In this document: positions 1-64,000 of the stretch, piece by piece
Position numbering within the stretch: the first letter of the stretch is position 1
Layout of the letters: each line of letters starts with the position of its first letter
Origin: a bacterium
GTDB lineage: Bacteria > Lernaellota > Lernaellaia > Lernaellales > Lernaellaceae
Direction: 5' to 3'
Assembly: GCA_036725605.1 (NCBI GenBank)
Contig: DAIMDW010000021.1
Coordinates: 28,044-92,043 of the forward strand
Length of the DNA: 64,000 nucleotides
Notes under the pieces: model-generated
The model's database searches: none
What the model was told of the DNA's origin: nothing
The model's input: the letters and a program-made list of their open reading frames with translations, nothing else
Made by a program: the position numbers and the translations under genes

Positions 1-2
1 CG

Positions 3-602
3 ATCAACCACAAAACCTATGACTTTCATACCGTTCAATACCGTTTCAACCTGGTACAAATGCTGCCTAAAGATCTAAACGTGACCGCCATGCTCATGCC
101 GGCAATCGCTTCCGATTTCGAAGGTTTTTCGCGAGGCGACGTTCGCGCCAATTCCGGCGTTCTTTTCGGTTACCGCCCTGTGGAAAACCTGAATATTCAG
201 TTCGGCGTGGTCTATTTGAGCAACTTCGGAGAAGACATGATCCTCCCTATGTTCGGGCTGCAATACAAAACCGAACACTGGCGAATACTGGCGAATCTAC
301 CGGCCATAATGGAATTTTGGTATGTACCCCTCGATTTCCTGGAACTGGGCATAAATGCACGGCTGGAAGGGAACCAATTCCATATGCATCAGGACGATAT
401 GGAAGTGGACTATTTCCGGCAATCGATGTTCAACCTGGGCCCGGCATTACGCGCCTATCCCTTCAAAGGGCTTTTCGTGCAGATATGGGGCGGTACAACA
501 GCCTACCGAAGGTTGGAGACTTTCAAAGACGATCAGCGCACTTTTGACCTGTCACCCGAGCCCAATTGGTTTGTGAGTGCCGGCTTGGGATACGGGCTGT
601 AG
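3..602 (+). CDS. Outer-membrane beta-barrel protein (DUF6268-like), 5' end outside the window
   Basis: Frame is open back to base 3; alternating amphipathic beta-strands; C-terminal WFVSAGLGYGL barrel-type strand. Confidence 0.5.
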   Translation: MNHKTYDFHTVQYRFNLVQMLPKDLNVTAMLMPAIASDFEGFSRGDVRANSGVLFGYRPVENLNIQFGVVYLSNFGEDMILPMFGLQYKTEHWRILANLPAIMEFWYVPLDFLELGINARLEGNQFHMHQDDMEVDYFRQSMFNLGPALRAYPFKGLFVQIWGGTTAYRRLETFKDDQRTFDLSPEPNWFVSAGLGYGL

Positions 603-728
603 CCGTAAAAATTACAGGATAAAAACTTCGAATACGACCCAACGTTGCAGAATCTGATGTATGCTTAAGTTTCGGAATCAATTATGATAGTTTCCGGACC
701 TTCCAAAGCAAATAGTCAAGAGGATCCA

Positions 729-2099
729 ATGAGCCCTTTTCACATAAAAAAACTCTCCATACCGGTTCTCATTTTTCTTTGCGCTGTGGGGCTGATCTTC
801 GTCGCCCTTGCGTTATGGCGATCCCATCTCCACGGGGATCCGGCCTCATGCGGGGCGTGCCACTTGATGGAAGCTCCGGTTCACGGATGGAGCCAAGGCG
901 TTCATCAGGAGGTTGCCTGCCTCAAATGCCATGAGCCGGATCCCGGCCGGGAGATTACGCATCTGCTGAGTACGATAACGGGCAAGACCGAAAAGCCGGA
1001 ATGCTTGCGGGTCTCCCCTGAGCAATGCACAAAATGCCATGCGGTCAATCCGCGGTGGGCGGGGATCGCGGCTGTTGCGGATGCTCCGCGCAACGGCGAC
1101 TCGCCCTTTAGCGACCTGTCCGTTGTCGCAAACGCCCACCTTATACGAAGCGATTGCCAACACTGCCATGATCACACCGCCCACAGGTCCGCCGAGCTTA
1201 CGGCCACTTCGATTCCCGATGGAAAGATCGCCCTCGACGGGCGTTTGGACGAACCGGCCTGGCAAGAAACCCGGCCGCTTATCGTGCCGATCATGGGCGG
1301 AAACGCCATCGGCAGAATCAACGTCGAACTGCGGGCTTTACATACCGGCAAGGAACTTGTCCTGGCGGCTCGATGGCCGGATTCCCGGGACGATGCCGAA
1401 AAGGCGATGTGGAAGATGGGTTCGGACGGCAGGTGGCATACCCTCGGCGTAAAACGCGCCGGGGAGGCTGGGAACGAAGACCGTGTGATGTTTTTCTGGA
1501 ATGTCGATATGCCCGGTTTTGAAAAAGAGGGCTGTCTCGTGGCTTGCCACATGGCGGTAAGCGCCGCGAAATACCTGGAATCTCCCGGGATGGGTGATAC
1601 CTGGCACTGGAAAGCCGCACGGAGCAACCCCGCCGGATATTGCGATGACAAATATATCAACCATATTCGTGAAGGCGGGGACGGCGGCCGTCACGGCGAC
1701 TTTGTAAAATCCGAAAAAGGGACGCAATCTAACGTAAACGCAGCGGGTGACGGCCCCATGTTCATGCCCGACCCGAAGATAGCGCGGCCTGATCCCCGCT
1801 TTTTGTTCAAGGAAAACGCTATTCCGATTCCACCGGGCGCCTCATGGCCGGCCGGAACCCGCATTCCCGGATATGTGCTCTCCCGCCCTGACGGAAGCCG
1901 CGGCGACGTAAGCGCCAAAGGCCGGTGGGAAGACGGATTTTGGACCGTCGAATTTCGCCGCGCCCTCGTTACAGGGCATCGGGACGACGTCGCCTTTGAC
2001 GATCTGAAGAAGACCTATCTTTTTGCCCTGGCCGCATCGGACAATGCTTCCGGAGCGGAGCATTCTTTTTCAGGATTGTTGAGACTGCGTTTTAAGTGA
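729..2099 (+). CDS. Membrane-anchored multiheme c cytochrome (NapC/NirT-like N-terminus) fused to an ethylbenzene-dehydrogenase-gamma-like (DOMON/EB_dh) heme domain
   Basis: N-terminal TM helix; CxxCH x4 (CGACH, CLKCH, CTKCH, CQHCH); EB_dh motifs DG.LDE.AW, EDR...FW, CLVACH, D.WHWKA.R, KGRWEDGFWTVEF.R.L; ATG at 729 follows AGGA (684 is the alternative start). Confidence 0.75.
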   Translation: MSPFHIKKLSIPVLIFLCAVGLIFVALALWRSHLHGDPASCGACHLMEAPVHGWSQGVHQEVACLKCHEPDPGREITHLLSTITGKTEKPECLRVSPEQCTKCHAVNPRWAGIAAVADAPRNGDSPFSDLSVVANAHLIRSDCQHCHDHTAHRSAELTATSIPDGKIALDGRLDEPAWQETRPLIVPIMGGNAIGRINVELRALHTGKELVLAARWPDSRDDAEKAMWKMGSDGRWHTLGVKRAGEAGNEDRVMFFWNVDMPGFEKEGCLVACHMAVSAAKYLESPGMGDTWHWKAARSNPAGYCDDKYINHIREGGDGGRHGDFVKSEKGTQSNVNAAGDGPMFMPDPKIARPDPRFLFKENAIPIPPGASWPAGTRIPGYVLSRPDGSRGDVSAKGRWEDGFWTVEFRRALVTGHRDDVAFDDLKKTYLFALAASDNASGAEHSFSGLLRLRFK

Positions 2100-2222
2100 T
2101 CCGAGAATCCTATCGGTCTAAATGTCCATACGCACCTTGCCCCGAATACTTGGAGAAACCGGGCCGGATCGGGCGTATGACAGCCATATCCTTCTCTCAA
2201 TCAGATCTGCCGTGTTAAGGCA

Positions 2223-2834
2223 TCAAATCTTTTTTCCATAAGCCCAATAAAGATCCTGTTTGTCCGTCACTTTCACCAGGCCGAAACCCTTTGATCCCAA
2301 CATGGACGCCATTTGCGGGCCGGCGGGAAGTCGATCGTGTTTCACCGGTCCGCCGTAACCATGGTGGAATGAATTGATCAGCTCGGAGCCTTCCAGGTGA
2401 AAAACGAACAAGGAACCGCCCGCGGCCAGGACGCGATGCATTTCCCGAAGGGCCCGCTGCTGGTCGTCAAAATGCGGAAAGGCGGAAAAACAAAGGACGG
2501 CGTCGAAATATCCGTCGGCAAAGGGCGCCCTTTCAACGTCGCCTTCCACAAAGCGGGCATTTTCGGCAAATCCCTTTTCCGTGGCTTGCCGTACCATTTT
2601 CGGCGAAACGTCCAAACCGACGACAAGCCCCTTCGGGCCGACCACCCGGAGAATATGGGGCGTTAAGACGCCGGTGCCGCAACCCACATCCAGAACTTTG
2701 GCGCCCGGTTTTAGATTCAAATCCATCACCAGCGGCCCGATCCTTGCCGATTGTTCGCCCCGGTAGTTGGTTTTGTCCCATCGCCCTGCGTGATGATCGA
2801 AAAAGGATTTCTTGTCGTTATCCGAAGGGGGCAT
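2223..2834 (-). CDS. Class I SAM-dependent methyltransferase (UbiE/Methyltransf_11-like)
   Basis: VLDVGCGTG motif I, GLDVS motif II, FDAVLC. Confidence 0.85.
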   Translation of the reverse strand: MPPSDNDKKSFFDHHAGRWDKTNYRGEQSARIGPLVMDLNLKPGAKVLDVGCGTGVLTPHILRVVGPKGLVVGLDVSPKMVRQATEKGFAENARFVEGDVERAPFADGYFDAVLCFSAFPHFDDQQRALREMHRVLAAGGSLFVFHLEGSELINSFHHGYGGPVKHDRLPAGPQMASMLGSKGFGLVKVTDKQDLYWAYGKKI

Positions 2835-2861
2835 TTTTTAATGTTCCCTGTAAGTTGCAGC

Positions 2862-3410
2862 CTATGGCCTGGGTTTTTTCTCTATCTCTTTTTGTATCCG
2901 GTCCATCCAATCCGGAACCGTCGGATTTTCCACCCCGTAATAGCTTTTCACATAGGGCTTCATGTCGATAATGGGACTCCCATCCACGGCTTCCAGGCCC
3001 TTCACCTTAAGCACGTTTCCGTTTCTTTCAAGAAGCCGGACTGCGGTCACCAAAACCGGGTTGGGCCTTGCCGGGCTGCAAGTCCCGAAGATTCCCTGCA
3101 AGGGCAGTTCTTTCCTTCCCATGGGGTGTACTTTTTTCAGTTTTCTCCGTTTCGGATCGATCATATGGGGCCAATACAAAACAAGAATGTGCGAAAAGCC
3201 TTCGATGCCGTCCAGCAGTTCGCCCCATTGATCGAAAATGATCAATTCGGCCACGTTGTTTCTGATGGTTTCCTGGTGTTTTCGTATCCGATCCATACGC
3301 TCGGTCAACTCCAGGTCCGAATCGCCGGCATGGAGAATGGGAGTCTTGATTTCGCTCTTTACGAATCCGATCGGCGTAAGTTCCACTTTAGAAAGACTGT
3401 CGGTTCCCAT
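2862..3410 (-). CDS. trmO: TrmO/TsaA (YaeB)-family SAM-binding protein, tRNA m6t6A37 methyltransferase family
   Basis: PIGFV, LDGIEGFSHILVLYW, GIFGTCSPARPNP, GLEAVDGSPIIDMKPY family motifs. Confidence 0.85.
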   Translation of the reverse strand: MGTDSLSKVELTPIGFVKSEIKTPILHAGDSDLELTERMDRIRKHQETIRNNVAELIIFDQWGELLDGIEGFSHILVLYWPHMIDPKRRKLKKVHPMGRKELPLQGIFGTCSPARPNPVLVTAVRLLERNGNVLKVKGLEAVDGSPIIDMKPYVKSYYGVENPTVPDWMDRIQKEIEKKPRP

Positions 3411-3449
3411 GTCCGGATCTCCTCACAAAGGGTTGCGTTTTACGCGCTT

Positions 3450-4541
3450 TTAAAAAGGAGCCTTCCTGCCGATGACGCCGTAGCTTTTCTTCATTCGCGG
3501 ATAAACGGAAGCTCCTACCAAAAAAGCGTATATTTCATCGGACTTTTTCTCAAGATCCACGTCCGCAAACCGCTCGGGGTATAAAATCTTTCCGACGGCA
3601 TAAGCGTCTGCCAGCGCGGTGCCGATGTTGGTCGTGTAAAAATTAAAAGGAAAAAGCAAAAAGACCTTTTGCCGCGAAAAGGCTTTCAATGCCTTGTAGT
3701 ATTCCGGCTTTTTACGATAGTCCCCGGTCAGCCTGTTCAGGCCGCCGCCGTCGATGAAAATGATATCCGGATTCAGTTTCAGCAGCATTTCCTTGTCCAT
3801 AAAAACGTGGCTGCCGATGCTGGGCTTGACCTGTTGAGCGACGTTCCTTGCGCAGGTCCAGTCAAAGGGAGCGAAATGTTGCTCCGTACTTTCAATGCCT
3901 TGCGAACCCCGGTATCCGACGCCGCCGATATACACCGACGGCTTCGAAGCCGTGGGGATATCCCGGGTCCGTTTTTGCAAGTCGCTACGAAGGGATTCGA
4001 TATAAGACACGACCTCATCGGCCCTTTTTTCCCGATGCAATATTTTCCCGGCAATGCCAAGGGCATCGTAAACCGTCTCGTCGAAGGTGGCAAATTTGCC
4101 GTAGCTTAAAACAACCACGGGAATCCCCAGCGTCCTTTGCACTTCATCGGCCAGTTCGCCGTCCATGTAGGTGATGAATACGACCTGGGGATTGACCGAC
4201 AAAACGGCCTCCAAGTCCGGCTTTTTATTGATGCTTGCAGGGCCGCCGGGACCGCAGCGCGGCAGCTTGCCCAATTCGGGATGGGCGATCCAATAAGGCC
4301 GCCCGCCGGGATTCATCTTTTCCATGTCCTCGACGCCGGCGACCTTCGATGCGGCTTGAAGATAGACGATCAGCCGCAAGGTTCCCGGCCCGATGCAAAT
4401 GATCCTATCGGGATCAAAGGGCGCCGTCACCTGCCGCCCGGCCATGTCCGTCACCGTAACCGTCTTCGTTTCCGAAGCTGCGGCGCACAGGTTTGATGCC
4501 AGTAAAAAAAGCACCGCCCAAAGAAGGATTCTTTTCAACAT
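3450..4541 (-). CDS. Metal-chelate (Fe-siderophore/cobalamin-type) ABC transporter periplasmic binding protein
   Basis: Signal peptide; VTDMAGRQV, DLEAVLSVNPQVVF, EMLLKLNPDIIF class III SBP motifs. Confidence 0.85.
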   Translation of the reverse strand: MLKRILLWAVLFLLASNLCAAASETKTVTVTDMAGRQVTAPFDPDRIICIGPGTLRLIVYLQAASKVAGVEDMEKMNPGGRPYWIAHPELGKLPRCGPGGPASINKKPDLEAVLSVNPQVVFITYMDGELADEVQRTLGIPVVVLSYGKFATFDETVYDALGIAGKILHREKRADEVVSYIESLRSDLQKRTRDIPTASKPSVYIGGVGYRGSQGIESTEQHFAPFDWTCARNVAQQVKPSIGSHVFMDKEMLLKLNPDIIFIDGGGLNRLTGDYRKKPEYYKALKAFSRQKVFLLFPFNFYTTNIGTALADAYAVGKILYPERFADVDLEKKSDEIYAFLVGASVYPRMKKSYGVIGRKAPF

Positions 4542-4554
4542 GCCTCCCCTGCCG

Positions 4555-5307
4555 TCAACGCGGCACGACCACCGTGTGCCCCTCGACTTCCCGCAAGGTC
4601 ACGTCAACGCCGTAAACCGCGCGGATCGTTTCCGTGTCAAGACCTTTTCGCTCGACAACCGAATGGATCTTTTGATCCTTTAAAAACAGAAAGCTGTCGG
4701 CAAACCTCGCCGCCATGTTCAAATCGTGAATGGCGATAACCGCCGACAGCCCCCGGGTTTTAACGATCTCTCGGATGATTCCCATAACTTCCAGTTGATT
4801 TTTCAGATCCAGATTGCTCGTCGGCTCGTCCAGAAGCAGAATTTCCGGCGACTGGGCGAGCGCCCTTGCAATCACCACCTTTTGCAGTTCTCCGCCGCTC
4901 AGATTCGTTACGCGGCGCATGGCCAGATGCCCGAGACCCAGTTGCCGGACGGTATCTTCCGCCGCGTCATAGTCTTTGGTCCCCATGCCCCATCGGATGT
5001 GGGGTTTGCGCCCCATCAGCACCGTTTCGAAAACCGTCAGGCCCGAATCCGGGTGACGCTGCGGAACATACCCCATGCGCCGCGCCACCTTGTTTTGGGA
5101 CAAGCGCATCAGGTTTTCCTCATTCACCAGCACCGATCCTCTTTGGGGCTTGAGGATCCGGTTCAGGCACTTGAGCAAAGTCGATTTACCGGCGCCGTTA
5201 ACGCCCAGAACGCACATGATCCGCCCTTGATCCAAAGTGAAACTCACATCCGACAACACGGGCCGGCTGTGATAGGCAAAGTCGATATTTGCGACCCGGA
5301 GTTTCAT
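4555..5307 (-). CDS. ABC transporter ATP-binding protein (FepC/FecE-like)
   Basis: Walker A GVNGAGKS, LSGGELQ signature, LLLDEPTSNLD Walker B, H-loop. Confidence 0.92.
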   Translation of the reverse strand: MKLRVANIDFAYHSRPVLSDVSFTLDQGRIMCVLGVNGAGKSTLLKCLNRILKPQRGSVLVNEENLMRLSQNKVARRMGYVPQRHPDSGLTVFETVLMGRKPHIRWGMGTKDYDAAEDTVRQLGLGHLAMRRVTNLSGGELQKVVIARALAQSPEILLLDEPTSNLDLKNQLEVMGIIREIVKTRGLSAVIAIHDLNMAARFADSFLFLKDQKIHSVVERKGLDTETIRAVYGVDVTLREVEGHTVVVPR

Positions 5308-6329
5308 TTGTAACCCCGGATCAGCAGATATAGAAACATCGGCGCGCCTAAAAACGAAGTGATCACACCCACCGGCAAGGCGCCGGACCCGATGAGCACG
5401 CGGCCCAGCGTATCCGCCGAAAGCAACAGCAAAGCGCCCAACACCGAAGAAAAAGGAATCAACAGGCTATGATTTTCACCCACCAGGCGGCGTGCCATAT
5501 GGGGAGCGATCAATCCCACAAAAGCGATTACGCCGTGAAAAGCGGTGGCCAAAGCCGCGATGAATGCCGCCGTGATCATGCCGTAAAGCCTGATCCCGTC
5601 AACGTTGACTCCCAGCCCCTTGGCCGTTTCCTCGCCCGAGGACATGGCGTTTAGGTCCCATCGCAAAACCGTCAGATAGAGGTAGGCGAGAAAAGTCGCC
5701 CCCGCCATTGTGATAATTTCCATCCAACCGGAACGGGCCACGTCGCCGAAGGTCCAGAAAACCACCATGGCCAGCTCGGTTTCCGTGGCCAGGTATTGGA
5801 TCAGGATGGTTGCCGAAGCAAAAAGGGAAGCCAGGGCGACGCCGGCCAGGATGATCGCTTCCGACGACAACTTTCTAAGCCGGGCGAGAATAAGAATAAT
5901 AAAGGTCGCTCCCATGGAGCCGCAAAAGGCGAAGGCCGTTACCGTAAAAATCTTTGCGCCGAAAACGACGATGGACAAAGCGGCGCCGAAAGCCGCGCCC
6001 TGGCTGATCCCCAATGTCGAAGGAGAACCGAGGGGATTTTTCAGCAGGGACTGAATGCAAAGGCCGGAAAGAGAAAGCCCCCAACCGCAAACGATGGCGG
6101 CCACGATGCGCGGCAGGCGGATGTTGAGGATCACCACGCCTGAAGCGCCGTCGGCACTGCCGAAAAGAGCATAGAGCACCTTCGTTATCGAGATCTCGTA
6201 GGCTCCCCGGGTAACGGCAAAAATCGCTACGATCAGCACAATGACCCACAGCACGAGGAGCATAACGGCCTTTCGTTTAAAATCCTCGGCGTAGGCCGCT
6301 CGAATTAAATGGCTACCCTTTTTCATCAT
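5304..6329 (-). CDS. FecCD/BtuC-family ABC permease
   Basis: IRLPRIVAA, NPLGSPSTLGISQGA, FVGLIAPHMARRLVG, LPVGVITSFLGAP motifs. Confidence 0.92.
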   Translation of the reverse strand: MMKKGSHLIRAAYAEDFKRKAVMLLVLWVIVLIVAIFAVTRGAYEISITKVLYALFGSADGASGVVILNIRLPRIVAAIVCGWGLSLSGLCIQSLLKNPLGSPSTLGISQGAAFGAALSIVVFGAKIFTVTAFAFCGSMGATFIILILARLRKLSSEAIILAGVALASLFASATILIQYLATETELAMVVFWTFGDVARSGWMEIITMAGATFLAYLYLTVLRWDLNAMSSGEETAKGLGVNVDGIRLYGMITAAFIAALATAFHGVIAFVGLIAPHMARRLVGENHSLLIPFSSVLGALLLLSADTLGRVLIGSGALPVGVITSFLGAPMFLYLLIRGYK

Positions 6330-6345
6330 TTCCGCTGTTTTGCCT

Positions 6346-7014
6346 TTACAAGCCGATCTGTGCCAAACCCGTTATCTCCGTCGCGGTGACGGATAATTCG
6401 TCGGGATAGCGATCGGCATAATAGGCGGTGGCCTGGATCGTTTCCGGAGCGGCTCCCGCCCCGGTCATAAGGACCGTCGAACCTTCGAGATCCAGATCTT
6501 CGATATCGACAGAAAAAATAAAACGGCCGCTTTGCGTCATATCCGCTTGCAAGGATTGGGGAGGGCTCGAAACGTTCCAGTGGCATCCGTCGTGCTTGTC
6601 TTTGGCGCTGGAGCAGTCGCAACTCCACCAATAAACCTCGTGTTCCCTTAACATGACCGTGTGACTGACGACGTTTTTATCGGGATGAAAAAGGTACACC
6701 TCAATATAGGCATTTTCCGCGTCATAGGCCTTCTCGAACTCCAGATCCATTTCAAGAGTTTTTTCGTCCGCCCGATACCAAAGCTGGACAATATCCGTCT
6801 CGTCGCTGCTCGAATCCCCGACAGGATCGCCCGCTTCATCCACCGCGGTCCAATCCCCGGCGTCGTTATTGTCGTCGTCGTCATCGTCGCTTTGGCCGTT
6901 TTCGTCTCCATTATCGGAATCGTCGCTTTGGTCATCGCCGTCATCGCAAGCAGCGACGAAAAAACAGGAAAGGATAAACGCGATAAGCATCAATAAAATC
7001 AGTTTAAATTTCAT
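6346..7014 (-). CDS. Lipoprotein with acidic (Asp-rich) N-terminal linker, unknown function
   Basis: Lipobox FVAAC followed by DDGDDQSDDSD...DDDDDD, then a globular domain; first gene of the minus-strand operon. Confidence 0.75.
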   Translation of the reverse strand: MKFKLILLMLIAFILSCFFVAACDDGDDQSDDSDNGDENGQSDDDDDDNNDAGDWTAVDEAGDPVGDSSSDETDIVQLWYRADEKTLEMDLEFEKAYDAENAYIEVYLFHPDKNVVSHTVMLREHEVYWWSCDCSSAKDKHDGCHWNVSSPPQSLQADMTQSGRFIFSVDIEDLDLEGSTVLMTGAGAAPETIQATAYYADRYPDELSVTATEITGLAQIGL

Positions 7015-7181
7015 GTCGCAACCTCCATAGTCTCACTTGCCCTTCCCTTTGGATTGCCTTTAAAAGGGCCTGTCATTTTAACCATCCGCCGTTTGGGAAA
7101 TAAGACGGGCACGCTTCACCTTTATTTTTCCTGGGATATTTTGCCCGACAAGACCGGAAGCCGGATCTTTGGCCCCAAGCG

Positions 7182-7219
7182 GTATCACGTTTTTAAGATA
7201 TGTGCTACTGCCCTGTCAA
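7182..7219 (-). promoter_or_regulatory. Sigma70-type promoter overlapped by palindromic operator GTATCAC-N13-GTGCTAC (NikR/RHH-like spacing)
   Basis: TTGACA at 7219-7214, TAAAAA 18 nt downstream; 7-13-7 inverted repeat with one mismatch at 7182-7208. Confidence 0.5.
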
Positions 7220-7311
7220 GAACAAAAGGCAATTGAAAAGCAACGATTTAGGGCTACTTAAAAAAGCGGATATTGTTTAATATCCAATTAAATTCTTAGA
7301 AAGGCGGCAAG

Positions 7312-7695
7312 ATGGGACTTATTGTGCATATCGCAGAAAAAAAGAACTGGGAGAAGGCAAAAAAGCAAGGCATCTATGCCGTGGAATCGCTTAAAAGCGA
7401 CGGTTTCATTCATTGTTCGACGATCGGGCAGGTAATGGATACTGCCAATCTTTTTTTTCCCGGCCGACAAGACCTGATCCTGTTATGCATAGACGAAAGC
7501 AAAACAAGTTCGCAGGTGAAGTACGAACCGCCCACCGGCGAAGTACCGAACAATCCTTCCGTCGAAGCGATGTTCCCTCATCTTTACGGGCCGCTCAATC
7601 TCGACGCGGTGGTCAACGTCTTTGATTTTCCGCCTGACCCGGATGGAACCTTCCAATTACCGGGCGAGGTGGCAAAGATCGAAGCCGGGCTGTAA
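7312..7695 (+). CDS. DUF952 family protein
   Basis: IVHIA..W..A...G.Y...SL..DGFIHCST, FPHLYGPLNLDAVV. Confidence 0.88.
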   Translation: MGLIVHIAEKKNWEKAKKQGIYAVESLKSDGFIHCSTIGQVMDTANLFFPGRQDLILLCIDESKTSSQVKYEPPTGEVPNNPSVEAMFPHLYGPLNLDAVVNVFDFPPDPDGTFQLPGEVAKIEAGL

Positions 7696-8102
7696 CACGA
7701 GAGACCATATGGCGCATCGTAATCCTTTGCAATGTTTTTAGCGTGTTCGGCTTTTTGCTGTTTCAATATTCGTGCGACGTCGCGGAAGATCTCTTCCGCC
7801 CGCGTTTCCAGATAGGCTTTTGCCATTAAAAATGCATCATCGGGCACAATGCTTTTAGCAACAAAGGAAAGATTAGGATAATTGGCGAAAACCAGTTCGG
7901 CAAGCGCGGCTTTTTCATCCCTGCCCCGAGTTCGACAAGCAGCCGGTCGATCCGGCGGCGCCCGCATTTGCCCTCCGAGCTTATCGGACACAACCGGGCA
8001 CTAATCTTTCGGCTATTATTTTCTTTTATAAAAACAAGGTGTTGCCTGTCAACGTCCAACCGGGATCCCAATGAATATTCAAGCGTAGGATTCATAACGC
8101 CC

Positions 8103-8132
8103 TTGACATGGGATTCGGGCTCGTTGTAAAGT
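8103..8132 (+). promoter_or_regulatory. Sigma70-type promoter of the B12 operon
   Basis: TTGACA (8103-8108), 18 nt, TAAAGT (8127-8132), immediately before the riboswitch. Confidence 0.55.
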
Positions 8133-8141
8133 TTTTGCGCT

Positions 8142-8302
8142 CGGGCCACCGTCAAGGTGCGAAAGAGGGAAGCCGGTGAAAGACCGGCGCGGTCCCGCCA
8201 CTGTGACGAGGGATGCCTGGCTCCACGATGCCACTGTCGCGCTGCAAGCGCGATGGGAAGGCGGAGCAAGGCGCTTGACCTCCAAGCCAGGAAACCTGCC
8301 CG
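8142..8302 (+). ncRNA. Cobalamin (AdoCbl) riboswitch
   Basis: Hallmark blocks AGGTGC, AGAGGGAAGCCGGTGAAAGACCGGCGCGGTCCCGCCACTGTGA, GCCACTG, GGGAAGGC, AAGCCAGGAAACCTGCC; upstream of btuB/F/D/C. Confidence 0.95.
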
Positions 8303-8412
8303 AAAGTATAACCGGACGCTCTTCGAGGCAAAGAGATCGGTCGGAATTGCTATCGGCCTTTCCCCGCACCTTTGTTTGAAGGGTGTGGGGATTGTTTTTC
8401 CCCACCCCTGAG

Positions 8413-8445
8413 ACCTCCTCGAAGGCGTCCCCAACCCGAGGAGGT
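8413..8445 (+). promoter_or_regulatory. RBS-sequestering hairpin (probable riboswitch expression platform)
   Basis: ACCTCCTCG (8413-8421) is the perfect complement of CGAGGAGGT (8437-8445), which contains the SD 4 nt before ATG 8450. Confidence 0.75.
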
Positions 8446-8449
8446 TGCG

Positions 8450-10048
8450 ATGGTCAAAAGAGTCTTTTCCGGTTTCATGGTTATCCCGCTCTTGTTCATT
8501 TTTTTGTGCGTACGGGCTCCCATTGCATCAGCCGGTTCCTACACCGAAACGGGAATCGACAAAGATGACGCTGCCATAATAGGCTGGGCGACGGGGTATC
8601 AGGACTACTACCGGTCGGATGGTGGGACGGCCTATGCCGATCCGACGCGCGCTTTGGGCGTGGCGGAAGGAGTGTCTACCCTCGTTGTCAGCCTCGGAGA
8701 CGTATCGCCGGCCGACGACAGCGCAACGCCGGGCGAAATCACCCTGACCTTCGATGAAACGATCGGCAACGGCGACGGATACGATATCGCCGTTTTCGAA
8801 AACGGTTTCGGCTCTTACCCCGATTCGGTTTTTCTCGAGCTGGCCTATGTGGAGGTTTCCACCGACGGTGAGACTTTCGCCCGTTTTCCCTCTATTTCCA
8901 CAATTCCATACAACTCCGGCGGTTTCAATTATTTCGACGTATCGGACTGTTACAACCTGGCGGGAAAGCAACTGGCCGGAGTCGGCAGCCCCTTTGATCT
9001 GGAAGAACTGGCCGGCGAACCGGAAGTGCTATCCGGCGAAGTCGATCTGCAGAACATCAATTACGTGAAGATTGTCGATATTCCCGGGTACGGCACGCAG
9101 GAAGGCGCGACCACCGGCTATCTCGACTCATTGGGCAATCCCATCCACGACAACTGGCCCACAGGCGGATCCGGCGGCTTCGACCTGGATGCGGTCGGAT
9201 ATCTGCACGTCGGAAGCTCGTCGGGGCTTTGGGACGATTACGACGTCACCTATTGGGCCGGCACCGGCGCAAACGAGGCCGTGCTCGTCGTGGACTGGGG
9301 TTCGGTCACCATGATGTGGGGATACCGTTGGGACGGCAGCGCCACCGGGCAGGATATGATGGCCGCAATCGATGAAGCAAGCGAGCGCTTTTACGCCGAA
9401 TACCTTTACGGCGGCGCGGCGGTTTACGGCATCGGCTGGGACGCCGACGGAGACGGATTTTCCAAAACCGACGCCGATGATTATTACGAGGAAGGCTGGT
9501 CAAGCGGATACTGGTCCTATTGGCTTAGCACCGACGGCCGGACGTGGTCCTATTCGAGCGTCGGTTTTGCGGGACGCACCCTTAGCAACGGTTGTTGGGA
9601 CGGTTGGAGCTGGCCGACTTCGGCGCCGAACAACATCCCCAATGCGGTAAAATTGTCGGAGTTTAAAGCCGTGCCGGGAATGCAAAGCGTCTCCCTTTAT
9701 TGGTCGACTTCCCTGGAAACCGAAAACGCCGGGTGGAATATCTACCGAACCATGGATGGTGACAGCGCATGGTTGAAAATCAACGATCGCCCGATCGAAC
9801 CTTACGTTTACGACTACGAATACGTCGACGACGGTCTGAAAAAAGACGTTGCCTACTGTTATACCCTTGAAAGCGTTGCAATGGACGGTTCGGTGCAGAG
9901 CTTTGGTCCGGAATGTGCCACGCCCTTCGGCCCGGGAAGCGGCGGCGAAGAGGATTCCGGCATTCCCGACGGAATCGACGATAACACGGACAACGCAAGC
10001 GATTCCCTGGATCACGCCGAAGACCGTTCCCTTGTTTGCGGAAGTTAA
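8450..10048 (+). CDS. Secreted multidomain surface protein, putative cobalamin-binding
   Basis: Signal peptide; domain 1 with SLGD/GEITLTFD/VFENGF/ELAYVEVSTDG/GGFDLDAVG; Trp/Tyr-rich domain 2; FnIII-like domain 3; acidic tail ending VCGS; start taken at SD-preceded ATG 8450, not 8372. Confidence 0.75.
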   Translation: MVKRVFSGFMVIPLLFIFLCVRAPIASAGSYTETGIDKDDAAIIGWATGYQDYYRSDGGTAYADPTRALGVAEGVSTLVVSLGDVSPADDSATPGEITLTFDETIGNGDGYDIAVFENGFGSYPDSVFLELAYVEVSTDGETFARFPSISTIPYNSGGFNYFDVSDCYNLAGKQLAGVGSPFDLEELAGEPEVLSGEVDLQNINYVKIVDIPGYGTQEGATTGYLDSLGNPIHDNWPTGGSGGFDLDAVGYLHVGSSSGLWDDYDVTYWAGTGANEAVLVVDWGSVTMMWGYRWDGSATGQDMMAAIDEASERFYAEYLYGGAAVYGIGWDADGDGFSKTDADDYYEEGWSSGYWSYWLSTDGRTWSYSSVGFAGRTLSNGCWDGWSWPTSAPNNIPNAVKLSEFKAVPGMQSVSLYWSTSLETENAGWNIYRTMDGDSAWLKINDRPIEPYVYDYEYVDDGLKKDVAYCYTLESVAMDGSVQSFGPECATPFGPGSGGEEDSGIPDGIDDNTDNASDSLDHAEDRSLVCGS

Positions 10049-10058
10049 GGAGAAAGCC

Positions 10059-11024
10059 ATGAAATTGAATATAACCTTTTTGTCGATCGTTATTGCCGCT
10101 GTTTTCGCCCTTACCGGGTTTGCGTCCTTGGCTGCGGCGGGATCTTACAACGAAGCGGGAATTCCCTGGGACGACGCCTCCATTCTGGGTTGGGCGACGG
10201 GATACGAAAACTACGTACGCTCCGACGGCGGGACCAGCTATGCCGATCCCAACGAGGCGTTGGGTTCCGCGGGAACGAGCGTCTATAACGTGGTGAGCCT
10301 CGGCGACGTTACTCCGGCCGACGACACCGTTGCGCCGGGTGAAATCACCCTCACCTTCGACGAACCCATCGGCGACGGCACCGGATGGGACATCGTCGTA
10401 TTCGAAAATCCCTTCGGTAATTCCTATCCCGATGCCGTTTTCGCGGAACTGGCTTACGTCGAGGTATCCACCGACGGCGCCACCTTCGTCCGTTTTCCGT
10501 CGATTTCCACAATCCCCTATACGCCCGGCGGCTTCGCATTCCTCGACGTTTCGGACTGCTACAACCTTGCCGGCAAACAACTGGTAGGCGTGGGCAGCCC
10601 CTTCGATCTGTCGGAGCTTTCCGGCACAACGGAAGTGCAATCCGGCGACGTGGATCTGAACAACATCAATTACGTGAAGATCGTCGATATTCCCGGCTAC
10701 GGAACCCAAAGCGGCGCCACCACCGGATACGTCGACTCCCTGGGCAATCCGATTCACGACAACTGGCCGACAACCGGCTCCGGCGGTTTCGACCTCGACG
10801 CCGTGGGATATCTCCATGTGGGCAGCCCCGGCGACGACGATGATGACGACGATAACGACGACGATGATGATGACGACGATGATGACGATGATGACGATGA
10901 TGACGATGATGACGATGATGACGATAACGACAGCAGCGATGACGATGACGACGATAACGACGACAGCGGCGATAACACCGGCGGCGACGATGACGATGAT
11001 GACGACGACGGATGCGGCTGCTGA
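10059..11024 (+). CDS. Secreted paralog of domain 1 above with poly-Asp tail and C-terminal GCGC
   Basis: AAGGAG SD then ATG 10059; domain nearly collinear with the 8450 protein; about 55-residue Asp-rich tail. Confidence 0.8.
   Translation: MKLNITFLSIVIAAVFALTGFASLAAAGSYNEAGIPWDDASILGWATGYENYVRSDGGTSYADPNEALGSAGTSVYNVVSLGDVTPADDTVAPGEITLTFDEPIGDGTGWDIVVFENPFGNSYPDAVFAELAYVEVSTDGATFVRFPSISTIPYTPGGFAFLDVSDCYNLAGKQLVGVGSPFDLSELSGTTEVQSGDVDLNNINYVKIVDIPGYGTQSGATTGYVDSLGNPIHDNWPTTGSGGFDLDAVGYLHVGSPGDDDDDDDNDDDDDDDDDDDDDDDDDDDDDDDNDSSDDDDDDNDDSGDNTGGDDDDDDDDGCGC
10833..11009 (+). repeat. GAC/GAT trinucleotide run encoding a poly-Asp linker
   Basis: Mixed GAC/GAT/AAC codons, in frame. Confidence 0.9.
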
Positions 11025-11051
11025 TTTTTTACATAGAAAAGGAGAATTAAA

Positions 11052-11384
11052 ATGTACAAAAAAATCGCATTGATCATTTCCGACGAGGGAACCAGGCGCG
11101 ACTTTCTTTTTCATCAATTTCGCAGAGCGGGCATGCAGCCGGTCTCATTTTTCAATCAGTGCGCTTATATGATCGACGCCGAAAGCCGTGATCCCGGCGT
11201 TCTGGTTATCGACCTTGCCGCGCCTTTCGAAAAAAAGCTCCGGACGGCGCAATGGATTCTGGACCAATTTCCAAGGATGAAAGTAATCACCATCGGCAAT
11301 CGGCAGTTCCCGGGATCGGAAAAGCTGTTCGAACATATGCCCAATCACATCACCTGCGATGGATTGGTACAGTTGAAATGCTGA
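11052..11384 (+). CDS. Small receiver (CheY)-like fold protein, degenerate
   Basis: ALIISDE, VLVIDL, FPRMKVITIG pattern of REC domains; AGGAG SD. Confidence 0.5.
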   Translation: MYKKIALIISDEGTRRDFLFHQFRRAGMQPVSFFNQCAYMIDAESRDPGVLVIDLAAPFEKKLRTAQWILDQFPRMKVITIGNRQFPGSEKLFEHMPNHITCDGLVQLKC

Positions 11385-11420
11385 AGTGACGATAACCGAT
11401 CAGTAAACCGGAGAATCAAA

Positions 11421-12617
11421 ATGAAGACAGTGATCAATCACGAAAGCGATTGCCGCCTTTTCGGGCTTGCCCTGATTCTATTGCTGGCGTCGATGGTTTT
11501 TTGTTCTTTTGGCTGCGGCGATCTGGAGGAGCAACATGAAGACGTTCCGGATATCCAGGTCGACGATGATGACGACGACGATGACACCGGCGACGGATGG
11601 GATTATCCCTACTACCTGGTCATCGGAGGCGGGCTTTCCGAAACCCTTTCCCTGCTTACCATAAACGGTCCGGACAGTTTCTCTTTGGCCAACGACGTTC
11701 AGGTAACGTCGAGTTCCATCAATCAGACCGTGGTCTACGAAAAAGAGCTTTACGCGGTCTGCTCTTTGTCCCATTCCGTGATGGTTTACGACGTCCACGA
11801 TCTTTCCATCTCCCGCCAGGTTTCCGTGGGCATCGGCAACAATCCGATGATGCTGGCGTTTCACGAAGACAAAAAGGCGTTCATCGCCAATTTCCTTTCC
11901 AACGACGTCACCTATTACGACCTGGCCGACGATGACGGCGACGCCCTTTACACCATCGCAATGCCCTCGGGCGACGAGCTTCCCACGGACGGCGACGGTG
12001 AAACCTGGGCGCGGCCCGGCGGGTTGATCATGGCGGCGGGCAAAGCTTACGCCGCGCTGTCCAACCTGGACGGCGCTTATGTGGCGGGCGGTCCGGGGCT
12101 CGTGGCCGTGATCGATCCGGAATCCAAATCCGTCGACTCCATTATCGAAATGGAAGGCAGGGATACCGTCGGCGTATACGCCCGGGACGATGATTTGGTT
12201 TACGTGATTTCCGCCGGGGATTACGAGGTGGGCGAAGGATTCGTCGGCAACGGCAAAGTCGAGTTGATCGACACGCAAACCGACGAAATCGTCGGCAGCG
12301 TGGAGACCGGCGGCGCGCCTTTCGAAATGGTGATCAACTCCGACAACGTCGCCTACCTCGGAAACGGAGCCGAAGGCGTGGTGCTTTCCTTTGACGCCGA
12401 AACCCATGAGATGCTCGACCCGATAGACATCCGGGATCCCGACGATACCCTCGGCCTTTCCTATGCCTCGGCGCTGGTCGTGGACGGCAACGGTTATCTA
12501 TATGCCGCGGAGTTCAACCACGACCGTCTTTTCGTGATCGACACAATGAATCAAAACAAAATCGTGGCGACCTTTACAGTCAACGACGGGCCCGACACCC
12601 TTTCCTTTATTCGGTGA
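11421..12617 (+). CDS. YncE/BtuG-like beta-propeller lipoprotein
   Basis: Lipobox FGC, poly-Asp linker, repeated blades (GNNPMMLAF, GGAPFEMVI, NDGPDTL); directly upstream of btuB. Confidence 0.75.
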   Translation: MKTVINHESDCRLFGLALILLLASMVFCSFGCGDLEEQHEDVPDIQVDDDDDDDDTGDGWDYPYYLVIGGGLSETLSLLTINGPDSFSLANDVQVTSSSINQTVVYEKELYAVCSLSHSVMVYDVHDLSISRQVSVGIGNNPMMLAFHEDKKAFIANFLSNDVTYYDLADDDGDALYTIAMPSGDELPTDGDGETWARPGGLIMAAGKAYAALSNLDGAYVAGGPGLVAVIDPESKSVDSIIEMEGRDTVGVYARDDDLVYVISAGDYEVGEGFVGNGKVELIDTQTDEIVGSVETGGAPFEMVINSDNVAYLGNGAEGVVLSFDAETHEMLDPIDIRDPDDTLGLSYASALVVDGNGYLYAAEFNHDRLFVIDTMNQNKIVATFTVNDGPDTLSFIR

Positions 12618-12620
12618 ACC

Positions 12621-14570
12621 ATGATCTGCCGCCCTTGCATCCTATGTCTGCTTGTTCTTCTCGCCGCAGCTTTGCCCGCTTTTCTTTCATCGGCGCTCGC
12701 CCAGGACGAAGCCGCCGAAAACGTGGAATACGCCCGGGCCTTCGAAGACGATGAAATCGTCGTCAGCGCCCGGCGGATCAACGAGTCGGTGGACGATCCG
12801 CCCGTGTTCGTGGACATTATCGAAATGGATCAATTCTCGGGCAGGTTCGTGACCACCGAGGAAGCGATTTCACAGGCGGCCGGAGTGAACGTTCGAAGCT
12901 TCGGCGGTCTGGGCAAGCTTTCCACGATCTCGATCCGGGGTTCGAGCGCCAACCAGGTCGTGGTTCTGGTGGACGGCGTGCGCATCAATCCGGCGGTGGG
13001 CGGCGGCGTCGATTTATCGACGATCCCGCCGGAACATATCGAACGGATCGAAGTGATACGCGGCGGGGATTCGGCCTTTTACGGAGAAGGCGCCGTGGGC
13101 GGCGTCGTCAATATCGTGACCAAAAAATGCGCGGGAGAAGACACAAACACCATCGCGGTTACCTACGGTTCCTTTAACACGGGCCGTGTGGCGGCGACCC
13201 GTTCCCAGGGCTTTGAAAAAACCTCGTACTTCGTTTCAGGTACCTATCTGCATTCCGACGGCAACTTTCCCTTTATCAACAACAACGGCACCGAGTACAA
13301 CAAAAAGGACGATTACGACGACATCAGGGAAAACAACGAAACCGATTCCGGCGGGCTTTTGGTCAAGGTCGACCGCAATTTCGGCGCTCATTTGAATCTT
13401 GCAGGGCAGAACGAATTTTTCATTTCCGATATCGGCGTACCGGGAATGGTGACTTTCCCCTCTCCCCACGTCAACCAGCGGGACATGCGAAACACTTCGA
13501 CCTTCTCCTTTGCCGTAACGGATCTTATTACCCGGGGACTTAACTTCAACACCCGCCTTTCCCATCGTTTCGCCTCAACCGATTACGACGATCGCCAAGG
13601 CGAGCAGACCGGCGTGCCGCTTGAAACCTACCAGGAAGAATATGCGCCGGAGGCCGAACAATCGATCCAATATATTTGGGGAACCCACCAGATTTGGACC
13701 CTTTCGGGAATTTATGGGCTTAATTTTCTGAAAGACGAAGAGTTCGACGATCCGCAGCGAACCACCTGGGCCGCCGCTTTGCGTGACCAGATTTTCTTGT
13801 TTAACGAAATTCTCACCATCGTTCCCGCAGTCAGGTACGACGACGTATCCGACATGGGAAACCAGTGGAGCCCCAAGTTCGGCCTTTCGATCAAGCCCCT
13901 TGACTGGCTGGTACTAAAGGGCAATGCGGGTCGTTCCTTTCGCGCGCCCAATTTCAACGAGATGTATTACAATCATGGATTCGTCGAGGGCAATCCCGAT
14001 CTTAAGCCGGAGCGAGCCACGAACGTTGACGCCGGCCTTCAGATTCCCACGCCATGGTTTTTTGTCGAAGGCGCATACTTTCGCAGCGACGTGGAGGATC
14101 TGATCGAGTATGTTCTCATTTCCGGATTTCGATATAAGCCCTATAACATTGGGCAGGCGCGACTGGAAGGGATGGAAAGCCTGTTAAAGCTTTATCCAGT
14201 GCGCTACTTCACCCTGACCGGCTCCTACACCCTGACCTATGCCATCGACACGACGGATTATCCCAATCGCACCGACCGGCAGATCCCCGGCCGCCCGAGG
14301 CACAAAGGCTTCGGCAGGCTGGAAGGGCATCTTTCCAGTTTTCATCCCTTCGTCGAATACCACTACATCGGCGGAAACTTTATCACCCAGGCCAACACCA
14401 AGCTGCTGCCCGAAAGGCAAATCGTAAACGCCGGATTGGTCGTCGAACCTGGTGAGGGATTCAAAACGGGATTCGAAGTGAAGAACGTTGCCGACGAACA
14501 GGCCGTGGACGTACGCGGTTTTCCTTTGCCGGGCAGATCCTTTTTCGTCAACTTTGAGGCTAACTTTTAA
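12621..14570 (+). CDS. btuB: TonB-dependent cobalamin receptor
   Basis: TonB box EIVVSA, plug motifs ISIRGSS/VLVDGV/IERIEVIRGG.SA.YG..AVGGVVNI, C-terminal PGRSFFVNFEANF; riboswitch-controlled. Confidence 0.88.
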   Translation: MICRPCILCLLVLLAAALPAFLSSALAQDEAAENVEYARAFEDDEIVVSARRINESVDDPPVFVDIIEMDQFSGRFVTTEEAISQAAGVNVRSFGGLGKLSTISIRGSSANQVVVLVDGVRINPAVGGGVDLSTIPPEHIERIEVIRGGDSAFYGEGAVGGVVNIVTKKCAGEDTNTIAVTYGSFNTGRVAATRSQGFEKTSYFVSGTYLHSDGNFPFINNNGTEYNKKDDYDDIRENNETDSGGLLVKVDRNFGAHLNLAGQNEFFISDIGVPGMVTFPSPHVNQRDMRNTSTFSFAVTDLITRGLNFNTRLSHRFASTDYDDRQGEQTGVPLETYQEEYAPEAEQSIQYIWGTHQIWTLSGIYGLNFLKDEEFDDPQRTTWAAALRDQIFLFNEILTIVPAVRYDDVSDMGNQWSPKFGLSIKPLDWLVLKGNAGRSFRAPNFNEMYYNHGFVEGNPDLKPERATNVDAGLQIPTPWFFVEGAYFRSDVEDLIEYVLISGFRYKPYNIGQARLEGMESLLKLYPVRYFTLTGSYTLTYAIDTTDYPNRTDRQIPGRPRHKGFGRLEGHLSSFHPFVEYHYIGGNFITQANTKLLPERQIVNAGLVVEPGEGFKTGFEVKNVADEQAVDVRGFPLPGRSFFVNFEANF

Positions 14571-14581
14571 AGACTTTTACC

Positions 14582-15508
14582 ATGAATCGACCAACAAACA
14601 ACCGCGCCTTCCGAATCGCAATCCCAATCCTCGTTCTTGCCTTTTTATGGCTATTCGCCGCCTGCGCTTGCGAAAAACGGCAGGAAGCGCTCCCCGTCGA
14701 AAAGGATCGATTGCGGATCGTATCCACCTTGCCGAGTCTGACGGAAATCTGCTTCGCGTTGGGGCTCGGCGATTCTTTGGTCGGCGTGTCCGATTTCTGC
14801 AACTATCCGCCCGAGGCCAAATCCATCCCCCGAATCGGCGGCGTGGTCAACCCCGACTTCGAACGGGTCACGGCGCTTCGCCCGGACTTTATCCTCATGC
14901 AGGAGTCGGATAAAACACTTCTGAAAAAGTATCGCGAGCTTGGTTTCGATATTTTAATCGTCAAAAACCGGACCGTCGAAGACGTGCTGGTTTCCATCGT
15001 CACCATCGGCAATAAAACCGGCAAGGATAAGCAGGCCCGGGAACTGGTGGAAAAAATGGGGCGGGAGCTAAACGAGATCCGGGCAAAGGCCGCCGATCGA
15101 AAGCCGGTCCGAACCCTGCTTGTAATCGGGCACGAACCCGGCTCGCTCCGTGAAATCTACGTCGCCGGATCCGGTTCCTTTCATAACGAACTTCTTCGGA
15201 TTGCCGGCGGCGTCAACTGCTTTTCCGATTCCGTGATCCCCTATCCGAAAATATCAAAGGAGGAAATCCTCAAACAATCGCCGCAGGCCATTATCGTTTT
15301 ATCCGCCGACGCCGGCATGAAAACCCAGGCAAAGCAAAGCGAACAGCGGCTTTGGAAAGAATTGGATTACATCGAGGCCGTCAAAAAAAATGCCGTAACT
15401 CTGCTTAACGGCAATTATCTGTTTATCCCCGGCCCCCGGATGCCGCAAATCGCAAAAGAAATCCAGCAACTGTTGTTTTCGGACAAGGGCGACAGCGATG
15501 CGCAATGA
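14582..15508 (+). CDS. btuF: Cobalamin ABC transporter substrate-binding lipoprotein
   Basis: RIVSTLPSLTEICFALG, LVGVSDFCNYPPEA, PDFERVTALRPD. Confidence 0.88.
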   Translation: MNRPTNNRAFRIAIPILVLAFLWLFAACACEKRQEALPVEKDRLRIVSTLPSLTEICFALGLGDSLVGVSDFCNYPPEAKSIPRIGGVVNPDFERVTALRPDFILMQESDKTLLKKYRELGFDILIVKNRTVEDVLVSIVTIGNKTGKDKQARELVEKMGRELNEIRAKAADRKPVRTLLVIGHEPGSLREIYVAGSGSFHNELLRIAGGVNCFSDSVIPYPKISKEEILKQSPQAIIVLSADAGMKTQAKQSEQRLWKELDYIEAVKKNAVTLLNGNYLFIPGPRMPQIAKEIQQLLFSDKGDSDAQ

Positions 15509-16292
15509 AGCGGTGACGCTAAAAGATCTTCGCTTCGGTTACGGCAAGCGCGAAATCATCAAGGGGATCAGCCTCTCGATCGGCAAAGGCGAGTTTGTCG
15601 GCATCATCGGCCCAAACGGATCGGGAAAATCGACGCTGATCAAAATGATGACCGGCTTTGTGAATCCCGATCACGGAGAAGTGCTTCTTTGCGATAAGCC
15701 TTTGCATAAAATCGGTCGAAGGAAGGCCGCGCGCCTCGCCGCCGCCGTTCCCCAGGAAATGGTTTTCCATTTTCCGTACAAGGTGGGCGAATTCGTCAAG
15801 ATGGGGCGGCACCCCTACCAGGGATTGACCGAAACGGAAAACGAGACCGATCGCCGCATCGTCAAAGACGCGATGAAGGCCACCAACACCCTTTCGTTGA
15901 AGGGTCGATCGGTTGCGCAATTGTCCGGCGGGGAGAAACAAAGGGTGGTTCTGGCTTCCGCTTTGGCCCAGGATACGCAACTCCTTTTTCTCGATGAGCC
16001 GACTTCCTCCCTGGATATTCATTATCAAATCGAAATTTACGAAATCCTCAAAAAGATGAACGAAGAAAAAGGGCTGACCATTGCCGCCGTCACCCACGAT
16101 CTGAATCTTGGTTCGTTGTATTGCGACCGCCTGGTTTTGCTGGTGGGCGGAAAGATCGTCGCCGATGGCCCGCCGGACCGAATCGTCAATCCGGCGACCA
16201 TCCGAGAACATTTCAACGTGGAGGTCGAAGGCGGAATCCGGGCAATCACGAAGGCCCCCTACGTCGTTGCGACGGGCAGAAAGAAACTATGA
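15498..16292 (+). CDS. btuD: Cobalamin ABC transporter ATPase
   Basis: GPNGSGKS, LSGGEKQR, LFLDEPTSSLD. Confidence 0.85.
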   Translation: MRNEAVTLKDLRFGYGKREIIKGISLSIGKGEFVGIIGPNGSGKSTLIKMMTGFVNPDHGEVLLCDKPLHKIGRRKAARLAAAVPQEMVFHFPYKVGEFVKMGRHPYQGLTETENETDRRIVKDAMKATNTLSLKGRSVAQLSGGEKQRVVLASALAQDTQLLFLDEPTSSLDIHYQIEIYEILKKMNEEKGLTIAAVTHDLNLGSLYCDRLVLLVGGKIVADGPPDRIVNPATIREHFNVEVEGGIRAITKAPYVVATGRKKL

Positions 16293-16293
16293 G

Positions 16294-17319
16294 ATGACCA
16301 CCGAATGGACAAAACATGATTGGTTCAAAGTCGCTCCCTTTGCCCTTTTTTTCCTTTTGACATTGATTTTTTGCCCGGCGATCGGCTCGGTATCCATTAG
16401 TCTAAAAGAAGCCTTTTCGCAAATCGGCGACGTTTCGAAAAGCCTGGACGCGAGCGTTCTTTTCAGAACCCGCCTGCCCAGAATTCTCCTGGCCTCGCTC
16501 ACCGGCGCCGCCCTGGCCGTAGCCGGCGCCGTTTTCCAGGCGCTGTTGCGCAATCCTCTCGCGGATCCCTTTACCCTCGGAGTATCCTCGGGAGGAGCCA
16601 TGGGCGCGGTGATCGCCATCAAGCTCGGCCTGGACATTTCACTGCTGGGATTTTCGACGGTTCCGCTGTTTTCCTTTCTCGGCGCCGCCGGAGCCGTCGC
16701 CCTCGTCTATATTCTGGCTCACTCTCGCGGGCGGCTGCCCACCGCCATTTTGCTTCTCGCCGGCGTTTCGATCAGCTTCTTTTTCTCGGCCATGATCCTT
16801 TTCGCTCATTACCTGGCGGATTTCACCGAAAGCCACCAGATGCTGAGGTGGCTGATGGGCGGCCTGGATATCATCGGATACAAGACCATCATAAAAATTC
16901 TTCCCTTCTGGGTTCTCGGCGTTGTTCTGCTTTTTATAAAAGCGCGGGATTTGGATCAGCTCAGTTTCGGCTCCTACGTGGCCTGGTGCCGCGGCGTCGA
17001 CGTCGCTCGTTCCCAAAAAATCTGTTACCTGGCCGCGTCGCTGATAACCGCTTCGGTGGTTTCCCTGTCCGGCCCCATCGGCTTTGTGGGACTGATCGTT
17101 CCCCACTCGGTCCGATTTCTGATCGGCCCTTCCCACCGGGCGTTGCTTCCCGCTTCCATGTTCGCGGGAGCGGGCTTTCTGATCCTTTGCGATACCGTGG
17201 CGCGCACCGTTCTGGCTCCGACGGAAATACCGGTGGGCGTTTTGACCGCCATGGTGGGCGGCCCGTTTTTCGTGGCACTTTTGTTCAGGGAAAAAAAGAA
17301 ATATGCCTTCGAAGAATAA
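16294..17319 (+). CDS. btuC: Cobalamin ABC transporter permease
   Basis: RLPRILLA, RNPLADPFTLGVSSG, IGFVGLIVPH, EIPVGVLTA; ATG 16294 coupled to the btuD stop. Confidence 0.88.
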   Translation: MTTEWTKHDWFKVAPFALFFLLTLIFCPAIGSVSISLKEAFSQIGDVSKSLDASVLFRTRLPRILLASLTGAALAVAGAVFQALLRNPLADPFTLGVSSGGAMGAVIAIKLGLDISLLGFSTVPLFSFLGAAGAVALVYILAHSRGRLPTAILLLAGVSISFFFSAMILFAHYLADFTESHQMLRWLMGGLDIIGYKTIIKILPFWVLGVVLLFIKARDLDQLSFGSYVAWCRGVDVARSQKICYLAASLITASVVSLSGPIGFVGLIVPHSVRFLIGPSHRALLPASMFAGAGFLILCDTVARTVLAPTEIPVGVLTAMVGGPFFVALLFREKKKYAFEE

Positions 17320-17331
17320 GCGAGGTTTTCG

Positions 17332-18123
17332 ATGAAAAAACACCGGCGGCTGTTTGTGCTTTGTCTGATCCCCGCGATTTTTTGCTTCGCCTGCTCGGCC
17401 GGAGGCGATGACGACGACGACCATTTTATCGACGGCGATGACGACGATAACAATGACGACAACAACGATGACAACGACACCGGCGATATGTGCCGGGAAG
17501 GGATTGCCGTACCGGCCTTTGAATCGGGATGGATCGACGCCGGGCTTCATCTCGCCTACGGCGACACGCTGACGATTGGTTCGACCGGAGAAATTACCCT
17601 GACTCAAAAGGGCGAATCCACAGGTCCGGACGGAATCGACGAGGTGTGCGGCCTCGGTTGCCCGGCCCCGGAATTGAATCGCGGCACATTGCTGGGAAAA
17701 GTATCGCCGGGGGACGGGACAACGGGCGTTCCTTTCCTTGCCGGTTTGAGCTACGAAAAACTAATCACCGAAGCGGGCAATCTTTATTTTATCGTCAACG
17801 ACGATTCCTACGAAGACAATGCCGGTTATTTTTGCGCCACGGCCAAGGCCTCTCAATCCGGCGACGATGACGACGATACCGGCGGCGACGACGATGATGA
17901 CGATGACGACAATCTTCCCGCCCAATGCAGCCCGGAGAACTTTGTAATTCAGGTGATCGACGTCGCCTACGGCACCACCGCCGGATTCGGCCGGCCCTTT
18001 GTGCCGGACAACGTTCTCGGTCCGCCGGTGGGCGGCGGCGACTATGCGCCCCAATCCAGCGCCACGCAGCTTCTCTCCCTGGGCGAAGGCGGGCAGATCA
18101 CCCTGAAGATGGGGCGCAGGTAA
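17332..18123 (+). pseudogene. Lipoprotein (poly-Asp, lectin/PA-IL-like domain, second surface domain) truncated at its 3' end
   Basis: Lipobox FAC; second domain stops at LSLGEGGQITLKMGRR*, where the related domains at 8450/10059 continue after SLGD...GEITLTFD with D..VFEN and EVS.DG. Confidence 0.65.
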
Positions 18124-18521
18124 AGCCCCTCTCGAACGAGGGGCTAAAAATTTGGCGCAAACCCCCATGCGCCAAGGAATTTTGGCCGTTTTTACCGGGA
18201 TTCCGTACGGTATAAGCAGGGAAAGCCGCCCTTGGGCTTAGGGCGGAAACCAGGGCGGAATCCCTTGGGGACCCTTTTTGCTAAAAAGATATTTTGATGG
18301 CTCATTTTTGCGGTGTTTTCCGATGGAAGAAATTTCCCGAAAACTTTTCCCCATTTTTTAAAGATGTTTGACCGGCTTATCGCAAGAAATCCGAAAAAAA
18401 CGCACATGGTCGGGACTACACCCTCTGAAGCGGTTCGATATTTCAGTCAAACGGTTGAGGAAATCATTTGATCGGTCTCGCATTGTTCCAAGGCAAAAAA
18501 CGCTAGATTTTGTTGCCGTCC

Positions 18522-18569
18522 GGGGTGGCAGAAATTTCTGGTAAAAACTTCCACCCACTTTTCTTGCCT
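18522..18569 (+). promoter_or_regulatory. Copy 1 of island operator motif RTGGNN-N18-TTCCAY followed by TTGCC
   Basis: GTGGCA GAAATTTCTGGTAAAAAC TTCCAC; matches copies at 43239 and about 55760. Confidence 0.55.
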
Positions 18570-18626
18570 TTTGCCGTCGAGTCCTTTTTACTATTTGTGT
18601 GAGGTAATTGTCAGGAGTTCGAGGGG

Positions 18627-19217
18627 GTGAATATGAAGGCCAAACAGAAATTGCCCGACGATCAGGATCATATCGTCGTTTTTGGAAAAGAAGTTCTCCG
18701 TTGCAAGGCTCGGATGAAAAACGGCGGCGGGCGATGCACACATCCGGCTGTGCGGGGTTATACCGTCTGTCGAATGCACGGGGCAAATCCAAAAAATCGT
18801 GGAGGCGCCCCACCGGAAAAAATGCGCGGCAACCTCAACGGCCTTAAACACGGAGCCTATGTCAAACGGCTAATCAATGAAGAGGACCATCATCTTTTTA
18901 ACGAGATGCTGGAGTCGATTCGCAAGGACTTCGATTTGAACGATTCGACGGATCAGATGCAGGCCGCGATGGCCAGTTTTTATTACACGCGATGGCATCG
19001 TGCTGCGGAAGGCGGGTCCGACTCGGCAATCGCAATGTTCGACGCCCTGATTCGCAAGCAGCTGGAATCGCTCAAGGTCACGAGGGCGCAGAGGGAACCG
19101 GAAACCAATTCCCACGGATCGCCGGCGGAATGGGCGGTTGCGTTGTTGCAAAGGGTGAAAGATGCGAAAAAGAAAGAGAAAACACCAGAGGAGGACGCCC
19201 TGGCAGAGGAAATTTAG
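18627..19217 (+). CDS. HGGxSTG-domain protein (terminase small subunit-like), copy 1
   Basis: RCKAR....G.RC..PAV.G..VCRMHG, GNLNGLKHGAY; paralog of 27863 and 47429. Confidence 0.75.
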   Translation: MNMKAKQKLPDDQDHIVVFGKEVLRCKARMKNGGGRCTHPAVRGYTVCRMHGANPKNRGGAPPEKMRGNLNGLKHGAYVKRLINEEDHHLFNEMLESIRKDFDLNDSTDQMQAAMASFYYTRWHRAAEGGSDSAIAMFDALIRKQLESLKVTRAQREPETNSHGSPAEWAVALLQRVKDAKKKEKTPEEDALAEEI

Positions 19218-19341
19218 CAGTCCTGCGGAATCGTCCCGTCATTGATCGCCCGTTTGATACACTCACCAGAGTCTCCGTATTATCCCAAGTCAAACCCCTT
19301 TTTCACTTGCCGGACCATAACAGATGTGTTATATTCGCGCC

Positions 19342-19692
19342 ATGAAGTGGAAAGTGGTTCGATACCGCCGCGCAAATGGCGAGATCCCGTTTGACGATTT
19401 TATGGCAAAGCTCCCGGTCAAGGACAAGGCGCGCGTTATCCGGACGGTCGACCTGCTGGAGATGTTCGGTACTGAATTGCGGGAGCCATACGCCAGGAAG
19501 ATCCGGGGTGCCGTCCTTTGGGAATTAAGGATCCGTTGCGGATCTAACGCTTACCGGGTCTTTTACGCGGGGTGGAAGGACCGGTCGTTCTATCTTTTCC
19601 ACGGTTTCTTGAAAAAGGCGCAAAAAACGCCCCGCAAGGAACTCGAACGGGCCAAAGGATACCTGGCCGAAATGAAAGAGAGGTCAAAATGA
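19342..19692 (+). CDS. higB: Type II TA toxin, RelE/HigB (Gp49/DUF891-like)
   Basis: LREPYARKIRGAVLWELRIR...YRVFY...LFHGFLKKAQKTP.KELE.A; toxin precedes antitoxin. Confidence 0.8.
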   Translation: MKWKVVRYRRANGEIPFDDFMAKLPVKDKARVIRTVDLLEMFGTELREPYARKIRGAVLWELRIRCGSNAYRVFYAGWKDRSFYLFHGFLKKAQKTPRKELERAKGYLAEMKERSK

Positions 19693-20048
19693 CCGATACG
19701 AAAGAAAAAAAGCGCTCCGACATGGAGACCTGCTTGGGCGCCGACTTCTCGGAATACAAAAAGCGACTTCTGGAAGATCCCGATGTCCGGAGCGCTTATG
19801 ATGAACTGGAACCGGAGTTCGAGTTGATCGCCTCGCTGATCGCGCTACGCGGACGCCGCGGAATGTCGCAGGACGAACTGGCCGAGGCGGTCGGCACCAA
19901 GCAGCCCGCCATCGCCCGTATAGAGAGCGGCCGCTACCGCGGCATGTCGGTCGCCACGTTGGAGAAGATGGCCAGGGCGCTTGACGCAAGGCTGGTCATT
20001 CGCTTCGAAGAAGCCAAGAAGAAGCGCCACCGGGCCGGCACCCGATAA
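19689..20048 (+). CDS. higA: XRE-HTH antitoxin (HigA-like)
   Basis: GMSQDELAEAVGTKQPAIARIESG HTH; 4-nt overlap with the toxin. Confidence 0.82.
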   Translation: MTDTKEKKRSDMETCLGADFSEYKKRLLEDPDVRSAYDELEPEFELIASLIALRGRRGMSQDELAEAVGTKQPAIARIESGRYRGMSVATLEKMARALDARLVIRFEEAKKKRHRAGTR

Positions 20049-23000
20049 TCCCGTCGCCGTTTCCTCTTGATTTTTCCTCGATCGAGAAGCTGCGGTCGCA
20101 TGACAGACTTTCAGTGACCAAGCGGATCGCCCTTTTAAAATGATCCATCCGCACTTTCAATGATTCCAGTGGAACATGATCGTGCACCGCTTCTTTCACA
20201 CAAGCCATACCTGCCTCGCGGCAGGCCAGTTCTATTTGCGCGCCGGAGAAGTTGAGTGTGAGGCAGGCCAATTCCAGTGGATCGATGTCGGTGTTGACTG
20301 TCATCCCGGCCATGTGTTTTGCAAAGATAGCGGCGCGGCCTTCTAACGATGGCGGACCGATGTGGATCATCCGGTCGAAGCGCCCAGGGCGGCGCAGGGC
20401 CGGATCGATTTCATCTGGGCGGTTGGTCGTGCCGATGACAAAGATACGACCGCGCTCCTCCAGGCCGTCGAGCAGCACGAGCATTTGCGACACGAGGGTT
20501 TTGTGGTGATGCCCTTCCGCCAGGCTTCTGGAAGATGCGACGGCGTCGATCTCATCGAAAAGGATCACCGAGGGTGCGAGCTTGCGGGCCCGGCCGAAGA
20601 TTGAGCGGATTTTCTCTTCGGCCTCACCGACCCATTTTGACAGCACCTCCGGCCCGGAGACGATTTCGATGTGCGCGCTGGATTCTCCGGCCACGGCTTT
20701 GGCCAGCAGGGTTTTTCCATTACCAGGCGCTCCATACAGAAGTACACCCCTGCCGCCTTGTGTGCCGATGCGCTTGAAAAGCTCGGCGTGCTTGATCGGC
20801 ATCTCCACGTAGTCGCGCACGGCCTCCACCGCGGCTTCCTGCCCGCGCACGTCGTCGTAACGGGTGGGAGGGATACGTCGCATCATGGGCGTCGCGGCGG
20901 TCCCGTTTCCGACGTGAAACGACAGTCCGCTTTTTACTTCGTTCTCCCGCATCAGCGTCCAGGGCAGATTGTACAGGCCGGTCGGCGCAATCCAGACTGA
21001 TTCGCCGGTGGAGCGATGATAAAGCATGGTCCATTGCACGTCGTTTTGCGGATCGAGCTTGTCGGGCAGGTCTTTGATTTTCTTTTCTATCTCATCATGA
21101 TCATGCAACGGGCACTGGCGGCACAGATCGTTTCGCTCGCTTTGCACCTGGGCTCGGAGCGAGTCTTTGTCGATGGAGACGGTGCTTCCGTCAAACGTCC
21201 CCACCGCCCACCAGGGCTGGAGGTTGTTGGCGTAGCGCAAAAACTCCGGCAGAGCCTCGATCCGTAGCATCCGGCAGCCGAGACGCGAGCCGGCGCCGTC
21301 GCACCCGGCCTTGCGATGACTGCGCCAGCATCGCCGCACCTCACGCAACCGATGAAGGTATGCGTCAAGCTCTCGCCCTTCCAGGGGATCGCCGCTGATG
21401 ATGATTTCCGCGCTTTTCCACGTACGGACCAGGGCGATGAGGGAAACGATCCGCGACGAATGGCGCACGATGTCCCGATTCATAATCACATCGATGTGGC
21501 GAAGCCGACCACGATCATCGCTTTCCACTAGGATATGACCACACCCGGCCAGCTTCTTCACACGGCGCAGGGCTTCGCCAAAATTGAGCGAGGGGCTGCG
21601 GCCGAAGGATACGACGATGGAAAAACCTGAAATTTGTGGTTTTCCGTTTGAAGCCAGCGCCGCGACTTCCCGTTCCAGCTTCTCCGTAGCCGCCCGGCTT
21701 TGATGGCCGGTTCGCGCCGGAGCGCCGAATTGCGAAACCGCCTTCCACCCTTTCTTTATTTTGGAGGCGATCCAAAGATCGGTTTGTGCTCCGATCTTCT
21801 CGCGAGTCGAAGCAACGCGGATGTCGGTTTTCAAGGGCGTTTCGCGTCCGGGAGAAAAGTCCGTGAAGTAAGCGACCCAGGGCGGATAGGCGGAATCGAC
21901 GGTATCCTTATTGGTCTTCCATATCACCAGCTTGCGCACCGCGAGACCGTGGTCCACCTTTTTCGTAAACACTTCCCGGCGAACCACTTCGGAAACGGGG
22001 AGCAACTGCTGGGGCGCATCGCCCTTTTCAATCTCGACCGGCGCCAGGTCCGTCACCTGGGAAAACCGCACATCCTGATCGTTGACGGATTTGTCATCCC
22101 GCACGCGCACGAATACCGCGTTGATCATGCTGATCGAAGGCGCGGGACGCAGAGGCGTCCAGCCTTCAGATTCCGAGTATTCCATCATCATGCGTCGGAT
22201 TGGTTCGTTGTTGGCGCGATGAGTGAGCAGGTCGTTGCACTTCACTTCCACGACCATGGTGGGTTTCACCCAACGGTGCAGGACGCCATGCTCCCCGGCC
22301 AGGCGGAATGACGATTCACATGCTGATTGGGAAAGTGAATCGAACAGCCCCCTGCGTTCCTTTTTAGAAAAACCGGTCCGAACTCGACCGATCAAGTGGA
22401 AACGATTTTCGTCTATGAGAGTGAGGAGAAGTTCGGATACTCGATGTTCCCCACCTTCGCAATATCCGACCACCGCAGCGTCAATGGCGATTTCCGGCTT
22501 GACCTTGAATATGCGCCCATCCGCCAAGCGGATTACGATCCCTTCCGCGCCGCCCTTCGTGACGACGCGGTCGTATGCCGCGATGATATCAGCACTGTCG
22601 ATTGCCGTTTCGAACCGCGCTGGATGAATACGCTCGCATTTCGCAAAAAGCTCCCGCAGCCGTTCCACCCGTTTCGCAAAAGGCAGTTGTTGCGCATCAT
22701 CGCTTCCATCCCGCAGCAGATCGAAGCTGGCAAAGCGCAACCGTTCGACTTCGGCTTTCGCCCAGCCACCCAATGCCGCGTGAAGATCATGGACGCGGGG
22801 GCGGCCCTGCTCGACTTTCGCGTAAAGCTCGCCCGCTGCCAGAATAGATTTGTCTCCCACCAGCTTTTTCGCTTCATCCAGCAGCGACACGCCGACGATC
22901 ACTTTCCCCGAAGGGGAAAGAAGGGCTGCCTCGCCACTCTCGACACGCAGAAACCATGTTTCGCCGTCCACCTTTTCGGAAAGGATGTGCTCTCCGGTGG

Positions 23001-23166
23001 GGATGCTTTTTGTGATGTCGTCCGGCACGACGCTTCGGTAGTTACCGGCCACGGTGCGTTTGTAGGTTGATAATCGCCTCAACAGTCTGATATCCGTCAG
23101 CGATCCCGCCGGTGCCATCCAGCCGTTGTTTCCAAGCCGCGTCATTCTGGATTCATCGACGATCAT
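19996..23166 (-). CDS. ATP-dependent DNA ligase-like domain + OB/WGR-like region fused to a CDC48-type AAA+ ATPase
   Basis: EKVDGE (KxDG), AEGIV, IFKVKP, GRVRTGFS ligase motifs; C-terminal GAPGNGKT, ILFDEIDA, TNRPDEIDPALRRPGRFD. Confidence 0.8.
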   Translation of the reverse strand: MIVDESRMTRLGNNGWMAPAGSLTDIRLLRRLSTYKRTVAGNYRSVVPDDITKSIPTGEHILSEKVDGETWFLRVESGEAALLSPSGKVIVGVSLLDEAKKLVGDKSILAAGELYAKVEQGRPRVHDLHAALGGWAKAEVERLRFASFDLLRDGSDDAQQLPFAKRVERLRELFAKCERIHPARFETAIDSADIIAAYDRVVTKGGAEGIVIRLADGRIFKVKPEIAIDAAVVGYCEGGEHRVSELLLTLIDENRFHLIGRVRTGFSKKERRGLFDSLSQSACESSFRLAGEHGVLHRWVKPTMVVEVKCNDLLTHRANNEPIRRMMMEYSESEGWTPLRPAPSISMINAVFVRVRDDKSVNDQDVRFSQVTDLAPVEIEKGDAPQQLLPVSEVVRREVFTKKVDHGLAVRKLVIWKTNKDTVDSAYPPWVAYFTDFSPGRETPLKTDIRVASTREKIGAQTDLWIASKIKKGWKAVSQFGAPARTGHQSRAATEKLEREVAALASNGKPQISGFSIVVSFGRSPSLNFGEALRRVKKLAGCGHILVESDDRGRLRHIDVIMNRDIVRHSSRIVSLIALVRTWKSAEIIISGDPLEGRELDAYLHRLREVRRCWRSHRKAGCDGAGSRLGCRMLRIEALPEFLRYANNLQPWWAVGTFDGSTVSIDKDSLRAQVQSERNDLCRQCPLHDHDEIEKKIKDLPDKLDPQNDVQWTMLYHRSTGESVWIAPTGLYNLPWTLMRENEVKSGLSFHVGNGTAATPMMRRIPPTRYDDVRGQEAAVEAVRDYVEMPIKHAELFKRIGTQGGRGVLLYGAPGNGKTLLAKAVAGESSAHIEIVSGPEVLSKWVGEAEEKIRSIFGRARKLAPSVILFDEIDAVASSRSLAEGHHHKTLVSQMLVLLDGLEERGRIFVIGTTNRPDEIDPALRRPGRFDRMIHIGPPSLEGRAAIFAKHMAGMTVNTDIDPLELACLTLNFSGAQIELACREAGMACVKEAVHDHVPLESLKVRMDHFKRAIRLVTESLSCDRSFSIEEKSRGNGDGIIGCRPGGASSWLLRSE

Positions 23167-23879
23167 AAGGCTGGCCTTTTAAGTTCCAGATTTGAAAGGT
23201 GGAGAACGAGAATATATTTTTCACCGTTTGTGCGACCCTCCAAAAAAGCGCGATACGGCGTGCCGTTTCGTTCGAGAATCAATTGATCGCGCCCCTTGGC
23301 TCCCGCGCCTATTGATACGAGAACCTTCTTTTTCTCCAGCGTAGCCGCCATGCGGTGCAGAAAATCGAATGTCAGGCCGTCAGAGTGCAGTACCTGAAAC
23401 TTCCGCGTGATCGCGAACCGGCGAACGATTTCCTCGCGTTGGTAAAATCGCCCCGTCCATCTCAGGGGCATGCCCTCGCCGATGTTCGCCTCCTTGTCGA
23501 CCGGCACCCGCCGCTCTTTTTCCATGCCGTCCGGTTCGTAAACGACTTCCATCATCGTGGCCGCATACAGCGGAATGCCCTCCGGATCGACCCACACCCG
23601 GTCGCAAGGGCCGGTGACGCGCCCCGCAGCTTCCATATCAATCTCCGGATCGCCTTGGGTCAGAGCGCGGGCCAGTGAATCGTCATCTTTGTAGTGGTGC
23701 CGCAGGGCGATTTCACCCCGTTCTATCGGGCTTTTAATGATCCGCTCGAAATGGACGGGACCGCCATCCGGTGTGCGAAACTCCTGTTTGGCCATGTGTG
23801 TGGGCGATGATATCCATACCAATCCGTCCCGCCCTTTTAAGTCTTCAAGTCGGATTTTCCGCATCATGGTTTTCCTCAC
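23163..23879 (-). CDS. Conserved hypothetical partner of the ligase (beta-rich)
   Basis: 4-nt overlaps with both neighbours; protein-like composition. Confidence 0.7.
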   Translation of the reverse strand: MRKTMMRKIRLEDLKGRDGLVWISSPTHMAKQEFRTPDGGPVHFERIIKSPIERGEIALRHHYKDDDSLARALTQGDPEIDMEAAGRVTGPCDRVWVDPEGIPLYAATMMEVVYEPDGMEKERRVPVDKEANIGEGMPLRWTGRFYQREEIVRRFAITRKFQVLHSDGLTFDFLHRMAATLEKKKVLVSIGAGAKGRDQLILERNGTPYRAFLEGRTNGEKYILVLHLSNLELKRPAL

Positions 23880-24448
23880 ATCGTATCAAATCCGAGGTCT
23901 TCATATTCATGGTCGTCATCTTCGAAAACGGCCTGGTGATCGTTTCCAATGAAATCGAACCGCGCCGGTTTCGTCGCCAGCAGAAAAACACCTTGCTCGT
24001 TGGCTAGAAGAAAGCCCCTGTCGGGCTCATGGTAAATGTCGCCCCGCGACAACGACGTTGCCAGGGTTAAAACAAGATCGGATGCGTTCGCCTCGTTAAC
24101 AGCGGTGACAATGCATTCCAGTAATGCTTCGGCCGAGACCGGTCCGGTCAATTCATGGGGGCTGTTCGGAACCGCGATCTCTTCACCGGAAGGCCGCCCC
24201 TGCTCATCCGAAGCTGTCAGGTCTTCCCGCGCTACAACATCGCCTTCCTCGCTCAGATACATCCCCGCGGTCGATCCCGCTCCCAAAACGTATTTCCCGT
24301 CGCGGGTTAGCAGCGCCGACGCACACTCGTTCCCCTGCGCGTCCAGCCCGATCAGGCACGTTGAGCTATAGAGCCGGGAGCGGTCCACACGATGGAGGGC
24401 GATCCGCGAAATGCTCCCCTGAAACATAATGTCAATTTTTCGGCTCAT
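23876..24448 (-). CDS. Conserved hypothetical, first gene of the ligase operon
   Basis: ATG 24448 after GGAG SD; VDRSRLY...LD..G.EC..A.LTRDG motif; acidic C-terminus. Confidence 0.65.
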   Translation of the reverse strand: MSRKIDIMFQGSISRIALHRVDRSRLYSSTCLIGLDAQGNECASALLTRDGKYVLGAGSTAGMYLSEEGDVVAREDLTASDEQGRPSGEEIAVPNSPHELTGPVSAEALLECIVTAVNEANASDLVLTLATSLSRGDIYHEPDRGFLLANEQGVFLLATKPARFDFIGNDHQAVFEDDDHEYEDLGFDTM

Positions 24449-24554
24449 GTACTTCTCCGGCCTCTCGTTTTTCAGGTGTGCATGAAGGCGGGATTTGCGC
24501 AGGAAGTCGAGGAAAAAGTGGCCAAAGAATTCTTTTACCCGGCGCGAGAAATCC

Positions 24555-24584
24555 CTTGATCTTCCCGCCAACCGAAGCGATGTG
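24555..24584 (+). promoter_or_regulatory. CTTGAY-N13-GAAGC promoter motif (unit A, copy 1)
   Basis: CTTGAT CTTCCCGCCAACC GAAGC GATGTG; homologs at 25800, 50059-50089 and 51086-51115. Confidence 0.55.
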
Positions 24585-24621
24585 TTGCTTCGTGAAATGC
24601 CGATTTGAAAGGAGGATATGA

Positions 24622-24831
24622 ATGGCGCGCTACATCCTGACCAACTTGAACACCGGAGCGATCCTCGGCCAAAAGCTCGATTCTGGAGGCATGCGCCTCT
24701 TCGTGAGCATCGCCGAGGCATACGAGACGCTGGCCCGGATGGAGGCAGCGGACGGCGAAAAAGTCGATGAGCCGGGCCGAACTTTCAATTCCTGGACTCT
24801 GTGTGAAGTCAATCCGGTCGAAAGGCCGTAA
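24622..24831 (+). CDS. Small hypothetical protein (homolog of 50839-51048)
   Basis: GGAGG SD; MARYILTNL.TGAILGQ shared with unit B. Confidence 0.8.
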   Translation: MARYILTNLNTGAILGQKLDSGGMRLFVSIAEAYETLARMEAADGEKVDEPGRTFNSWTLCEVNPVERP

Positions 24832-24846
24832 CCGAAGGGAGTGCCC

Positions 24847-25053
24847 ATGAAAAAATGCGATGTCCAAATCGGCAAGACATACACCGCGAAGGTCAGCGGT
24901 TTCGTCGTGCCGGTGCGTATCGTGAGCGAGTACCCCCATGGCGGCTGGATCGGAATCAACATCCTGACCCGCCGCGAGGTGCGCATCAAGACCGCCGCGC
25001 GTCTGCGGCGCGAAATCGACCCCCACATAACCAAACCCCAAACCAAAGCGTAG
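24847..25053 (+). CDS. Small beta-rich (SH3-like) hypothetical protein
   Basis: MKK.DVQIG.TY.AKVSG..VPVRI...GGW.G.N..T.REVRIKTA.RLR; absent from unit B. Confidence 0.7.
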   Translation: MKKCDVQIGKTYTAKVSGFVVPVRIVSEYPHGGWIGINILTRREVRIKTAARLRREIDPHITKPQTKA

Positions 25054-25065
25054 GAGGAGAATACC

Positions 25066-25485
25066 ATGACCACCAAGACCATCACGATCAAAGAGGCCGC
25101 CGAGAAGTACCTGACCCATCTGGGGGAACTCGGCAAGAACGAGCGGACCGTCGAGACATACGGCCGCCACCTGGACCTGGCCATCGCACACTTCGGTGAA
25201 TCCAAAGACATCGCCAAGATCCTGCCAGTCCACGTTTCCGCCTTCTTCAAGAGCGACGCGGTCAACAAGCTGATCCGCGAACCTAGGAAGGAGGGGGAGC
25301 CGCCTCGGGAACGCCCCCGCAGTCCTCACACGGTGGCTCAAACGAAAAGAGTTCTGCGCCAGATGCTTGTGTTCTGTAAGGACCAGGGATGGACGGACAA
25401 GGTGCCGCTGCCCAAGTCCGAGGCCGAGAAGGTCAAAGAAAAGACCGATCCTGATCATCCTGCTGAAGCCGGCCGGGAGGAATGA
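25066..25485 (+). CDS. Stand-alone phage-integrase N-terminal SAM-like (core-binding) domain protein
   Basis: AAEKYL.HL.ELGKNERTV.TYGRHL parallels the Xer N-terminus; no catalytic domain; homolog 50410-50820. Confidence 0.7.
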   Translation: MTTKTITIKEAAEKYLTHLGELGKNERTVETYGRHLDLAIAHFGESKDIAKILPVHVSAFFKSDAVNKLIREPRKEGEPPRERPRSPHTVAQTKRVLRQMLVFCKDQGWTDKVPLPKSEAEKVKEKTDPDHPAEAGREE

Positions 25486-25488
25486 CCA

Positions 25489-25710
25489 ATGGGCGACAAG
25501 GTCAAAATCCCCGCCAACGTCCTCGAAGGCATAAAGGCGGTCCGGATATCCGGTCGTACGAACATGCTGGCGCGTGATGTTGTCGCCGCCATCGCCCTGG
25601 AACTCGGATACGTGGACGCGGCTTTCTGGCTGGATGACAAGGCCAATCACAAAACCTACGCCACCGGCATTTTCAACGGCTTCGCCGAGGAGGATTCTCC
25701 CACTCCGTAA
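25489..25710 (+). CDS. DUF5049-like small protein
   Basis: VLEGI.AVR.SGRTNML; homolog 50179-50406. Confidence 0.7.
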   Translation: MGDKVKIPANVLEGIKAVRISGRTNMLARDVVAAIALELGYVDAAFWLDDKANHKTYATGIFNGFAEEDSPTP

Positions 25711-25739
25711 ACTCCCGCCACAGCACGATCCCGCCTCTT

Positions 25740-25763
25740 GCGCCCTTTGCGGGGCGCTTTTCT
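25740..25763 (+). terminator. Rho-independent terminator
   Basis: GCGCCC-TTTGC-GGGGCGC then TTTTCTT; same hairpin in unit B at about 50131-50149 (-). Confidence 0.65.
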
Positions 25764-25866
25764 TCGGGCGGAAGAATTTCGCATAACTACTTGTTTCGCC
25801 TTGACTTTCACATGCGCCGAAGCCCTCATGCGGTCCATGAAAACGAGGACCACAAACCACAGGGAG

Positions 25867-26061
25867 ATGAACATGACGGAGTTTTACCAGACGCGCATGG
25901 GGCGCACGTTCTATGACCACACCCTGCCGACCATCGCAAAGGAACTGGGTCGGCTCAACGGGCTGCTGGAACGAATCGCCACGGCAATGGAAAAGCAGAA
26001 CCCCGGCCAGAGCGAAGGCCAGGACCAGAGCAACCAGGAGGTCAACGATGGCAAAGCCTAG
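25867..26061 (+). CDS. Small coiled-coil hypothetical protein
   Basis: EFYQT.MGRTFYDHTLPTIA.EL.RLN; homolog 49516-49686. Confidence 0.75.
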   Translation: MNMTEFYQTRMGRTFYDHTLPTIAKELGRLNGLLERIATAMEKQNPGQSEGQDQSNQEVNDGKA

Positions 26062-26263
26062 ATTGCGACGCGGAATGATCATGCGGTACGTGGGCGACGA
26101 CCACGCTTTCATGAAGGGACTCAAAGTCAAACTGATCGCCCCGATTCGCGGGGGCTGGTGGGATGTCGCACCCTGGATCGAAAAGGACGAACGCTTTTCC
26201 TGGGTCACCAGCGACGCCCGCCGCAAGGATCTGGTCCCGCTGGACGAGGAGGGAAAATCATGA
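26048..26263 (+). CDS. Small hypothetical protein
   Basis: GLKVKLIAPI...WWDVAPWIE..RFSWVTSDARR; homolog 49308-49535. Confidence 0.75.
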   Translation: MAKPRLRRGMIMRYVGDDHAFMKGLKVKLIAPIRGGWWDVAPWIEKDERFSWVTSDARRKDLVPLDEEGKS

Positions 26264-26553
26264 AACTCGAAATCGCCATCGACGTGCTCCAGTCCATGAT
26301 CGAACGCGCCCAGGGGAATCTGATCGCCATTCCGGAAGAGGAAGAGGTTGAAGCCCTGCAACGCGCAATCGACTGCCTGACCACCGCCGTCATCAAGCGG
26401 GAGGCTGAAATCAACCGGGCCGTCCACATGATCCGCGAGATCAGCGGGTGGCCTGACAAGGACGTTTCGGAAGTATGGATTTTCCTTCGTGACAAGATTC
26501 GGTTCAGCGAGGACGAGAAACTGGAAATCGAGAGCCGCCTGGGAATCAGGTAG
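26260..26553 (+). CDS. Helical hypothetical protein, distant paralog of the next gene
   Basis: EAL..AI.....A...RE.EI..AV..I....W....D.I.F..D.K.EI..RLG shared with 26563. Confidence 0.7.
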   Translation: MKLEIAIDVLQSMIERAQGNLIAIPEEEEVEALQRAIDCLTTAVIKREAEINRAVHMIREISGWPDKDVSEVWIFLRDKIRFSEDEKLEIESRLGIR

Positions 26554-26562
26554 GGGGTGACC

Positions 26563-26844
26563 ATGAATTTCAAGCAAGCGATCAAGGTGCTTCGCGCCCG
26601 CAAGCGACGCACAACCGGCAACGAGGCCGAGGCCCTGGCCATCGCCATCGAGCAGATGACCAAGGCCGACCGCAACCGGGAGGCCGAGATCGCCAAGGCG
26701 GTGGAGCTTATCCACGACGCGGTGTTCGACTCTGAGGGCAATCTTCACGAAAGCGCCTGGAGCTACATCAAGGATCGGATCGACTTCCCGCCCGACGACA
26801 AGGCCGAAATCATCCGGCGGCTCGGTCTGGACGAAAAGGAGTAG
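26563..26844 (+). CDS. Helical hypothetical protein
   Basis: Homolog of 49009-49305 (HESAWSY.KDRIDFP..DKAEIIRRLGL). Confidence 0.8.
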   Translation: MNFKQAIKVLRARKRRTTGNEAEALAIAIEQMTKADRNREAEIAKAVELIHDAVFDSEGNLHESAWSYIKDRIDFPPDDKAEIIRRLGLDEKE

Positions 26845-26847
26845 CCG

Positions 26848-27732
26848 GTGAATCTGCAAACCGCCATCGACCAATTCCTCACCCGGCTCGAAGCCGAGGG
26901 TAAAAGCTCGCACACCATCAGCTGCTATCAGCGGGACCTGCGATCGCTTGCGGCATTCGCGGGCGACATCGCCGTCGCCGAACTCACCGAGGACCTGCTG
27001 GCCCGGTTTCTTCTGTCCGACTCCGTAACGAAAACGCACACGGGCGCCCGTCGCGGCCAAGCCAGCATCGGGCGCATAAAGGCCTGCCTGAAATCGTTTG
27101 GGCGCTTTGTGGCCAACGTGGGCGCGACGGGGCGCGACCCCGCCGCATGGATCAAAGTGAAACGCCACCAGCGCGAGACGCCCAGCTATCTGACGCCCCA
27201 GGAGGTCAAGGTCCTGGTGAAAGCCGTGGCGTCCCGCAAGGGCGCGGCAGCCGAACGCGATCTGGTCATGCTGAAGATTCTGCTCGGCACCGGCATCCGG
27301 CTTGCGGAATTGGTCGGGCTGGACATCGCCGATATCAGGCTCGACGACAAGAAGCTGAGGCTTCGCCACACCAAGGGCGGGCATGCCCAGGAACGATTCA
27401 TCGCCACCGACCTGCGCCGCGCCCTGCGAAAATACATCCGCGAACGCAAGAAGGTCGCCGCCGACTCCGAAGCCCTGTTCCTTTCCAACCGCAACACCCG
27501 CATCAGCACCCGCCAGGTGCAGGCCCGCATGAAGCTCTGGCTCGCCTGGGCCGGGCTCGACGGAAAGATCACCGTCCACGGTTTGCGCCACACCTTCGCC
27601 ACGACCCTTTATGGCCGCACCCGCAACCTGCTGCTGGTATCCAAAGCCCTCGGCCACGCCCAGGTCGCCACCACGCAAATCTACGCCCACATCGCCGACG
27701 ACGAACTCGAACAGGCACTCGAAGCCCTTTAG
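26848..27732 (+). CDS. Tyrosine recombinase (XerC/D-like integrase), unit A
   Basis: Catalytic R (GIRLAEL), K (TKGG), HGLRH, LGH, Y (TQIYAH). Confidence 0.93.
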   Translation: MNLQTAIDQFLTRLEAEGKSSHTISCYQRDLRSLAAFAGDIAVAELTEDLLARFLLSDSVTKTHTGARRGQASIGRIKACLKSFGRFVANVGATGRDPAAWIKVKRHQRETPSYLTPQEVKVLVKAVASRKGAAAERDLVMLKILLGTGIRLAELVGLDIADIRLDDKKLRLRHTKGGHAQERFIATDLRRALRKYIRERKKVAADSEALFLSNRNTRISTRQVQARMKLWLAWAGLDGKITVHGLRHTFATTLYGRTRNLLLVSKALGHAQVATTQIYAHIADDELEQALEAL

Positions 27733-27862
27733 AACGACCAGCAGCGCCGCGATTCTTTTATGCGCATAAGGCGTCTTATGAGACGTTCCGTGGAAAATCG
27801 AGACGCGCAACGTCGCGGAACTTCGAGACCCGCCGACCGGACCGCCAACGACTTCTGCGAAC

Positions 27863-28498
27863 TTATTTTTGCGTTTTGCCGTCATCCGTCTCTTTTTCCT
27901 TGGCATCTTTCACGCGGGCCAGCAGAGCCACCGCCCATTCAGCGGGCGTGGTGGTCGGCCCGGAACCGCTGTCGCGCTGGGCGCGGGTGGTTTTCAGGCA
28001 CTCCAGCTGCTTGCGAAAGAGCACGTCGTAATTGCCGACTGCGGCATCGGCATTGCCGAGAACCGCGCAGTGCCACTTGGCGTAATAAAAAGCCGCCATC
28101 GATGCCTGGGCGAGGTCGGTTGATTCGTTGAGATCGAAGTCCCGGTGGATCGCGGCGAGCAGTTCCTCGAAGATCGCCTTCTCCTCGTCGGTCAGCATCT
28201 TTTTCACGTAAGCGCCGTGCTTGAGACCGTTGAGGTTGCCGCGCATCTTTTCCGGCGGCGCACCACCGTGGTTTTTCGGATTGGCACCATGGAAGCGGCA
28301 GACCTTGTAGCCTTCCACGACCGGGCTCTTGCACCGCTGGCCGGTGCTTTTCGATTTCGCCTTGCAGCGAAGGACGCGCCGTCCCAGCACAACAACGAAA
28401 TCATCGTCGTCGCCAACCGGAAGTGAGGCGGCGTTTTGTTCGGCGACATTACCGGGGTTGGATTTCGCTTTTTCGTCGGTTAATTCAGCCATTTTCAC
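27863..28498 (-). CDS. HGGxSTG-domain protein (TerS-like), copy 2
   Basis: RCKAKSKSTGQRCK.P...G..VCRFHG, GNLNGLKHGAY. Confidence 0.78.
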   Translation of the reverse strand: MKMAELTDEKAKSNPGNVAEQNAASLPVGDDDDFVVVLGRRVLRCKAKSKSTGQRCKSPVVEGYKVCRFHGANPKNHGGAPPEKMRGNLNGLKHGAYVKKMLTDEEKAIFEELLAAIHRDFDLNESTDLAQASMAAFYYAKWHCAVLGNADAAVGNYDVLFRKQLECLKTTRAQRDSGSGPTTTPAEWAVALLARVKDAKEKETDDGKTQK

Positions 28499-28619
28499 TC
28501 CGAGTCACGAGGGATTGACCCTCCGATATCGGCCATCTCGCGCCAGGCACTTTCCCCATCAGTAGAAACGATGAACGCGAACCGGCCAATATCAGTGGGT
28601 GGCAAAAACACGTAGACAC

Positions 28620-28865
28620 TTATTTCTTCCCCGCTTTTTGCAAGATGAAACGCACCGCGCCTCTGGTGAGCAGATAGGTGTCCGCGATCTCGGCGATGGA
28701 CTTGCCGTCGTTGAACATCCGAACGACTTCCAGGTTGCGCTTGATCCGTGCGGCGTACTTCCGGGAAGGGATGTAGAGATACCCACCGGAAAAATGGTTC
28801 TGGATTTGCTCGACCAGTTCCGGGGGAAGGATCCCCTCGGCATTGATGTACCGATTGAAGGGCAT
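28620..28865 (-). CDS. Mor/CD3324-like transcription activator
   Basis: Y.NA..ILP.EL...IQ..F.GGYLYIP, RN......G.S..EIA..Y.L....VR.I. Confidence 0.8.
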   Translation of the reverse strand: MPFNRYINAEGILPPELVEQIQNHFSGGYLYIPSRKYAARIKRNLEVVRMFNDGKSIAEIADTYLLTRGAVRFILQKAGKK

Positions 28866-29185
28866 CAGATCCTCACCTCACGCCGGGGGATGGGTTGGGA
28901 CGGCGGCACGATTATTCGCTCGGCGGGCAGATTCTCCTCGAGGTCCTTGATGAATTCCCGGAGGTCGGATTCACCCATCGAATCGTAGTGGGCGCACCGG
29001 ACCTTGCGGCGCGACAGGACGGTATGGAGGGAGTAGGTTTTTTCATTGCCCGCTGAGGTGACCCATTGTCCGGCGGCGCATCGAACCCGACGTTCGCGGG
29101 TTCCATTGCGGGGGCAGGTATGGGTTGAAACCTTGCAGTGGAGACAATTGGCGCAATAGATGTGTGTGGATTTGGTTCTGCTCAT
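28865..29185 (-). CDS. Cys-rich (putative Zn-binding) hypothetical protein
   Basis: YCANCLHCK...VRCAAGQW...C.HYDSMG. Confidence 0.7.
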   Translation of the reverse strand: MSRTKSTHIYCANCLHCKVSTHTCPRNGTRERRVRCAAGQWVTSAGNEKTYSLHTVLSRRKVRCAHYDSMGESDLREFIKDLEENLPAERIIVPPSQPIPRREVRI

Positions 29186-29388
29186 GATTTTCTTTCCTTG
29201 GTTTGGGGTTTGCGAACCGGGGATGACCCGGACGTTTTTCTGTTGAGGGCATAGGGAACCCGGTCGTGAAATTCAGCGCGTTTTCCGGGATTCCAGTGTT
29301 GGACGGGCCTGTAGTATCCGCAGATGCGGGAATAAACTTCAGTGCGAGCCTTGCATTTACCCATTGGCACAGGCCTCCGGGTGAGCAT
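29182..29388 (-). CDS. Stand-alone NrdD C-terminal-like mini protein
   Basis: TEVYSRICGYYRPVQHWNPGKRAEFHDR matches the class III RNR C-terminal peptide. Confidence 0.75.
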   Translation of the reverse strand: MLTRRPVPMGKCKARTEVYSRICGYYRPVQHWNPGKRAEFHDRVPYALNRKTSGSSPVRKPQTKERKS

Positions 29389-29725
29389 CGGCGGGCGGCA
29401 CGAATTCGATGTCGCTGAAAACGGGGATGCCGAGTGAGCGTGCTACTTCGATTTCGCGGGCCGTGCCTTGAGAACCGGCCCAGCCATCGATGAGAACAAC
29501 AAGATCGGAACGGCGCACCATTTCGAGACCGCCGTTGAGAAAGACTTCCTCGGAGGCTGCGCCTGACATGAACGCGGAATTGAGATGCGGGCAGATCACG
29601 GCGTATCCCAGGGACCAGAGGCGTGCGGCCACTTCACGGGCAGCAGCGATGTTTTGGGCGACGTCGTTGTGGGTGCGGCCACGGTACGGACCGGCGGTAT
29701 ATGCTACTTTCATTTTCTCCTCCAT
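29357..29725 (-). CDS. DUF4406/DUF1937 (nucleoside 2-deoxyribosyltransferase-like fold) protein
   Basis: YTAGPYRG, G..VICPHLN, W..SQG...E...A. Confidence 0.78.
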   Translation of the reverse strand: MEEKMKVAYTAGPYRGRTHNDVAQNIAAAREVAARLWSLGYAVICPHLNSAFMSGAASEEVFLNGGLEMVRRSDLVVLIDGWAGSQGTAREIEVARSLGIPVFSDIEFVPPADAHPEACANG

Positions 29726-30492
29726 CAGAACAGCCGGGCCTGTTGCGGCGGCTGCGTGGGTTTGGGTTGAGGGGGTTGGGTTTCGGGTTTCGGTGGTGAC
29801 GTGGGAGCCGGACTTGGGGTGTAAAAATCCTCCGGAATATCCCGCTGCGGTCCCACGTATGTGATTTCGCTCCCGGGAAATGCGTGCATCACCATCGAAA
29901 GTTTGCGCAGGTCCTCGGCGGAAATTTCGATGCGATCCTGGCCAGCCCTGTCGGTGTAATCGGGAACGAGCGTGAAATCCCCGGGCTTGGATTTGACGTG
30001 GACCTCGACGCCCAGGGCCTTGAACGACTCGACGTCCTTGGGCGTGAGTTCGCGGGAGACGAGGGTCGCGGCGCAGTCTTCAGCGGATTCATGGTCGAAC
30101 CCGCCGTCAAATTCCATGATCGCCGCGCGTTCGTCCCAAGACTCGACGATACCGATGGCATGGTCATGGGTGGGCGCGACATATAATTTCTCGTCCAGGG
30201 TGTCCAGCGCCGTGAGCAGAGCCTTGTCGCCGAGGTGCTCCAGTGCCCAGGTGTTTATCGCGTTGAACCGCTGGCGCAGAGTTTTCCAGGTTTGGGCTGC
30301 CAGCTTACCGGCTTCGTGCGCTTTTTTGGCTCGCTCCATCCGGCGACGAAGCCAGGCGTAGTACGGGGCATCGAGGCGGCGATAAACGGTATTGCCGATC
30401 ATCACGTCCTGGGGATGGTCGGGGGCATTTTCCAGTGTGATGTGCCTCAGGTCCGTGGCGACGCGCAGGGCGACCTTGTTTTTTTCACTCAT
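29725..30492 (-). CDS. Hypothetical protein
   Basis: Coupled to neighbours; contains WDERAAIMEFDGG, a motif often seen next to primases in such elements. Confidence 0.65.
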   Translation of the reverse strand: MSEKNKVALRVATDLRHITLENAPDHPQDVMIGNTVYRRLDAPYYAWLRRRMERAKKAHEAGKLAAQTWKTLRQRFNAINTWALEHLGDKALLTALDTLDEKLYVAPTHDHAIGIVESWDERAAIMEFDGGFDHESAEDCAATLVSRELTPKDVESFKALGVEVHVKSKPGDFTLVPDYTDRAGQDRIEISAEDLRKLSMVMHAFPGSEITYVGPQRDIPEDFYTPSPAPTSPPKPETQPPQPKPTQPPQQARLF

Positions 30493-33400
30493 GGTCTTCC
30501 TCCTGGGGATCGAAGTCGGCCAAATCGCCGGAAAGCGTTTTGCGGTGGGTTGGGTGGGTTGCGGTGTGTTCTCCAGCAGATTCTTCCTGCGCGCCCGCGT
30601 ACGCGGACCGGGAATTATTCACCGCACTCACCGCATTCACCGTGGAGCATTGATTTTGTTGAGGATTTTCCTGCGGTGAGTCTGCGGTGGGTTGATTTGA
30701 CTCACCGCGCGGTTTTTCGGCCTTTTTGGAAAAGAGATCGACTATTTCACCGGGTGTTCTGCCTTCGCCGTCGCTGACATTGACGAGGCCGTAGGTCTGG
30801 TTTTTGGTTCTGGGATTTCGCTGGATCGATATCCGGTAAATATCAAACTGCCGATCGCGCATGGCGCTGAGGGCTCGTCCGAGCCGAATCTTCTGGGACT
30901 GGGGGCCCTTGTCGCCGATGGTTGCGGAGAGCAGTCCCCGCTCAGTGGCAAGACCCAGGAGTTCGGCAGCGGCCACATATCGCGGCCCGAACCGATCCCA
31001 CCATTCGGCGGTGAACTCCCGCCATTCGTTGCCCTCGTGGTCGGCGGCTTCATATAGTTCTTCGAGATCACCGAGAAAACCGGGGATATCAGCGAACTTC
31101 AGGATGCCGCCGATGGTGCGTGCCCAGGAATCGAAGGACCCGAACGATACTTTTTCCGTCTTTTGGCCCGCGACAACCCAGCCGCGAATGATGGTAAGAA
31201 GCGCGGTGATCAGTGCGGATCTGTTGCGCTCTACCCAGTCATCAAGGGGAGAGTGTTTAAACCCCGAGAGCAACCACGGCCGATCATGATGGGAGTCGAT
31301 TCGGATGCGAACGCAGCGCCGGGCGATCTCCAGGGTAAGCGTGGGATTGTTGGCGGTGGCAAGCCAGAGCGCATTGTTGGGTAAGGTGACGATATGGCTG
31401 GAACCCAGGATGCGGTCGCTCCACTCGGTGTCCGTAAGCACGCTGGCCAAGAATGCCGACCTGATGCCCCCGGAAATATTGTCGAGGAGGATGATTTGGG
31501 GTGCGCGGCTCAGTATCGATGTGAATTTCTTGGCGTTTTCTCCCTCGTCCCTGACGAGCGGCAAACTGGCGGCTTCCTTTTTGGCGAGGGCGATTTTCGA
31601 TATCGCTTTTGCAAGCAGCGACTTTCCGGTGCCCGGTGATGGTGATTCGATCAGGTGCAAGGGCGTCGGCCCCTGGATCATGCGGCGCACAAAGGGATGC
31701 AACAGCGCGGCGATGGCATGGGCGCGATCCGATGGGGCCGTGAACGGAAAATCGACGAGCAGGTCGTTGATCAGCAGGGAGCGTGCCTCGGCCACCTGGG
31801 AATCGGTGGGGTGCTCGGGAACATTCACCGGTTCGAAGCCGCGTGGACGATGAAGCCAGAGTCGAGCATCACGGTGATATCCCGGCGCTTGGACGAGGCT
31901 GCCGTTTCGATCAAAAGTGGGGGTGGTTGCAACGCTTTCCAACGGAGGAAGCGAGTGATGCGGCCGCTTCACCATAACCATCGGAAGTTCCTTGGGCGGA
32001 TTGGCGGGCAACTCCATGTCGGGAGTTCGCCGAACCCAAGAGGCGATGCTGCATAAGTGATCGAACATGATGGTGGCGTCCACGGGAATGATTTCCGGGG
32101 TGTCTTTGAAAAAGGTCAGGCACACCGGGGAGCCGGTTCTCATGAACAGCTTCGGCGGATAATTGGAGGACTGAACCGCCGCCCAAGCCTCATCGCGGAT
32201 GTAGCGAAAATGGCGGTTGTTCACGATGATGGTGGGAAGGCGGGGGCCATCACCACCATTACTTTTCGGGCCATCACCCATTACTTTTTGGGCCTTCGGA
32301 CCATTACTTTTTGGCTGAATGTAATGGTCGGGCATTACTTTCGGGGTTGCTGAACCATTACTTTCCGCCTCGATGTAATGGTCTCCATTACTTTTGGCAT
32401 TACTTTCGGTTTCGGATGTAATGGTCGCGGTGGGTTCCGCCATTACTTTTTGCGGTAAAATGTAATGGTCTTGCTCGTTGCGGAGGATCTGTTCGTCTTT
32501 CGCCATACGGTGGAGCAGGACGCGAGTCGAGTTTTGATCGCGTCCCAGGCGCTCGGCGACGTCTTTGGGAGCAAGAGGCTCCTCGGCCTCAATAAGGCAT
32601 TCCAGAATCTCCCGGCGCTTTTTCGATTTGACCCCGTCGACCAATTCCGCCGGATCGATGTCCATGAACTCGGCGATCTCCTCGTCCGTGGGCAACGGCG
32701 GGTGATCATGTCTCGGCGGCTCCCATCCGGCCTTTTTCGCCATATCGAACAGGGTGCCGAGGGTGACGCCGCCGCCGGACGAGAAGCTCCCCCACTTGTC
32801 CTCGGGTTCACAGGCCACGTATTTGTCGCCGCGAGCGCTCCACGAATCCCAGATGGAAAGTCCGGCCTGCGGTTCCCATTCGTGGAGAGCCATGCCGATC
32901 CGGACCCAGTCGTCGTAGGAACAGTCGGGGGATATGGAGTCCAGGGCAGAGATGACGAGATCGGAGTCGGTTGCCGGATAATCGGAGGGGCCAGATGATG
33001 GGCTGCGGGGCCCGGTACTTTTCTCCTGCCTCTTGGGCCTCTTCTTTAAAACCACATTGCACAAATCATCCGGCACCTGGTCAACGATGGCGGCGAGATC
33101 GGCAACTGAAAACCGTTCGAATTCCTGGGGATCGCTGGGCGCGGGTTCGCCATCGTCGCCGACCACGTAAAACCTGTTGCCGCCGTCCTTCGCATCGAAC
33201 CAGAACGGCAACCAGACTAGGTTGCCCGCCGAGTGCTTGGTGCTGCTCACCTTGTTCTGTTTCGGGAAGCATTCGATGCCCCTGTTGGTGCGTACATCTG
33301 CGATCTCGCCGGTAACCAGGGGTTGATCGACCGGTGCAATGAAATGGCCGAGCAGTCTGGCATCAACAGCCGGAACCGGCTCTTCGAAAAACACCCAGAG

Positions 33401-33871
33401 ATGCCATCCGGCGCCGCTGCCCGATTTTTCGATGTGGACGGGGATGCCGAGTTCGCAACACCGTTGGTAGCACACCATCATCGTTGCCAGCGGATCAGCC
33501 AGCGTCGTGCCCTTGGAGTGATCGGCGCCCGGGCCGTCGAAATCGAGACAAAGCCAGGAGGCGGTATCATCGGGGGCGACCGAATAGCTTCCCAGACGAT
33601 CAAAACCCCGCCCATCGGCAACTTGGCCGGATGTTCTGCGATTGATGTAATTGAGCGGCGGGGCCTTGCCGCCGGACGGTCCGACCACATGGAAAGCGAT
33701 GAGATCGCCAAGGGCCTTCTCTTCCCGAACAGGACGCGGCCGGGATTTCGTTTCTCCGGATTTGCGATCCACCCACGATTGGCAGGCCGCGACGATGTCG
33801 ATCCGGGCAAAAAAGTATTCGCGCAACAGGCGACAGGCTTTTTCTTGCTCCGAGGTCAACCGCCTACCCAT
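30485..33871 (-). CDS. Replication protein: AEP (TOTE-type) primase + PriCT-2 + wHTH + NTPase/helicase, unit A
   Basis: WLCLDFDG, HIEKSGSG.GWHLWVFF, SYDDWVRIGMALH...WD.WS..G.KY, SPSPGTGKS, ILLDNI; start at GGAGG-preceded ATG 33871. Confidence 0.85.
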   Translation of the reverse strand: MGRRLTSEQEKACRLLREYFFARIDIVAACQSWVDRKSGETKSRPRPVREEKALGDLIAFHVVGPSGGKAPPLNYINRRTSGQVADGRGFDRLGSYSVAPDDTASWLCLDFDGPGADHSKGTTLADPLATMMVCYQRCCELGIPVHIEKSGSGAGWHLWVFFEEPVPAVDARLLGHFIAPVDQPLVTGEIADVRTNRGIECFPKQNKVSSTKHSAGNLVWLPFWFDAKDGGNRFYVVGDDGEPAPSDPQEFERFSVADLAAIVDQVPDDLCNVVLKKRPKRQEKSTGPRSPSSGPSDYPATDSDLVISALDSISPDCSYDDWVRIGMALHEWEPQAGLSIWDSWSARGDKYVACEPEDKWGSFSSGGGVTLGTLFDMAKKAGWEPPRHDHPPLPTDEEIAEFMDIDPAELVDGVKSKKRREILECLIEAEEPLAPKDVAERLGRDQNSTRVLLHRMAKDEQILRNEQDHYILPQKVMAEPTATITSETESNAKSNGDHYIEAESNGSATPKVMPDHYIQPKSNGPKAQKVMGDGPKSNGGDGPRLPTIIVNNRHFRYIRDEAWAAVQSSNYPPKLFMRTGSPVCLTFFKDTPEIIPVDATIMFDHLCSIASWVRRTPDMELPANPPKELPMVMVKRPHHSLPPLESVATTPTFDRNGSLVQAPGYHRDARLWLHRPRGFEPVNVPEHPTDSQVAEARSLLINDLLVDFPFTAPSDRAHAIAALLHPFVRRMIQGPTPLHLIESPSPGTGKSLLAKAISKIALAKKEAASLPLVRDEGENAKKFTSILSRAPQIILLDNISGGIRSAFLASVLTDTEWSDRILGSSHIVTLPNNALWLATANNPTLTLEIARRCVRIRIDSHHDRPWLLSGFKHSPLDDWVERNRSALITALLTIIRGWVVAGQKTEKVSFGSFDSWARTIGGILKFADIPGFLGDLEELYEAADHEGNEWREFTAEWWDRFGPRYVAAAELLGLATERGLLSATIGDKGPQSQKIRLGRALSAMRDRQFDIYRISIQRNPRTKNQTYGLVNVSDGEGRTPGEIVDLFSKKAEKPRGESNQPTADSPQENPQQNQCSTVNAVSAVNNSRSAYAGAQEESAGEHTATHPTHRKTLSGDLADFDPQEEDHE
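30542..30708. repeat. CACCGC/GCGGTG iteron-like repeats in the 3' end of primase A
   Basis: About 8 direct and inverted copies within 170 bp. Confidence 0.5.
32257..32470. repeat. Intragenic iteron cluster: 8x CATTACTTT and 4x TGTAATGGTC
   Basis: Counted directly; encodes the KSNG/KVM/DHYI repeats between the wHTH and helicase parts of primase A. Confidence 0.8.
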
Positions 33872-36095
33872 GGATCGCCTCCTGGGTAAGCCCGTCCTTT
33901 CGCCAAAGACCAAGGAAGGTGCTGCGATTGTCGTTGGCCTGTTTCTGGGCGCAGTTTCGGATGCCCCAACGATCGCCGATGATGATCGTCGTTTCCTGGG
34001 CGCGGGATACGCCGGTGTAAAAGAGGTTCTGGCTGTGCATGAACGAATGGCTCTTGTGGATCACCACGACCGCACAGGGAAATTCGCTGCCCTGGGTCTG
34101 GTGGATCGTGAGGGCATAGGCCAGCTGCAGGTCGCTGAGATTGCCGTCGGATCGTTTGAGAAGGACCTCGGCGTTTTCGAATCGGACGCGCAGGTCGCCA
34201 TTGGCGAAAACCTGGGTCACGCGCCCGATGGAGCCGTTCATAATGCCGAGGTCATAGTTGTTGCGGCGCTGGATGACCTTGTCGTGAAGCAGGAACCGGG
34301 GGCGGCGATTGGCTTTTACGGGCTCGACATCGACGCCGTACAGCTTTTTCTGAATGAGCCGCTGGAGTTCGAGATTCAATTCCTCGACGCCGAGCGGATC
34401 CTTTCGCTTGGGCGTGAGCAACTGGACGTCCTCGATGAGATCGAAACCCAACTTGTCGGCCAGGATGGAATCATAGAGATCGCAAACGAGCCGCCGCACA
34501 TCCCAGGCGTCAGTAAAATTGTCGATCCGGTACCAGGGGCGACGACCGCTGGGCAACACCGATTCCGAAGTCTTGGCGACCTTACCGGACAGCACATCAA
34601 TGGAGTTTTGCCGAAGCTCACCGGCCTGCCGAACGATATCAGTGAGCACCACGCCGGGCACGATGCCGGTATGGATCAGGTCGCGCAGCAGATCACCGGG
34701 GCCAACCGGCGGCAGCTGGTTATGGTCGCCGACGAAGACTACGGCGGTTTTGTCGTGATCAATGGAGCGCAGCAGACGCCACGCCAGCGGGATATCCACC
34801 ATTGATGATTCGTCGATGACAATAATGTCGCAGTCGATGGGATCATCCGGACCTTTGCCCCACTCATGACCGTTGTATTCCAGTAACCGATGGATGGTGG
34901 ATGCGCGTATGCCGACCACCTCCTCAAGTCTGCGGGCGGCTTTGCCGGTGGGCGCACAGAGAACCACCCGGAAACCGAGGGATTCATAGAGCCGAGCCAA
35001 TTCACCGACTGTGAAAGTCTTGCCGCTTCCACCACCGCCGGAAATCGTGACAATCTGGTTGGTGAGCGCAACGACAACCGCTTCGCGCTGTTTGGGATTG
35101 AGGTCGGGACAGAGTTTACCATCACGCACCTGTTGCCAGATGCCGAGCAGGTCCATCACCAGGGGGTGGTCACGGTCGCCGTTGCGAAGCCAACCCTCGA
35201 CCTCCCGCTCCATCATGTGGATGGACTTTCGAGCCACAAGCCAACGCCCGTCATGGGAATCGCACGCGAGCTTGCCCGCTTTGATCAAACCATCCAATTC
35301 GTGTTCGATAATGTCACGGGAGTTCAGGGCGTCCATTATTAGGAGCCTGTTGGCCTGTTCGATGAGGTCTGATTCCTCGATCCAGGTGTGCCCTTTGTCG
35401 AGGGCGGTATCGACGCAATCGATTATTCCGGCACGAACACGCGGTGGAAAGTCCTTGGCGATGCCGATCTTCCGGGCAATGGCATCAACTCGCTTGAAGC
35501 CGAAGCCGCGTACGTCCCGCACGATGAGATACGGGTTGTTCTTGATGATAGATACCGCGTCGTTCTCATATTTTTCGATGAGCGTTCGGATCTGATGATG
35601 AGTAAGACCAAAGGCGGAAAGCTCCGATGCGGCCACGTTGCTGGCCTGGCGCTGCATCCATTCGGTCCGAATGTTGCGGGCCGCTTCGATTGTGATGGGA
35701 CCGGCTTTGGCGATCGCCTCGGGGTTTTCCACGATGATCTTGCCGAAATCCCGACCGAACTTTTCCGCAATGCGCCGAGCTTTAACAGGGCCAAGGCCGA
35801 CAAAAACAGGATTGTCCGCAAGATATCGTGCAAGCCCTTCCTCGGATAGATTGAGATCGTGCGTGAGCGTCTCGGTTTTGAACTGTCGCTGATATTTGGA
35901 ATGCATTTCCCAGTCGCCGTGGAGCACAACTTGCTCGCCGACCGCCGCGACAACGGTTCCGGCAAAGTTGATCAGCTTGCCGTTGTCGTCCCGTTTCAGG
36001 CGTCCAGCCGTATAGGTCGGCGATGAAAAAAAGAGGTGCTCCACCCGTCCGGAAATGGATTTTGATTCATGTTCGATGTGGGATGCCGTTTTCAA
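33864..36095 (-). CDS. recD2: RecD2-like SF1B ATP-dependent helicase
   Basis: NPY.....V.GFGFKRVD.IA, Walker A variant GGGGSGKT, IDESSMVD, GDHNQLPPVGPG, LAYALTIHQTQGSEF, LFYTGVSRA. Confidence 0.9.
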   Translation of the reverse strand: MKTASHIEHESKSISGRVEHLFFSSPTYTAGRLKRDDNGKLINFAGTVVAAVGEQVVLHGDWEMHSKYQRQFKTETLTHDLNLSEEGLARYLADNPVFVGLGPVKARRIAEKFGRDFGKIIVENPEAIAKAGPITIEAARNIRTEWMQRQASNVAASELSAFGLTHHQIRTLIEKYENDAVSIIKNNPYLIVRDVRGFGFKRVDAIARKIGIAKDFPPRVRAGIIDCVDTALDKGHTWIEESDLIEQANRLLIMDALNSRDIIEHELDGLIKAGKLACDSHDGRWLVARKSIHMMEREVEGWLRNGDRDHPLVMDLLGIWQQVRDGKLCPDLNPKQREAVVVALTNQIVTISGGGGSGKTFTVGELARLYESLGFRVVLCAPTGKAARRLEEVVGIRASTIHRLLEYNGHEWGKGPDDPIDCDIIVIDESSMVDIPLAWRLLRSIDHDKTAVVFVGDHNQLPPVGPGDLLRDLIHTGIVPGVVLTDIVRQAGELRQNSIDVLSGKVAKTSESVLPSGRRPWYRIDNFTDAWDVRRLVCDLYDSILADKLGFDLIEDVQLLTPKRKDPLGVEELNLELQRLIQKKLYGVDVEPVKANRRPRFLLHDKVIQRRNNYDLGIMNGSIGRVTQVFANGDLRVRFENAEVLLKRSDGNLSDLQLAYALTIHQTQGSEFPCAVVVIHKSHSFMHSQNLFYTGVSRAQETTIIIGDRWGIRNCAQKQANDNRSTFLGLWRKDGLTQEAIHG

Positions 36096-36102
36096 CTGTC
36101 AT

Positions 36103-36207
36103 GCCTTTCCTTTATGCTTCGATTCGTTCGGTTCCATTCCGTTTTGATCCGATCCACTCATCTTCATTCGTTTTTCAATTCCACCGGCCGAGGCCGACTC
36201 GATTCGA
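36103..36207 (-). repeat. Pentamer array 3 (21 in-phase 5-mers, NN+GRA, more degenerate)
   Basis: ...gtGGA tcGGA tcAAA acGGA atGGA acCGA acGAA tcGAA gcATA aaGGA. Confidence 0.7.
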
Positions 36208-36225
36208 CCACGGACGCTGAAATCG

Positions 36226-36310
36226 ACCTTTTCAATCCTTTCCATTCCGCTTCATTGCCTTCCGGTCTGATTTCCTCCTATCCCCTTCCGTCCGATTTCT
36301 TCCGTTACTG
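36226..36310 (-). repeat. Pentamer array 2 (17 units, 13 ending G-N-A)
   Basis: caGTA acGGA agAAA tcGGA cgGAA ggGGA taGGA ggAAA tcAGA ccGGA agGCA atGAA gcGGA atGGA aaGGA ttGAA aaGGT. Confidence 0.85.
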
Positions 36311-36320
36311 ATCACTGCGG

Positions 36321-36480
36321 TTGAATGGTCAGCGAAACCCCCGATTAAGGAGGCTCCGCTGGGCGTTCAAATAAATTCCAAACCATCCTTTTCTTTTCAC
36401 TCCATTCCGCCCGGCTGCTTTTCTATCCTTTCCACTCCGCCGCTATCCGTTTGCCTTCTCTCCGGTACACTGCTCGTCTC
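36321..36480 (-). ncRNA. Putative guide RNA: pentamer array 1 (22 units, 17 ending G-N-A) plus 3' hairpin
   Basis: gaGCA gtGTA ccGGA gaGAA ggCAA acGGA taGCG gcGGA gtGGA aaGGA taGAA aaGCA gcCGG gcGGA atGGA gtGAA aaGAA aaGGA tgGTT tgGAA ttTAT ttGAA, then a 13-bp stem CAGCGGAGCCTCC-TTAATC-GGGGGTTTCGCTG. Confidence 0.7.
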
Positions 36481-36483
36481 TAG

Positions 36484-37002
36484 TCATTTTTCTTTTTCCG
36501 CCGCCATGTTCAGGAAGGCTTTGATGTTCGGTGCTTTGCCGCTGATGTTGGCGGGGATCAGTTTCTTGGTGTCCACGGTGGCGACGCGGTAGATCGCGCC
36601 GGTGCGAAGACGCTCCATTTCCAGGTGCCTTTTCGCGTCATCGTCCAGCTGGTCGGCGTTGATCTTGACCAGGACGCCCATGGTTTTTTTCGTGTGGCGC
36701 GTGGCCAATTCCCGACGGCCCTGAGCGAAATCCACCGCCTCTGCCTCGGTAAGGCGGCGGAATCCCACTTTGGTCACGGTGTCGATGAAGATTTCCTCGT
36801 TCCACAGATTCTTTTGAGCGGTGTAGAAACAGCCGCGCTTTTTCTCCTGGTAATCAACGCCACGCCGGGCATGTAATTCCTCGTATGTGATGACCTCGCC
36901 CGGCTCCAAAGCGCGAAGATCGTTCATGAGGGCGGTGGTTTCCGGGCTCATACGAAAAGGCGGGAACCGATTGACGACCTGGGCCTGGGATGATGTGTCC
37001 AT
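36484..37002 (-). CDS. Hypothetical protein with probable winged-HTH, between the RAMP gene and the arrays
   Basis: GGAGG SD then ATG 37002; EVITYEELH...G.DY...RG.FY.A.K.L; the longer 36484-37578 call is an upstream extension overlapping the RAMP gene. Confidence 0.7.
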   Translation of the reverse strand: MDTSSQAQVVNRFPPFRMSPETTALMNDLRALEPGEVITYEELHARRGVDYQEKKRGCFYTAQKNLWNEEIFIDTVTKVGFRRLTEAEAVDFAQGRRELATRHTKKTMGVLVKINADQLDDDAKRHLEMERLRTGAIYRVATVDTKKLIPANISGKAPNIKAFLNMAAEKEK

Positions 37003-37012
37003 GACGACCTCC

Positions 37013-37591
37013 TTATTTCTGCTTCCAGACCAGGTCCTCAACAACGAACCGCCCGTAATAACCGTTGTTCTGGGGGCGGAATCTGCCGAGCCCGTTGAAA
37101 AAGCCGGTGGCGACGATGTGCTCCTCGAAAATGTCCTTGGTGATTTCCGGCGCGGCGATGTGAACGGTCGCCTCGGTGCGCCATTCATCGATGGTGGGAA
37201 ATACGCGGGCGACTCGTTTCGCTCCACCCCGTTTGCCGTCGGAGGGCACGTGGATTTTTTCGGGATAGATGCGCGGGTCTTCGATGTGAACGCCGAGGTA
37301 AAGACGCTGATCGATGGCGATGCCCTTGGTGAACTGGGCGGTAAAACCCCGCTGCGATCCCTTGACCTTTTTGCCGAGAAACTTCGCCGTTTCAGAGAGG
37401 GCGTAATGCAGGGCCATCGGCGGGATGAAAACCTGGCCGTCACGGTCGTAGTGCAGCTTTTCCCGCCAGTGCTCGTCCTCCCACTCGTCGTAGGACTGGT
37501 TTTGGCCCTTTTCGATGTTGAGATACCGGCTGTTGCTGTAGGGCGACTGCCCGATAATCGAGAATTTCGCTTCAACAAATTGGATGCTCAT
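37013..37591 (-). CDS. Stand-alone RAMP/Cas7-like protein (candidate RNA-guided effector)
   Basis: RAMP-like motifs IIGQSPY, FIPPMALHYAL, RVARVFP..DEW, and Gly-rich loop GFFNGLGRFRPQNNGYYGRF.V; GGAG SD; no cas genes or CRISPR array nearby. Confidence 0.75.
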   Translation of the reverse strand: MSIQFVEAKFSIIGQSPYSNSRYLNIEKGQNQSYDEWEDEHWREKLHYDRDGQVFIPPMALHYALSETAKFLGKKVKGSQRGFTAQFTKGIAIDQRLYLGVHIEDPRIYPEKIHVPSDGKRGGAKRVARVFPTIDEWRTEATVHIAAPEITKDIFEEHIVATGFFNGLGRFRPQNNGYYGRFVVEDLVWKQK

Positions 37592-37603
37592 GATATGCTC
37601 CTG

Positions 37604-38164
37604 TCAGTGTGAATGTTCTGTTTCGCCGCCCGCGCCATGGGCGGCTTTTGTTTGCCGTTCCTTTGCTTTGCAGCCCGTTTCTGCCGTTTCCGGTTCTGTC
37701 CGATCCTTTCGTCTTCTTTCCGGTCCAATCGTTTTCCGAAGACATTCGGCCGCCGCGATCAAAAAATGTTCGGTGAAAGCCCGGGCGATCTGCCTGTTGG
37801 AACAGGGGATAACCGGAATGCCTTTGTTAACGACGATGCTGATCAGTGCTCCGAAGACGCTTGCGGGGTGAGCGCCGGATCGGTAGCTGCCGGAGAGGAT
37901 GTCGGAGAGATTTCCCTCGACGACCACGCAGGAATGGGCATATTCGGCGAGCTTTGTAAGTTCCAACCCGAACCTGCGACGATCCGAGATGACGGATTTC
38001 ACAAAATCGTCCAGCGACTTTCGTTCGACAGCGATGGAGGTTTCCATCCCCTCGACCGAATAATCCCCGGCGGGCAATGCGCGGCGTTCCGTCATCACCC
38101 CCTGAAACTCGTAGGGGATCTGTTCCCTGGTATCGATGATGATGGTCGGCGTATTCATGTTCAA
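37604..38164 (-). CDS. ERCC4/XPF-domain nuclease
   Basis: IIIDTREQ.P, LPAGDYS, IAVERKSLDDF, F..EL..L; the last about 45 aa are low-complexity read-through of array 0. Confidence 0.88.
   Translation of the reverse strand: MNMNTPTIIIDTREQIPYEFQGVMTERRALPAGDYSVEGMETSIAVERKSLDDFVKSVISDRRRFGLELTKLAEYAHSCVVVEGNLSDILSGSYRSGAHPASVFGALISIVVNKGIPVIPCSNRQIARAFTEHFLIAAAECLRKTIGPERRRKDRTEPETAETGCKAKERQTKAAHGAGGETEHSH
37625..37738 (-). ncRNA. Putative guide RNA: pentamer array 0 (17 units, 12 ending G-N-A) plus 7-bp GC hairpin, overlapping the ERCC4 tail
   Basis: cgGAA aaCGA ttGGA ccGGA aaGAA gaCGA aaGGA tcGGA caGAA ccGGA aaCGG caGAA acGGG ctGCA aaGCA aaGGA acGGC, then GCCGCCC-ATGGCGC-GGGCGGC. Confidence 0.65.
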
Positions 38165-38628
38165 AACGCCGACAACGCGCTTTTGGCGGCGTCCTGATAA
38201 TCGCCGTCCGGATTCTCAAGCACGATGCGTTTGTTGAAATAAATGTTGGAATACTCGCCGCGCGTGCGCTTCGTGACCTCGAGTCCCACGTCCAGAAGTT
38301 CGTTCAGGCGATTCGGAAGATCGGACAGTTTGGCCAGTTCCAGTCCGCAGAGGAGCAAATCGGCCTTCAAATATTTCAGGTTATCCCGGCTGGCCATTAC
38401 GCTGTTGCGAAAGAGCATGCGGCCGCGATGCTGGGGACCGAGCACCCGCAACTGCCACTTGAGCATGGGGGCGCCGTTCTGCGTGTTCCCCATTTCGACC
38501 TTTTCCACCTTGGCTTGATATTTTCCATCGGGAAGGTCGTCGAACTGGTTGGGTTCCACTTCCGCTGCCGCGTAATCATCATCCAGCGCGGCGAGATCGA
38601 AGTTCTGGTTGTCGTATTGGTCTGTCAT
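38161..38628 (-). CDS. DUF669 family (phage SSB-like) protein
   Basis: FDDLPDGKYQA.V, G.PMLKWQLRV, GRMLF; ATG 38628 after GGAGG. Confidence 0.8.
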   Translation of the reverse strand: MTDQYDNQNFDLAALDDDYAAAEVEPNQFDDLPDGKYQAKVEKVEMGNTQNGAPMLKWQLRVLGPQHRGRMLFRNSVMASRDNLKYLKADLLLCGLELAKLSDLPNRLNELLDVGLEVTKRTRGEYSNIYFNKRIVLENPDGDYQDAAKSALSAF

Positions 38629-38644
38629 TATCGTATCCTCCGTG

Positions 38645-39388
38645 TTATTGGGTTTTCTTGGTCGTGGATTGGGATTTGGGTTCGCTTGCGGGTTTGCCGT
38701 TGAAAGCCCGCACAAAGGCGTCGTAATTGAGGTCGATCACTTCGGGCAGTCGCCCCGTGCGATCACCGGCCTCGTAACCGGGATGAGGCTGCGTGCGCAT
38801 GACCCGGCGAATGGACTGCTTGCCATCCGGCCCGGAAACGGTTTCCAAATCGCAGTACAAGATCATGTCCGCGAGGCCCAGAATGAGTTTGCGGGGTTTT
38901 TCGGGCAGCGACGGTACCGTCTTGTGTTTGGGGCCGGTGCGGGTCTGGATTTCCTGGACCGTCGCGTGGGAAATCAAGATCAGACCGAAGTCCAGCATGC
39001 TCATTTTGTTGATGACCCGCGTGAATTCGTTGAGGACGAGGCTGTGACCTTTGCCGTAAGAAAGATCTCCTTCGAAATCGACTTTGTGTTTTTCGCAGAT
39101 GTAGCGTCGGCAGTAGAACCAGGCGTTATCGACGGTGTCCACGATGATGTTTTTGAAATCGTGATTGCCGGACGCCAGTTCGTTGCAGGCCTCCAGAAGC
39201 TTCTCCCAGCAATCAATATTCACTTGATAGGTGGAAAGGGCATTGAGGCCGGCCTCGGTCGCCAAAAATATGGCGTTCGGAAAACCGCTGGCCCACGTCG
39301 ATTTTCCACCCTTCGGGTGTCCGTAACAGAAGATGTTGAAGTCACTGAGTTCCGTCAGGGGTTCGGTTTTTTGCTTTGGTAAAAGCAT
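38645..39388 (-). CDS. AAA_24 / Sak4-like recombination ATPase
   Basis: YGHPKGGKST, FLATEAG, IIVDTVD, LILISH. Confidence 0.82.
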   Translation of the reverse strand: MLLPKQKTEPLTELSDFNIFCYGHPKGGKSTWASGFPNAIFLATEAGLNALSTYQVNIDCWEKLLEACNELASGNHDFKNIIVDTVDNAWFYCRRYICEKHKVDFEGDLSYGKGHSLVLNEFTRVINKMSMLDFGLILISHATVQEIQTRTGPKHKTVPSLPEKPRKLILGLADMILYCDLETVSGPDGKQSIRRVMRTQPHPGYEAGDRTGRLPEVIDLNYDAFVRAFNGKPASEPKSQSTTKKTQ

Positions 39389-39402
39389 GGCTGTCTCCTT
39401 CG

Positions 39403-40422
39403 TCAAAAAATGGGCTGGTTGTTTGTGTTGTCATCGTCGATAAGCTCGGAATGCGGCGGCTCGATGCGGTACAGGTTGTCGCGGACCAGGGGCGACATGC
39501 CGCTGCTGCAAAGCGGGTAATACGCGCAGGGGCGATTCCACTTGAAGCAGAAATCGGTGTTCTGATACCAGGAGTCCCGCCTGCGAGCGTCGAGGAAGCT
39601 CTGAGTCAGTTCCCAAAGTTCCGCCTGGAGCATGGCAAAGCGGTCGCGGGAGATATACAGCACCTCCCGATGGAACATCCCCGGTTCGGAATACTTTTCT
39701 GCGAGGCGAGCCTGATAATCATCGTCGCTTTCCGGCAACCGCCGTTTTGCCGATGATTTGCCGGTCTTCGATTTGGCAATGAGTGCGGCGCGGCGAACTT
39801 CGAACTCGGTCTCGGTCTCGCCTTTGGATTGCTGGAGCCTGGCCTTACAGAGGATGTTATAGATCACCCCGGAAATGCGAATGCTCAGGGCTTTTTCGAT
39901 GTACCAGCTGTAAAGGATGATCTGAAAATCGGTCCAGAGCCGTTCCAGGTAACCCGAATCGATGTTCGACGCGGTTTTGTGTTCGAGTAGGAAATACTCA
40001 CCCCCGTCTTTGACGATTCCGTCGACTTTCCCAGCCAAAATGAAACTGCGCGACGCCGCCCCGGTAGCGGGGTTGATAATCTCCCCCTGGAACGTTTTTT
40101 CCAGGGCGATAACATCGAAATCCTCTTCCGGGTAAAGAGCGGCATAAGCCCTCATCATTGCGATCGCCAGATGCCAGTCCCGATTCTGGTCGTCATCGGA
40201 GGCGCGATCCGGATATGCGCGATCGATAAGATCGAGCACCTTGTCGAGATTGCGGGTCCGGTGCCAGCATTCGAGGAACCGGTGGATGGCCGAGCCGAAG
40301 AGAAGATTATGATCTTCCGACAACGTGACGAGATGCTCGATGTATCGCTTCATGCATGCCATGCGGCAATTTCTGAAAAGGCTCCACATGGAATAGGTTG
40401 AAATCATTCGTTCGGCGGTCAT
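39403..40422 (-). CDS. PD-(D/E)XK nuclease (RecB/Cas4-like exonuclease)
   Basis: FRNCR, GSAIH, LAGKVDGI, LLEHKT, Q...Y, CFKWNRPCAYYPLC (four-Cys Fe-S-type arrangement). Confidence 0.82.
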   Translation of the reverse strand: MTAERMISTYSMWSLFRNCRMACMKRYIEHLVTLSEDHNLLFGSAIHRFLECWHRTRNLDKVLDLIDRAYPDRASDDDQNRDWHLAIAMMRAYAALYPEEDFDVIALEKTFQGEIINPATGAASRSFILAGKVDGIVKDGGEYFLLEHKTASNIDSGYLERLWTDFQIILYSWYIEKALSIRISGVIYNILCKARLQQSKGETETEFEVRRAALIAKSKTGKSSAKRRLPESDDDYQARLAEKYSEPGMFHREVLYISRDRFAMLQAELWELTQSFLDARRRDSWYQNTDFCFKWNRPCAYYPLCSSGMSPLVRDNLYRIEPPHSELIDDDNTNNQPIF

Positions 40423-40864
40423 ACGGATTTCTCCTTTTTGAGGTGCAGCATATCGAAAGCGAGGGTCCGAAATTTTGGCCCGACCCTCATGCAAGGGGAC
40501 TTTTCACTTTGTTTCCCATGGGAAGACAGAGACAAAGGCGCTTTGTGTGGCCCCTTGAAATGCCATATGGAATCCCTTGGAAGATCCGGGCAAAAAGCAA
40601 CGAAAAACGGCGCAAAATCGTGGATGAGTTTTCGGTACTTTTTATTAAAAACTCTTCCAGCGGGGAGGCGGGGAAGCTCTCTCGGCGTTTGCAAAGGCCC
40701 TCCTCGTTCAAGTATCCTGGACCTACGGCAGGTAATAAGGTTTGATTCGTTGATCGAACCGGCAGGTGTCCACCACTTCCAACGGGCTCCCGGGAACTAC
40801 AAGGTCATCGTCCGGGGCGTAGAGAATTTGCGGAGGAAGTTTATCAATCCGAAGGCATCGGAAG

Positions 40865-41149
40865 ATGAAACGCGATATCCTTATACCAACCCTTCGCAAG
40901 TTGGCCAAGCAGGCAGCCAACCTTCAGACGGAAGCCAAGCGTCTGGGGCTGTTCACAGACGACCGCGAGCTTCTGACCTGTCCGAAATGCGGCTTGATGG
41001 AAGACGTTCGAATCGATGGAAGATTGTTCACCTGCTGTTTGGACGATCCCAATTCGGATACCGGCCTGCGGTTCGTTGAATACGATGGTTCGGAAGGACT
41101 CTTTCGGTGCCCGGCGTGCGGTACGGAAATCATTTCGAGGCGTGAATAA
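40865..41149 (+). CDS. Small Zn-ribbon hypothetical protein
   Basis: LLTCPKCGLMED, FRCPACG. Confidence 0.65.
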   Translation: MKRDILIPTLRKLAKQAANLQTEAKRLGLFTDDRELLTCPKCGLMEDVRIDGRLFTCCLDDPNSDTGLRFVEYDGSEGLFRCPACGTEIISRRE

Positions 41150-41229
41150 GAATAAGCGCAGGACCGGCCTCAGACACTACCACCGACTCTGCCTGGACTC
41201 GGTTCCGAGCAGCGGTCGGGGGACAAGGT

Positions 41230-41991
41230 TCAAGAATCCAAACGATAAATCCGTCGGATTTCCTCCAATATGGAATCGCGATTCTCGCCGCGCAGGCCAA
41301 GCGCCTTAAGGTCAATCTTCTCGTCACGCATGCGCTCGACAAACTCCCGCAGGTCGCTCCGAACCTTTTCCGGCACTTCCCCGGCGAACTCGGGGTCCAC
41401 AATCTGATACAGGCGGAACACATCGTTCTTGTGCTTTTTGACGGCCGTGCTGTCGATGGACTGCCCTTCGGCTTTGCGTGCGGCCATGTCGAGCCAGGCA
41501 TGCGCTTTGAGCGGCAGCAGGTGCTCCGGACCGAGATAGGACAGTCCATCGGCGTTCTTCCGTCCGGCCTGGATGAACTGATAGTAGTCGTCGTCCATGA
41601 GGATTGCGGACAGGCTCGATACCTCCTCCTCCATCGGAATCGGCGTCAAGTGCGCGCCGTCGGCAAGGTCGAGTACGTCCGGTCGCCGTGTGAACAACTC
41701 CAGCATGAATGGGTAATCGGCAATCGTTGGCTTCTGAAACCGATAGAACTGTCGACCGCCCATCGCCTTCTGCTGCAGCTGATATCCGCCAGCGTGGACG
41801 AAGTCCCAGAACGCCTTCACGAACGCCGCGTCGAGCGCTTCAAGGCATAGGACTATGTCGAGGTCCTTGGTCGCGCGGAACGCGATGCCTGCCACGTCCA
41901 TTGCCAAGTCACACGCCGTGCCGCCGATCAACACGTACTGGTCCGCAAAGGATCGAAAGTGCTCTTTGAAGATTTCCAGGCCTTTTACCAT
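41230..41991 (-). CDS. Nucleotidyltransferase toxin (AbiEii/type IV TA-like)
   Basis: YVLIGGTAC...RATKDLDIV polymerase-beta-type motif, KHKNDVFRL. Confidence 0.75.
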   Translation of the reverse strand: MVKGLEIFKEHFRSFADQYVLIGGTACDLAMDVAGIAFRATKDLDIVLCLEALDAAFVKAFWDFVHAGGYQLQQKAMGGRQFYRFQKPTIADYPFMLELFTRRPDVLDLADGAHLTPIPMEEEVSSLSAILMDDDYYQFIQAGRKNADGLSYLGPEHLLPLKAHAWLDMAARKAEGQSIDSTAVKKHKNDVFRLYQIVDPEFAGEVPEKVRSDLREFVERMRDEKIDLKALGLRGENRDSILEEIRRIYRLDS

Positions 41992-42971
41992 TGAACGGTT
42001 CGCATCATTTGTTCGAGAGCGGCCTCGACGCGTTCATCTTGAACATCCTTAAGCGATAGGTACAGCGACCACGGATCGATGATGCCGTCTAAGGTGAAAA
42101 GCTCCGGGTCGTATCCCCAAATCTCGATCTCTGCCGCATCAGACTCCGGGACCGGCAGTTCGACGACTTTGGATTTCGCCTTCAGAGCATTCCACGTGTC
42201 CCGGCTCAAGGCGTACACGTCGTGGTCTGGTTCCGCAAGATCGGTTTGACGTGCAAGGGCCGTCAATCCCGCGACAGGACCTGGATGAAGATTCTTCGGC
42301 AGCCGGACATGGATGCGCTTCTTCACCGGGCTGCGAAGGAACGGTAGGGCTTTTTCCCAGAGCGCTCTGCGCGGTATGGAAGGGGTCAGGACGCGCTGCC
42401 GTCCCTCCTGGACGATCTTGTCCAGGTTCGCGGCCTCCAATTCATCGAAAGCCCGCGTCATCGACATGGTCGTGTAACCCAGGTCGTGCGCGGCCGCCGC
42501 TGGTGTAATCCTAGTTTCCCGATCCTGACGGCGTAGCAAATGGATGAACAGGGCTTGCGTCGCCGGGGCGAACCTTGGCGTTTCAACCTGGAGCTTACGG
42601 AAGTGCTCGCGCAGGTCGATACCCAACATCGGGAGATACATCTGGTTGCCGGGAACGACGAACGGTACCTTCTGCGCAATCAACCGCTTACGGTTGTACG
42701 AGGTGACCCGGTCGCGCACGTAGACGATGTCCGCATTCCATTTTTCCCGGATCAACGCCATGTGCTTGCGGATCGTGGCGGGGGAGATTTCCTCTCTCGC
42801 CAGGTCCCGCATAATCAGGCAAGGCGCGTCGTTGATCCGCGTCTCGAAGAACGCATAAAGGTTCCTCAGAACGGCGGGCAGACGATTGCCACCGGTCCAC
42901 GGCTTGGTGGTGACCTGAACGTCGAGTGCCTCCTTCAGGTATCGCTCGAAGTCGATTAGCTCGTTCTTCAT
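41985..42971 (-). CDS. HTH regulator / cognate antitoxin (AbiEi-like)
   Basis: QKVPFVVPGNQMYLP, HTH ITPAAAAHDLGYTTMSMTRAFDEL, D.RVEAALEQM; overlaps the toxin start. Confidence 0.7.
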   Translation of the reverse strand: MKNELIDFERYLKEALDVQVTTKPWTGGNRLPAVLRNLYAFFETRINDAPCLIMRDLAREEISPATIRKHMALIREKWNADIVYVRDRVTSYNRKRLIAQKVPFVVPGNQMYLPMLGIDLREHFRKLQVETPRFAPATQALFIHLLRRQDRETRITPAAAAHDLGYTTMSMTRAFDELEAANLDKIVQEGRQRVLTPSIPRRALWEKALPFLRSPVKKRIHVRLPKNLHPGPVAGLTALARQTDLAEPDHDVYALSRDTWNALKAKSKVVELPVPESDAAEIEIWGYDPELFTLDGIIDPWSLYLSLKDVQDERVEAALEQMMRTVQW

Positions 42972-43238
42972 CGCATCTCCGCACATATATTCTGCACAGT
43001 AACCTATATAAAGTTATCGTGCGTGTCAAGAGTTAGTTTCAGGGGAAAGCCATGTATTTCATCATGAAGGCGAGCATGAGCAAGCCAGGGAAAAACCACT
43101 AAACGATTTTACCATGCATCGATGTTTCTAAACGCATTTCCGATTGCGTACCCTTGGGATAGGGCTGTCGCAGAAAAGTACCATAGTTTCGCACACCCTG
43201 GAACTTGCAAATTTCAGTCGTCGCCAATTACCTTACCG

Positions 43239-43306
43239 ATGGAACAGTTGCGGGGTGGAAACTTCCATTATTTACCCTTGCCCTCCTCATGGGGGAGCAA
43301 TATTCT
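43239..43306 (+). promoter_or_regulatory. Operator motif copy 2 plus promoter TTGCCC-N17-TATTCT
   Basis: ATGGAA CAGTTGCGGGGTGGAAAC TTCCAT; the -35/-10 pair is identical to the one near 55799. Confidence 0.65.
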
Positions 43307-43332
43307 GGATCAAGCTGGAGAAAGGCGAGATC

Positions 43333-43467
43333 ATGAGAAAAGTGATTGCACTGATTCATCGGATGGCAGCGGAACGATTTTTCGGAAGCGTTACGCTCCG
43401 TTTCGAGAACGGCCGAATCCGGCACATAAAGATCGAGCAGTCTTTACAGACAAGCGACTTTTCATGA
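43333..43467 (+). CDS. YezD/DUF2292-like small protein, copy 1
   Basis: FFGSVTLRFENGRIRHIKIEQS. Confidence 0.65.
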   Translation: MRKVIALIHRMAAERFFGSVTLRFENGRIRHIKIEQSLQTSDFS

Positions 43468-43521
43468 CGGCAGACAAACGACAACAAGAAAAAAGGAACC
43501 ACAGTTAACCCGTAATTTCGG

Positions 43522-43676
43522 GTGACAATTCGTTTTCTTTTGGGGTTGTCGAAAAAATCGAGCCCCGGCGAAGCGGAAGGCAAAGCCTTCACATGGCCCT
43601 ACGAGGTAATCGGAAGAACCGATCCCGCGTTGGACCGAAGGCGAGGTCCTTCCGTTTCGGCGGGGCTTTTCTTTTT
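43522..43676 (+). promoter_or_regulatory. Terminator/antiterminator leader ahead of primase B
   Basis: GGGG-TTG-TCGA-AAAAA-TCGA-G-CCCC hairpin overlaps the 5' arm of a 20-bp stem ending CGGGGCT-TTTCTTTT. Confidence 0.6.
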
Positions 43677-43688
43677 GAGGGGGTCGCA

Positions 43689-46600
43689 GTGCACGAAAAG
43701 GAAAAATGCGTTCAACTTCTGCTTAAGGATTTTCTCACAAGGCGGGACGTTGTCGCGGCGCGGCAGCAGTGGCAGGACCGCCGGAGTAGAGAGTGGATTT
43801 CCAGGCCTCGCCCGGTTAAAGCCGGCCCACAATTGGAGAGTTTGGTCGCCTTCCATGTCTATGGACCGGAGGGACGCAAGGCACCCCCATTAAATTACAT
43901 CAATAACAAAACCGGGGCTCTCGTTGCCGATGGCCGTGGCTTTGACCGCTTGGGTGCTTATGCCGTCACACCGGACAATAAATGCGGGTGGCTTTGTCTT
44001 GATTTTGATGGTCCGGGCCATCCGCTGCCTTTAGCTGACCCGACGGCCACGATGCTTGCGTGCGTGGAACGCTGCCGCGCTTTGGGCGTCCCCAGCCACA
44101 TCGAGATGTCCGGCAGCGGCCATGGTTGGCATCTCTGGGTGTTTTTCGAAAACCCGGTGCCGGCCTCTGATGCGCGGTTGCTCGGGCATCGTGTCGCACC
44201 CACGGATCATCTGCTCGTCACCGGCGAGCCCGCCGATATCCGAACAGGGCGTGGGATCGAATGCTTCCCGAAGCAGAACACGGTCAGCGACAAGAAAATC
44301 GGCGCGGGCAACATGGTCTGGCTGCCGCATTGGTTTGGAGCAATAGGCGGGGGAAATCAATTCCATCGGTTCACGGACGAAAGGATTCTCGCCCCGTATT
44401 TACCTGACGAGTTCGAACGACTACCGGTCGAGCGGCTCCAGGACATCCTCACCCAGGTGCCCGACGATATTAGGCACTTCGTGCTAAAAACGAAGGATGG
44501 ACTAAAGGCCCCGTCGGCTCCGAAAAGTAGTCCACACGCTGCGTCCACCAACTATGCGCCAAGCGACACTCAGATGATCCAGGCGGCACTCGATCACATC
44601 TCGCCCGACGTTTCCTATGACGACTGGCTTCGTATCGGCATGGCACTTCACCACTGGGACGCGCAGGCGGGGCTTTCCCTTTGGGACGCCTGGAGCGCAC
44701 TCGGCGAGAAGTATGTGGATGGCGAGCCTCCGCTCAAGTGGGACGGATTCACATCCGGCGGCGGCGTCACACTCGGCACCCTGTTCGATATGGCAAAAAA
44801 AGCGGGTTGGACCTCACCCGTTCATAAACGGGTTCCGCTGCCAAGTGACGAAGAGATCAACGATTTTATTGACGTTGACCCATCCGCATTGCTCGATGGA
44901 GCGGCTTTTAAACGAACGATCAACGCTGAAACCGCTCTTTCTGGTTCGGACGGGATCACAGTTTCAGATAGAAAGCGATTGCCGGTCATTATCGTCAATA
45001 ATCGAACCGGTCCTGCACTGATCGAGGAAGCTTGGGCGGCGATTCGTGCTTCCAATTATCCACCGCGAATATTCCAACGGAATGGCGCATTGGTCCGACT
45101 CACGATGAATACGGACCCTCCGAAAATCATCCCCATGAATTTCGTCTCCATGTATGGCCTTTTATGGCGGGTTGCCAATTGCGTCGTCGATGCCAACGAC
45201 ATGCAGAAGTCGGTCAACCCGCCCAAAGATCTGGCTAGCGACATGCTGGAGTATCCCGACCCAACGTTACCCCACCTCGATGCCGTCGTCTCCACGCCGG
45301 TCTATGATCGCGAGGGCAATCTTGTTCAAGCGCCCGGGTATCACCGAACCGCTCGGCTCTGGATGCATATCGCGCCCGGAACATTGCCATATGATGTTCC
45401 GACCAAACCATCAGACGCACAGATCGCCGAAGCCGTTGCTCTTCTCAACAACGAACTATTTGTCGATTTTCCGTTCACCTCGCAGTCCGGCCGTGCTCAT
45501 GCCGTGGCCGCTCTGTTGCAGCCTTTCATCCGGCGGATGGTCGATGGGCCGACCCCCATGTATTTGCTGGAGTCGCCGAGCCCGGGCACCGGAAAAACCC
45601 TTCTCGCGAAAGTCATCTCCAGAATTGTGCTCGGCAAGTCTGTCAACGCGGCAAGCCTCGATCTGGATGAGCAAGCTATCGCGAAAAAGATCACGGCCAT
45701 TCTTCTGGGCGCACCGCAGGTCGTCCTAATCGACAACATCAATGTTCGCACTGGTCTCAAGTCGGCCGCTCTGGCCGCCGCAATGACCGCCGAACCTTAT
45801 TCCGAACGCGTTTTATACCAACCCGGCATGACGGAGCTTCCCAACCATGCGTTGTGGCTTATCACGGCCAACAATCCGAGCATGTCCCTGGAGATTGCCC
45901 GCCGCTGTGTCAGCATACGCATCGACGCGCGACACGACCGACCTTGGCGTCTGCATGGATTCAAGCACGAGCCGCTGGATGATTGGGTGGTAGAAAACCG
46001 TGCGGCCTTGATCACGGCCATTCTCACCATCGTGCGTGGCTGGATCGTCGCGGGGCGGCCGTCGGGAAAATTGACCTTCGGTTCCTTTGATTCATGGGCC
46101 CGCATTACCGGTGGCATTCTTCAGTTCTCAGGCATTCCCGGATTTCTTTCCAACCTCGAAGACCTGTACGAAGCAGCGGACACCGAAGGTGGGGAATGGC
46201 GCGAATTCGTCGCCGCGTGGTGGAGCAAATTCGGCGGGCGGGTTGTACCTTTTGCGGAACTGTTGGACCTCGCCAATGAAAAGGGCTTGCTCCCATCCGT
46301 CGTCGGCGATCAGGGATCGCGCGCGCAAAAGACACGGCTCGGCCGCGCCCTCAGCGCCATGAGGAATAGGCAGTTTGATTCCTATCGAATTGTGCAGCGA
46401 AGAAACAGCCATACGAAGCAATCCGAATACACGCTGGAAGAGGTAAACGCCGACGACCAACGCATACCGCATGGAATGGCTCCGGTCCTGCCGCTTTTTG
46501 CGGGTGATCGTCAGCCATCGAGCGCATCATCCGCAATATCGTCCGCGAAAAATAATTCTAAAAATCAGCCAGTTGCGGATGATGCGGAAGATGCGGAAGA

Positions 46601-46802
46601 CATTTCCAATTTGCTGGATAACGAGGGCGATAAAAAAGGGATGGAGGGGGTATATGAGAACAATAGAGGGCTATCATCCGCATCAACCGCAAACGTAGAA
46701 ATTCATCAGCACAATCAGCAAGTTAGCCATGCGGAGGATGATTCGAGATTATCTCCGGCATCATCAGCGGATCTCGCCGACTTCGAACCTGAGGAGGATT
46801 AA
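43689..46802 (+). CDS. Replication protein: AEP (TOTE-type) primase + PriCT-2 + NTPase/helicase, unit B
   Basis: WLCLDFDG, GWHLWVFF, SYDDWLRIGMALH, SPSPGTGKT; collinear with primase A but lacking the wHTH/iteron insert; GTG start after GAGGGG. Confidence 0.85.
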   Translation: MHEKEKCVQLLLKDFLTRRDVVAARQQWQDRRSREWISRPRPVKAGPQLESLVAFHVYGPEGRKAPPLNYINNKTGALVADGRGFDRLGAYAVTPDNKCGWLCLDFDGPGHPLPLADPTATMLACVERCRALGVPSHIEMSGSGHGWHLWVFFENPVPASDARLLGHRVAPTDHLLVTGEPADIRTGRGIECFPKQNTVSDKKIGAGNMVWLPHWFGAIGGGNQFHRFTDERILAPYLPDEFERLPVERLQDILTQVPDDIRHFVLKTKDGLKAPSAPKSSPHAASTNYAPSDTQMIQAALDHISPDVSYDDWLRIGMALHHWDAQAGLSLWDAWSALGEKYVDGEPPLKWDGFTSGGGVTLGTLFDMAKKAGWTSPVHKRVPLPSDEEINDFIDVDPSALLDGAAFKRTINAETALSGSDGITVSDRKRLPVIIVNNRTGPALIEEAWAAIRASNYPPRIFQRNGALVRLTMNTDPPKIIPMNFVSMYGLLWRVANCVVDANDMQKSVNPPKDLASDMLEYPDPTLPHLDAVVSTPVYDREGNLVQAPGYHRTARLWMHIAPGTLPYDVPTKPSDAQIAEAVALLNNELFVDFPFTSQSGRAHAVAALLQPFIRRMVDGPTPMYLLESPSPGTGKTLLAKVISRIVLGKSVNAASLDLDEQAIAKKITAILLGAPQVVLIDNINVRTGLKSAALAAAMTAEPYSERVLYQPGMTELPNHALWLITANNPSMSLEIARRCVSIRIDARHDRPWRLHGFKHEPLDDWVVENRAALITAILTIVRGWIVAGRPSGKLTFGSFDSWARITGGILQFSGIPGFLSNLEDLYEAADTEGGEWREFVAAWWSKFGGRVVPFAELLDLANEKGLLPSVVGDQGSRAQKTRLGRALSAMRNRQFDSYRIVQRRNSHTKQSEYTLEEVNADDQRIPHGMAPVLPLFAGDRQPSSASSAISSAKNNSKNQPVADDAEDAEDISNLLDNEGDKKGMEGVYENNRGLSSASTANVEIHQHNQQVSHAEDDSRLSPASSADLADFEPEED
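46527..46781. repeat. TCCGC/GCGGA iteron-like repeats in the 3' end of primase B
   Basis: About 8 copies, e.g. GCGGATGATGCGGAAGATGCGGAAG. Confidence 0.5.
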
Positions 46803-46806
46803 AGCC

Positions 46807-47133
46807 ATGAGACAAATCAGTCTTGCCCGAGCCCTGAACATCCCGCAGCGATTTGCGGAGGAAATCTACCAGGATCTGGTCAAGGACAACAGCGGCGTCG
46901 AGCGTGAAATCTGGCGGAGCTTCTCCCGGATGAAACTTCAGCGGGAGATTTACCTGCGTCAATACTCCGGCCCACGCGGCGGATATGACAAGTGGATCGG
47001 TTTAATGCTGGAAGAAACCGTCAGGGACCTTATCGAAAAATTCATCACAGGCGAAGCGGTCCCCCGGGGTAACTGGGATCCCGACGAGTGGGAACGTCGC
47101 CTGCGGCAGGAAGCCGAATGGAGGCATTCGTGA
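46807..47133 (+). CDS. Hypothetical protein
   Basis: GAGGAGG SD; coupled to the next gene by GTGA overlap. Confidence 0.65.
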   Translation: MRQISLARALNIPQRFAEEIYQDLVKDNSGVEREIWRSFSRMKLQREIYLRQYSGPRGGYDKWIGLMLEETVRDLIEKFITGEAVPRGNWDPDEWERRLRQEAEWRHS

Positions 47134-47432
47134 TTTTGCCCTATCGCAAAGCGTCGGAAGTCTTACCGGAGGAATTGGTCGCGGAAATCCACAAATACTT
47201 TCGCGGCGGATGTCTCTATGTTGCACACCGGAAAAACGTGAACCGGATCAAGCGTGATTTGACGATCATCGCCATGCGTCGAGAAGGCCGAACCGTCACC
47301 GAAATCGCCGAATGGTTCCTGCTTTCAAGGCGTGCTGTACGTTACATCTTGCAAAAAGCCGCAGCGCGAAGCGCGGCTTCTCCGGAAAACATTGAAACCT
47401 CATCCTCCAATACCATAAGGAGTCACTCATGA
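47130..47432 (+). CDS. Mor/CD3324-like transcription activator
   Basis: Y.KASEVLPEELVAEIHKYFRGGCLYV; homolog of 28620. Confidence 0.75.
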   Translation: MILPYRKASEVLPEELVAEIHKYFRGGCLYVAHRKNVNRIKRDLTIIAMRREGRTVTEIAEWFLLSRRAVRYILQKAAARSAASPENIETSSSNTIRSHS

Positions 47433-47989
47433 ACACCAATCAGAATTTGCCCGATGATCAGGACTACGTGAATAGTTTCGGTCGCCATGTCCCGCGATGT
47501 ACCGCCCGTATGAAGAAAAACGGGCGGCGCTGCACGCTCCCGGCTGTGACGGGATATGAGGTCTGCCGGATGCACGGGGCCAATTTGAAAAACAAAGGCG
47601 GAGGGCAGCCGGGCAACCTCAACGGGATGAAGCACGGCGCCTATGTGAAGCGTCTGCTCGATGACAGAGATCGGCAATTGTTCGACGAAATGCTCGAGGC
47701 AATCCGCCGCGACTTCGAACTCAACAACTCGACAGACCAGCTTCAAGCTTCAATGGCATCGTTTTATTTCACGCGATGGATACGCGCCGTGGAGGGCAAT
47801 GCCGATGCGGCCATCGCGCATTTCGACCTTTTGATGCGCAAGCAATTCGAGTCGCTGAAAGTCATGCGGGTCCAGCGCGATTCAACCAGTGGTCCGCAGA
47901 CAACGCCAGCGGAATGGGCGGTCGCGCTTCTGGAAAGCGTGTGTGGCGGCGCGTCCGGCAAGCCGTCCAAGGACAAGCCGAGGGACTGA
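47429..47989 (+). CDS. HGGxSTG-domain protein (TerS-like), copy 3
   Basis: RCTAR..K.GRRC..PAV.G..VCRMHG, GNLNGMKHGAY. Confidence 0.78.
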   Translation: MNTNQNLPDDQDYVNSFGRHVPRCTARMKKNGRRCTLPAVTGYEVCRMHGANLKNKGGGQPGNLNGMKHGAYVKRLLDDRDRQLFDEMLEAIRRDFELNNSTDQLQASMASFYFTRWIRAVEGNADAAIAHFDLLMRKQFESLKVMRVQRDSTSGPQTTPAEWAVALLESVCGGASGKPSKDKPRD

Positions 47990-48120
47990 TGCGCCGAAAA
48001 CGCGAAAACAATCGCGTGGAAGTCGTCAGCAGCGGTCGCCGTAAGTCGGCGAAGTTGCGCGAGTCGGCCTTCGGCCAAATCGCAGATAAGACGTGTTCTG
48101 TGAGGCGCAAGCCGGGCGGC

Positions 48121-49005
48121 TCAGATGCTTTCGAGTGCGTCCTCGAGGTCATCGTCGGTGATGTGGGCATAGACCTGGGTGGTGGTGACGCGGGAGTGGC
48201 CGAGTGCTTTGGCGACCAGCAGCAGATTCTTTGTGCGGCCATAGAGCAGCGTGGCGAAGGTGTGGCGCAGTCCGTGGACGGTGATCTTGCCGTCGAGCTC
48301 GGCCCACGTGAGCCAGAGCCCCATTCGCTCCTGGACCTGGCGGGTGCTGATGCGCCGGTTGCGATTCGAGAGAAAGAGTGCGTCGGTCTCGGCCAGTATC
48401 TTACGGCGGCGCTGGATGTACTTGCGCAGGACGCCGCGAAGCTCGGTGTTCAAGAATCGCACCTGGGGCTTGCCGCCCTTGGTGCGCCTGATGCGCAGCT
48501 GCTTCTGGTCGAGGTGAACATCGCCAATGTCCAGACCGACCAGTTCCGCCAGGCGAATGCCGGTGCCGAGCAGGACGCGCAGCATGACCAAGTCACGGTC
48601 GGCGGTCTCGCCTTTGCGCGCGGCGACCGCCTTGAGGAGTGCCTTCACTTCGGCGGGCGAGAGAAAAGACGGCGCTTCCCGGTCATAGCGCTTGATCTTG
48701 ATCCATGCTGCGGGATTGCGCCCGGCTATGCCCACGTTGGCCACGTAGCACCCGAAGCTGCGCAGGCAGGCTTTGATACGTCCCAGGCTCGCTTCGCCAC
48801 GGGGGGCGCCCGTGTGCGTCGTGGTCACCGGCGTGGACAAAAGGAAACGCGCCAGCAGATCCGCGTTCAAGGTCGACGCCTCGATGTCGCCCGCGAAGGC
48901 GAGCAGCAGGCTGAGGTCGCGGCCGTAGCAGCTGAGGGTGTGCGGGCTTTTTCCCTCAGCCTCTAACTGCGTGAGAAACTGGGAAATGGCAGTGGAAAGG
49001 TTCAT
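48121..49005 (-). CDS. Tyrosine recombinase (XerC/D-like integrase), unit B
   Basis: GIRLAEL, TKGG, HGLRH, LGH, TQVYAH; collinear with 26848. Confidence 0.93.
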   Translation of the reverse strand: MNLSTAISQFLTQLEAEGKSPHTLSCYGRDLSLLLAFAGDIEASTLNADLLARFLLSTPVTTTHTGAPRGEASLGRIKACLRSFGCYVANVGIAGRNPAAWIKIKRYDREAPSFLSPAEVKALLKAVAARKGETADRDLVMLRVLLGTGIRLAELVGLDIGDVHLDQKQLRIRRTKGGKPQVRFLNTELRGVLRKYIQRRRKILAETDALFLSNRNRRISTRQVQERMGLWLTWAELDGKITVHGLRHTFATLLYGRTKNLLLVAKALGHSRVTTTQVYAHITDDDLEDALESI

Positions 49006-49008
49006 GGG

Positions 49009-49305
49009 CTACTCCTTCCCGGCCAGACCGAGCCGCCGGATGATTTCGGCCTTGTCCTCGGCGGGGAAGTCGATCCGGTCCTTGAGGTAGCTCCAGGCGC
49101 TTTCGTGAAGATTGCCGTCGGAGTCGAAGATCGCCTCGCGGATAAGCTCAACCGCCTTTTCAATCTCAGTCTCCCGGTTACAGTCGGCCCGTTCCAATTG
49201 CTCGATGGCGATGCTCAGTGCCTCGGCCTCGTCTTGGGCAAAGACGGTCTCGGCCGCCCGTTTTTGTTTCGCCTGCAGCACCTTGATGGCTTGCTTGAAG
49301 TTCAT
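49009..49305 (-). CDS. Helical hypothetical protein (homolog of 26563)
   Basis: MNFKQAIKVL...HESAWSYLKDRIDFP. Confidence 0.8.
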   Translation of the reverse strand: MNFKQAIKVLQAKQKRAAETVFAQDEAEALSIAIEQLERADCNRETEIEKAVELIREAIFDSDGNLHESAWSYLKDRIDFPAEDKAEIIRRLGLAGKE

Positions 49306-49307
49306 GG

Positions 49308-49535
49308 TCAGTCCTCCTTCTTCAATGGCACCAGGTCCTCGCGGCGGGCGTCGCTGGTGACCCAGGAGAACCGCTGGTCCTGCTCGATCCAGGGCGCGAC
49401 GTCCCACCAGCCCGTGGGGCGCTCGTTGTCGTCGAGGATCGGGGCGATCAGCTTCACTTTGAGTCCGGTCATGAAGGCGTGGTCGGTGCCCGTGTACCGG
49501 GCGATCATGCCGCGTTTAAGCCTGGGTTTCGTCAT
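49308..49535 (-). CDS. Small hypothetical protein (homolog of 26048)
   Basis: WWDVAPWIE...FSWVTSDARR. Confidence 0.75.
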   Translation of the reverse strand: MTKPRLKRGMIARYTGTDHAFMTGLKVKLIAPILDDNERPTGWWDVAPWIEQDQRFSWVTSDARREDLVPLKKED

Positions 49536-49686
49536 TGTCTTTCTCCTTGGCTTGAGTGTTCTGTTTTTCGAGAGCCGCCGCGATCCGCTCCAGCGCCGCG
49601 TTGAGCCGGGCCAGTTCTCGGGCGATGGTCGGCAAAGTGTGGTCGTAGAAGGTTCGCCCCATGGCCGTCTGAAAAAATTCAGGCAT
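49516..49686 (-). CDS. Small coiled-coil protein (homolog of 25867), not in the ORF track
   Basis: MPEFFQTAMGRTFYDHTLPTIARELARLN..., 56 aa, GGAGG SD. Confidence 0.75.
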   Translation of the reverse strand: MPEFFQTAMGRTFYDHTLPTIARELARLNAALERIAAALEKQNTQAKEKDNDETQA

Positions 49687-49701
49687 TCCGTCCTCCTTGG
49701 G

Positions 49702-50016
49702 TTACGCGGGTTTGCGGATAACCATGCCCTGGTCGTCGCACTCGACGACGCGGTAAGCCAGGCGGGTGCGGCCGCTGGCGGCGTGCTGCCACATGATGAG
49801 CCCCAGTTCATGGTCCACGATGGCTGTGCCGGGATGCCGCTCGTATTCGATGGAGTCTTCGACCTCAGCCTGGTAGTCGGCGGCGATGCCGAAAATTTCG
49901 AATTCGGCGAAGTGTCCGCACCCGATGACGTTGACATCACCCAGCGAGCGCAGCGCCTCTCCGAGCGTATTGAAGGTTTGCCTGCGGGCGGTTTGTGCGT
50001 TGTTGCTGCCTTCCAT
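49702..50016 (-). CDS. Hypothetical protein unique to unit B
   Basis: GGAGG SD then ATG 50016. Confidence 0.6.
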   Translation of the reverse strand: MEGSNNAQTARRQTFNTLGEALRSLGDVNVIGCGHFAEFEIFGIAADYQAEVEDSIEYERHPGTAIVDHELGLIMWQHAASGRTRLAYRVVECDDQGMVIRKPA

Positions 50017-50178
50017 CGTGGCCTCCTTTCGGTTTTGGTTCTTCGTGCTCATGCGACGTACAGGGGCTTCGAAGCACATTAAAGTCAAGGTAAAACAACC
50101 ACTTATGCGAAGTTTTCCGGCCCGAAGAGAAGCGCCCCGCAAAGGGCGCTGGAGGTGGGAATTGGTCTGGGGCGGGCG

Positions 50179-50406
50179 TCAGGTGGTGGGCGTTTCCTCT
50201 CGAAAGCCTCGGAAGATTCCCTCGGCGTAGGTCTTGTGGTTGGCCTTGTCGGTCAGCCAGTAGGCGGCGTCGATGTGGCCAAGCTCCAGGGCGATGGCGG
50301 CGACGACCGGGCGATCCAGCATGTTGGTCCTTCCGCTTCGGCGCACGGCCTCGATGCCCTTGAGCACCTCGGGCGGGATGGCGACTTTGGCGCTTTGGTC
50401 CGTCAT
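50179..50406 (-). CDS. DUF5049-like small protein
   Basis: VLKGIEAVRRSGRTNML. Confidence 0.72.
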   Translation of the reverse strand: MTDQSAKVAIPPEVLKGIEAVRRSGRTNMLDRPVVAAIALELGHIDAAYWLTDKANHKTYAEGIFRGFREETPTT

Positions 50407-50409
50407 GGC

Positions 50410-50820
50410 TTACTCGGCGCTTTCGGCGGGTTCGGCCTCGGCGGTTTCCTTGACCCTGGCCAGTTCCTCCTTGGGCAGCGGCACCTTGTCCGTCCATCCC
50501 TGGTCCTTGCAGTACACCAGCATTTGGCGGAACACGCGCTTGGTCTGAGCAATGGTGTGCGGGCTGCGCGGGCGCTCGGTGCGCGTTTCACCCTCTTTCT
50601 TGGGTTCGCGGATCAGCTTGTTGACCGCGTCGCTCTTGAAAAAGGCAGAGACGTGGACGGGCAGAATCTTGGCGATATCCTTGCCCTCGCCGAAGTGGGC
50701 GACGGCCAGGTCCAGGTGCCGTCCGTAGGTGATGACGGTGCGCTCGTTCTTGCCGAGTTCGGTCAGATGGGCGACGTACTTTTCGGCGGCTTCCTTGATC
50801 GTGGTGGTCTTTGTGGTCAT
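50410..50820 (-). CDS. Stand-alone integrase N-terminal SAM-like domain protein
   Basis: Close homolog of 25066. Confidence 0.72.
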   Translation of the reverse strand: MTTKTTTIKEAAEKYVAHLTELGKNERTVITYGRHLDLAVAHFGEGKDIAKILPVHVSAFFKSDAVNKLIREPKKEGETRTERPRSPHTIAQTKRVFRQMLVYCKDQGWTDKVPLPKEELARVKETAEAEPAESAE

Positions 50821-50838
50821 GAGTGGCTCCTTGTGGGT

Positions 50839-51048
50839 TTATGGTCTTTCGACCGGGTTGACTTCGCACAGGGTCCAGCCGTTGAACGACTGGCCGATCT
50901 CTTCGGGCTTCCAGTTGGCTCTCGCCTCGATCCGCGCCAGCGTTTCGTAGGCTTCGGCGATGCTGACGAAGGGGCGCATGCTCCGTTCGTTCAGCGTCTG
51001 GCCGAGGATCGCGCCGGTGTCGAGGTTGGTCAGGATGTAACGCGCCAT
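50839..51048 (-). CDS. Small hypothetical protein (homolog of 24622)
   Basis: MARYILTNL...WTLCEVNPVERP. Confidence 0.8.
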   Translation of the reverse strand: MARYILTNLDTGAILGQTLNERSMRPFVSIAEAYETLARIEARANWKPEEIGQSFNGWTLCEVNPVERP

Positions 51049-51371
51049 GTCTTTTCTCCTTTCGATTCAGCAGCTTACGACGTGTCACATCGCTTCGTGT
51101 GGCGGGCAAGTCAAGGGCTTTTTTCACCGGAAATCGAGACTCTACAGCCCGGCGGCCGGGGGCGCGGTCAAAGTAAACGGTGGAGTGGTGTAATGGTGAT
51201 GATAGTGCAGAAGGAGCCATATCATTTCCTTCGTCAGAATTGCAGCCTTCAGAATGCTGAAAAACCAGATGGAACGTATCGGCCATTTATGCAAAATGAT
51301 CCGACAAGTTAAAAATATCGCTGAAAGCTGTGTTGCAAGTATCAACAACTTGAAATTCGGAGAAGCTGACA

Positions 51372-52643
51372 ATGGGGGTTACCCGAGAAAAGCTCTACAA
51401 GGAAGTCTGGGCCGAACCGATGATCACGGTCGCGGCCCGATACGAGGTTTCTTCCAGTTTTCTCGCCCGGGTTTGCACTCGGCTGAGAGTGCCACGACCC
51501 GAACGAGGATACTGGGCCAAGCTCAAAGTCGGGAAGGCACCGCCGCAACCAGCCCTACCGCCTGCCCAACCAGGTGACGAATTGGAATGGTCACGGGACG
51601 GTAATCCACAGAGATTGCCCCCGGCGCTGCCCCGTCCGCCTGCGTCCACTCGCCGAAAACGTCCATCACCCGCACCTGCCGAACGATCTTCACATCACGC
51701 TCTCTGCACGGGTGTCCGTGAATTTTTTGAAGTCGACCGCGTTTCGGATGCTGGGCATCTCCGTCCGACCAAGCAACTCCTGGTCGATCTTTTCGTGACC
51801 AAGGAACTGCTCGCGCATGCGCTGGACACTGCGAGCCGCCTATTCTTTTTTCTGGAGGATCATCGGCATCGGGTTGTCATCGCTCCTCATGCCGAAGGCC
51901 TCCATCGTCCGAGACTTGACCCAAAGGAACCAATTGAAAAGGAGGAATCTTATTGGAAGACCTGGAGTCCATGCCGTCCGACCGTGACGTACATCGGCTC
52001 CGTCGCCATCGGGCTCACAGTCTATGAATTGAGCGAGAAGGTGGAGGCTCGATACCACAACGGGAACTATATCCGGCTGGATCAGTTGCCTCCCACGCGC
52101 CGAACATATCGTGCTCCCTCATACGAATGGACAACCAAGCATGAGTTCGCCACGGGCCGCCTCGCGGTGCGAGCCTTCTCACCATATCCTGGAACATCAT
52201 GGGAACAGTATTGGTGCGAGAAAACGCCAGGGACTTTGCCGGACCTCTTTGGAAAAATCGAACGGGGGCTCAGGCACGCGGCGCCTATCATTGCCAAAAT
52301 GGTGGAAGTACAGCGCCGGAAGGAAGAGGAAGCTCAACAACGGTGGGAGGAACAGCATCGGGAATGGGAGCGCCAGGAAGCGGTACGGCGGCAGCAAGCG
52401 GAAGAAAGGCGCCGCCAGGAGGCGTACAGAACAAGCCAAGATCAACTCCTGAAACTGGCCGAGACCTGGGCGCGGGCCTGCCGTCTTGAAAGTTTCTTTG
52501 AGAGATTGACCGTCGAGGCGGCGAATCTCGACGAAAATGAACGGGAGATCATCACGATCCGCCTGGAACGCGCACGCAATATGCTCGGTGGAACATCAGC
52601 GCTTTCTCACTTCCGCACATGGAAGTTGCCGGAGGAAAGCTAA
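51372..52643 (+). CDS. Hypothetical protein of integrative elements (N-terminal HTH-like)
   Basis: TREKLY.EVWAEP...VA.RY.VS...LA..C..L.VP.P.RGYWAK. Confidence 0.7.
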   Translation: MGVTREKLYKEVWAEPMITVAARYEVSSSFLARVCTRLRVPRPERGYWAKLKVGKAPPQPALPPAQPGDELEWSRDGNPQRLPPALPRPPASTRRKRPSPAPAERSSHHALCTGVREFFEVDRVSDAGHLRPTKQLLVDLFVTKELLAHALDTASRLFFFLEDHRHRVVIAPHAEGLHRPRLDPKEPIEKEESYWKTWSPCRPTVTYIGSVAIGLTVYELSEKVEARYHNGNYIRLDQLPPTRRTYRAPSYEWTTKHEFATGRLAVRAFSPYPGTSWEQYWCEKTPGTLPDLFGKIERGLRHAAPIIAKMVEVQRRKEEEAQQRWEEQHREWERQEAVRRQQAEERRRQEAYRTSQDQLLKLAETWARACRLESFFERLTVEAANLDENEREIITIRLERARNMLGGTSALSHFRTWKLPEES

Positions 52644-52845
52644 AATACGATAAATTGTGACTTGGCCGCAGCGTCTTCGGTTGCAAACAGGGTTTCGATA
52701 TTATCCTGCGAAACACAGAGGAATCCGGTGATCGCCTGGACTCGTCGTAGCAATCGACGGTCACCTCCTCGATCATCTCCTCAAACCGCTTCGTCGAAAT
52801 CTTTGGGTTTTTTCTCTTAGTCTGTTTAATGGTCGTTTTCGGCAT
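52630..52845 (-). pseudogene. Frameshifted remnant of a CcbP-like (calcium-binding family) small protein
   Basis: MIEEVTVDCYDES continues as (E)AITGFLCVSQDNIETLF only after a one-base frameshift. Confidence 0.45.
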
Positions 52846-55415
52846 TAGTCCTTCTCTGATTCAATCCCGCCTGAATATCCTTGCTCGTCATCGAAAATCA
52901 GTTCCGTTTCAAATGGGTTCGAGTCGGCCGGCGCGTCTTCGCAGGTGTAGCCGATCGCGCGGTAACCGCGCAGCCTCCGTTCGAACATCTTGAGCGCCAC
53001 AGGAACATCCCGGTCCACATAATCGTAAATCCGCACCTCGACCTTGCCGGGATGAAGGCGGTGGAGACGACCGGCATACTGTACGAGAGTTCCTTTCCAT
53101 GAAACCGGCAGTGCGAGAAAAAGCGTGTCCAGACGCGCGTCGTCGAACCCCTCGCCGATATATCTTCCCGTGGCCAAAAGGAGCCGTTCTTCTCCATCGG
53201 GAATGGCGGCGAGTTGTTCCAGCGATTGCCGACGCTCCCGCGTCTTCATTCCGCCGTGAAGGACGACGAGGTTGCGCGTGAATTTCCGCAAGCGCTCCGC
53301 GAACCACTCGAGGTGGTCGCGCCGCTCTGTGAGGAGGATCGGGGAACGCTTGTCCTCCAGCGCCCGGATCACGTCGTCAAAAATCATGCCGTTGCGACGC
53401 GAATCAGCGGCCAACGCCGCATACAGATTTTGAATTCCAGCGTCTTCGGCCAGAGCAACTGGCTTAAAATTTGTTTCCCGTACGAGGAGTTTATAATCGA
53501 ACGGGCACCTTGTTGATGGACATCTCGAATCGACGGTGAAACGAACCGGCCCGATCTGCATGCCGATGATGGGGTGCAACCCGTCGCGTCGATAGGGAGT
53601 CGCTGTCAGCCCTGCGATAAAGCGGGCTTTCACCTCCGACAGCACGCGCTCAAATGAGACGGCAGGGGCATGATGGCATTCATCGATTATGACCTGTCCA
53701 TATCCTGCAACGATATCCTCCACCTCTCCCTTGCGTACCAAGCTCTGCAGCATCGCCACGTCCAGATGCCCGTTCGGTTTTTTTACTCCTGTTCCGATGC
53801 GACCGATTGCTTTCGTGTCCTTACCGAGAAATAAGGCCAATTGAGCAATCCACTGTTCGAGCAGCGGCTTGCGATGAACGAGGATCAGCGTGCTACAGCA
53901 TCGAGCAGCAACGAGATACGTCCCGACCACCGTCTTCCCAATGCCCGGCGGCGCCACAAATACACCCGTGTCATGAGCAAGGAGATTCTTTACAGCCTCT
54001 TCCTGGATCGGCGTGAGTGTTCCCTGAAAACTCGATTCGAACGGCGTTCCACTTTGGCGCAAATCCTCGATGTTCAATGACGCACCGTGCTCGTTAAGCA
54101 GGGCTTCGATGTTGGATAAACATCCACGCGGCAGCGAGATGTGCTCCGGCAGTTCTTTGAAGCAAGCGATGACGCGGGGAGTAAGCGCGGTCGAGAACCG
54201 CAAACTTTGCCTTTTATAAAACTCCGGATTCTGGAACGCGGCCGCACGCTTGATCCGGTTGATCAATGCGGACGGCAGCCCTTTCTTTTCGATGAACAAT
54301 CGTTGCGCGATGACCGCATTGATATTGGAGGGAATCGGTTCCTCAATGGCAATTTTCTTTGGTTTCTTCGAAGGAGTGCGGTTCCACGGAGACCGCTCCT
54401 CGTCACTCAATGGATCGCTCAGGCGAACCCCAATCACCTGCCCGCGCCGGACCGCTTCTTCCGCCAGGGTCTGCACGGATGACGGGTCAAGACGCCGCAG
54501 GTTCGCCAGGAACGACCATTGATCCGGGAATTCGATGAAGTTGTCATCGACGAAAACGGAGTTGCCGCTATCTCTGGCCTGACGTTGCAGGGGCATAGCG
54601 ATCAGGTTACCGAATCCGCCCTTCGGCATGGTGTCCTGATTCGGAAAAAGACGGTCGTAGGATTCCATCGAAAGCTGGTGACGCCGAGCCATCGTCTCCG
54701 TAATGAGAAAGCAGGCCATTTTACGCGCTGCGGCCGCGAGAATCGGAGCGGAAAAGAAAATCCAGGCGTGGGCCCCGTTTCCAGATCGCGACCGCTCAAT
54801 GGCGACGGGAACATCGCGCGTCTTGCAGGTCTCAGCAAACGCATGGACATCTTCCTGCCAGGACTTTTTGTCGAAATCCGCTGCGAGAAAGCGGCAGGTT
54901 TCGTCCGGCAGAAGCGGATAGACCCCCATGATTTGCTCGCCGCGAAGATGATTGGCAATCTCCTCATCGGTTACGGGCAGGAATGCCTGATTTGCGCATT
55001 CGCTACATGTCGCTCTTGGTTTTCTACCGCCAGTTGCGCCTTTCTTCTTCTCGCACAAATCCAAATCCCACTCGTTGGCGCAAGCTGGAGAATAACCGGA
55101 CCTGCCGGTTTTCGGGTTGTCCCATCGACGAGGAAACACATCCTCCCGCCCGCGAAACAATGAACGGAATAAAATGACTTTTTCCGCGTTCGTCGCCGGC
55201 ACGGGCAATGTCTGGGGAAATGCCGACGACAGTGGAATGGCCAATTGCCCCGGCGCCAAGGTGCTCAGTTCTTGTCTGAGGGCGGCAAGTCGCTCGGTCT
55301 GCTCGGTGATCTCCGAGCGCAATTCCGCAATCCTCTTTTCGGATGCCTCGATTTCTGATTGCAGTTCTTCGTAGCGGGATTTCGACTCTTTCATCTTTTC
55401 ATCATAGACGAGCAT
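52845..55415 (-). CDS. TOTE-type AEP primase domain fused to a DEAD/DEAH (SF2) helicase
   Basis: LFRGREDVF..RW, GVYPLL.D..C.FLAADFD, ERSRSGNGAHAWIFF, APPGIGKT, IDECHH, GLTATP, GEGFDDARLDTL, QYAGRLHR. Confidence 0.88.
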   Translation of the reverse strand: MLVYDEKMKESKSRYEELQSEIEASEKRIAELRSEITEQTERLAALRQELSTLAPGQLAIPLSSAFPQTLPVPATNAEKVILFRSLFRGREDVFPRRWDNPKTGRSGYSPACANEWDLDLCEKKKGATGGRKPRATCSECANQAFLPVTDEEIANHLRGEQIMGVYPLLPDETCRFLAADFDKKSWQEDVHAFAETCKTRDVPVAIERSRSGNGAHAWIFFSAPILAAAARKMACFLITETMARRHQLSMESYDRLFPNQDTMPKGGFGNLIAMPLQRQARDSGNSVFVDDNFIEFPDQWSFLANLRRLDPSSVQTLAEEAVRRGQVIGVRLSDPLSDEERSPWNRTPSKKPKKIAIEEPIPSNINAVIAQRLFIEKKGLPSALINRIKRAAAFQNPEFYKRQSLRFSTALTPRVIACFKELPEHISLPRGCLSNIEALLNEHGASLNIEDLRQSGTPFESSFQGTLTPIQEEAVKNLLAHDTGVFVAPPGIGKTVVGTYLVAARCCSTLILVHRKPLLEQWIAQLALFLGKDTKAIGRIGTGVKKPNGHLDVAMLQSLVRKGEVEDIVAGYGQVIIDECHHAPAVSFERVLSEVKARFIAGLTATPYRRDGLHPIIGMQIGPVRFTVDSRCPSTRCPFDYKLLVRETNFKPVALAEDAGIQNLYAALAADSRRNGMIFDDVIRALEDKRSPILLTERRDHLEWFAERLRKFTRNLVVLHGGMKTRERRQSLEQLAAIPDGEERLLLATGRYIGEGFDDARLDTLFLALPVSWKGTLVQYAGRLHRLHPGKVEVRIYDYVDRDVPVALKMFERRLRGYRAIGYTCEDAPADSNPFETELIFDDEQGYSGGIESEKD

Positions 55416-55758
55416 CTGACCGAGGGGAAATCAATCTTCAGTTGTATTTGATCTCCTGACGATTGATGACGATCTAGTTCGTGGCAGTTTTGAATTCCTC
55501 AGCGAACGAATAGAACGTCAAACAGCGTAAACGCAGTTTCTGCAATAAATCTTCCATCGTTTCACCCAACAATATTTCGAAACTGTGTGGCCCGGTTCCA
55601 TGCAAACCAGGATCGCTGTCGCATCTTTTTCCCAAAAATTTGCACACCTCTGAACTTGCCCTTTAAGAAACGTCCCCATATTCTGCCCATATGAGTTGGA
55701 CGGCGAGCGCGACTCACACTCGTTGAACGAAGCAAGGAGGAATGGACCGGATTCCGGG

Positions 55759-55827
55759 GGTGGAGGAAATGCAGGGTGAAAACTTCCACCAAATGAACTT
55801 GCCCTATCAGAATCTGGCCCATATTCT
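55759..55827 (+). promoter_or_regulatory. Operator motif copy 3 plus promoter TTGCCC-N17-TATTCT
   Basis: GTGGAG GAAATGCAGGGTGAAAAC TTCCAC ... TTGCCC TATCAGAATCTGGCCCA TATTCT. Confidence 0.65.
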
Positions 55828-55833
55828 GCTCTC

Positions 55834-55974
55834 ATGAAAAAGCTGTTCGTATACATCGAAATGCTCATGGCGCAAGGATTCTTCGGAACCCTGAAGCTGA
55901 GTTTCCAGAACGGCAAACTGTGCAACATCAAGGTCGAACGGAGCATCAAGCCCGGGGATCTGCCTTCGCCGTAG
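55834..55974 (+). CDS. YezD/DUF2292-like small protein, copy 2 (not in the ORF track)
   Basis: MKKLFVYIEMLMAQGFFGTLKLSFQNGKLCNIKVERSIKPGDLPSP, homologous to 43333. Confidence 0.7.
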   Translation: MKKLFVYIEMLMAQGFFGTLKLSFQNGKLCNIKVERSIKPGDLPSP

Positions 55975-55993
55975 GCTACGGCAAGACAGGCCT

Positions 55994-56083
55994 GTGACAA
56001 TCGCGTAAATCTTCGGGGTCGTCGAAAACATCGAGCCCCGGTGAAGTTGGGATGAAACACACCCGCTTCGCCGGGGCTTTTTT
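55994..56083 (+). terminator. Intrinsic terminator with overlapping antiterminator hairpin
   Basis: AGCCCCGGTGAAG...CTTCGCCGGGGCT-TTTTT 13-bp stem; competing GGGG-TCG-TCGA-AAACA-TCGA-G-CCCC. Confidence 0.7.
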
Positions 56084-56211
56084 AGTTGAGAAATGAGACA
56101 GGAGTCCGAGCCACATCCAAAGCAAACCTCATATAGGAGAAATTGATTGTTAATCCAATTTAACATTTTCCGACGTTGTCACTTGAGGCAGCGGTTCCAT
56201 ATTCCGGCATC

Positions 56212-56391
56212 ATGAAGCGCAAAGACACCATCTCCGAAGTCGCCGAAATTCTGGCCACGGCCATCGTTCGAAAGCGTCTGCGCGATGTGCATAACATACT
56301 GAAAACGAACGGCAAAACAGAGATTGGCCTTGAGGTTTCGTCTGGACAGAGCCTTCATCCTGTCGAACCGAAGAGAAGGAGAAAGAAATGA
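56212..56391 (+). CDS. Small hypothetical protein preceding DUF2924
   Basis: EVAEILATAIVR.R.R; 4-nt overlap with DUF2924. Confidence 0.6.
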   Translation: MKRKDTISEVAEILATAIVRKRLRDVHNILKTNGKTEIGLEVSSGQSLHPVEPKRRRKK

Positions 56392-56843
56392 CGGATACGG
56401 CTCTGAAGCAGATCGCGCAGATCCAAAAGCTGCCGGTCGAAGCTCTGCGCGAAAAGTGGGAGGTGTTGTTCGGAACGGAGGCCCCGGCGTACAGCCGCCC
56501 GTTTCTGGTTAAGCGCCTGGCATACCGAATCCAGGAATTGGCCCACGGCGGCCTGTCGCAGCAGACGCGGGAGCGCGTCCAGAAAATCGCGGAAGACAAT
56601 GGCCTCGACGAGATGGCTGCGTTACCGCAGGGACAACCTAAGAAAAAGGGAATGCCTGTCGTCGGAACGCGCCTGATCCGCGAATGGAACGGTGGCCGCT
56701 ATGAGGTCATCGTGGTTCGTGACGGGTTTGAATTCGAAGGAAAGAAATACCGCTCGCTGACCGCAATTACCAAGGTCATCACCGGCACACATTGGAACGG
56801 CCCGGCCTTTTTTGGATTGCGTCAAAACGGAAAAGCTAAATGA
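56388..56843 (+). CDS. DUF2924 family protein
   Basis: L.KRLAYRIQELAHGGL, GTRLIREWNG...EV.V...GFEFEG..YRSLTAI...ITGT.WNGP.FFGL. Confidence 0.9.
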   Translation: MTDTALKQIAQIQKLPVEALREKWEVLFGTEAPAYSRPFLVKRLAYRIQELAHGGLSQQTRERVQKIAEDNGLDEMAALPQGQPKKKGMPVVGTRLIREWNGGRYEVIVVRDGFEFEGKKYRSLTAITKVITGTHWNGPAFFGLRQNGKAK

Positions 56844-58348
56844 AAAATGGAAAGGAAACACCTCCGAACACTCTGACTCCAAAAGTCCGCTGTGCGATCT
56901 ACACAAGAAAATCGACCGAAGAGGGATTGGACCAGGAATTCAACAGCTTGGACGCGCAGCGCGAGGCCTGCGAATCCTACATCGCCAGTCAGCGCAGTGA
57001 GGGGTGGGTGGTATTGCCCGACCACTACGATGACGGGGGTTTCTCAGGGGGCACGCTGGAGCGCCCGGCGTTGCGGCGACTGCTCCAGGACATCGAGGAT
57101 CGCTGCGTCGATTGCGTGATCGTGTACAAGCTCGACAGACTCTCTCGCTCGCTTCTCGATTTCACAAAGATCATTGAAATTTTCGAGCGCCAAGGCGTGA
57201 CCTTCGTTTCGGTCACACAGCAGTTCAATACGACCACATCGATGGGGCGCCTCACGCTGAACATCCTTCTTTCGTTCGCACAGTTCGAGCGTGAAATCAT
57301 CGGCGAGCGGATCCGCGACAAAGTCGCCGCCTCGAAGCGCAAGGGTAAGTACATGGGCGGCATGCCGGTGCTGGGCTATGATGTGGACCGCCTGGCCAAG
57401 AAGCTGGTGGTCAACCCGATCGAGGCGAAACTCGTGCGCCATATTTTCAAGCGCTTCACGCAGATCGGCTCGGCGACCTTGCTGGCAAAGGAATTGAACC
57501 AGCAGGGGCATCGGACCAAGGAATGGGTCACAAAAAAGGGAACGACTCACGCAGGTGTCGCCTGGAACAAGATGCACCTCTACCGGATGTTCAACAACCG
57601 GCTATACATCGGCGAGATCGTCCACCACGATCAGCACTATCCCGGTGAGCACGACGCTATCGTCCCGAGCGCCTTGTTCGACCAGGTCCAGTCCATCCTC
57701 GAACAGAATTGCCGCGTCCGTGGAAACAAAACCCGAGCCAAGACACCCGCGCTGCTCAAGGGCATCCTCAAATGCGGTCACTGTGGCGGATCGATGGGGC
57801 CGACCTTCGCCAAGAAAAACGGCAAGACGTACCGCTACTACCTTTGCGTCGCGGCTTCCAAGAACGGGTATGACTCCTGCCCGGTGCGGACAGTAGCGGC
57901 AGGGGAGATCGAAAGTGCGGTCATGGAGCAACTCCGCGCCGTGTTCCGTTCGCCGGAAATGATCGCGGAAACATACCGTGCCGCGCGCTTCCAGGAAAGG
58001 GAGCAAGTTTCGGCCCTCGAGAGCGAGCGCATGGAACTGGAGGTCAAGCTCGCCGGTAACCTCGTTCAGACTGAAAAACAGGAATTCCAAAGCCGCGTCC
58101 ACGAGATCAACCGCATGATTCGCGGACTCGACAAACACGCCCTCGATGAACTTCAGGTCGCCGAAGCTCTGAACCAACTCGATCCGATCTGGGACGAGCT
58201 TTTTCCCGCCGAACAAGCGCGGATCGTGCAGCTGCTCATCGAGCGCGTGGTGGTCAACCCGGACGGCATCACCGTGCGATTCCGGTTGGACGGTTTGAGC
58301 ACCATCGCGGCGGAATTTGAAGCAGACGAGGAGGCTGCCAATGAATAA
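56840..58348 (+). CDS. Large serine recombinase (resolvase + recombinase + Zn-ribbon domains)
   Basis: AIYTRKSTEEG (catalytic Ser), YKLDRLSRS, LSFAQFEREIIGERIRD, CGHCG...YYLC. Confidence 0.95.
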   Translation: MKNGKETPPNTLTPKVRCAIYTRKSTEEGLDQEFNSLDAQREACESYIASQRSEGWVVLPDHYDDGGFSGGTLERPALRRLLQDIEDRCVDCVIVYKLDRLSRSLLDFTKIIEIFERQGVTFVSVTQQFNTTTSMGRLTLNILLSFAQFEREIIGERIRDKVAASKRKGKYMGGMPVLGYDVDRLAKKLVVNPIEAKLVRHIFKRFTQIGSATLLAKELNQQGHRTKEWVTKKGTTHAGVAWNKMHLYRMFNNRLYIGEIVHHDQHYPGEHDAIVPSALFDQVQSILEQNCRVRGNKTRAKTPALLKGILKCGHCGGSMGPTFAKKNGKTYRYYLCVAASKNGYDSCPVRTVAAGEIESAVMEQLRAVFRSPEMIAETYRAARFQEREQVSALESERMELEVKLAGNLVQTEKQEFQSRVHEINRMIRGLDKHALDELQVAEALNQLDPIWDELFPAEQARIVQLLIERVVVNPDGITVRFRLDGLSTIAAEFEADEEAANE

Positions 58349-58760
58349 AAAGCCAACCATCACCCGCGACGGCGACTGCATCGTCGTCCACATTCCGATG
58401 ACCTTGAAGCGACGTGGTGGCCGCAATGAAATCATCGTGCCGCAGGGTCTGGACGGAAAAACGTCGTCGAAGCAAGCCGCCCAGAACGCGATCCTGGTCG
58501 CCATCGCCCGGGCTTTCCGGTGGAAGGAACTCATCGAATCCGGGCGCGTGAAGAACCTGGCCGAGATCGCCCGGGCCAACCGGGTGGACGGCTCCTACGT
58601 GAGCCGAATTCTCGATCTTACGCTGCTCGCACCTGATATCATCGACGCCATTCTCGACGGTAGGGAGCCGTCGGGTTTATCGCTCGCCATGCTTACGAAG
58701 AAGCAGATCCCGCTGGTGTGGGCGGAACAACGGCAGTATCTGGGGTTTGATGCGTCTTGA
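58341..58760 (+). CDS. Recombinase-associated HTH protein
   Basis: IPMTLKRRGGR, AIARAFRW..LIESG......EIA.....SYVSRIL.LTLLAPDII.AILDG. Confidence 0.85.
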   Translation: MNKKPTITRDGDCIVVHIPMTLKRRGGRNEIIVPQGLDGKTSSKQAAQNAILVAIARAFRWKELIESGRVKNLAEIARANRVDGSYVSRILDLTLLAPDIIDAILDGREPSGLSLAMLTKKQIPLVWAEQRQYLGFDAS

Positions 58761-59109
58761 TTTCCTTGATTACCTCACCGCCTTTAAAAACAAAGTCGCG
58801 TGGTGTTCTGCGGCCGCTCTTTTCCCAAAATTTCCATCGACCATCCTGTTGGCCAGCTTTATATCGGCCTTCACTTCTTTTCTGCCCATTCTCCCAATAG
58901 AAGGTCCATTTTCCATTCTGTTGTCCGGCCGTAAAATTGCCTTCGCCTCGTTGCAGCCCGTTATCGTACCAAGTTTTCCATGGGCCATGCTTCACACCGT
59001 TCTTGAATTCGCCTTCGCTTTTTTTCTGGCCATTGCCGAACCACTGAGTCCAGAGACCATTACCAGGCTTGGACATATCGATTTTCTTCGGTTTGATTTT
59101 CATGGTCAC
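58693..59109 (-). CDS. MORN-variant / YwqK-like repeat protein
   Basis: Repeats W..NGQKKSEG.FKNG...G.W. Confidence 0.78.
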   Translation of the reverse strand: MTMKIKPKKIDMSKPGNGLWTQWFGNGQKKSEGEFKNGVKHGPWKTWYDNGLQRGEGNFTAGQQNGKWTFYWENGQKRSEGRYKAGQQDGRWKFWEKSGRRTPRDFVFKGGEVIKEIKTHQTPDTAVVPPTPAGSASS

Positions 59110-60062
59110 GACTCCTGACCATTTTGCTGAGATTCCCCTTCAATCACTCCTCCACTCCAATTGTCCGCATATTGAAGCAGACGCGTTAGGGGCGTTTCCC
59201 TGTGAGCAACACTCTGGTTTTCAGGTATGTACTGCCCATCGTGGTAGCGAATCGCTTGCGCTTCCTCGTCAGACAGCGAAATGTGTTGTGAAACAAGAAA
59301 TAGGCTCCTGGTTGCGATATCGAGATGGACAACTTCCTTGTTTACAACGTAGCGAATGCCTCGATTCCGCACATGCCAATCGCTCGGATTCGGCAAGTAG
59401 TATGGCTTTCCAAATGCGCCCACTTTTCCGATGTCGTGGTACAAACCGATGATCACACAGCTTTCCTCGGAAAGTTCGGGGGCAAGGCTGCCACGTAGCT
59501 TCAATAGCGTTCGGGCGACATTGGTCGAGTGCTCGACAAGACCACCTTCTTTCGCCAGGTGGAACCGCGTTGACGCCGGGGCGGTCGCCCAGTTCGTCTC
59601 AGCGCGCAGCAACGCCTCGAAACGCTCGACCTGGTCGCGGCGCATCGTGACAAGAGCGAGCAAGTCCGAATAATCGGATGGCGTTGTATGCGATACGGTG
59701 AATCCGAGAAATCGCTTCGCATCCGTCAGCGTCTTATTCCAGTTTCCCTCAAAGCGGCAGGCGCGGTCATCGATGTAAAGATCGGCGAGCGGCTTGGTTG
59801 CGGGCCACTCGCAATCAGAATTGCCGTTGATTTCGTCGAACTCGATACCCTCGCGACGCAGATATGCTGCAAGCCGGTCAAGATGTTCGGGGATGCTCGG
59901 TCGCGCTGTGTGGATAATGATTTTAAGTCCGAGAGCGCGCAGTTCGCGGAGTGCTTCGACGGCCCCTGGGAGCGGCGGGCCAAATTCATCGATGCTTGGG
60001 GCGAATTCGGCAATCACTCCGTCGAAATCGACGCATATCGCTTTGGTGATGTGTTCTTTCAC
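59106..60062 (-). CDS. HAD-like phosphatase domain fused to an HD-domain hydrolase
   Basis: CVDFDGVI and ADLYIDDRA (HAD); APASTRFH...GGLVEHS, YHDIGK, IRYHDG, YAD (HD). Confidence 0.8.
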   Translation of the reverse strand: MKEHITKAICVDFDGVIAEFAPSIDEFGPPLPGAVEALRELRALGLKIIIHTARPSIPEHLDRLAAYLRREGIEFDEINGNSDCEWPATKPLADLYIDDRACRFEGNWNKTLTDAKRFLGFTVSHTTPSDYSDLLALVTMRRDQVERFEALLRAETNWATAPASTRFHLAKEGGLVEHSTNVARTLLKLRGSLAPELSEESCVIIGLYHDIGKVGAFGKPYYLPNPSDWHVRNRGIRYVVNKEVVHLDIATRSLFLVSQHISLSDEEAQAIRYHDGQYIPENQSVAHRETPLTRLLQYADNWSGGVIEGESQQNGQES

Positions 60063-60077
60063 AGACTTTCTCCAAGT

Positions 60078-61280
60078 CTAATTCGTGTTGAGGAAAACAA
60101 AATCATCAAGTTGACCATCTGGCGCTTTCCTGGTGAGTACAGCGATATGCTCGTCGTTTAACTCCTGCGGAAACATGCTCGGCGTGTCCCAGGAAATGGC
60201 GTCCGTCAGCGCACTGCGACGACCGATGGTGACTCGCTTGGCTCCCTGATTTTCGAGACGTCTTATGAATTCTGGAAGGGACTCAAATGGAACGGGAGAC
60301 TGCATCTGCGTATAAGAATCCCGAACAGTAATATTCGGAAGGGATCGCAAGAGAACCAATCGCTCGTCCCAAAATTGAGTCATTGCTTTTTTGAGATTCA
60401 AAGGCATCAGGGAAATGTCAAAGGAGATTTGCCTGATGTCTTCCCATGTTGCGTGTCCGAGCCGTAAAGAAATCTCTCTCCAATCTTCCGATCTCACCAA
60501 CCCCTGGTGCTCAAGATGCACCAGGTCCTGCCGTAGCGACTGTGGATCAAATCGGTAGCGACGCAACAGATGAGAATAAAGTCGACTATCGGGGTAGTCG
60601 ATTTTGTGGATACGGGGAGAAAGGAGCAAGAACCAGAAGTTCTCGACTTTGAAATTGACGTTTTGCAGCCCTGCTTCAATCGTTCGCGCAACCTGATTTC
60701 GTAACGTGGAGTAGCTGACCGTGGTTGAAACGTCTGATACAAATTTCGACTCGACAAAGATTTTCTCATCCCCAAAGGACACCACCGCGTCGGACTGCGT
60801 CGGCCCTTCATAGCGGCCCATCTCTTTGCGTTGAATCGCCTTGTCCCTTTCGTATTTCACAGGATGCTGGATGTGACGGTTCGGATGATCTGACTTCGAA
60901 TAAAGGTCGCTCAAGTATTTTCGAAACCCGATACATTCCGGTAAGTCCTTTTCGTATTCGATTGAAATCTTACTGCTCCGTTTTTTCCAGTTTCCCGTAA
61001 GCCATTTTCCGGCAAAGGCCTGCTGGAATAAAACGTGGAAACCAGCAGGTTGTTTCCCGGCAATTTTTCTATGCGGGTAGAGCAATGACTCCAAACCGAA
61101 TAGGGTCAGAAACCGCTCATCTTTGAAGTACTGCAAGGAGCGCTTGTCCTGTTTACCGGAATCTGCCATTTCAATTTGTTGTTGAAATGTGTGGAGCCAA
61201 GAGCCAAGAATGCTTGAAAAATCTATTTCCGAATTCAGAGAGTCCCATAATTCCTTGGGAGTTAATTGGCTTTTCATCAC
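60078..61280 (-). CDS. Hypothetical protein with a PD-(D/E)XK-like nuclease motif
   Basis: TQSDAVV...IFVESKF...RNQ.AR. Confidence 0.55.
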   Translation of the reverse strand: MMKSQLTPKELWDSLNSEIDFSSILGSWLHTFQQQIEMADSGKQDKRSLQYFKDERFLTLFGLESLLYPHRKIAGKQPAGFHVLFQQAFAGKWLTGNWKKRSSKISIEYEKDLPECIGFRKYLSDLYSKSDHPNRHIQHPVKYERDKAIQRKEMGRYEGPTQSDAVVSFGDEKIFVESKFVSDVSTTVSYSTLRNQVARTIEAGLQNVNFKVENFWFLLLSPRIHKIDYPDSRLYSHLLRRYRFDPQSLRQDLVHLEHQGLVRSEDWREISLRLGHATWEDIRQISFDISLMPLNLKKAMTQFWDERLVLLRSLPNITVRDSYTQMQSPVPFESLPEFIRRLENQGAKRVTIGRRSALTDAISWDTPSMFPQELNDEHIAVLTRKAPDGQLDDFVFLNTN

Positions 61281-61286
61281 GCCTCC

Positions 61287-61955
61287 TTAATCTTCATAAA
61301 AAAGGTCATAGGATTTGAATCCATCGGGGAATTTGTAGTTTCCTGGCTGATCGGCAAAATCGACGGGATACCCCGCTGCCAGGAGCGTTTCCAAATCTCT
61401 CTGGACGGTCCTTGGTGTAACTTCTAAGACTTTTGCCACGTCTCGAACCTTGAGAACTTTCCCTCGGTCCAAAATGGATAGCATAAACATCAGCCGAGTA
61501 ATCTGGCGCAGTTTTTTATCTGATTGGTTTTTACGTCTTTCAAGAAGAGAGCGCTGGTGAACCAGAAGAACCCGCAAAAATGTTTTGTCAATTTTTCTTG
61601 GAGGCTTTATCAGGTTCCTTGATGGAAGCGAAGTCAGGTGTTTTGACGGTGTGACGAGAAGGACTTTCATCTCCGGATCGTCCATTTCCTTGTACCAACC
61701 ACAAAGCTCTTCCCAATCGTTTTTCTTTATCAGATCGGGATCGATAATCGCCAACAGGCAGCCGACCGCAACAAGATCGGTGGTTCGCTGTACCTTCCAG
61801 GTTTTGAGCTTCTGATCCCGAATGGCTGAATCTACAAGATCAGCCACAGGTCCCGGCCGCAAGAGCACCAGAACCGTTTGGAGTCTTTCAAACATTTCCA
61901 TTGCCGCGTTTCTCCTTTGGCAAATTATTTCAAACCACGGGATGCAGAATAGCAC
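61287..61955 (-). CDS. Transcription regulator with C-terminal HTH_11 (WYL-family-type wHTH) and degenerate receiver-like N-terminus
   Basis: RL..ML.IL..G..LKV.DVA..LEVTPRTVQRDLETL..AGYP; no WYL domain follows. Confidence 0.7.
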   Translation of the reverse strand: MLFCIPWFEIICQRRNAAMEMFERLQTVLVLLRPGPVADLVDSAIRDQKLKTWKVQRTTDLVAVGCLLAIIDPDLIKKNDWEELCGWYKEMDDPEMKVLLVTPSKHLTSLPSRNLIKPPRKIDKTFLRVLLVHQRSLLERRKNQSDKKLRQITRLMFMLSILDRGKVLKVRDVAKVLEVTPRTVQRDLETLLAAGYPVDFADQPGNYKFPDGFKSYDLFYED

Positions 61956-62489
61956 CGAGGTGCGACAACGTCATGTCGCATCTTTTTCTTTTTTTTCTTT
62001 TTTTGATACCGGTTGCGCTTGCTACTCCAAAAAACGGAAAAACAGAAAACGGAGGCCAGTTTTATAACTGCTTGTTTTTAGGTAGTTTTACGAGGTCTTG
62101 ACCTCGGGCGCAAGGTCAAGAGCATTCAGAGAAAGAGACGAGAAAAAGGGCTTTTTAAGGGTCGGATGTGCGTTTTTAAGGCTCTTCGGGTCCGATTGAA
62201 AAATGGTTCGTTGGCTGAATTGGAAAGCGGAAAAGCTCTTTATTTCTTGCACTTATACGCCACAAACGCGAGCGGCCCTGAGTGGGGCCGTGAAGCGGAG
62301 AGATAATCCTTTTTACAAGGTGTTGGTGGAGGAAACGTTACTGGTATCGAACTTGACGGGGATTTTTCGGACCAAGGGCGATGTAGCTAACCTATTGATA
62401 AAAAAGAGAATATTGCCAACAAGGTCCATCTTGATTTTTCTGAATGACGAACCTATCGTCTCCAATGATCTTGAGCTTTACGCTCTGAC

Positions 62490-63878
62490 TCAAAATTCCG
62501 GCTCCCAGGCGCAATCTACCCAGCGCTCATCATAGCGTTTCGCAAAGTCATTCATCTCGCGGATGTTGGCTGCAGGTTCGCGGCAAGCCCGGGCGCAGGT
62601 GGAAGCGACATCCCGATAGAACTCCGGATCGACAGGCTTGATGCCATCATAATTCATAAGCAGGTCTGGGACACGCTCTGTGATTTTTACTCCGCGAGGG
62701 GCCATCAAAATGCTTGGTTGTTCTCCGTACGTATTGATAATTATGTATCGCCAGCTTGGATCTGCTGTCCCCTGACTAGGGATGATCTCAAACGGGTTTG
62801 CATCTCCGCCGTGCGAAAGGTGTTCATAGGATTCCTCAAGGGCTTTGGGGGTGCGGGCAATCAGGACACAAGGCCCGGCCGCTATATAGCTGCACCTTCT
62901 TTCGTCGTATTCGATGCCCAGCAACGCTTCAAGATCAAAACGTACAGACCTGTCCAGAGGAGCCTTTCCAGAGGTGAACCATTGGATATCCCGCAAGGTG
63001 ATTCCTAAGCATTTGGAAATCTCAACAGGCGGATTGGGCCAGCACGCAATGAGGCTTTTGGCGATCTCGGCTACGTTATCATAGCAACCATCGCCCCAGA
63101 TATCCTCATCGTCGTCAGTCTCCTCCGGTACATTTTCTCCTGTTAGCAACCAACTATTGTCGGAGTTGAAATGGCGGGGTGGATTAGGAGGGAGGGATGA
63201 TTCCCAGGATGACAGCCACGGCCCCGGCTCCCAGTCCAGTCCATCAATCAACGTTGGCACCGGCTTCCGTATCGGTAAATTCATCCAATGTTGGATTCTT
63301 TCTTCGATCTCGCGCCTATTTCCGCATCCGTGACCAATTTTAATACGAATATCATGGTCATTCTGAGCGTCCCGGCAAAGAGTCTGGATAGACTCGGATA
63401 AGGACAGGTCTTTTTTATCCTGTTTTTCCAGAAAATTACCAAGAAAACACTTAGTGGAATCCTGTGCCGATCGAAGGGAAGCGGGAAGAGATTTCTCATT
63501 GGCATCAGCCACCTCAACCTGGACTTTCAATTTTTCCATGTGCTTAGTCAGGTCTGGACTGGCCAAAGCTAGGTGGCGGTTGATTTGCAAGACGTCCGGC
63601 AGACCACGCAAGGCCTCGCCATGATGCCAGGCTTCTAGAAGTACATCTCGGAAGGCTCTAGGCCGGTCGACTGGAGTAAATGTCATCCACCGAATGGGCA
63701 GACCGGCAACGGTCAACCCATAAAGAATTAGGGGGCTGAGCCCATACCGCTTTGCGTCATTAATCTTTATCGGGTCTTGCACTGTTACAATGCCACGCTC
63801 TGGATGGTGGAAAAGGAACTTGGCAATCGCAACGTAAAAATGATGCACTCTTATTAATGGCAACGTTGGTTTATTCAT
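62490..63878 (-). CDS. Hypothetical protein (ICE-associated type), lower GC
   Basis: 462-aa ORF with protein-like composition; function not recognised. Confidence 0.65.
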   Translation of the reverse strand: MNKPTLPLIRVHHFYVAIAKFLFHHPERGIVTVQDPIKINDAKRYGLSPLILYGLTVAGLPIRWMTFTPVDRPRAFRDVLLEAWHHGEALRGLPDVLQINRHLALASPDLTKHMEKLKVQVEVADANEKSLPASLRSAQDSTKCFLGNFLEKQDKKDLSLSESIQTLCRDAQNDHDIRIKIGHGCGNRREIEERIQHWMNLPIRKPVPTLIDGLDWEPGPWLSSWESSLPPNPPRHFNSDNSWLLTGENVPEETDDDEDIWGDGCYDNVAEIAKSLIACWPNPPVEISKCLGITLRDIQWFTSGKAPLDRSVRFDLEALLGIEYDERRCSYIAAGPCVLIARTPKALEESYEHLSHGGDANPFEIIPSQGTADPSWRYIIINTYGEQPSILMAPRGVKITERVPDLLMNYDGIKPVDPEFYRDVASTCARACREPAANIREMNDFAKRYDERWVDCAWEPEF

Positions 63879-64000
63879 GATCTACCCAATAAAACGAATC
63901 ATCCATCCGAACCTTTGACCTCCGGTTCAGGCAAGCGTACCTCGCGTGAAGTCTCGGTGAGCGACCACTGGATTGGGCAAATCCGGCGGTCCAAAGCATA

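Follow-up and report, generated by a model that had tools for sequence, protein, structure and literature searches.

A predicted DNA ligase fused to a Cdc48-like AAA module in a mobile-element cassette: a candidate enzyme for end sealing and protein removal

What a nucleic-acid ligase and a protein-unfolding motor might accomplish within one polypeptide is the question raised by an open reading frame (ORF) on the minus strand (19996..23166) of a 64,000-nucleotide stretch of bacterial DNA, referred to here as the window. A preliminary description, made from the sequence alone, had claimed a single ORF of 1056 amino acids (aa) at this position, in which a ligase-like enzyme is fused to a CDC48-type AAA ATPase. 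The ORF was found exactly so, with an ATG start, and Pfam together with fold matching to the PDB placed both modules on the one polypeptide. The same 3171-nt ORF is present, unsplit, in three independent assemblies, being identical to the window over 3171/3171 nt in Logan SRR5007228 and in ERZ27257410, and over 3170/3171 nt in ERZ795057. Furthermore, 116 full-length homologues (1016-1105 aa, 42-80% identity) from several phyla keep the architecture, so that a join of two genes by a frameshift is excluded. The family recurs as 164 protein clusters at E<=1e-5, and its relatives are labelled only "AAA family ATPase" or "hypothetical". The initial impression that the fusion is not recognisable among characterised proteins was borne out, since no characterised protein, curated family (Pfam, NCBIfam) or publication with the ligase-AAA architecture was found. 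On sequence grounds, this is a conserved, uncharacterised bacterial protein that combines a complete ATP-dependent DNA ligase with a protein-unfolding AAA motor. The predicted structure of the full-length protein has a pTM of 0.49 and thus does not fix the placement of the domains relative to each other.

The first 52 residues (23011..23166, minus strand, as are all parts of this gene) form a family-specific N-terminal extension of the ligase, which is modelled as a helix and strands (pLDDT 87-92) and in which Y35, K36, V39-A40-G41 and Y43 are conserved in the 116 homologues. This extension is followed by the nucleotidyltransferase (adenylation) domain (residues ~53-225; 22492..23010), matched by Pfam DNA_ligase_A_M (PF01068) at residues 53-217 with 31.5 bits (cut-off 26.2), and by the OB domain (residues ~226-365; 22072..22491), matched by DNA_ligase_A_C (PF04679) at residues 241-359 with 45.3 bits (cut-off 27.5, E 1.2e-11) and modelled as all-beta with pLDDT >85. 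The KVDG, EGIV and KVK motifs and the OB region that had been noticed at the outset thus correspond to ligase motifs I, IV and V and to a bona fide Pfam domain with motif VI. Indeed, K65, D67 and G68 of motif I (S63-x-K65-x-D67-G68-E69), E113 of motif III, F148/D149 of motif IIIa, E208-G209 of motif IV, K221/K223 of motif V and R356-x-D358-K359 of motif VI are all invariant in the 116 homologues. The residues of motif VI are needed for step 1 of ligation with ATP, and the invariance of all six motifs, motif VI included, argues for a working polynucleotide ligase. A profile of the module matched archaeal and eukaryotic ATP-dependent DNA ligases in the PDB with E-values of 1e-21 to 1e-13 and Mycobacterium tuberculosis LigD with 1e-8, the PDB matches being DNA ligases without exception. 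The module is therefore, as far as its sequence tells, apparently active as an ATP-dependent DNA ligase. Its core of nucleotidyltransferase and OB domains with motifs I, III, IIIa, IV, V and VI is shared with minimal and LigD-type ligases (M. tuberculosis LigD, 1VS0; archaeal enzymes, 3RR5/2CFM), and the best NCBIfam ligase model is that of the ligase domain of LigD from non-homologous end joining (NHEJ). However, the scores lie far below the cut-offs of the LigD families (69.6 vs 227.75 bits for TIGR02779 and 62.5 vs 373.2 bits for TIGR02776), and the fusion has no N-terminal DNA-binding domain of the Lig1 type and, according to Pfam, neither the polymerase/primase nor the phosphoesterase domain of LigD. 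Unlike these ligases, it has its own 52 N-terminal residues and a basic beta domain C-terminal to the OB fold, and its gene always follows two others, the orphans A and B.

The basic beta domain (residues 385-482; 21721..22014) is conserved in the alignments of both the fused ligases and those without an AAA module (AAA-less), and is common to every ligase of the cassette described below. It is modelled as four strands, a helix and a strand, and has many invariant residues of basic and aromatic character (R397, R411, K412, W416, D436, R441, W465 and G473-W474). The suggestion of a WGR-like domain ending in KIKKGW failed every test, since the Pfam WGR model (PF05406) gave zero matches at E<=0.05 in 45 fused members and at E<=1 in 50 AAA-less members, and a profile of residues 385-482 matched no PARP/WGR chain among the PDB sequences. 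A WGR identity of residues ~385-480 is therefore not supported by these sequence searches.

The middle of the protein (residues 483-765; 20872..21720), in an AlphaFold2 model with pLDDT 82.6, consists of a ferredoxin-like beta-alpha-beta-beta-alpha-beta half and a second half with four cysteines (C613, one at 618-630, C631 and C685-P), which probably bind a metal. The earlier view of an uncharacterised Cys-containing domain holds insofar as no fold match better than E 0.09 was obtained in the PDB or BFVD, but the domain belongs to a definable four-Cys family and is the N-domain of the AAA module that follows. A four-Cys profile found 559 proteins, including ligase-free ones with one (~540 aa) or two (766 aa) AAA modules behind the four-Cys domain. 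In these non-ligase members the four cysteines are invariant, and a reciprocal HMM matches the fusions with E-values of 1e-22 to 1e-33. The uncharacterised ligase-free ATPases (e.g. P0397, P0401 and P0452) share with the fusion the N-domain, its motifs FGKSxS, C...C...GC...CP, IDK and LPD, and the type of AAA module, while lacking the ligase, in some cases having two AAA modules, and keeping other neighbours (TIR, HNH, DUF3800). The C-terminal half evidently came from such proteins. Since stand-alone Cdc48-like ATPases thus also use the four-Cys domain as their N-domain, the 1056-aa protein is, judged by these comparisons, a fusion of two existing genes, namely a ~480-aa cassette ligase (nucleotidyltransferase, OB and small basic beta domains) and a stand-alone Cdc48-like ATPase. 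In the ligase tree the fused forms group into a single clade. None of the AAA-less cassettes was seen to have an unfused four-Cys-AAA gene beside it, so that there is no independent sign of a functional linkage that preceded the fusion.

The C-terminal half ends with a single AAA module of the classical clade, resembling D1 of Cdc48/p97, together with its lid (residues 766-1023; 20098..20871; Pfam AAA at 808-937, E 8e-41; AAA_lid_3 at 960-994), and with a non-conserved, disordered tail (residues 1024-1056 and the stop codon; 19996..20097; pLDDT <50). The module is as intact as first described: Walker A K818, Walker B D871/E872, the sensor-1 N915 and the arginine fingers R926/R929 are invariant in the 116 homologues, as is G847 of the pore loop (K/P)-(W/Y)-V-G847, the aromatic residue of which is tryptophan in 93 and tyrosine in 23. 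The best PDB match in Foldseek is p97 D1 (41% identity, E ~1e-25, rmsd ~2 Å). The likeness to Cdc48, p97 and VAT, and to other unfoldases of the classical clade such as PAN, Mpa/ARC and FtsH, extends over Walker A and B, sensor 1, both arginine fingers, the aromatic-hydrophobic-glycine pore loop, the LDG inter-subunit motif and the lid. By contrast, Cdc48, p97 and VAT have tandem D1 and D2 modules and an N-domain of double-psi-barrel and beta-clam folds, whereas the fusion has one AAA stretch, at 808-937, and in place of that N-domain the four-Cys domain without a known fold relative. The NCBIfam models for CDC48 and PAN match the AAA module locally and below their family cut-offs, the match to TIGR01243 covering only positions 170-439 of the 733 in the profile (267 bits vs a cut-off of 802). 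PAN and Mpa/ARC differ further in an N-terminal coiled coil with an OB ring, which was not found in the fusion, and in a HbYX-type tail, which docks on the 20S proteasome; the C-terminal tripeptides of the fusions are variable, AMN, RNE and AAG being the commonest.

The gene is the last of a widespread three-gene operon that encodes A (190 aa), B (234 aa) and the ligase. Gene A (23876..24448, minus strand), the homologues of which precede B in the sampled loci, starts at M92 of a 281-aa ORF, with GGAG located 7-10 nt upstream, and is called as 190 aa in three assemblies. The C-terminal tail of the protein is strongly acidic, with (L/M/F)-D-F-x-(M/L)-hydrophobic at its end, a motif found in 43/59 homologues. 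A is an orphan, giving no match in Pfam, NCBIfam, PADLOC, PHROGs or a profile search of the PDB. Gene B (23163..23867, minus strand) starts with ATG at 23867, while a GTG at 23879 would give 238 aa, and its stop overlaps the start of the ligase gene as ATGA. B is the most conserved partner of the ligase, with 958 relatives at E<=1e-3, all of about 230-250 aa and without Pfam domain or family assignment, one of them in the cultured Sandaracinus amylolyticus; D77-P78-E79, H165, D172 and E232 are invariant. B likewise is an orphan, without a match among the families of Pfam, NCBIfam and PADLOC or in the PDB. The order A, B, ligase is kept in three loci and in metagenome loci collected with B as seed, the ligase lies <=900 nt downstream of B in 58/64 loci, the gene starts overlap or are closely spaced, and in one locus A and B are fused into one ORF. 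The AAA-less ligase of ~480 aa is the common form (24/30 informative loci) and the AAA fusion is one subclade, indicating that unfolding is not required for the core reaction. The cassette contains none of the polymerase, nuclease or kinase/phosphatase genes that are usual in end-joining or RNA-repair systems. In a comparison with bacterial NHEJ (Ku and LigD), no Ku partner was detected among A and B: hhalign against Ku of Bacillus subtilis and M. tuberculosis gave a probability of 0.2%, with low power because this Ku profile consists of two sequences, and Pfam Ku matched none of 59 A and 71 B homologues. Since neither A nor B can be assigned to a fold or family, and neither resembles bacterial Ku, it would be a guess to have them bind ends.

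The gene content around the cassette indicates that it is carried here on an integrated mobile element of the integrase/primase type. A tyrosine integrase (26848..27732, plus strand; Pfam Phage_integrase, E 7e-38) lies on the far side of gene A, followed by an AEP-TOTE/PriCT_2 primase (30485-33913, minus strand) and a RecD2-like helicase (33864-36095, minus strand). On the other side, the last 53 nt of the ligase-AAA gene overlap a convergent HTH antitoxin gene, which forms a pair with a Gp49/HigB-like toxin gene (19324-19692; pair 19324..20048, plus strand; PF05973, E 2e-23; HTH_3, E 3e-12). This pair, which recurs in SRR5007228 and ERZ27257410, is accessory cargo of the element and stands outside the cassette. 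Elsewhere, fused copies are surrounded by integrase or serine recombinase, AEP primase, terminase, portal, baseplate, AbiE, Fic and HigBA genes. They are distributed patchily across phyla and occur in tandem and in multiple copies per genome, with up to three paralogues on one contig.

Since the ligase and the unfoldase are present in one protein, encoded by the last gene of a mobile-element cassette, sealing appears to be coupled to protein removal. We tentatively favour, at somewhat less than even odds, a ligase-unfoldase of the cassette, born from the fusion of two genes, which seals ends and strips the protein bound to them. As the enzymatic subunit of a cassette of A, B and ligase, the protein would adenylylate itself on K65 and seal nicked or broken DNA or DNA/RNA hybrids, we infer, while its AAA parts would form a hexameric ring with the six ligase modules displayed on the entry face. 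Driven by ATP, the ring would thread a polypeptide past the aromatic pore loops and so strip a protein from the nucleic-acid end. This protein may be the A/B complex itself, with the long acidic tail of A suited to engagement by an unfoldase, or it may come from the host or an enemy and block the end or be attached to it. Its removal would clear the way for ligation or allow the complex to be recycled, and the cassette would possibly serve in the maintenance or repair of the element or in counter-defence. A rationale for the coupling is offered, by analogy only, by eukaryotic double-strand-break repair, in which a Cdc48-type segregase acts alongside end joining and ligation and p97/Cdc48 pulls Ku70/80 and other proteins off DNA (reviewed in PMC5577460). 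There, however, the activities reside in separate proteins and are directed by ubiquitin, whereas here they share one polypeptide, and neither a ubiquitin-like system nor a Ku-like partner was detected.

A role of the cassette in conflict, as anti-phage defence or as counter-defence of a mobile element, is nearly as likely as this sealing-plus-stripping mechanism, and the preliminary description, which proposed either a conflict effector or the coupling of an end-joining or repair enzyme to an unfoldase, still names the right pair of hypotheses. About one chance in three may be given to a system in which the ligase is no housekeeping repair enzyme but either an effector or sensor acting on invading nucleic acid, for example by abortive joining or adenylylation of ends, or a repair arm that undoes the nicks or cuts of an opponent; A and B would act as subunits for specificity or regulation, and the Cdc48-like module would activate the complex or dismantle an enemy protein. 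Apart from the patchy distribution, the tandem duplication and the paralogues, several neighbourhoods resemble defence islands and fit such a role at least as well as repair: the HigB/Gp49-HTH pair in the window, AbiEi/AbiEii and Fic adjoining fused copies, a STAND/TPR NTPase and a TIR protein flanking one AAA-less cassette, HNH and N6/N4 methyltransferase genes directly downstream, and, for the ligase-free four-Cys-AAA proteins, one next to a TIR protein and another amid HNH, resolvase and DUF3800 genes. These neighbours are ordinary prophage cargo too, however, and in two genomes of Myxococcales the AAA-less cassette lies in a syntenic locus of housekeeping appearance. B is absent from collections of phages, plasmids and viral contigs, which leaves no direct sign of phage involvement, and none of the known toxic types of effector domain is present in the cassette. 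No PADLOC model matches A or B. The best PADLOC score of the AAA part is to the defence ATPase IetA (E 1e-26), but the match covers the generic AAA core only (NCBIfam IteA, 81 vs a cut-off of 510), and the ligase-AAA locus has no gene for an IetS-like protease, the partner of IetA in the IetAS system that was reportedly described by Gao and co-workers in 2020.

It is rather unlikely that the cassette repairs tRNA or rRNA, with the ligase sealing RNA cut by a ribotoxin, A and B healing or presenting the ends, and the unfoldase clearing the RNA of the nuclease or of a stalled protein. Weak matches to the Pfam RNA_ligase model (PF09414) occur in 14 of 45 fused and 19 of 50 AAA-less members (best E 6e-8), ligases of the LigD/LigC type favour nicks that contain ribonucleotides, and in two loci a metallophosphoesterase and a nucleotidyltransferase of the PolyA_pol/CCA type lie directly upstream of A. 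These two are, however, the only loci with that nucleotidyltransferase, the conserved core has no kinase or phosphatase as healing enzyme, and the protein of the window itself scores 15 bits against a PF09414 cut-off of 27. Both it and the relatives that match PF09414 carry the OB domain with motif VI, an arrangement that characterises DNA ligases and capping enzymes and is absent from the known RNA ligase families. A PDB profile search returned DNA ligases alone. It is very improbable that the ligase-like domain was recruited for the adenylylation of proteins or small molecules, or merely for DNA binding, in what would be a Cdc48-like remodeller with an unusual targeting domain: the AAA module with its four-Cys N-domain is self-sufficient in many ligase-free proteins, and Amidoligase_2 and GATase_6 genes, suggestive of peptide-tagging chemistry, adjoin some fused copies, yet these amidoligase neighbours occur in only two of the loci examined, the six ligase motifs are completely invariant down to the residues of motif VI, and most cassettes have the same ligase without AAA.

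Within the favoured reading of a ligase-unfoldase that seals and strips, a more specific form, to which we give perhaps one chance in five, is a self-contained hexameric "ligase-segregase" that clears a capping, clamping or covalently attached protein, be it A/B or one from host or enemy, from a nucleic-acid end and seals that very end in the same complex. In prokaryotes, such an enzyme would correspond, in one polypeptide, to p97-assisted end joining or to DNA-protein-crosslink repair, and mobile elements would use it for the circularisation of their genomes or for counter-defence of the repair type. The cassette, with its two orphan families and about a thousand clusters of B proteins, would then represent a new pathway of repair or conflict.

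The gene at 19996..23166 (minus strand, ATG start) encodes a single polypeptide of 1056 aa, protein C, in which Pfam detects the adenylation domain of an ATP-dependent DNA ligase (residues 53-217), followed by the OB domain of a ligase (241-359), a classical AAA domain (808-937) and an AAA lid (960-994). NCBIfam yields local matches with scores far under the family cut-offs, namely to CDC48, PAN and FtsH for residues 763-1021 and to the LigD-type ligase domain for residues 56-314. The ORF recurs in three independent assemblies from different samples (L167, Logan SRR5007228; L168, ERZ27257410; L169, ERZ795057), matching at 3171/3171, 3171/3171 and 3170/3171 nt, and 116 full-length homologues (1016-1105 aa, 42-80% identity), whose source names include Planctomycetota, Deltaproteobacteria and Armatimonadota, all have the same architecture. 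Since the same ORF is found in three assemblies and in homologues of identical layout, the single-ORF fusion proposed in the preliminary description is real and not a frameshift join. When the genome collection was scanned with the full-length C alignment, the result was dominated by the generic AAA pattern; only one of 80 loci (L003) held a true homologue.

In an alignment of the 116 sequences, the invariant residues of the ligase half comprise K65, D67 and G68 of motif I, E113 of motif III, F148 and D149 of motif IIIa, E208 of motif IV, K221 and K223 of motif V, and R356, D358 and K359 of motif VI. The profile of this half matches solved ATP-dependent DNA ligases, with E-values of 1e-21 for archaeal enzymes, 1e-13 for human Lig1 and 1e-8 for M. 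tuberculosis LigD. Likewise, Walker A K818, Walker B D871/E872, sensor-1 N915 and the arginine fingers R926/R929 of the AAA half are invariant, and pore loop 1 reads (K/P)-(W/Y)-V-G, with the aromatic residue kept in 116/116. In an AF2 model of full-length C (pLDDT 84, pTM 0.49) the AAA part superimposes on p97 D1 with ~2 Å rmsd at 41% identity, and a Foldseek search with this model returned p97 matches only. There is one AAA module; the 33 residues at the C-terminus are disordered and show no conservation, and a search of C for an HbYX-type C-terminus found none. The ligase motifs, OB region and intact AAA module read from the ORF earlier are thus confirmed by Pfam domains and invariant residues. 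Judged by sequence, the active site of a polynucleotide ligase is complete in C, as is a classical AAA motor with pore loops of the polypeptide type, and C has every sequence-defined feature of the ATP-dependent DNA-ligase superfamily, to which it is assigned.

The ligase and the motor are separated by two further domains, neither of which matched any family in Pfam, NCBIfam, PADLOC, PHROGs or PDB profiles. The first, residues 385-482, is a small basic sheet-plus-helix domain present in every ligase of the family, with R397, R411, K412, W416, D436, R441, W465 and G473-W474 invariant. This region had been described as a WGR-like end, an identity that is rejected by the absence of a WGR match in all 95 family members (0/95) and of any PARP chain from the family profile. 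The second domain, residues 483-765, folds confidently when modelled alone (pLDDT 82.6), with a ferredoxin-like half followed by a Cys-bearing half, and Foldseek found no significant match to it in the PDB or BFVD (best E 0.09). It was found in 559 proteins by a profile search of 1.84 billion representatives, many of them without a ligase: a form of ~540 aa with one AAA module, one 766-aa protein with two AAA modules, short or partial forms, and others with different N-terminal regions. The ligase-free members carry four invariant cysteines (C...C...GC...CP) in addition to FGKSxS, IDK and LPD motifs, and in the fusions C613, C631, C685 and one or more Cys between 613 and 631 are kept in 116/116. 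An HMM built from ligase-free members only recovers the ligase fusions at E 1e-22 to 1e-33. Because the domain occurs together with AAA modules in ligase-free proteins and the reciprocal HMM finds the fusions, the C-terminal half of C is a pre-existing unit that was joined to a ligase, with the four-Cys domain, which probably binds metal, as the N-domain of the motor. The middle domain was rightly called Cys-containing and uncharacterised; it is shared with ligase-free AAA proteins. No match to it was found in plasmids or phages. Two of the ligase-free ATPases lie in conflict-type neighbourhoods: P0401 adjoins a TIR_2 protein on a contig of 3.1 kb, and P0397 (L174, 4783-6408) sits among HNH, small resolvase and DUF3800 genes.

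Protein C is the last product of a three-gene operon, preceded by gene B (23163..23867, minus strand, 234 aa) directly upstream, and by gene A (23876..24448, minus strand, 190 aa) directly upstream of B. Shine-Dalgarno-like sequences precede both A and B, the stop of B and the start of C share an ATGA overlap, and a promoter and terminator scan of the operon gave nothing above shuffled expectation. The A-B-C order recurs, at 30-49% identity, at three other loci (L001, L002 and L003). When B was used to seed a metagenome scan, at least 443 relatives were recovered; among the 80 loci kept, a ligase lies at most 900 nt downstream of B in 58 of the 64 informative ones, A-like ORFs are found upstream of B, some of them beyond the reach of tblastn and linked by clustering, and no fourth gene is consistently linked to the cassette. 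At 24 of the 30 loci whose sequence extends far enough, the ligase measures just ~480 aa, ends after the small beta domain and lacks the AAA part. A protein search with C residues 1-482 confirmed that such short ligases number in the hundreds in Myxococcota, Planctomycetota and Acidobacteriota. Neighbour-joining of the ligase part groups the fused forms in one clade, together with four short, possibly truncated, sequences, a topology that fits a single fusion event. C is a derived, mobile-element-associated variant of the A-B-ligase operon.

Proteins A and B are orphan families, for which no match was obtained in Pfam, NCBIfam, PADLOC, PHROGs or PDB profiles; none of 958 relatives of B has a Pfam domain, and searches of viral contigs, GenBank phages and PLSDB plasmids with B were all negative. 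Homology between A and B is weak (probability 12%). Similarity of A or B to Ku was rejected at the level of sequence profiles, and comparison with the four-Cys domain revealed no relation. The C-terminus of A (window 23876-23960, minus strand) follows the pattern [DE]n-(L/M/F)-D-F-x-(M/L)-(M/F/L) in 43 of 59 homologues, from both cassette types, and is strongly acidic, its final 25 aa having a median net charge of -10. This motif may resemble the SSB C-tail, the hexapeptide that binds the beta clamp and the tail of the eukaryotic ribosomal P-stalk. At one locus (L094, 6464-7648) a single ORF runs from the N-terminal ~117 residues of A into the whole of B, which hints that the N-terminal part of A and B act together. 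The nature of A and B would probably decide the function of the cassette.

The cassette in the window sits between two groups of mobile-element genes, a Gp49/HigB-HTH toxin-antitoxin pair (19324-20048) on one flank and, on the other, a block of small plus-strand genes that closes with a tyrosine integrase (26848-27732). Past the integrase follow two AEP-TOTE/PriCT_2 primases (30485-33913, minus strand; 43593-46802, plus strand), which are 52-58% identical and oppositely oriented, with a RecD2-like helicase (33864-36095) and a PD-(D/E)XK nuclease (39403-40494) between them, a layout that suggests two related integrative elements or one composite. No convincing att-like direct repeats or element boundaries were found around the island, and the 64-kb window contains no tRNA genes. 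Host genes for iron or B12 uptake are found on the side of the cassette away from the integrase; at their border with the island, 17332-18123 (plus strand) encodes a predicted lipoprotein-like protein of 263 aa with two long poly-Asp runs and no family match. A 196-aa protein with a Cys/His-rich N-terminus (C...C...CRMHG) and no Pfam match is encoded at 18627-19217 (plus strand), and L167 keeps it beside the toxin-antitoxin pair. The ligase-AAA gene ends in a convergent 53-nt overlap (19996-20048) with the 3' end of the HTH antitoxin gene, and L167 and L168 keep this overlap. An ORF of 1123 aa at 24535-27906 (minus strand) runs antisense to the integrase and other plus-strand genes at 24.6-27.7 kb and is in all likelihood a non-coding artefact of GC-rich sequence, the genuine genes being those on the plus strand for DUF5049, a SAM-like domain and the integrase.

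The genes next to other fused copies encode a serine recombinase with DUF2924, DUF4314, Amidoligase_2/GATase_6, AbiE and Fic proteins, an AEP primase-helicase, and large terminase, portal and baseplate proteins. At L163 (3272-13141) the entire unit (DUF4314, A, B and ligase-AAA) is duplicated in tandem, three paralogous ligase-AAA genes (P0081, P0084 and P0095) share one 3.3-Mb contig (that of L001), and a decaying copy in a prophage-like region with baseplate and terminase genes (L173, 10001-13138) is broken into a product of 843 aa and a detached AAA fragment of 165 aa. Some AAA-less cassettes have plainer chromosomal surroundings, which are syntenic in two Myxococcales genomes; in the cultured Sandaracinus amylolyticus A (203 aa), B (248 aa) and a ligase of 544 aa are followed by a DNA methyltransferase. 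Elsewhere they adjoin HNH, methyltransferase, STAND/TPR, TIR, or phosphoesterase and CCA-type nucleotidyltransferase genes: at L141 (82-9985) the flanking genes encode a STAND/TPR NTPase and a TIR protein, at L106 (5906-8914) the cassette comes after genes for a metallophosphoesterase and a PolyA_pol/CCA-type nucleotidyltransferase, and the nucleotidyltransferase is shared by clustering with L123 (5544-8898), where the upstream ORF encodes 614 aa (5544-7388).

The AAA part of C would form a hexamer carrying six ligase modules on its entry side, and the ring may draw a protein through its pore as the ligase closes a nick or break. On the most economical view, which we put forward tentatively, the motor strips a protein off a nucleic-acid end, either A/B itself, which could plausibly be gripped by the acidic tail of A, or a protein that blocks the end or is covalently bound to it. 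Such removal would be analogous to double-strand-break repair assisted by p97, which extracts Ku and other factors (PMC5577460). A role in conflict, as defence or counter-defence, is nearly as likely and compatible with this clearing of ends. RNA repair is less likely, and a use of the ligase domain other than ligation less likely still, because an OB/motif VI domain is present and the motifs are invariant.

Defining features of LigD/NHEJ proteins, CDC48 proper, PAN/Mpa and IetAS were checked for each group and found lacking, and C is assigned to none of these groups. For the fusion, the cassette, proteins A and B and the four-Cys domain, neither a curated family nor a PADLOC model was found, and full-text literature searches yielded no description of any of them, of DUF4314 or of AEP-TOTE, in line with the preliminary remark that the fusion is not recognised from characterised proteins. 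DNA ligases and Cdc48-type unfoldases are each well understood; the searches turned up no characterised protein that unites them. Newly defined here are a widespread three-gene ligase cassette with ~1000 B-protein clusters, which the cultured S. amylolyticus also carries, the orphan families A and B, and a four-Cys N-domain family of bacterial Cdc48-like ATPases. Eukaryotes solve the problem of proteins stuck on DNA ends with p97 and ubiquitin. If the coupling in C is functional, bacteria or their mobile elements would clear protein-blocked DNA ends with a built-in segregase.

Follow-up and report, generated by a model that had tools for sequence, protein, structure and literature searches.

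Cryptic prophages can be kept by their hosts as defence islands, as in the cryptic prophages of E. coli and the defence hotspots of P2-like prophages. PICIs, as defined by SatelliteFinder, are discrete 10-18 kb units that combine an integrase, an AlpA-type regulator, a primase or replicase and packaging-hijack genes, and few genes are common to known satellites and phages (PMC10085698). We analysed a stretch of 64,000 nucleotides (the window) in which the original prediction had placed two homologous satellite-like elements, A and B, in inverted orientation. The 18.2-58.8 kb island is probably an array of at least two, and more likely three, head-less and rearranged derivatives of one temperate, contractile-tailed phage family, which is predicted to integrate via a large serine recombinase. 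Our best reading of the sequence is that this head-less prophage array may act as a defence island, possibly in dependence on a helper.

The island (Table 1) is flanked on the left by a host TonB-ABC uptake operon of the B12/iron type and on the right by host MORN/HD genes (Pfam), and homology to phage contigs ends with g147, at about 58750. Genes 1-6 of A encode a 69-aa protein, a 70-aa protein present only in A, a 139-aa integrase-N-terminal-like protein, DUF5049, overlapping 107/116-aa proteins and tandem paralogs of 131 and 95 aa. The early operon of A runs leftwards through wHTH (333 aa), NTase-like (253 aa), PDDEXK, AAA_24, DUF669, ERCC4, 192-aa and 172-aa proteins, and continues with RecD2, an AEP-PriCT2-AAA primase, a 255-aa protein, DUF4406, a 106-aa protein, Mor and the HGG protein. 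A keeps a whole replication and recombination operon with an iteron cluster. B lacks the genes from RecD2 to PDDEXK as well as the iterons, and is reduced to a primase without iterons, Mor, the HGG protein, Xer and the small genes, together with the island's single integration module, which lies at the island edge (56.4-58.8 kb); A has no such module of its own. In that module, g147 matches the PHROG annotation 'recombinase' and is a possible directionality factor. The orphan hgg3 is accompanied by a ligase-AAA operon belonging to the same element family as A and B.

Table 1. Positions in the window of the island's features and of the paired A and B ORFs
Feature	Position	Strand	Basis or remark
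Whole composite island	18150..58760	.	Flank Pfam, gene tables of independent assemblies
Dyad motif GGGGTGG..N16..CTTCCACC	18522..18568	+	5' of orphan HGG gene
hgg3, third orphan HGG protein copy	18627..19217	+	63-64 % aa to A and B copies
HigB-like (Gp49) toxin and HTH antitoxin	19324..20048	+	L075 gene table with Pfam; Pfam HTH_3
A cargo operon: 190-aa, 234-aa, 1056-aa proteins	19996..24448	-	Pfam, PADLOC
A promoter block, genes 1-6, Xer	24549..27732	+	
Xer-type tyrosine recombinase of A	26848-27732	+	
A complete early operon	27863..42986	-	Pfam
Ten CCATTACTTT iterons in A primase gene	32256..32468	.	
A/B joint: s46-like ORF (J_107) and 5'-end methyltransferase gene fragment, abutting B primase	43144..43681	+	
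B truncated early operon: primase (1037 aa), 108 aa, Mor-like, HGG protein	43689..47989	+	
B Xer recombinase, genes 6-1, promoter block	48121..51121	-	
B cargo: R_423; AEP-TOTE + ResIII/DEAD helicase	51372..55415	R_423 +; helicase -	Pfam, PADLOC
Dyad motif, second copy	55757-55803		
Dyad motif, s46 ORF, methyltransferase 5'-end remnant	55757..56082	+	
Integration module: DUF2924, large serine recombinase (502 aa), g147	56388..58760	+	Pfam, PHROG
A/B pair	24622/50839		74 % aa (all-ORF blastp)
A/B pair	25066/50410		85 % aa (all-ORF blastp)
A/B pair	25489/50179		75 % aa (all-ORF blastp)
A ORFs paired with B ORFs	25738-26263/49308-50142		All-ORF blastp
A/B pair	26557/49009		70 % aa (all-ORF blastp)
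Xer pair	26848/48121		72 % aa (all-ORF blastp)
HGG protein pair	27863/47429		61 % aa (all-ORF blastp)
Mor pair	28620/47088		47 % aa (all-ORF blastp)
Primase pair	30485/43593		52 % aa over about 600 aa (all-ORF blastp)

A (24.55-33.9 kb) and B (51.12-43.7 kb) were indeed found to be inverted homologous blocks, with ~10 shared gene pairs at 47-85 % amino-acid identity (all-ORF blastp). Inverted self-blastn matches join 24549-28343 to 51121-47521 (71-75 % nucleotide identity) and 30842-33699 to 46379-43846 (66 %). The gene pairs have dS values of 0.46-2.5 and dN/dS of 0.16-0.36, so the divergence is old and under purifying selection, in agreement with the claim that this is not a recent duplication. 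The matching promoters and terminators that had been reported are likewise present: a promoter-like block and RBS 5' of gene 1 and a hairpin terminator 3' of gene 3 are common to A, B and related phages. All ORFs retained in A and B are intact. The count of two elements holds for A and B and misses a third, partial copy at 18.6-24.5 kb. The view that A and B are diverged members of one mobile-element family is supported. Overall, the original observation was partly confirmed and its interpretation partly supported, while the model of two satellites was largely contradicted.

We regard it as extremely improbable that the contig is chimeric, with strain variants of one prophage joined in the wrong orientation. 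A metagenome-type origin is likely and one assembly breaks within the small genes of B, near 49.2-49.4 kb, as such an artefact would allow. However, ENA, JGI and Logan assemblies show the A/B arrangement again, at 99.3-100 % identity. The left edge and the 192-aa/ERCC4, A/B and B/cargo/SerRec/host joints each recur in two to six independent assemblies, the A/B junction being present in three. A and B are moreover just 66-75 % identical, and are therefore too diverged to be collapsed or swapped in assembly.

The family is large and uncultured, with relatives outside this genome in at least 98 IMG/VR contigs and several MAGs; the absence of relatives elsewhere, which the original prediction had named as evidence against itself, was therefore not what we found. 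Complete relatives have the gene order DUF2924-SerRec-g147, PDDEXK…RecD2-primase…Mor-HGG, Xer…gene 1 (opposite strand) and TerL-portal-giant MuF…methyltransferase. TerL adjoins gene 1 in 14 of ~20 distinct loci, as tallied from locus-by-locus maps of those whose fetched DNA reaches 5' of gene 1, and is followed by a portal and a giant MuF protein wherever the locus extends far enough. In broader relatives the late genes go on to encode a major head protein, a tail sheath, a tube and a tape measure. Capsid and tail genes were seen only in these relatives, whose TerL is about 60 % identical; the closest-clade contigs stop inside the methyltransferase gene. The A-like early-operon order recurs in ten loci and the DUF2924-serine recombinase-g147 trio in seven. 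A and B are collinear with complete phages over the non-structural modules (66-95 % nucleotide identity, same gene order). The term 'satellite-like' is fair for gene content, because both copies are without virion genes; it does not suit the relatives, which are not small satellites.

These maps bear on the model in which two self-contained satellites, one of 16 kb and one of 8 kb, entered a single hotspot independently, each by its own Xer, and compete there. Both blocks do encode an Xer, a Mor, an HGG protein and a primase, and the existence of relatives elsewhere suits the model too, but we judge it very improbable. In complete phages, Xer and the small genes, including the 139-aa gene, are conserved and internal, between the HGG gene at the end of the early operon and TerL, so Xer was rejected as the end-placed integrase of a minimal unit. 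Some relatives have a ligase operon or SerRec-g147 in place of Xer, which is therefore not a defining integrase, and its NCBIfam scores are far under the XerC and XerD cut-offs. The proposed search for att repeats at the unit ends found none flanking either block. The 16-kb and 8-kb figures do not stand as unit sizes, since the stated coordinates take in neither the cargo nor the integration module. No solitary relative with the proposed ends was found. The A/B joint and the joint before DUF2924 are instead deletion scars with leader and methyltransferase fragments, not att sites; the segment from the second dyad motif to the methyltransferase remnant is a scar from late-gene deletion, and the fragment at the A/B joint (43676-43523) matches positions 756-907 of the related locus L003. 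The orphan hgg3, the methyltransferase fragments (43523-43681 and 55975-56082) and the gene losses of B are signs of decay.

The TerL, portal, MuF, 165-aa and 112-aa proteins of the relatives have no match in the window, nor do their major head protein, sheath, tube and tape measure, and the island is thus not a complete temperate tailed phage. In both A and B, cargo starts exactly at the position of the TerL start codon and, like TerL, diverges from gene 1. In A a ligase-AAA (IetA-like) operon fills the TerL-portal-MuF position; in B, R_423, followed by the AEP-TOTE helicase in opposite orientation, fills the TerL…112 position. The ligase-AAA operon is also divergent from gene 1 in two other loci and lies 3' of gene 6 in L002 and L156, and the gene-1/R_423/TOTE junction recurs in L156 and L157. 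These cargo swaps are shared with other lineages at 70-83 % protein identity. One point against the head-less array reading is that the ORFs are intact and the head-less junctions are kept over 17-30 % protein divergence, which is easier to explain by a lineage that is maintained, and possibly mobile, than by passive decay.

The cargo of A and B consists, as far as its sequence suggests, of defence-like candidate anti-phage genes. In the 1056-aa protein of A, an ATP-dependent DNA ligase and an IetA-like AAA ATPase are fused (Pfam, PADLOC). In B, the 856-aa protein has a full-length AEP-TOTE domain (PF22548, E 2.5e-96) fused to a ResIII/DEAD helicase, and R_423 is a widespread defence-island protein with a homolog between Wadjet and BREX in another locus. 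The RAMP system predicted in A was not recovered, there being no RAMP/Cas-like gene among the scanned A proteins (Pfam, NCBIfam, PADLOC). Rather than a CRISPR-Cas RAMP module of the Cas5/6/7 type, the 253-/333-aa pair is a weakly AbiEii-like NTase and a wHTH 'MarR-like' protein. An AbiE type IV toxin-antitoxin comprises an AbiEi wHTH regulator and then an AbiEii nucleotidyltransferase. The 253-aa protein has a weak AbiEii match below the cut-off (E 0.005, Pfam), and homologs of the 333-aa protein, encoded 5' of it, are annotated wHTH/MarR-like; the pair does not resemble the clear AbiE pair found in L002.

The A primase gene contains ten matches to the CCATTACTTT iteron, v 2.6 expected, and this cluster is a candidate replication origin; the iterons are absent from the B primase gene, and equivalent clusters occur at comparable coordinates of the primase-matched stretch in five relatives. 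The Mor protein (81-104 aa) matches Pfam Mor. The HGG protein is weakly similar to small terminase (TerS). The dyad motif, also found 5' of the HGG gene in one relative and 5' of s46 in another, is a candidate activator or late-promoter box. Under the head-less array reading, related phages would have lysogenised the host repeatedly or recombined with one another, and deletions and an inversion would then have shaped the present copies, which would persist because their cassettes defend the host. The cassettes, placed behind the former packaging-gene promoter region, might be switched on once a related phage supplies its Mor-type activator. A, and B with the recombinase module, may perhaps still be replicated or packaged by full-length relatives.

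That last step could be taken further, with the head-less elements as functional helper-dependent satellites that a full-length relative induces through its Mor-type activator, that replicate with their own primase and whose HGG protein directs the helper TerL to package them. The elements would be A with the ligase cassette, and a B element of about 15.7 kb that includes R_423/TOTE and the serine-recombinase module. We consider this possible but doubtful. Their gene set is PICI-like (recombinase, primase, activator, TerS-like protein, defence cargo), their ORFs are intact with low dN/dS, and head-less junctions occur in diverged lineages. MAG CAXXWT01 has one head-less element alongside two full ones. 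In addition, B 50014-51116 is 93.7-95.6 % identical at the nucleotide level to two full phage contigs, and a full relative with genes 1-3 about 95 % identical to those of B occurs in the same metagenome (3300010350), which suggests ongoing exchange between B and a co-occurring full phage. However, A comes without an integrase module, B has no iteron origin, an orphan HGG gene and methyltransferase fragments are present, and the TerS identity of the HGG protein is weak. Nearly all genes here are also shared with phages, whereas known satellites share few (PMC10085698). More specifically still, A and B could belong to a maintained lineage of 'self-derived satellites'. As such they would descend from a myovirus-type temperate phage whose packaging/head operon gave way, precisely from the TerL start codon on, to defence cassettes that are interchangeable (ligase-AAA, R_423 and AEP-TOTE helicase). 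Primase, Mor and TerS-like protein would have been kept, and full-length relatives would both induce and mobilise the elements, so that the cassettes fire once the late activator of a related phage appears. In that case the copies, stacked and inverted, would be parasites of one helper that interact with each other; we hold this reading to be unlikely.

As a head-less prophage array, the island offers a sequence-resolved example of prophages turning into defence islands or satellites, with defence cassettes replacing a virion operon from a fixed boundary on, recurrently across lineages of an uncultured phage family in anaerobic communities. It yields testable candidate defence genes (the ligase-IetA-like operon, the widespread R_423 and the AEP-TOTE helicase) and a testable trigger, cross-activation by a Mor-type activator. 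Proof of helper-dependent mobilisation would challenge the view that satellites and helpers have few genes in common.

Among known systems, P4-like satellites do not match, as the island has no psu, delta, sid, epsilon, alpha primase-helicase or P4 tyrosine integrase family (Pfam, PHROG, NCBIfam), and its primase is of the AEP-PriCT2-AAA and not the P4 alpha type. Nor is it a cfPICI: capsid, portal, terminase and head-tail connector genes are absent from the window, and whereas cfPICIs have no tail, the TerL/portal relatives of A and B come from a family that has genes for sheath, tube and tape measure. Xer-exploiting elements (IMEX) and Xer-integrating islands, which are bounded by dif-like or att sites recombined by Xer, differ: Xer here, as in all relatives, is internal between gene 6 and the HGG gene, and no repeats flank the blocks. 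PICIs are closer, sharing an integrase, a primase/replicase, a small-terminase-like gene, defence cargo, the lack of capsid and tail genes, a 15-25 kb scale and related full phages in the same community. AlpA and capsid-morphogenesis or redirecting genes had no match in the island (Pfam, PHROG, NCBIfam). Unlike in PICIs, the putative helper family contains homologs, 70-95 % identical, of nearly every gene here, and A and B are not discrete att-bounded units.

Two further systems resemble parts of the locus. The AEP-TOTE domain places the B helicase in the TOTE conflict system as described for PF22548, although R_423 stands beside TOTE here and without it in other defence islands. A Pfam Mor protein and a dyad motif 5' of the HGG gene and of the s46/recombinase genes recall Mu-type Mor/C regulation; the location is as expected for a Mor-type activator site, a function we infer only. 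Unlike Mu, the island has no transposase or Mu-like replication, and would use an AEP primase and iteron cluster for replication and a serine recombinase for integration. The locus qualifies, on its sequence, as a defective or cryptic prophage of the A/B phage family, with collinear non-structural modules, missing virion genes and apparent decay (orphan fragments, a truncated operon), although the retained ORFs are intact. Like cryptic prophages kept for defence, it is phage-derived, lacks virion and lysis genes, retains genes for regulation, replication and recombination, contains candidate anti-phage systems and adjoins further defence genes. It differs from them in that the replacement of its packaging/head operon is clean and begins at the TerL start codon, in that diverged lineages show the same junctions again, and in that several copies are stacked and partly inverted.

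Comparison of the window with itself recovered the predicted inverted pair. Nucleotides 24549-28343 (in block A, 24.55-33.9 kb) matched 51121-47521 reversed (in block B, 51.12-43.7 kb) at 71-75 % identity, and a second inverted match joined 30842-33699 to 46379-43846 at about 66 %. All gene pairs named in the original prediction were found by all-ORF blastp, and the names of the shared proteins were backed by Pfam, PHROG and NCBIfam. Synonymous divergence between the pairs was 0.46-2.5, with dN/dS of 0.16-0.36, so the A/B split is old and has been followed by purifying selection, in line with the claim of no recent duplication. The matching promoters and terminators were also seen, as a promoter-like block and RBS 5' of gene 1 and a hairpin terminator 3' of gene 3 (25740-25757), common to A, B and related elements; no sigma-70-type promoters were detected in A or B. 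The count of two elements held only in part: the A/B pair is real, but a third, orphan copy of the 'HGGxSTG' (HGG) protein, hgg3, had been overlooked at 18627-19217 (63 % aa). The supposed RAMP system proved absent, there being no RAMP/Cas gene; the two proteins encoded at 41.2-43.0 kb are a nucleotidyltransferase of 253 aa, weakly AbiEii-like, and a widespread wHTH protein of 333 aa. PDB sequence searches returned nothing for the 253-, 333- and 255-aa proteins, the HGG protein or the giant MuF protein of relatives. An A-only 70-aa ORF lies between genes 1 and 2 (24841-25053, plus strand) and also occurs in L058, L068, L069 and L156. Its counterpart in the 197-kb Virus Rctr197k (DAMO enrichment) is the N-terminus of hypothetical protein Rctr197k_150, with 63 % identity, and a short match to this virus was the sole hit of plasmid and phage DNA searches.

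Features of the island from left to right, followed by the protein pairs shared by A and B (all-ORF blastp).
Feature	Position	Strand	Remarks
Left flank			host B12/iron-uptake genes
First dyad motif	18522-18568
Orphan hgg3, HigBA-like pair			right of first dyad motif
Ligase operon		minus	right of HigBA-like pair
A genes 1-6 and Xer		plus
A full early operon	42986 down to 27863	minus
Iterons CCATTACTTT	32256-32468		n=10, inside A primase gene
A/B joint	43.1-43.7 kb		s46-like ORF, fragment of methyltransferase 5' end
B primase, 108 aa, Mor, HGG		plus
B Xer and genes 6-1		minus
R_423 and TOTE			right of B genes 6-1
Second dyad motif, s46, methyltransferase fragment	55757-56082
DUF2924, serine recombinase, g147			island right edge, then host genes
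69-aa pair			74 % aa
139/136-aa pair			85 % aa
DUF5049 pair			75 % aa
Two overlapping small ORFs			common to A and B
95/98-aa pair			70 % aa; extra tandem 131-aa paralog in A
Xer-type recombinase pair, 294 aa			72 % aa
'HGGxSTG' pair			61 % aa
Mor-like pair			47 % aa
AEP-PriCT2-AAA primase pair			52 % aa over C-terminal 600 aa

One of the shared small proteins, of 139 aa, was used as bait and collected about 30 loci from reference genomes, IMG/VR and metagenomes. Where flanks sufficed, genes 1-6 (small genes beside Xer) and Xer lay on one strand, facing opposite-strand early genes in the order HGG, Mor, 106 aa, DUF4406, 255 aa, primase, RecD2. The large terminase (TerL) divergently adjoined gene 1 in 14 distinct loci, tallied from locus maps, and those whose DNA extends that far continued with a portal protein, a ~1530-aa MuF/minor-head fusion and two small genes. 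The family proved large: with a TerL-profile bait, at least 98 IMG/VR contigs with TerL 55-97 % identical were found, isolate-genome proviruses among them. IMG/VR lists related proviruses of isolate genomes 637000095, 648028022 and 648028023. Family synteny was invariant on both the early side (RecD2…255, Mor, HGG, then Xer and the 139-aa homolog) and the late side (TerL, portal, giant MuF, 170, 112, then D12 methyltransferase). The canonical early operon (PDDEXK, AAA_24, DUF669, ERCC4, RecD2, primase…HGG) has the order seen in A, and DUF2924, a large serine recombinase and g147 (a possible directionality factor) usually come before it. An inversion of 37.6-56.2 kb in the window relative to a 36.8-kb IMG/VR contig was considered and rejected: in 10 further contigs the gene order of A is the canonical one, and the 36.8-kb contig is the rearranged one.

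In broader relatives (TerL about 60 % identical), the genes after the methyltransferase encode a major head protein (32 % identity to its Bacillus phage G counterpart) and a tail sheath (35 % identity to sheaths of Bacillus phages), and there are further genes of neck, tube and tape-measure size, the last encoding 1211 aa. Because of these late genes we infer that the relatives of A and B are complete, myovirus-type temperate phages, and not the small integrative satellites first proposed. The family is remote from cultured phages (TerL at most 29 % identical). We rejected the idea that the 'full' relatives lack capsid and tail genes and are themselves satellites: their contigs stop within the methyltransferase ORF, and in the broader relatives head and tail genes follow. 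P_365, an ORF first taken with s46 and J_107 as a gene, was discarded as an antisense shadow of the tandem D12 adenine methyltransferase gene, and P0252, which lies 200 kb from the L003 element, gave no information.

Several relatives carried features of separate interest. The D12 adenine methyltransferase (L018 12490-15163; L092 18660-21071) is tandem-double in complete relatives and 800 aa long in the broader ones, where its gene lies just 5' of the one for the major head protein, from which a single 120-aa gene separates it. In the 800-aa protein the C-terminal half weakly matches prohead proteases and contains a coiled coil; this would be an unusual methyltransferase-protease/scaffold fusion. 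Besides a head-morphogenesis-like C-terminal region, the ~1530-aa MuF-family protein (L003 1966-6561; L092 13126-17700) has a region resembling ADP-ribosyltransferases, which shares 30-33 % identity with mycobacteriophage 'minor capsid-ART fusion' proteins. Other cargo included a TOTE homolog next to Xer (L138 3853-6357), AAA_21 and RloB between the primase and 255-aa genes (L092 3118-5060) and, after RecD2, a sigma-54 activator, an AAA_23 ATPase, a histidine-kinase-like ATPase and a response regulator (L017 642-5803).

TerL, portal, MuF and the late genes have left no trace in the 64-kb window, and A and B lose their homology to the phages no more than a few bases from the TerL start codon. 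At the head-operon position, A has an operon in the same orientation encoding 190-aa, 234-aa and 1056-aa proteins, the last of which joins an ATP-dependent DNA ligase to an IetA-like AAA ATPase. B has R_423 (a widespread defence-island protein) and an AEP-TOTE + ResIII helicase there. The R_423 family has >1100 homologs, one of them between Wadjet and BREX in a Geoalkalibacter genome; a literature search for TOTE and HGGxSTG found no paper. The same junctions recur, with the ligase operon divergent from gene 1 in L059 and L060 (about 71-73 % aa) and gene 1/R_423/TOTE in L156/L157 (78-83 %). Xer's place is taken by the ligase operon, 3' of gene 6, in L002 and L156, and by a serine recombinase-g147 pair in L058, L064 and L071. 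From these recurrences and replacements we infer that the family's modules are highly mosaic and Xer dispensable. On metagenome contig L060, a TerL gene (2-1258, 52 % identity) converges on the ligase operon and Xer is cut to an 80-aa fragment, which suggests that oppositely oriented composite stacking of family members also occurs elsewhere.

The order of the island's parts is physically real. Exact-protein look-ups found independent ENA, JGI and Logan assemblies matching the window at 99.3-100 %, and four joints (host/hgg3/ligase operon/gene 1 at the left edge; 192-aa gene/ERCC4; A/B; B/R_423/TOTE/recombinase/host) were each reproduced in two to six of them, making an assembly artefact extremely improbable. 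Digester samples such as JGI 3300010350, SRR5007228 and ERZ27264001 contain this strain. In complete phages, s46, methyltransferase, late genes, recombinase module and early operon all read in one direction, so the island's two methyltransferase fragments are expected deletion leftovers; one deletion would have brought the 5' end of the methyltransferase gene next to the primase, the other next to DUF2924. On the left, hgg3, the toxin-antitoxin pair and the ligase operon follow the gene order of an L002-type element and are probably a third remnant fused to A. Phage homology stops at the g147 stop codon. The proposed search for att repeats at the unit ends found none: there were no direct repeats at the ends of A, B or the island, and a search of the whole island and between its borders gave nothing convincing. 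This fits serine-recombinase att sites and argues against independent Xer-type units. We rate an Xer-based two-unit reading of the original prediction as very unlikely. No empty insertion site was found via host flanking proteins.

In the host DNA on the left, a cobalamin riboswitch (8126-8317, plus strand; Rfam RF00174, 113 bits) precedes an operon at 8.4-17.3 kb that probably serves B12 uptake; it encodes two proteins of unknown function, an ABC uptake system and a TonB-dependent receptor. A 690-nt direct repeat (8531-9217 and 10137-10826, 76 % identity) lies here, and the 558-aa and 391-aa ORFs 3' of the riboswitch have a 270-aa domain in common (69 % aa, no Pfam match). Just before the island, GAC/GAT-rich imperfect repeats (17400-17928) encode Asp-rich tracts in a 263-aa protein. 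The right flank (59106-64000 onward, L073) is defence-like, with an HD protein, a 399-aa protein and a PafC-type HTH, and, past the window on the same contig, an SMC/AAA_15 ATPase, a metallophosphatase and a SIR2 protein.

The iteron cluster of A is a candidate origin; relatives have clusters at comparable coordinates in their primase genes, and B has none. Within the A early operon, RecD2 and the gene that follows are 390 nt apart, and this gap holds five to seven copies of a ~30-nt T/C-rich repeat (TTCC…TCCATTC; 36107-36440), possibly a regulatory or second origin-like region. A dyad motif of a form typical of activator sites lies 5' of the HGG gene and of the s46/recombinase genes, and a Mor homolog is present. 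The HGG protein would be a weak small-terminase candidate (PHROG E about 1e-4 to 1e-5, a 33 % match to one annotated TerS, 'YjcR' labels); its AlphaFold model (pLDDT 76) gave no significant Foldseek match.

We consider it probable that the island (18.2-58.8 kb) is a cryptic-prophage defence island, in which rearranged descendants of one temperate phage family, all of them head-less, are arrayed. It has a single integration module at its edge, with defence-type cassettes in place of the former packaging/head operon. A keeps what replication would need (primase, iterons, helicase, recombination genes) and B regulators, an iteron-less primase and a recombinase, and neither is able to form particles. 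The cassettes sit behind the gene-1/TerL divergent control region and, as the Mor homolog and dyad motif sites are present, their cross-activation by an infecting relative is plausible.

We rate it as rather unlikely that A and B are functional phage-derived satellites, maintained and possibly helper-dependent. In its favour, every retained ORF is intact, the head-less junctions are kept across 17-30 % protein divergence, and one MAG holds a head-less element alongside two full ones. Full phage contigs match B genes 1-3 at 94-96 % identity, and one of these contigs comes from a metagenome that also contains a 99.4 % copy of the window. Against it, there was no evidence of excision or packaging, A lacks a recombinase module, B lacks iterons, orphan fragments are present and the small-terminase assignment is weak. 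Satellites described so far have few genes in common with phages (PMC10085698), while the elements of this island share almost all of theirs. Cryptic prophages, defence islands and satellites are known categories, and the phage family is uncultured and not described in the literature searched. To these the island adds a TerL-led operon that has been cleanly exchanged for interchangeable defence-type cassettes, and this exchange recurs.

What the first reader, a model, noticed from the sequence alone, without database searches (positions are those of the whole stretch)
36103..36480. Three arrays of NN-GRA pentamers directly downstream of a RAMP-like operon: candidate gapped-code guide RNAs
Seen: on the coding strand, 22 + 17 + 21 in-phase 5-mers in which two bases vary freely and three are nearly fixed (GGA > GAA > GCA/GTA). 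Array 1 starts within 10 nt of the stop codon and ends in a 13-bp hairpin; arrays 2 and 3 are joined by an 18-nt phase-shifting linker. No unit order is shared between arrays, so this is not slippage of a microsatellite. Inference: each array is an RNA on which RAMP subunits polymerise one per pentamer, gripping the constant triplet and displaying NN for target pairing. From memory (not verified here), recently reported VIPR systems have this logic with GGY/NN units; a GRA triplet would be a distinct variant.
Basis: partly seen in the sequence, partly recalled or inferred. Interest (0 to 1): 0.96.

Follow-up and report, generated by a model that had tools for sequence, protein, structure and literature searches.

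The report
VIPR guide RNAs with purine triplets
A mobile element carries a recently described kind of RNA-guided DNA-recognition system (VIPR), but its guide RNAs use G-R-A instead of the published G-G-pyrimidine as the constant part of each 5-base unit, and one guide appears aimed at the catalytic motif of rival viruses' helicase genes.

Summary
The minus strand carries in-phase NN-G-R-A pentamers (lag-5 z = 5.8). There are four arrays, not three, because a fourth lies upstream of the 192-aa gene. That gene encodes a Cas7-like RAMP and is homologous to the experimentally characterised Vipr of phage SUSP1. A conserved winged-helix-like accessory gene follows it. About 85 of 96 related loci carry 5-nt periodic arrays beside the gene, so this is a VIPR system (bioRxiv 10.64898/2026.04.26.720920).

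The new feature is the constant triplet. Every surveyed relative has a pyrimidine at triplet position 3 (GGC, GAC, GTC, GTT, GGT, CGC, CAC, CTC). Only this lineage has A there (GGA > GAA). Its Vipr alone carries K62H, N63Y, I166N and Q20N at near-invariant positions. Two of these align with the pocket that excludes purines in the solved Vipr structures.

Read with the published 1-nt-skip rule, ten consecutive units of array 3 match the SF1 helicase motif II codons (DVVIVDETSM) in 27 viral contigs. Skip-0 and skip-2 controls gave no hits. The element's own RecD2 helicase (DIIVIDESSM) is not matched.

Expression, Vipr binding and targeting are untested. Verdict: a new variant of a known kind.

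The parts
37604..38158 (-). ERCC4-type nuclease gene. It is the upstream neighbour in a phage-type replication module. Its 3' extension (about the last 45 codons) overlaps the upstream array.
   Evidence: The Pfam ERCC4 domain covers residues 8-123 of 184, E 3e-19. The ORF stays open through the array and hairpin in the window and in L123. Whether that tail is translated is unknown.
37649..37738 (-). Upstream vrRNA-like array: 18 in-phase NN-GRA units (cgGAA ... aaGGA acGGC aaACA).
   Evidence: The 3' end and the following hairpin are conserved in the relative L123.
37625..37645 (-). Tail hairpin of the upstream array (GCCGCCC-7 nt-GGGCGGC), just before the vipr ribosome-binding site.
   Evidence: The stem is conserved and the loop differs in L123.
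37013..37591 (-). vipr: a 192-aa stand-alone RAMP (Cas7-like) protein with lineage-specific H62, Y63, N166 and N20.
   Evidence: AF2 pLDDT 94.3. Foldseek to type VII Cas7, Csm3 and Cmr4, E 1e-8 and TM about 0.57. hhalign to the LESphi2 homologue, 98.4% probability and E 4.7e-15. LESphi2 is 37.6% identical to SUSP1 Vipr. Residue survey.
36484..37002 (-). vap-like accessory gene: a 172-aa predicted winged-helix domain followed by long helices.
   Evidence: Homologues lie directly downstream of vipr in more than 40 related loci, phmmer E down to 2e-18. Alignment. AF2 pLDDT 80. The only Foldseek hits are weak (E >= 0.014), and all are winged-helix DNA-binding regulators.
36386..36480 (-). Array 1 repeat tract: 19 units from gaGAC to the terminal aaGGA. 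The same phase runs from 36500, inside the last vap codons, to 36376.
   Evidence: The NN series differs from the corresponding arrays of the relative L124.
36322..36370 (-). Tail A: a conserved stem-loop after array 1 (core 13-bp hairpin at 36361-36330).
   Evidence: Three homologous copies (one in the window, two in L124) fold to one consensus hairpin with base changes that keep pairing.
36226..36305 (-). Array 2 repeat tract: 16 units from acGGA to aaGGT.
   Evidence: It is homologous to the third array of L124. In the 11-unit core, 20/22 NN bases are identical but only 26/33 triplet bases, and A at position 3 is kept in 15 of the 16 aligned units (my count on the sequences printed). Candidate target L155/L158.
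36175..36228 (-). Tail B: a conserved stem-loop after array 2.
   Evidence: Conserved with L124, RNAalifold consensus -17.35 kcal/mol. Single-sequence fold of this 54-nt segment -27.8 kcal/mol.
36103..36172 (-). Array 3 repeat tract: 14 units from aaCGA to aaGGC. The guide core is NN = at ga gt tc tc ac at ac ac tc (36167-36121).
   Evidence: Read as NNx, the core matches helicase motif II codons in 27 viral contigs, with 0 hits for skip 0 or skip 2.
33864..36071 (-). RecD2 (YrrC)-type SF1 helicase, the downstream neighbour. Its own motif II is DIIVIDESSM (codons near 34823).
   Evidence: Pfam OB_YrrC, HHH_RecD2, AAA_30, SH3_13 and UvrD_C_2. Only 15/22 guide bases and 5/10 units match its own motif II.

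Best explanation
This is a VIPR (Viral Interference Programmable Repeat) locus on a phage-like mobile element. It comprises a stand-alone RAMP protein (Vipr, 37013-37591), a winged-helix-like accessory protein (vap, 36484-37002) and four vrRNA genes, one upstream and three downstream.

Each vrRNA is a tract of about 14-19 pentamers with a constant G-R-A triplet and a variable NN. Each tract ends in a conserved AAGG-type cap. Three of the four (the upstream array and arrays 1 and 2) are followed by a conserved stem-loop tail; array 3 has none.

Inferred mechanism, by homology with SUSP1 and P. fulva VIPR:
- One Vipr protomer binds each pentamer.
- It sequesters the constant triplet and presents NN.
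- The filament reads double-stranded DNA as NN-x-NN-x (1-nt skip) and blocks the target.

The departure from the published systems is triplet position 3. It is A here, whereas it is a pyrimidine in every surveyed relative and in the published consensus. I infer that the base-3 pocket has been re-specified by N63Y and I166N, together with K62H and Q20N.

Array 3 most likely targets the Walker-B/motif II coding sequence (DVVIVDETSM) of RecD2-like helicases of competing viruses, with the skipped base on the codon wobble position. The element's own helicase (DIIVIDESSM) escapes.

Shown here: the periodic arrays, the fold, the homology, family-wide co-occurrence of arrays with the gene, the uniqueness of A3 and of the four substitutions, and the in-silico target match.
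Inferred: transcription on the vipr strand, processing, filament assembly, adenine recognition, and repression of targets.
For: Periodicity and composition.
VIPR literature.
RAMP fold: AF2 pLDDT 94.3. The top Foldseek PDB hits are all Cas7-family subunits, E 1e-8.
Conserved G-rich loop GxGRFRPxNNGYYGRF and thumb-like PSDGKRGG.

Homology chain:
- The window protein hits Pseudomonas phage LESphi2 P21_9 by tblastn, E 2e-5, and by hhalign, 98.4% probability and E 4.7e-15.
- LESphi2 carries classical NNGGC arrays upstream of that gene.
- LESphi2 is 37.6% identical, E 1e-41, to phiSUSP1 ALH47069.1. That protein's residues H17, K33, E71, M72, R138, C173, D177, W178 and R179 match the numbering in the structural paper.

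Family-wide arrays: 5-nt periodic tracts abut the gene in almost all of 31 genome loci and 80 viral loci.
vap is conserved downstream of vipr.
Cap and tail architecture is shared with the closest GGC-type relative L119 and with L124 and L123.

A3 and the pocket:
- The window is the only GGA locus of about 96 surveyed.
- H62, Y63, N166 and N20 are absent from 192 distinct homologues and are shared only with L123, the other sampled Vipr of this lineage.
- Y63 and N166 align with P. fulva S75 and with C171 (SUSP1 C173) of the pocket that excludes purines.
- Independent support: homologues with L63 use mixed GGC/GGT, and N63 homologues use mostly GGC.

Targeting: the array 3 seed gave 27 viral contigs, all in frame in 26 distinct helicase ORFs at DVVIVDETSM. 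25 extend to a tenth unit. Skip 0 and skip 2 gave no hits. There is no self match.
Context: a phage-type replication module and a serine integrase.
Against: No expression or binding data exist for this locus.
The triplets are more degenerate than in relatives (GGA or GAA in 43 of 73 units), so some units may not be bound.
The transcribed strand is inferred only from polarity shared with GGC-type relatives. A G.U-pair strand test on the tails was inconclusive, and no sigma-70-like promoter was found.
The pocket re-specification rests on one lineage (one evolutionary event) and on sequence alignment to structures I could not load, because they are not in the PDB copy.
Only one of five guide seeds gave a convincing target. 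Array 1 and the upstream array gave nothing.
The array 2 candidate (L155/L158: 12 of 16 units perfect, 25/32 bases) puts the skipped base on codon position 1 and has an estimated chance expectation of about 0.01.
The published text lists alternative repeats (NNNGG, YNNNG, NNNNG) whose logos I could not see, so an A-type may already be among them.
Confidence: 0.82

Rival explanations
1. It is the same VIPR system, but the arrays are transcribed from the opposite (+) strand. The units would then read T-Y-C-N-N (TCC/TTC), with the usual pyrimidine at position 3. In that case there is no purine-reading variant.
For: Every other surveyed locus has Y at position 3, while positions 1-2 vary freely (GG, GA, GT, CG, CA, CT), so TYC would fit that pattern. 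The G.U strand test on tails is mixed: the window tails favour the vipr strand and the L124 tails slightly favour the other strand. The hairpin at 37625-37645 followed by TTTTGTTTG scores as a +-strand terminator-like site.
Against: In SUSP1 and LESphi2 the GGY sense is the vipr strand. In this clade the GGC-type arrays read GGC on the vipr strand and end in aaGGC aaGGA + U-rich + hairpin (L119). The window arrays have the same cap and tail polarity on the vipr strand: aaGAA aaGGA tgGTTT, and aaGGA..aaGGT cgATTT. All flanking genes are on the minus strand, and array 1 begins at the vap stop codon. The four unique substitutions at near-invariant positions, two of them in the base-3 pocket, are unexplained if base 3 is still C.
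Confidence: 0.08
2. The arrays are decaying remnants of former GGC-type vrRNA arrays and no longer function. The purine richness would reflect mutational drift.
For: Triplet conservation is lower than in relatives (G 77%, R 86%, A 85%, against 85-100% in GAC, GGC and CGC arrays). No targets were found for two of the four arrays.
Against: The G-R-A consensus, the tails and the caps are retained in a relative whose accessory (vap) protein is 86% identical. That relative even has one extra array. In homologous arrays the NN are better conserved than the triplets (20/22 against 26/33 bases in the core), and A3 is nearly invariant (15 of the 16 aligned units); both are my counts on the sequences. 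vipr and vap are intact and identical in seven independent metagenome contigs. Drift from GGC would not give a uniform C-to-A change at one position. Array 3 has a highly non-random target match.
Confidence: 0.05
3. It is a CsrB/RsmZ-like sponge RNA. The many GGA motifs would titrate a CsrA/RsmA-family regulator of the host rather than serve a RAMP filament.
For: There are 27 GGA motifs in about 480 nt, many in an A-rich context. GGA is the core of CsrA binding sites (established knowledge).
Against: No Rfam family, including the CsrB/Rsm families, matches even at E <= 10. In Csr/Rsm RNAs the GGA motifs sit in hairpin loops at irregular spacing, not in a strict 5-nt phase. The phase, cap and tail architecture and position next to a Vipr gene are shared with relatives whose triplets (GAC, CGC, CAC) contain no GGA.
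Confidence: 0.02

Closest known systems
VIPR systems (Vipr + vap + vrRNA), especially type II of Escherichia phage SUSP1 and the Pseudomonas fulva prophage (bioRxiv 10.64898/2026.04.26.720920 and 10.64898/2026.04.26.720927)
   Same: It has a stand-alone RAMP protein with an RRM core, a G-rich loop and a thumb. vipr-vap form a two-gene operon on a mobile element. One array lies upstream and three downstream, as in SUSP1. The repeats are tandem pentanucleotides with a constant triplet and variable NN, followed in three of the four arrays by a structured 3' tail. One guide fits the 1-nt-skip rule with the skipped base on the codon wobble position, and the target is another virus's gene.
   Different: Protein identity to the type II homologue LESphi2 is only about 24%. 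The residue that reads G1 in type II (D177 in SUSP1, D175 in P. fulva) is R in this whole clade. The constant triplet is G-R-A, not G-G-Y. The pocket said to exclude purines carries Tyr and Asn where relatives have Asn and Ile. Positions 1-2 are purine-degenerate (GGA, GAA, AGA, AAA, GCA). The tails are simple stem-loops; a pseudoknot was not tested. I could not assign one of the seven published types, because the supplementary tables and logos are not held.
GGC/GAC/CGC-type members of the same Vipr clade (for example L119, L005, L018; metagenomic phages and prophages)
   Same: 40-50% identical Vipr, a homologous vap, and arrays directly flanking the genes. The caps are the same (NN = aa in the last units, terminal GG-N, U-rich stretch, hairpin).
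   Different: All have a pyrimidine at triplet position 3 and keep K62, N63 (or L63), I/V166 and Q20 (or F/M20). The window lineage has A and H62/Y63/N166/N20.
Class 1 CRISPR-Cas effector backbones (Cas7/Csm3/Cmr4 filaments on crRNA)
   Same: The closest solved folds are Cas7 of type VII, Csm3 and Cmr4. Both use one RAMP per fixed RNA step, with a thumb that interrupts the guide-target duplex periodically.
   Different: There are no CRISPR repeats or spacers and no other cas genes in the 64-kb window. The step is 5 nt with 2 paired bases, instead of 6 nt with 5 paired. The guide information is interleaved with the protein-binding motif rather than sitting in a contiguous spacer.

Membership tests
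VIPR | Vipr protein: a stand-alone RAMP (RRM core, glycine-rich loop, thumb) outside any CRISPR-Cas locus | tested here: met
   AF2 model pLDDT 94.3. Foldseek best hits are Cas7, Csm3 and Cmr4, E 1e-8 to 1e-5. The GxGRFRPxNNGYYGRF loop is conserved. There are no CRISPR-like repeats in the window, and the neighbours are replication genes.
VIPR | Sequence homology to an experimentally characterised Vipr | tested here: met
   hhalign of the family alignment against the LESphi2 protein gives 98.4% probability and E 4.7e-15 over 172 columns. LESphi2 against phiSUSP1 Vipr gives 37.6% identity and E 1e-41. The SUSP1 residue numbering was verified against the paper.
VIPR | Minimal vipr + vap operon with a DNA-interacting accessory protein | tested here: met
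   The 172-aa gene is conserved immediately downstream of vipr in more than 40 loci. Its secondary-structure pattern is winged-helix-like. Foldseek gives only weak winged-helix matches, E >= 0.014, so the DNA-binding assignment is tentative.
VIPR | Tandem pentanucleotide repeats (9-16 units in type II) flanking vipr, with a constant triplet and hypervariable NN | tested here: met
   Four arrays of 14-19 units. NN covers 16 dinucleotides. Arrays 1 and 3 differ completely in NN from those of the relative L124, while array 2 is partly conserved.
VIPR | The constant motif is GGY | tested here: not met
   Position 3 is A in 85% of 73 units and a pyrimidine in 10%. The paper allows 'a related consensus' (NNNGG, YNNNG, NNNNG), but fixed A with G-R is not among those written out. 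This is the variant feature.
VIPR | A conserved structured 3' tail after the repeat tract | tested here: met
   Stem-loops follow the upstream array, array 1 and array 2. They are conserved with base changes that keep pairing in L123 and L124. No tail was found after array 3. A pseudoknot was not tested.
VIPR | vrRNAs are expressed as small RNAs of about 100 nt and co-purify with Vipr as a helical filament | not testable with these tools
   This needs small-RNA-seq, pull-down or cryo-EM.
VIPR | Targets are read as NN-x-NN (1-nt skip) on dsDNA of competing mobile elements | tested here: inconclusive
   Array 3: 27 viral contigs at helicase motif II with the skipped base on wobble, against 0 for skip 0 and skip 2. 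Array 2: one candidate with 12 of 16 units perfect. Array 1 and the upstream array: nothing. All of this is in silico.
VIPR | Carried by a phage, provirus or other mobile element | tested here: met
   PDDEXK_1, AAA_24, DUF669, ERCC4, RecD2 helicase, AEP primase-polymerases and a large serine recombinase. 80 or more homologous loci are in IMG/VR viral contigs. Structural genes were not identified among the ORFs I scanned.
CRISPR-Cas (class 1) | A repeat-spacer array and a set of cas genes | tested here: not met
   No direct-repeat family with CRISPR-like spacing, and no cas genes among the neighbours.
CsrB/RsmY/RsmZ sponge RNAs | A match to the Rfam covariance models, with GGA in hairpin loops at irregular spacing | tested here: not met
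   No such Rfam hit at E <= 10 in 35800-38000. The GGA motifs are in strict 5-nt phase.

The most novel reading that the evidence does not exclude
The constant triplet of VIPR guides is an evolvable identity tag rather than a fixed GGY handle. Within one Vipr clade it has diversified to GGC, GGT, GAC, GTC, GTT, CGC, CAC, CTC and, in this lineage, to the purine-ended G-R-A. The G-R-A change came through a rebuilt base-3 pocket (N63Y, I166N, K62H, Q20N). This would make co-resident or competing VIPR systems orthogonal: each protein would load only its own guides. It would also give a natural, engineerable set of orthogonal protein-RNA pairs. In this element the system is used to hit the catalytic motif II of rivals' RecD2 helicases at the level of the amino-acid code, while its own helicase differs at the protein level.
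Probability: 0.35. Interest if true: 0.8.

Novelty: new variant of a known kind. Interest (0 to 1): 0.62.

Why it matters
VIPR was described only in 2026, and its recognition code was defined on GGY guides. The structural paper states that the base-3 pocket sterically excludes purines.

This locus offers a natural system whose guides carry adenine at that position, together with four lineage-specific substitutions, two of them at the aligned pocket residues. That gives a precise and cheap experiment on how the protein reads its RNA, by swapping residues 62/63/166/20 and the triplet. It also suggests that orthogonal Vipr-vrRNA pairs exist in nature, which is useful if VIPR is developed as a programmable repressor.

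The array 3 result extends the published idea that skipping the wobble base defeats synonymous escape. Here the guide appears to be aimed at an almost immutable catalytic motif shared by many viruses' helicases, while the element's own helicase differs at the protein level and is not matched.

If the RNAs are not made or not bound, none of this holds and the locus is only a sequence curiosity.

Tried and rejected
- Tandem Repeats Finder and the direct-repeat finder do not detect the arrays.
- Rfam at E <= 10 gave only noise. No hammerhead ribozyme lies between the arrays, and there is no Csr/Rsm match.
- The sigma-70 promoter scan found nothing. The terminator scan returned the upstream-array tail hairpin on the + strand and one minus-strand site inside the helicase gene.
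- PDB sequence search with the Vipr gave only spurious hits to designed Kelch repeats. The published Vipr structures are not in the PDB copy, so the pocket comparison rests on sequence alignment and on residue numbers quoted in the paper.
- Pfam has no family for Vipr or vap. PHROGs gives only phrog_4652, of unknown function.
- A G.U-pair asymmetry test for the transcribed strand was inconclusive.
- Six further metagenome contigs carrying the identical Vipr (L033-L038) are identical to the window over 1721 nt at this locus, so they give no variation.
- Local target scans of the window and of about 0.76 Mb, then 0.54 Mb, of fetched loci found no target for any skip rule beyond the arrays themselves and the seeded hits.
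- Array 1 5' seed: three hits that are one sequence, with no extension beyond the seed, so I treat it as chance.
- Array 1 3' seed and the upstream-array seed gave zero hits.
- Array 2 seed in metagenomes: most of the 40 hits belong to one conserved cellular gene encoding ..ILGEPQPRD.. and do not extend beyond the seed (about 22/32 bases). I treat them as seed-level coincidences.
- The vap fold search gave only weak winged-helix matches.
- I considered and rejected microsatellite slippage, because NN varies and the order of units is not repeated.
- I also rejected a protein-coding reading of the downstream arrays, because a 5-nt period is incompatible with codons and whole arrays are gained or lost between relatives.
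Full report
**1. Observation**

Window 36095-36485 is an intergenic stretch of 389 nt on the minus strand. It lies between a 172-aa ORF (36484-37002) and a 743-aa helicase gene.

- Read on the minus strand, it shows pentamers in phase with two variable bases followed by G-R-A.
- Lag-5 identity in 36103-36480 is 0.416, against 0.282 +/- 0.023 in 2000 dinucleotide-preserving shuffles (z 5.8). Lag 10 is also elevated. Lags 3, 4 and 6 are not significantly elevated (z at most 1.5). This is the top lag-5 region of the 64-kb window.
- Over 73 units, G is 77% at triplet position 1, R is 86% at position 2 (G 39, A 24) and A is 85% at position 3. GGA occurs 27 times and GAA 16. NN uses all 16 dinucleotides.
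- A simple criterion (at least 7 of 10 in-phase G[GA]A) picks out exactly four regions in the window, all on the minus strand, and none in shuffled sequence.
The fourth lies upstream of the 192-aa gene (about 37738-37649) and is followed by a GC-rich hairpin at 37645-37625.
- That upstream array sits in the 3' extension of the ERCC4 ORF, beyond the Pfam domain (residues 8-123 of 184).

**2. The protein**

The 192-aa product of 37013-37591 has no Pfam family and only a PHROG of unknown function.

- With a 40-sequence alignment, AlphaFold2 gives pLDDT 94.3.
- Foldseek against the PDB returns only Cas7-family RAMPs at the top: type VII Cas7 (8yhe, E 1.3e-8, TM about 0.57), then Csm3 and Cmr4.
- The family has an invariant glycine-rich loop (GxGRFRPxNNGYYGRF) and a PSDGKRGG..RV segment.

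**3. Link to the published system**

VIPR is real literature. The discovery paper is bioRxiv 10.64898/2026.04.26.720920. It describes Vipr + vap + vrRNAs of 9-16 YNNGG repeats with a conserved tail, the 1-nt-skip rule, seven types, and alternative repeats NNNGG, YNNNG and NNNNG. The structural companion is 10.64898/2026.04.26.720927. It shows one protomer per repeat, the GGY sequestered, and Y3 held in a pocket that 'sterically excludes purines'.

- The window protein hits one deposited phage, Pseudomonas phage LESphi2 gene P21_9 (tblastn 24% identity, E 2e-5). Classical NNGGC arrays lie just upstream of that gene.
- A profile comparison of the window family with that protein gives 98.4% probability and E 4.7e-15 over 172 columns.
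- The LESphi2 protein is 37.6% identical (E 1e-41) to phiSUSP1 ALH47069.1.
- That SUSP1 protein's residues H17, K33, E71, M72, R138, C173, D177, W178 and R179 match the numbering in the structural paper, and NNGGT arrays flank it on the same strand.
- So the window protein is a distant (about 24%) but clear homologue of the characterised Vipr.

**4. Family context**

The word-index search found 199 homologues, with the best non-self hit at 50% identity. I fetched 31 loci from genome and MAG contigs, 80 from IMG/VR viral contigs and several metagenome contigs.

- Almost all have strongly 5-nt periodic tracts abutting the gene, upstream and/or downstream and often after the next gene.
- The next gene is homologous to the window's 172-aa ORF in more than 40 loci (phmmer E down to 2e-18). 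Its alignment and model show a helix-strand-helix-helix-hairpin winged-helix pattern followed by long helices.
- Foldseek for this protein gives only weak hits (E >= 0.014), all to winged-helix DNA-binding regulators. This agrees with a vap of the DNA-binding kind, but the assignment is tentative.
- In the window the locus sits in a phage-type replication module. On the coding (minus) strand the order is PDDEXK_1, AAA_24, DUF669, ERCC4, then vipr, vap and the arrays, then the RecD2 helicase and an AEP primase-polymerase. A large serine recombinase lies elsewhere in the window.
- No CRISPR-like repeats are present.

**5. What is different**

Across about 96 loci the modal constant triplet on the vipr strand is GGC in the majority, and otherwise GAC, GTC, GTT, GGT, CGC, CAC or CTC. 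The third position is always a pyrimidine. The window is the only GGA locus. The closest homologue (50% identity, L119) uses NNGGC.

In an alignment of 192 distinct homologues:
- Position 62 is K in 189.
- Position 63 is N in 181 and L in 10.
- Position 166 is I or V in 186.
- Position 20 is Q in 165.
- The window protein has H62, Y63, N166 and N20. None of these occurs in any other homologue except L123, a 94%-identical relative of the same lineage.

By alignment, Y63 corresponds to P. fulva S75, and N166 corresponds to P. fulva C171 and SUSP1 C173. These are named in the structural paper as steric walls of the Y3 pocket.

An independent check comes from within the clade. The six loci whose Vipr has L63 (with F or M at position 20) use mixed GGC/GGT, with T at 24-72%. 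The 28 loci with N63 use mostly GGC, with T at 0-25%. Residue 63 therefore tracks the identity of base 3.

I infer that the pocket has been re-specified for adenine. This rests on one lineage and on alignment, not on a structure.

**6. Architecture of the RNAs**

L124 is a related element whose vap is 86% identical. It has four G-R-A arrays downstream of vap.

- The stem-loop after the window's array 1 recurs after two L124 arrays, and the one after array 2 recurs after a third. Base changes in these copies preserve pairing.
- The hairpin after the upstream array is conserved in L123.
- Arrays end in units with NN = aa and a terminal GG-N (aaGAA aaGGA; aaGGA..aaGGT; aaGGA acGGC; aaGGA aaGGC). 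GGC-, GAC- and CGC-type relatives have the same kind of cap.
- This shared polarity, together with GGY being the vipr-strand sense in SUSP1 and LESphi2, is my basis for reading the RNAs on the minus strand. A G.U asymmetry test did not settle the strand.
- The window's array 2 and L124's third array are homologous. In the 11-unit core, 20/22 NN bases are identical but only 26/33 triplet bases. The triplet changes stay within G/A at position 1 and G/A/C at position 2, and A3 is kept in 15 of the 16 aligned units (my count). So A3 is the best-kept base, and positions 1-2 are read loosely.
- Arrays 1 and 3 have unrelated NN series in the two elements.

**7. Targets**

I converted NN series into NNx patterns (1-nt skip).

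- There is no self target in the window.
- In IMG/VR, 9-unit seeds gave the following. Array 2 core: 1 hit. Array 1 5' part: 3 hits that are one sequence, with no extension. Array 1 3' part: 0 hits. Upstream array: 0 hits. Array 3: 27 hits.
- All 27 array 3 hits lie in frame in long ORFs, 26 of them distinct, at SF1 helicase motif II, DVVIVDETSM. The skipped base falls on the codon wobble position, and 25 hits extend to a tenth unit.
- The same NN series with skip 0 or skip 2 gave no hit.
- The matched units are exactly the well-formed core of array 3.
- The element's own RecD2 helicase, encoded immediately downstream, has DIIVIDESSM. It matches only 15/22 bases and 5/10 units.
- This mirrors the paper's observation and its argument about wobble skipping.
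- In the metagenome collection the array 2 seed gave 40 hits. Most belong to one conserved cellular gene and do not extend. Two contigs with the same sequence (L155, L158) match the first 12 of 16 units perfectly, inside a 134-aa ORF next to an SNF2-like helicase. There the skipped base is on codon position 1, and I estimate a chance expectation of about 0.01. I list it as a candidate only.

**8. Rivals**

- Opposite-strand transcription, giving TYC units with the usual pyrimidine, is the serious alternative. I put it at about 8%, for the polarity and substitution reasons above.
- Decayed arrays are unlikely, given the conservation in L124 and the array 3 match.
- A Csr/Rsm-type sponge is excluded as a family member by Rfam and by the strict phase.

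**9. Verdict**

The locus is a VIPR system.

- The kind of system is known (two 2026 preprints; no other papers in the library).
- The G-R-A constant triplet, with a matching set of pocket substitutions, is a variant I did not find in about 96 relatives or in the published text. I could not inspect the published logos.
- Untested: expression, processing, Vipr binding, adenine recognition and target repression.

Noticed in passing
Related loci L003, L005, L012, L015, L018, L020, L024, L026-L028, L097, L098: Within one Vipr clade the constant triplet differs from locus to locus (GGC, GGT, GAC, GTC, GTT, CGC, CAC, CTC). The G2 position is often not G. Some arrays are very long (34 GAC units in L098), and up to seven tandem arrays can precede vipr (L097:2225-2970).
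   Followed up: partly
Loci L054, L062, L075, L197, L198, L199 compared with 28 GGC-type loci: Vipr homologues with Leu instead of Asn at alignment position 63 (and Phe or Met instead of Gln at position 20) use mixed GGC/GGT repeats. Asn63 homologues use almost only GGC. This looks like a protein-RNA specificity covariation.
   Followed up: partly
window 37604-37740 (-): The ERCC4 nuclease ORF runs on for about 45 codons through the upstream array and its hairpin, to a stop 13 nt before vipr. The same is true in the relative L123. It is unclear whether this charged tail is translated or is an artefact of a purine-rich sequence that lacks stop codons.
   Followed up: partly
window 30485-33913 (-) and 43593-46802 (+): There are two large paralogous AEP primase-polymerase genes (both hit phrog_10537, phrog_29234 and phrog_19930) on opposite strands of the same element, plus a third helicase-primase at 52845-55415 (-).
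   Followed up: no
window 19996-23166 (-): A 1056-aa ORF combines an ATP-dependent DNA ligase-like N-terminal part (phrog_114) with a C-terminal AAA/clamp-loader-like ATPase.
   Followed up: no
window 56840-58348 (+): A large serine recombinase/integrase (phrog_95, E 1.6e-127) suggests that the element integrates. No virion structural genes were recognised among the 20 large ORFs scanned with PHROGs.
   Followed up: no
window 10796-11020, 17379-17483 and 17835-17924 (+): Long GAY-rich (GAT/GAC) tandem codon repeats encode poly-Asp stretches in at least two ORFs.
   Followed up: no
window 5304-6329 (-) and 16108-17319 (+): Two paralogues of phrog_12197 (unknown function; E 1e-90 and 6e-84) occur in the same element.
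   Followed up: no
window 36034-36046 (-): A terminator-like hairpin plus a T-run (GGGTGGAGCACCT CTTTTTTTCA) lies about 25-60 nt inside the helicase ORF, just after array 3. It might end the vrRNA transcript or attenuate helicase expression.
   Followed up: no
L158:764-1168 (-) and L155: A 134-aa ORF of unknown family next to an SNF2-like helicase, on a short metagenome contig, matches the first 12 units of array 2 perfectly under the 1-nt-skip rule. It is a possible natural target, but the skipped base is on codon position 1.
   Followed up: partly
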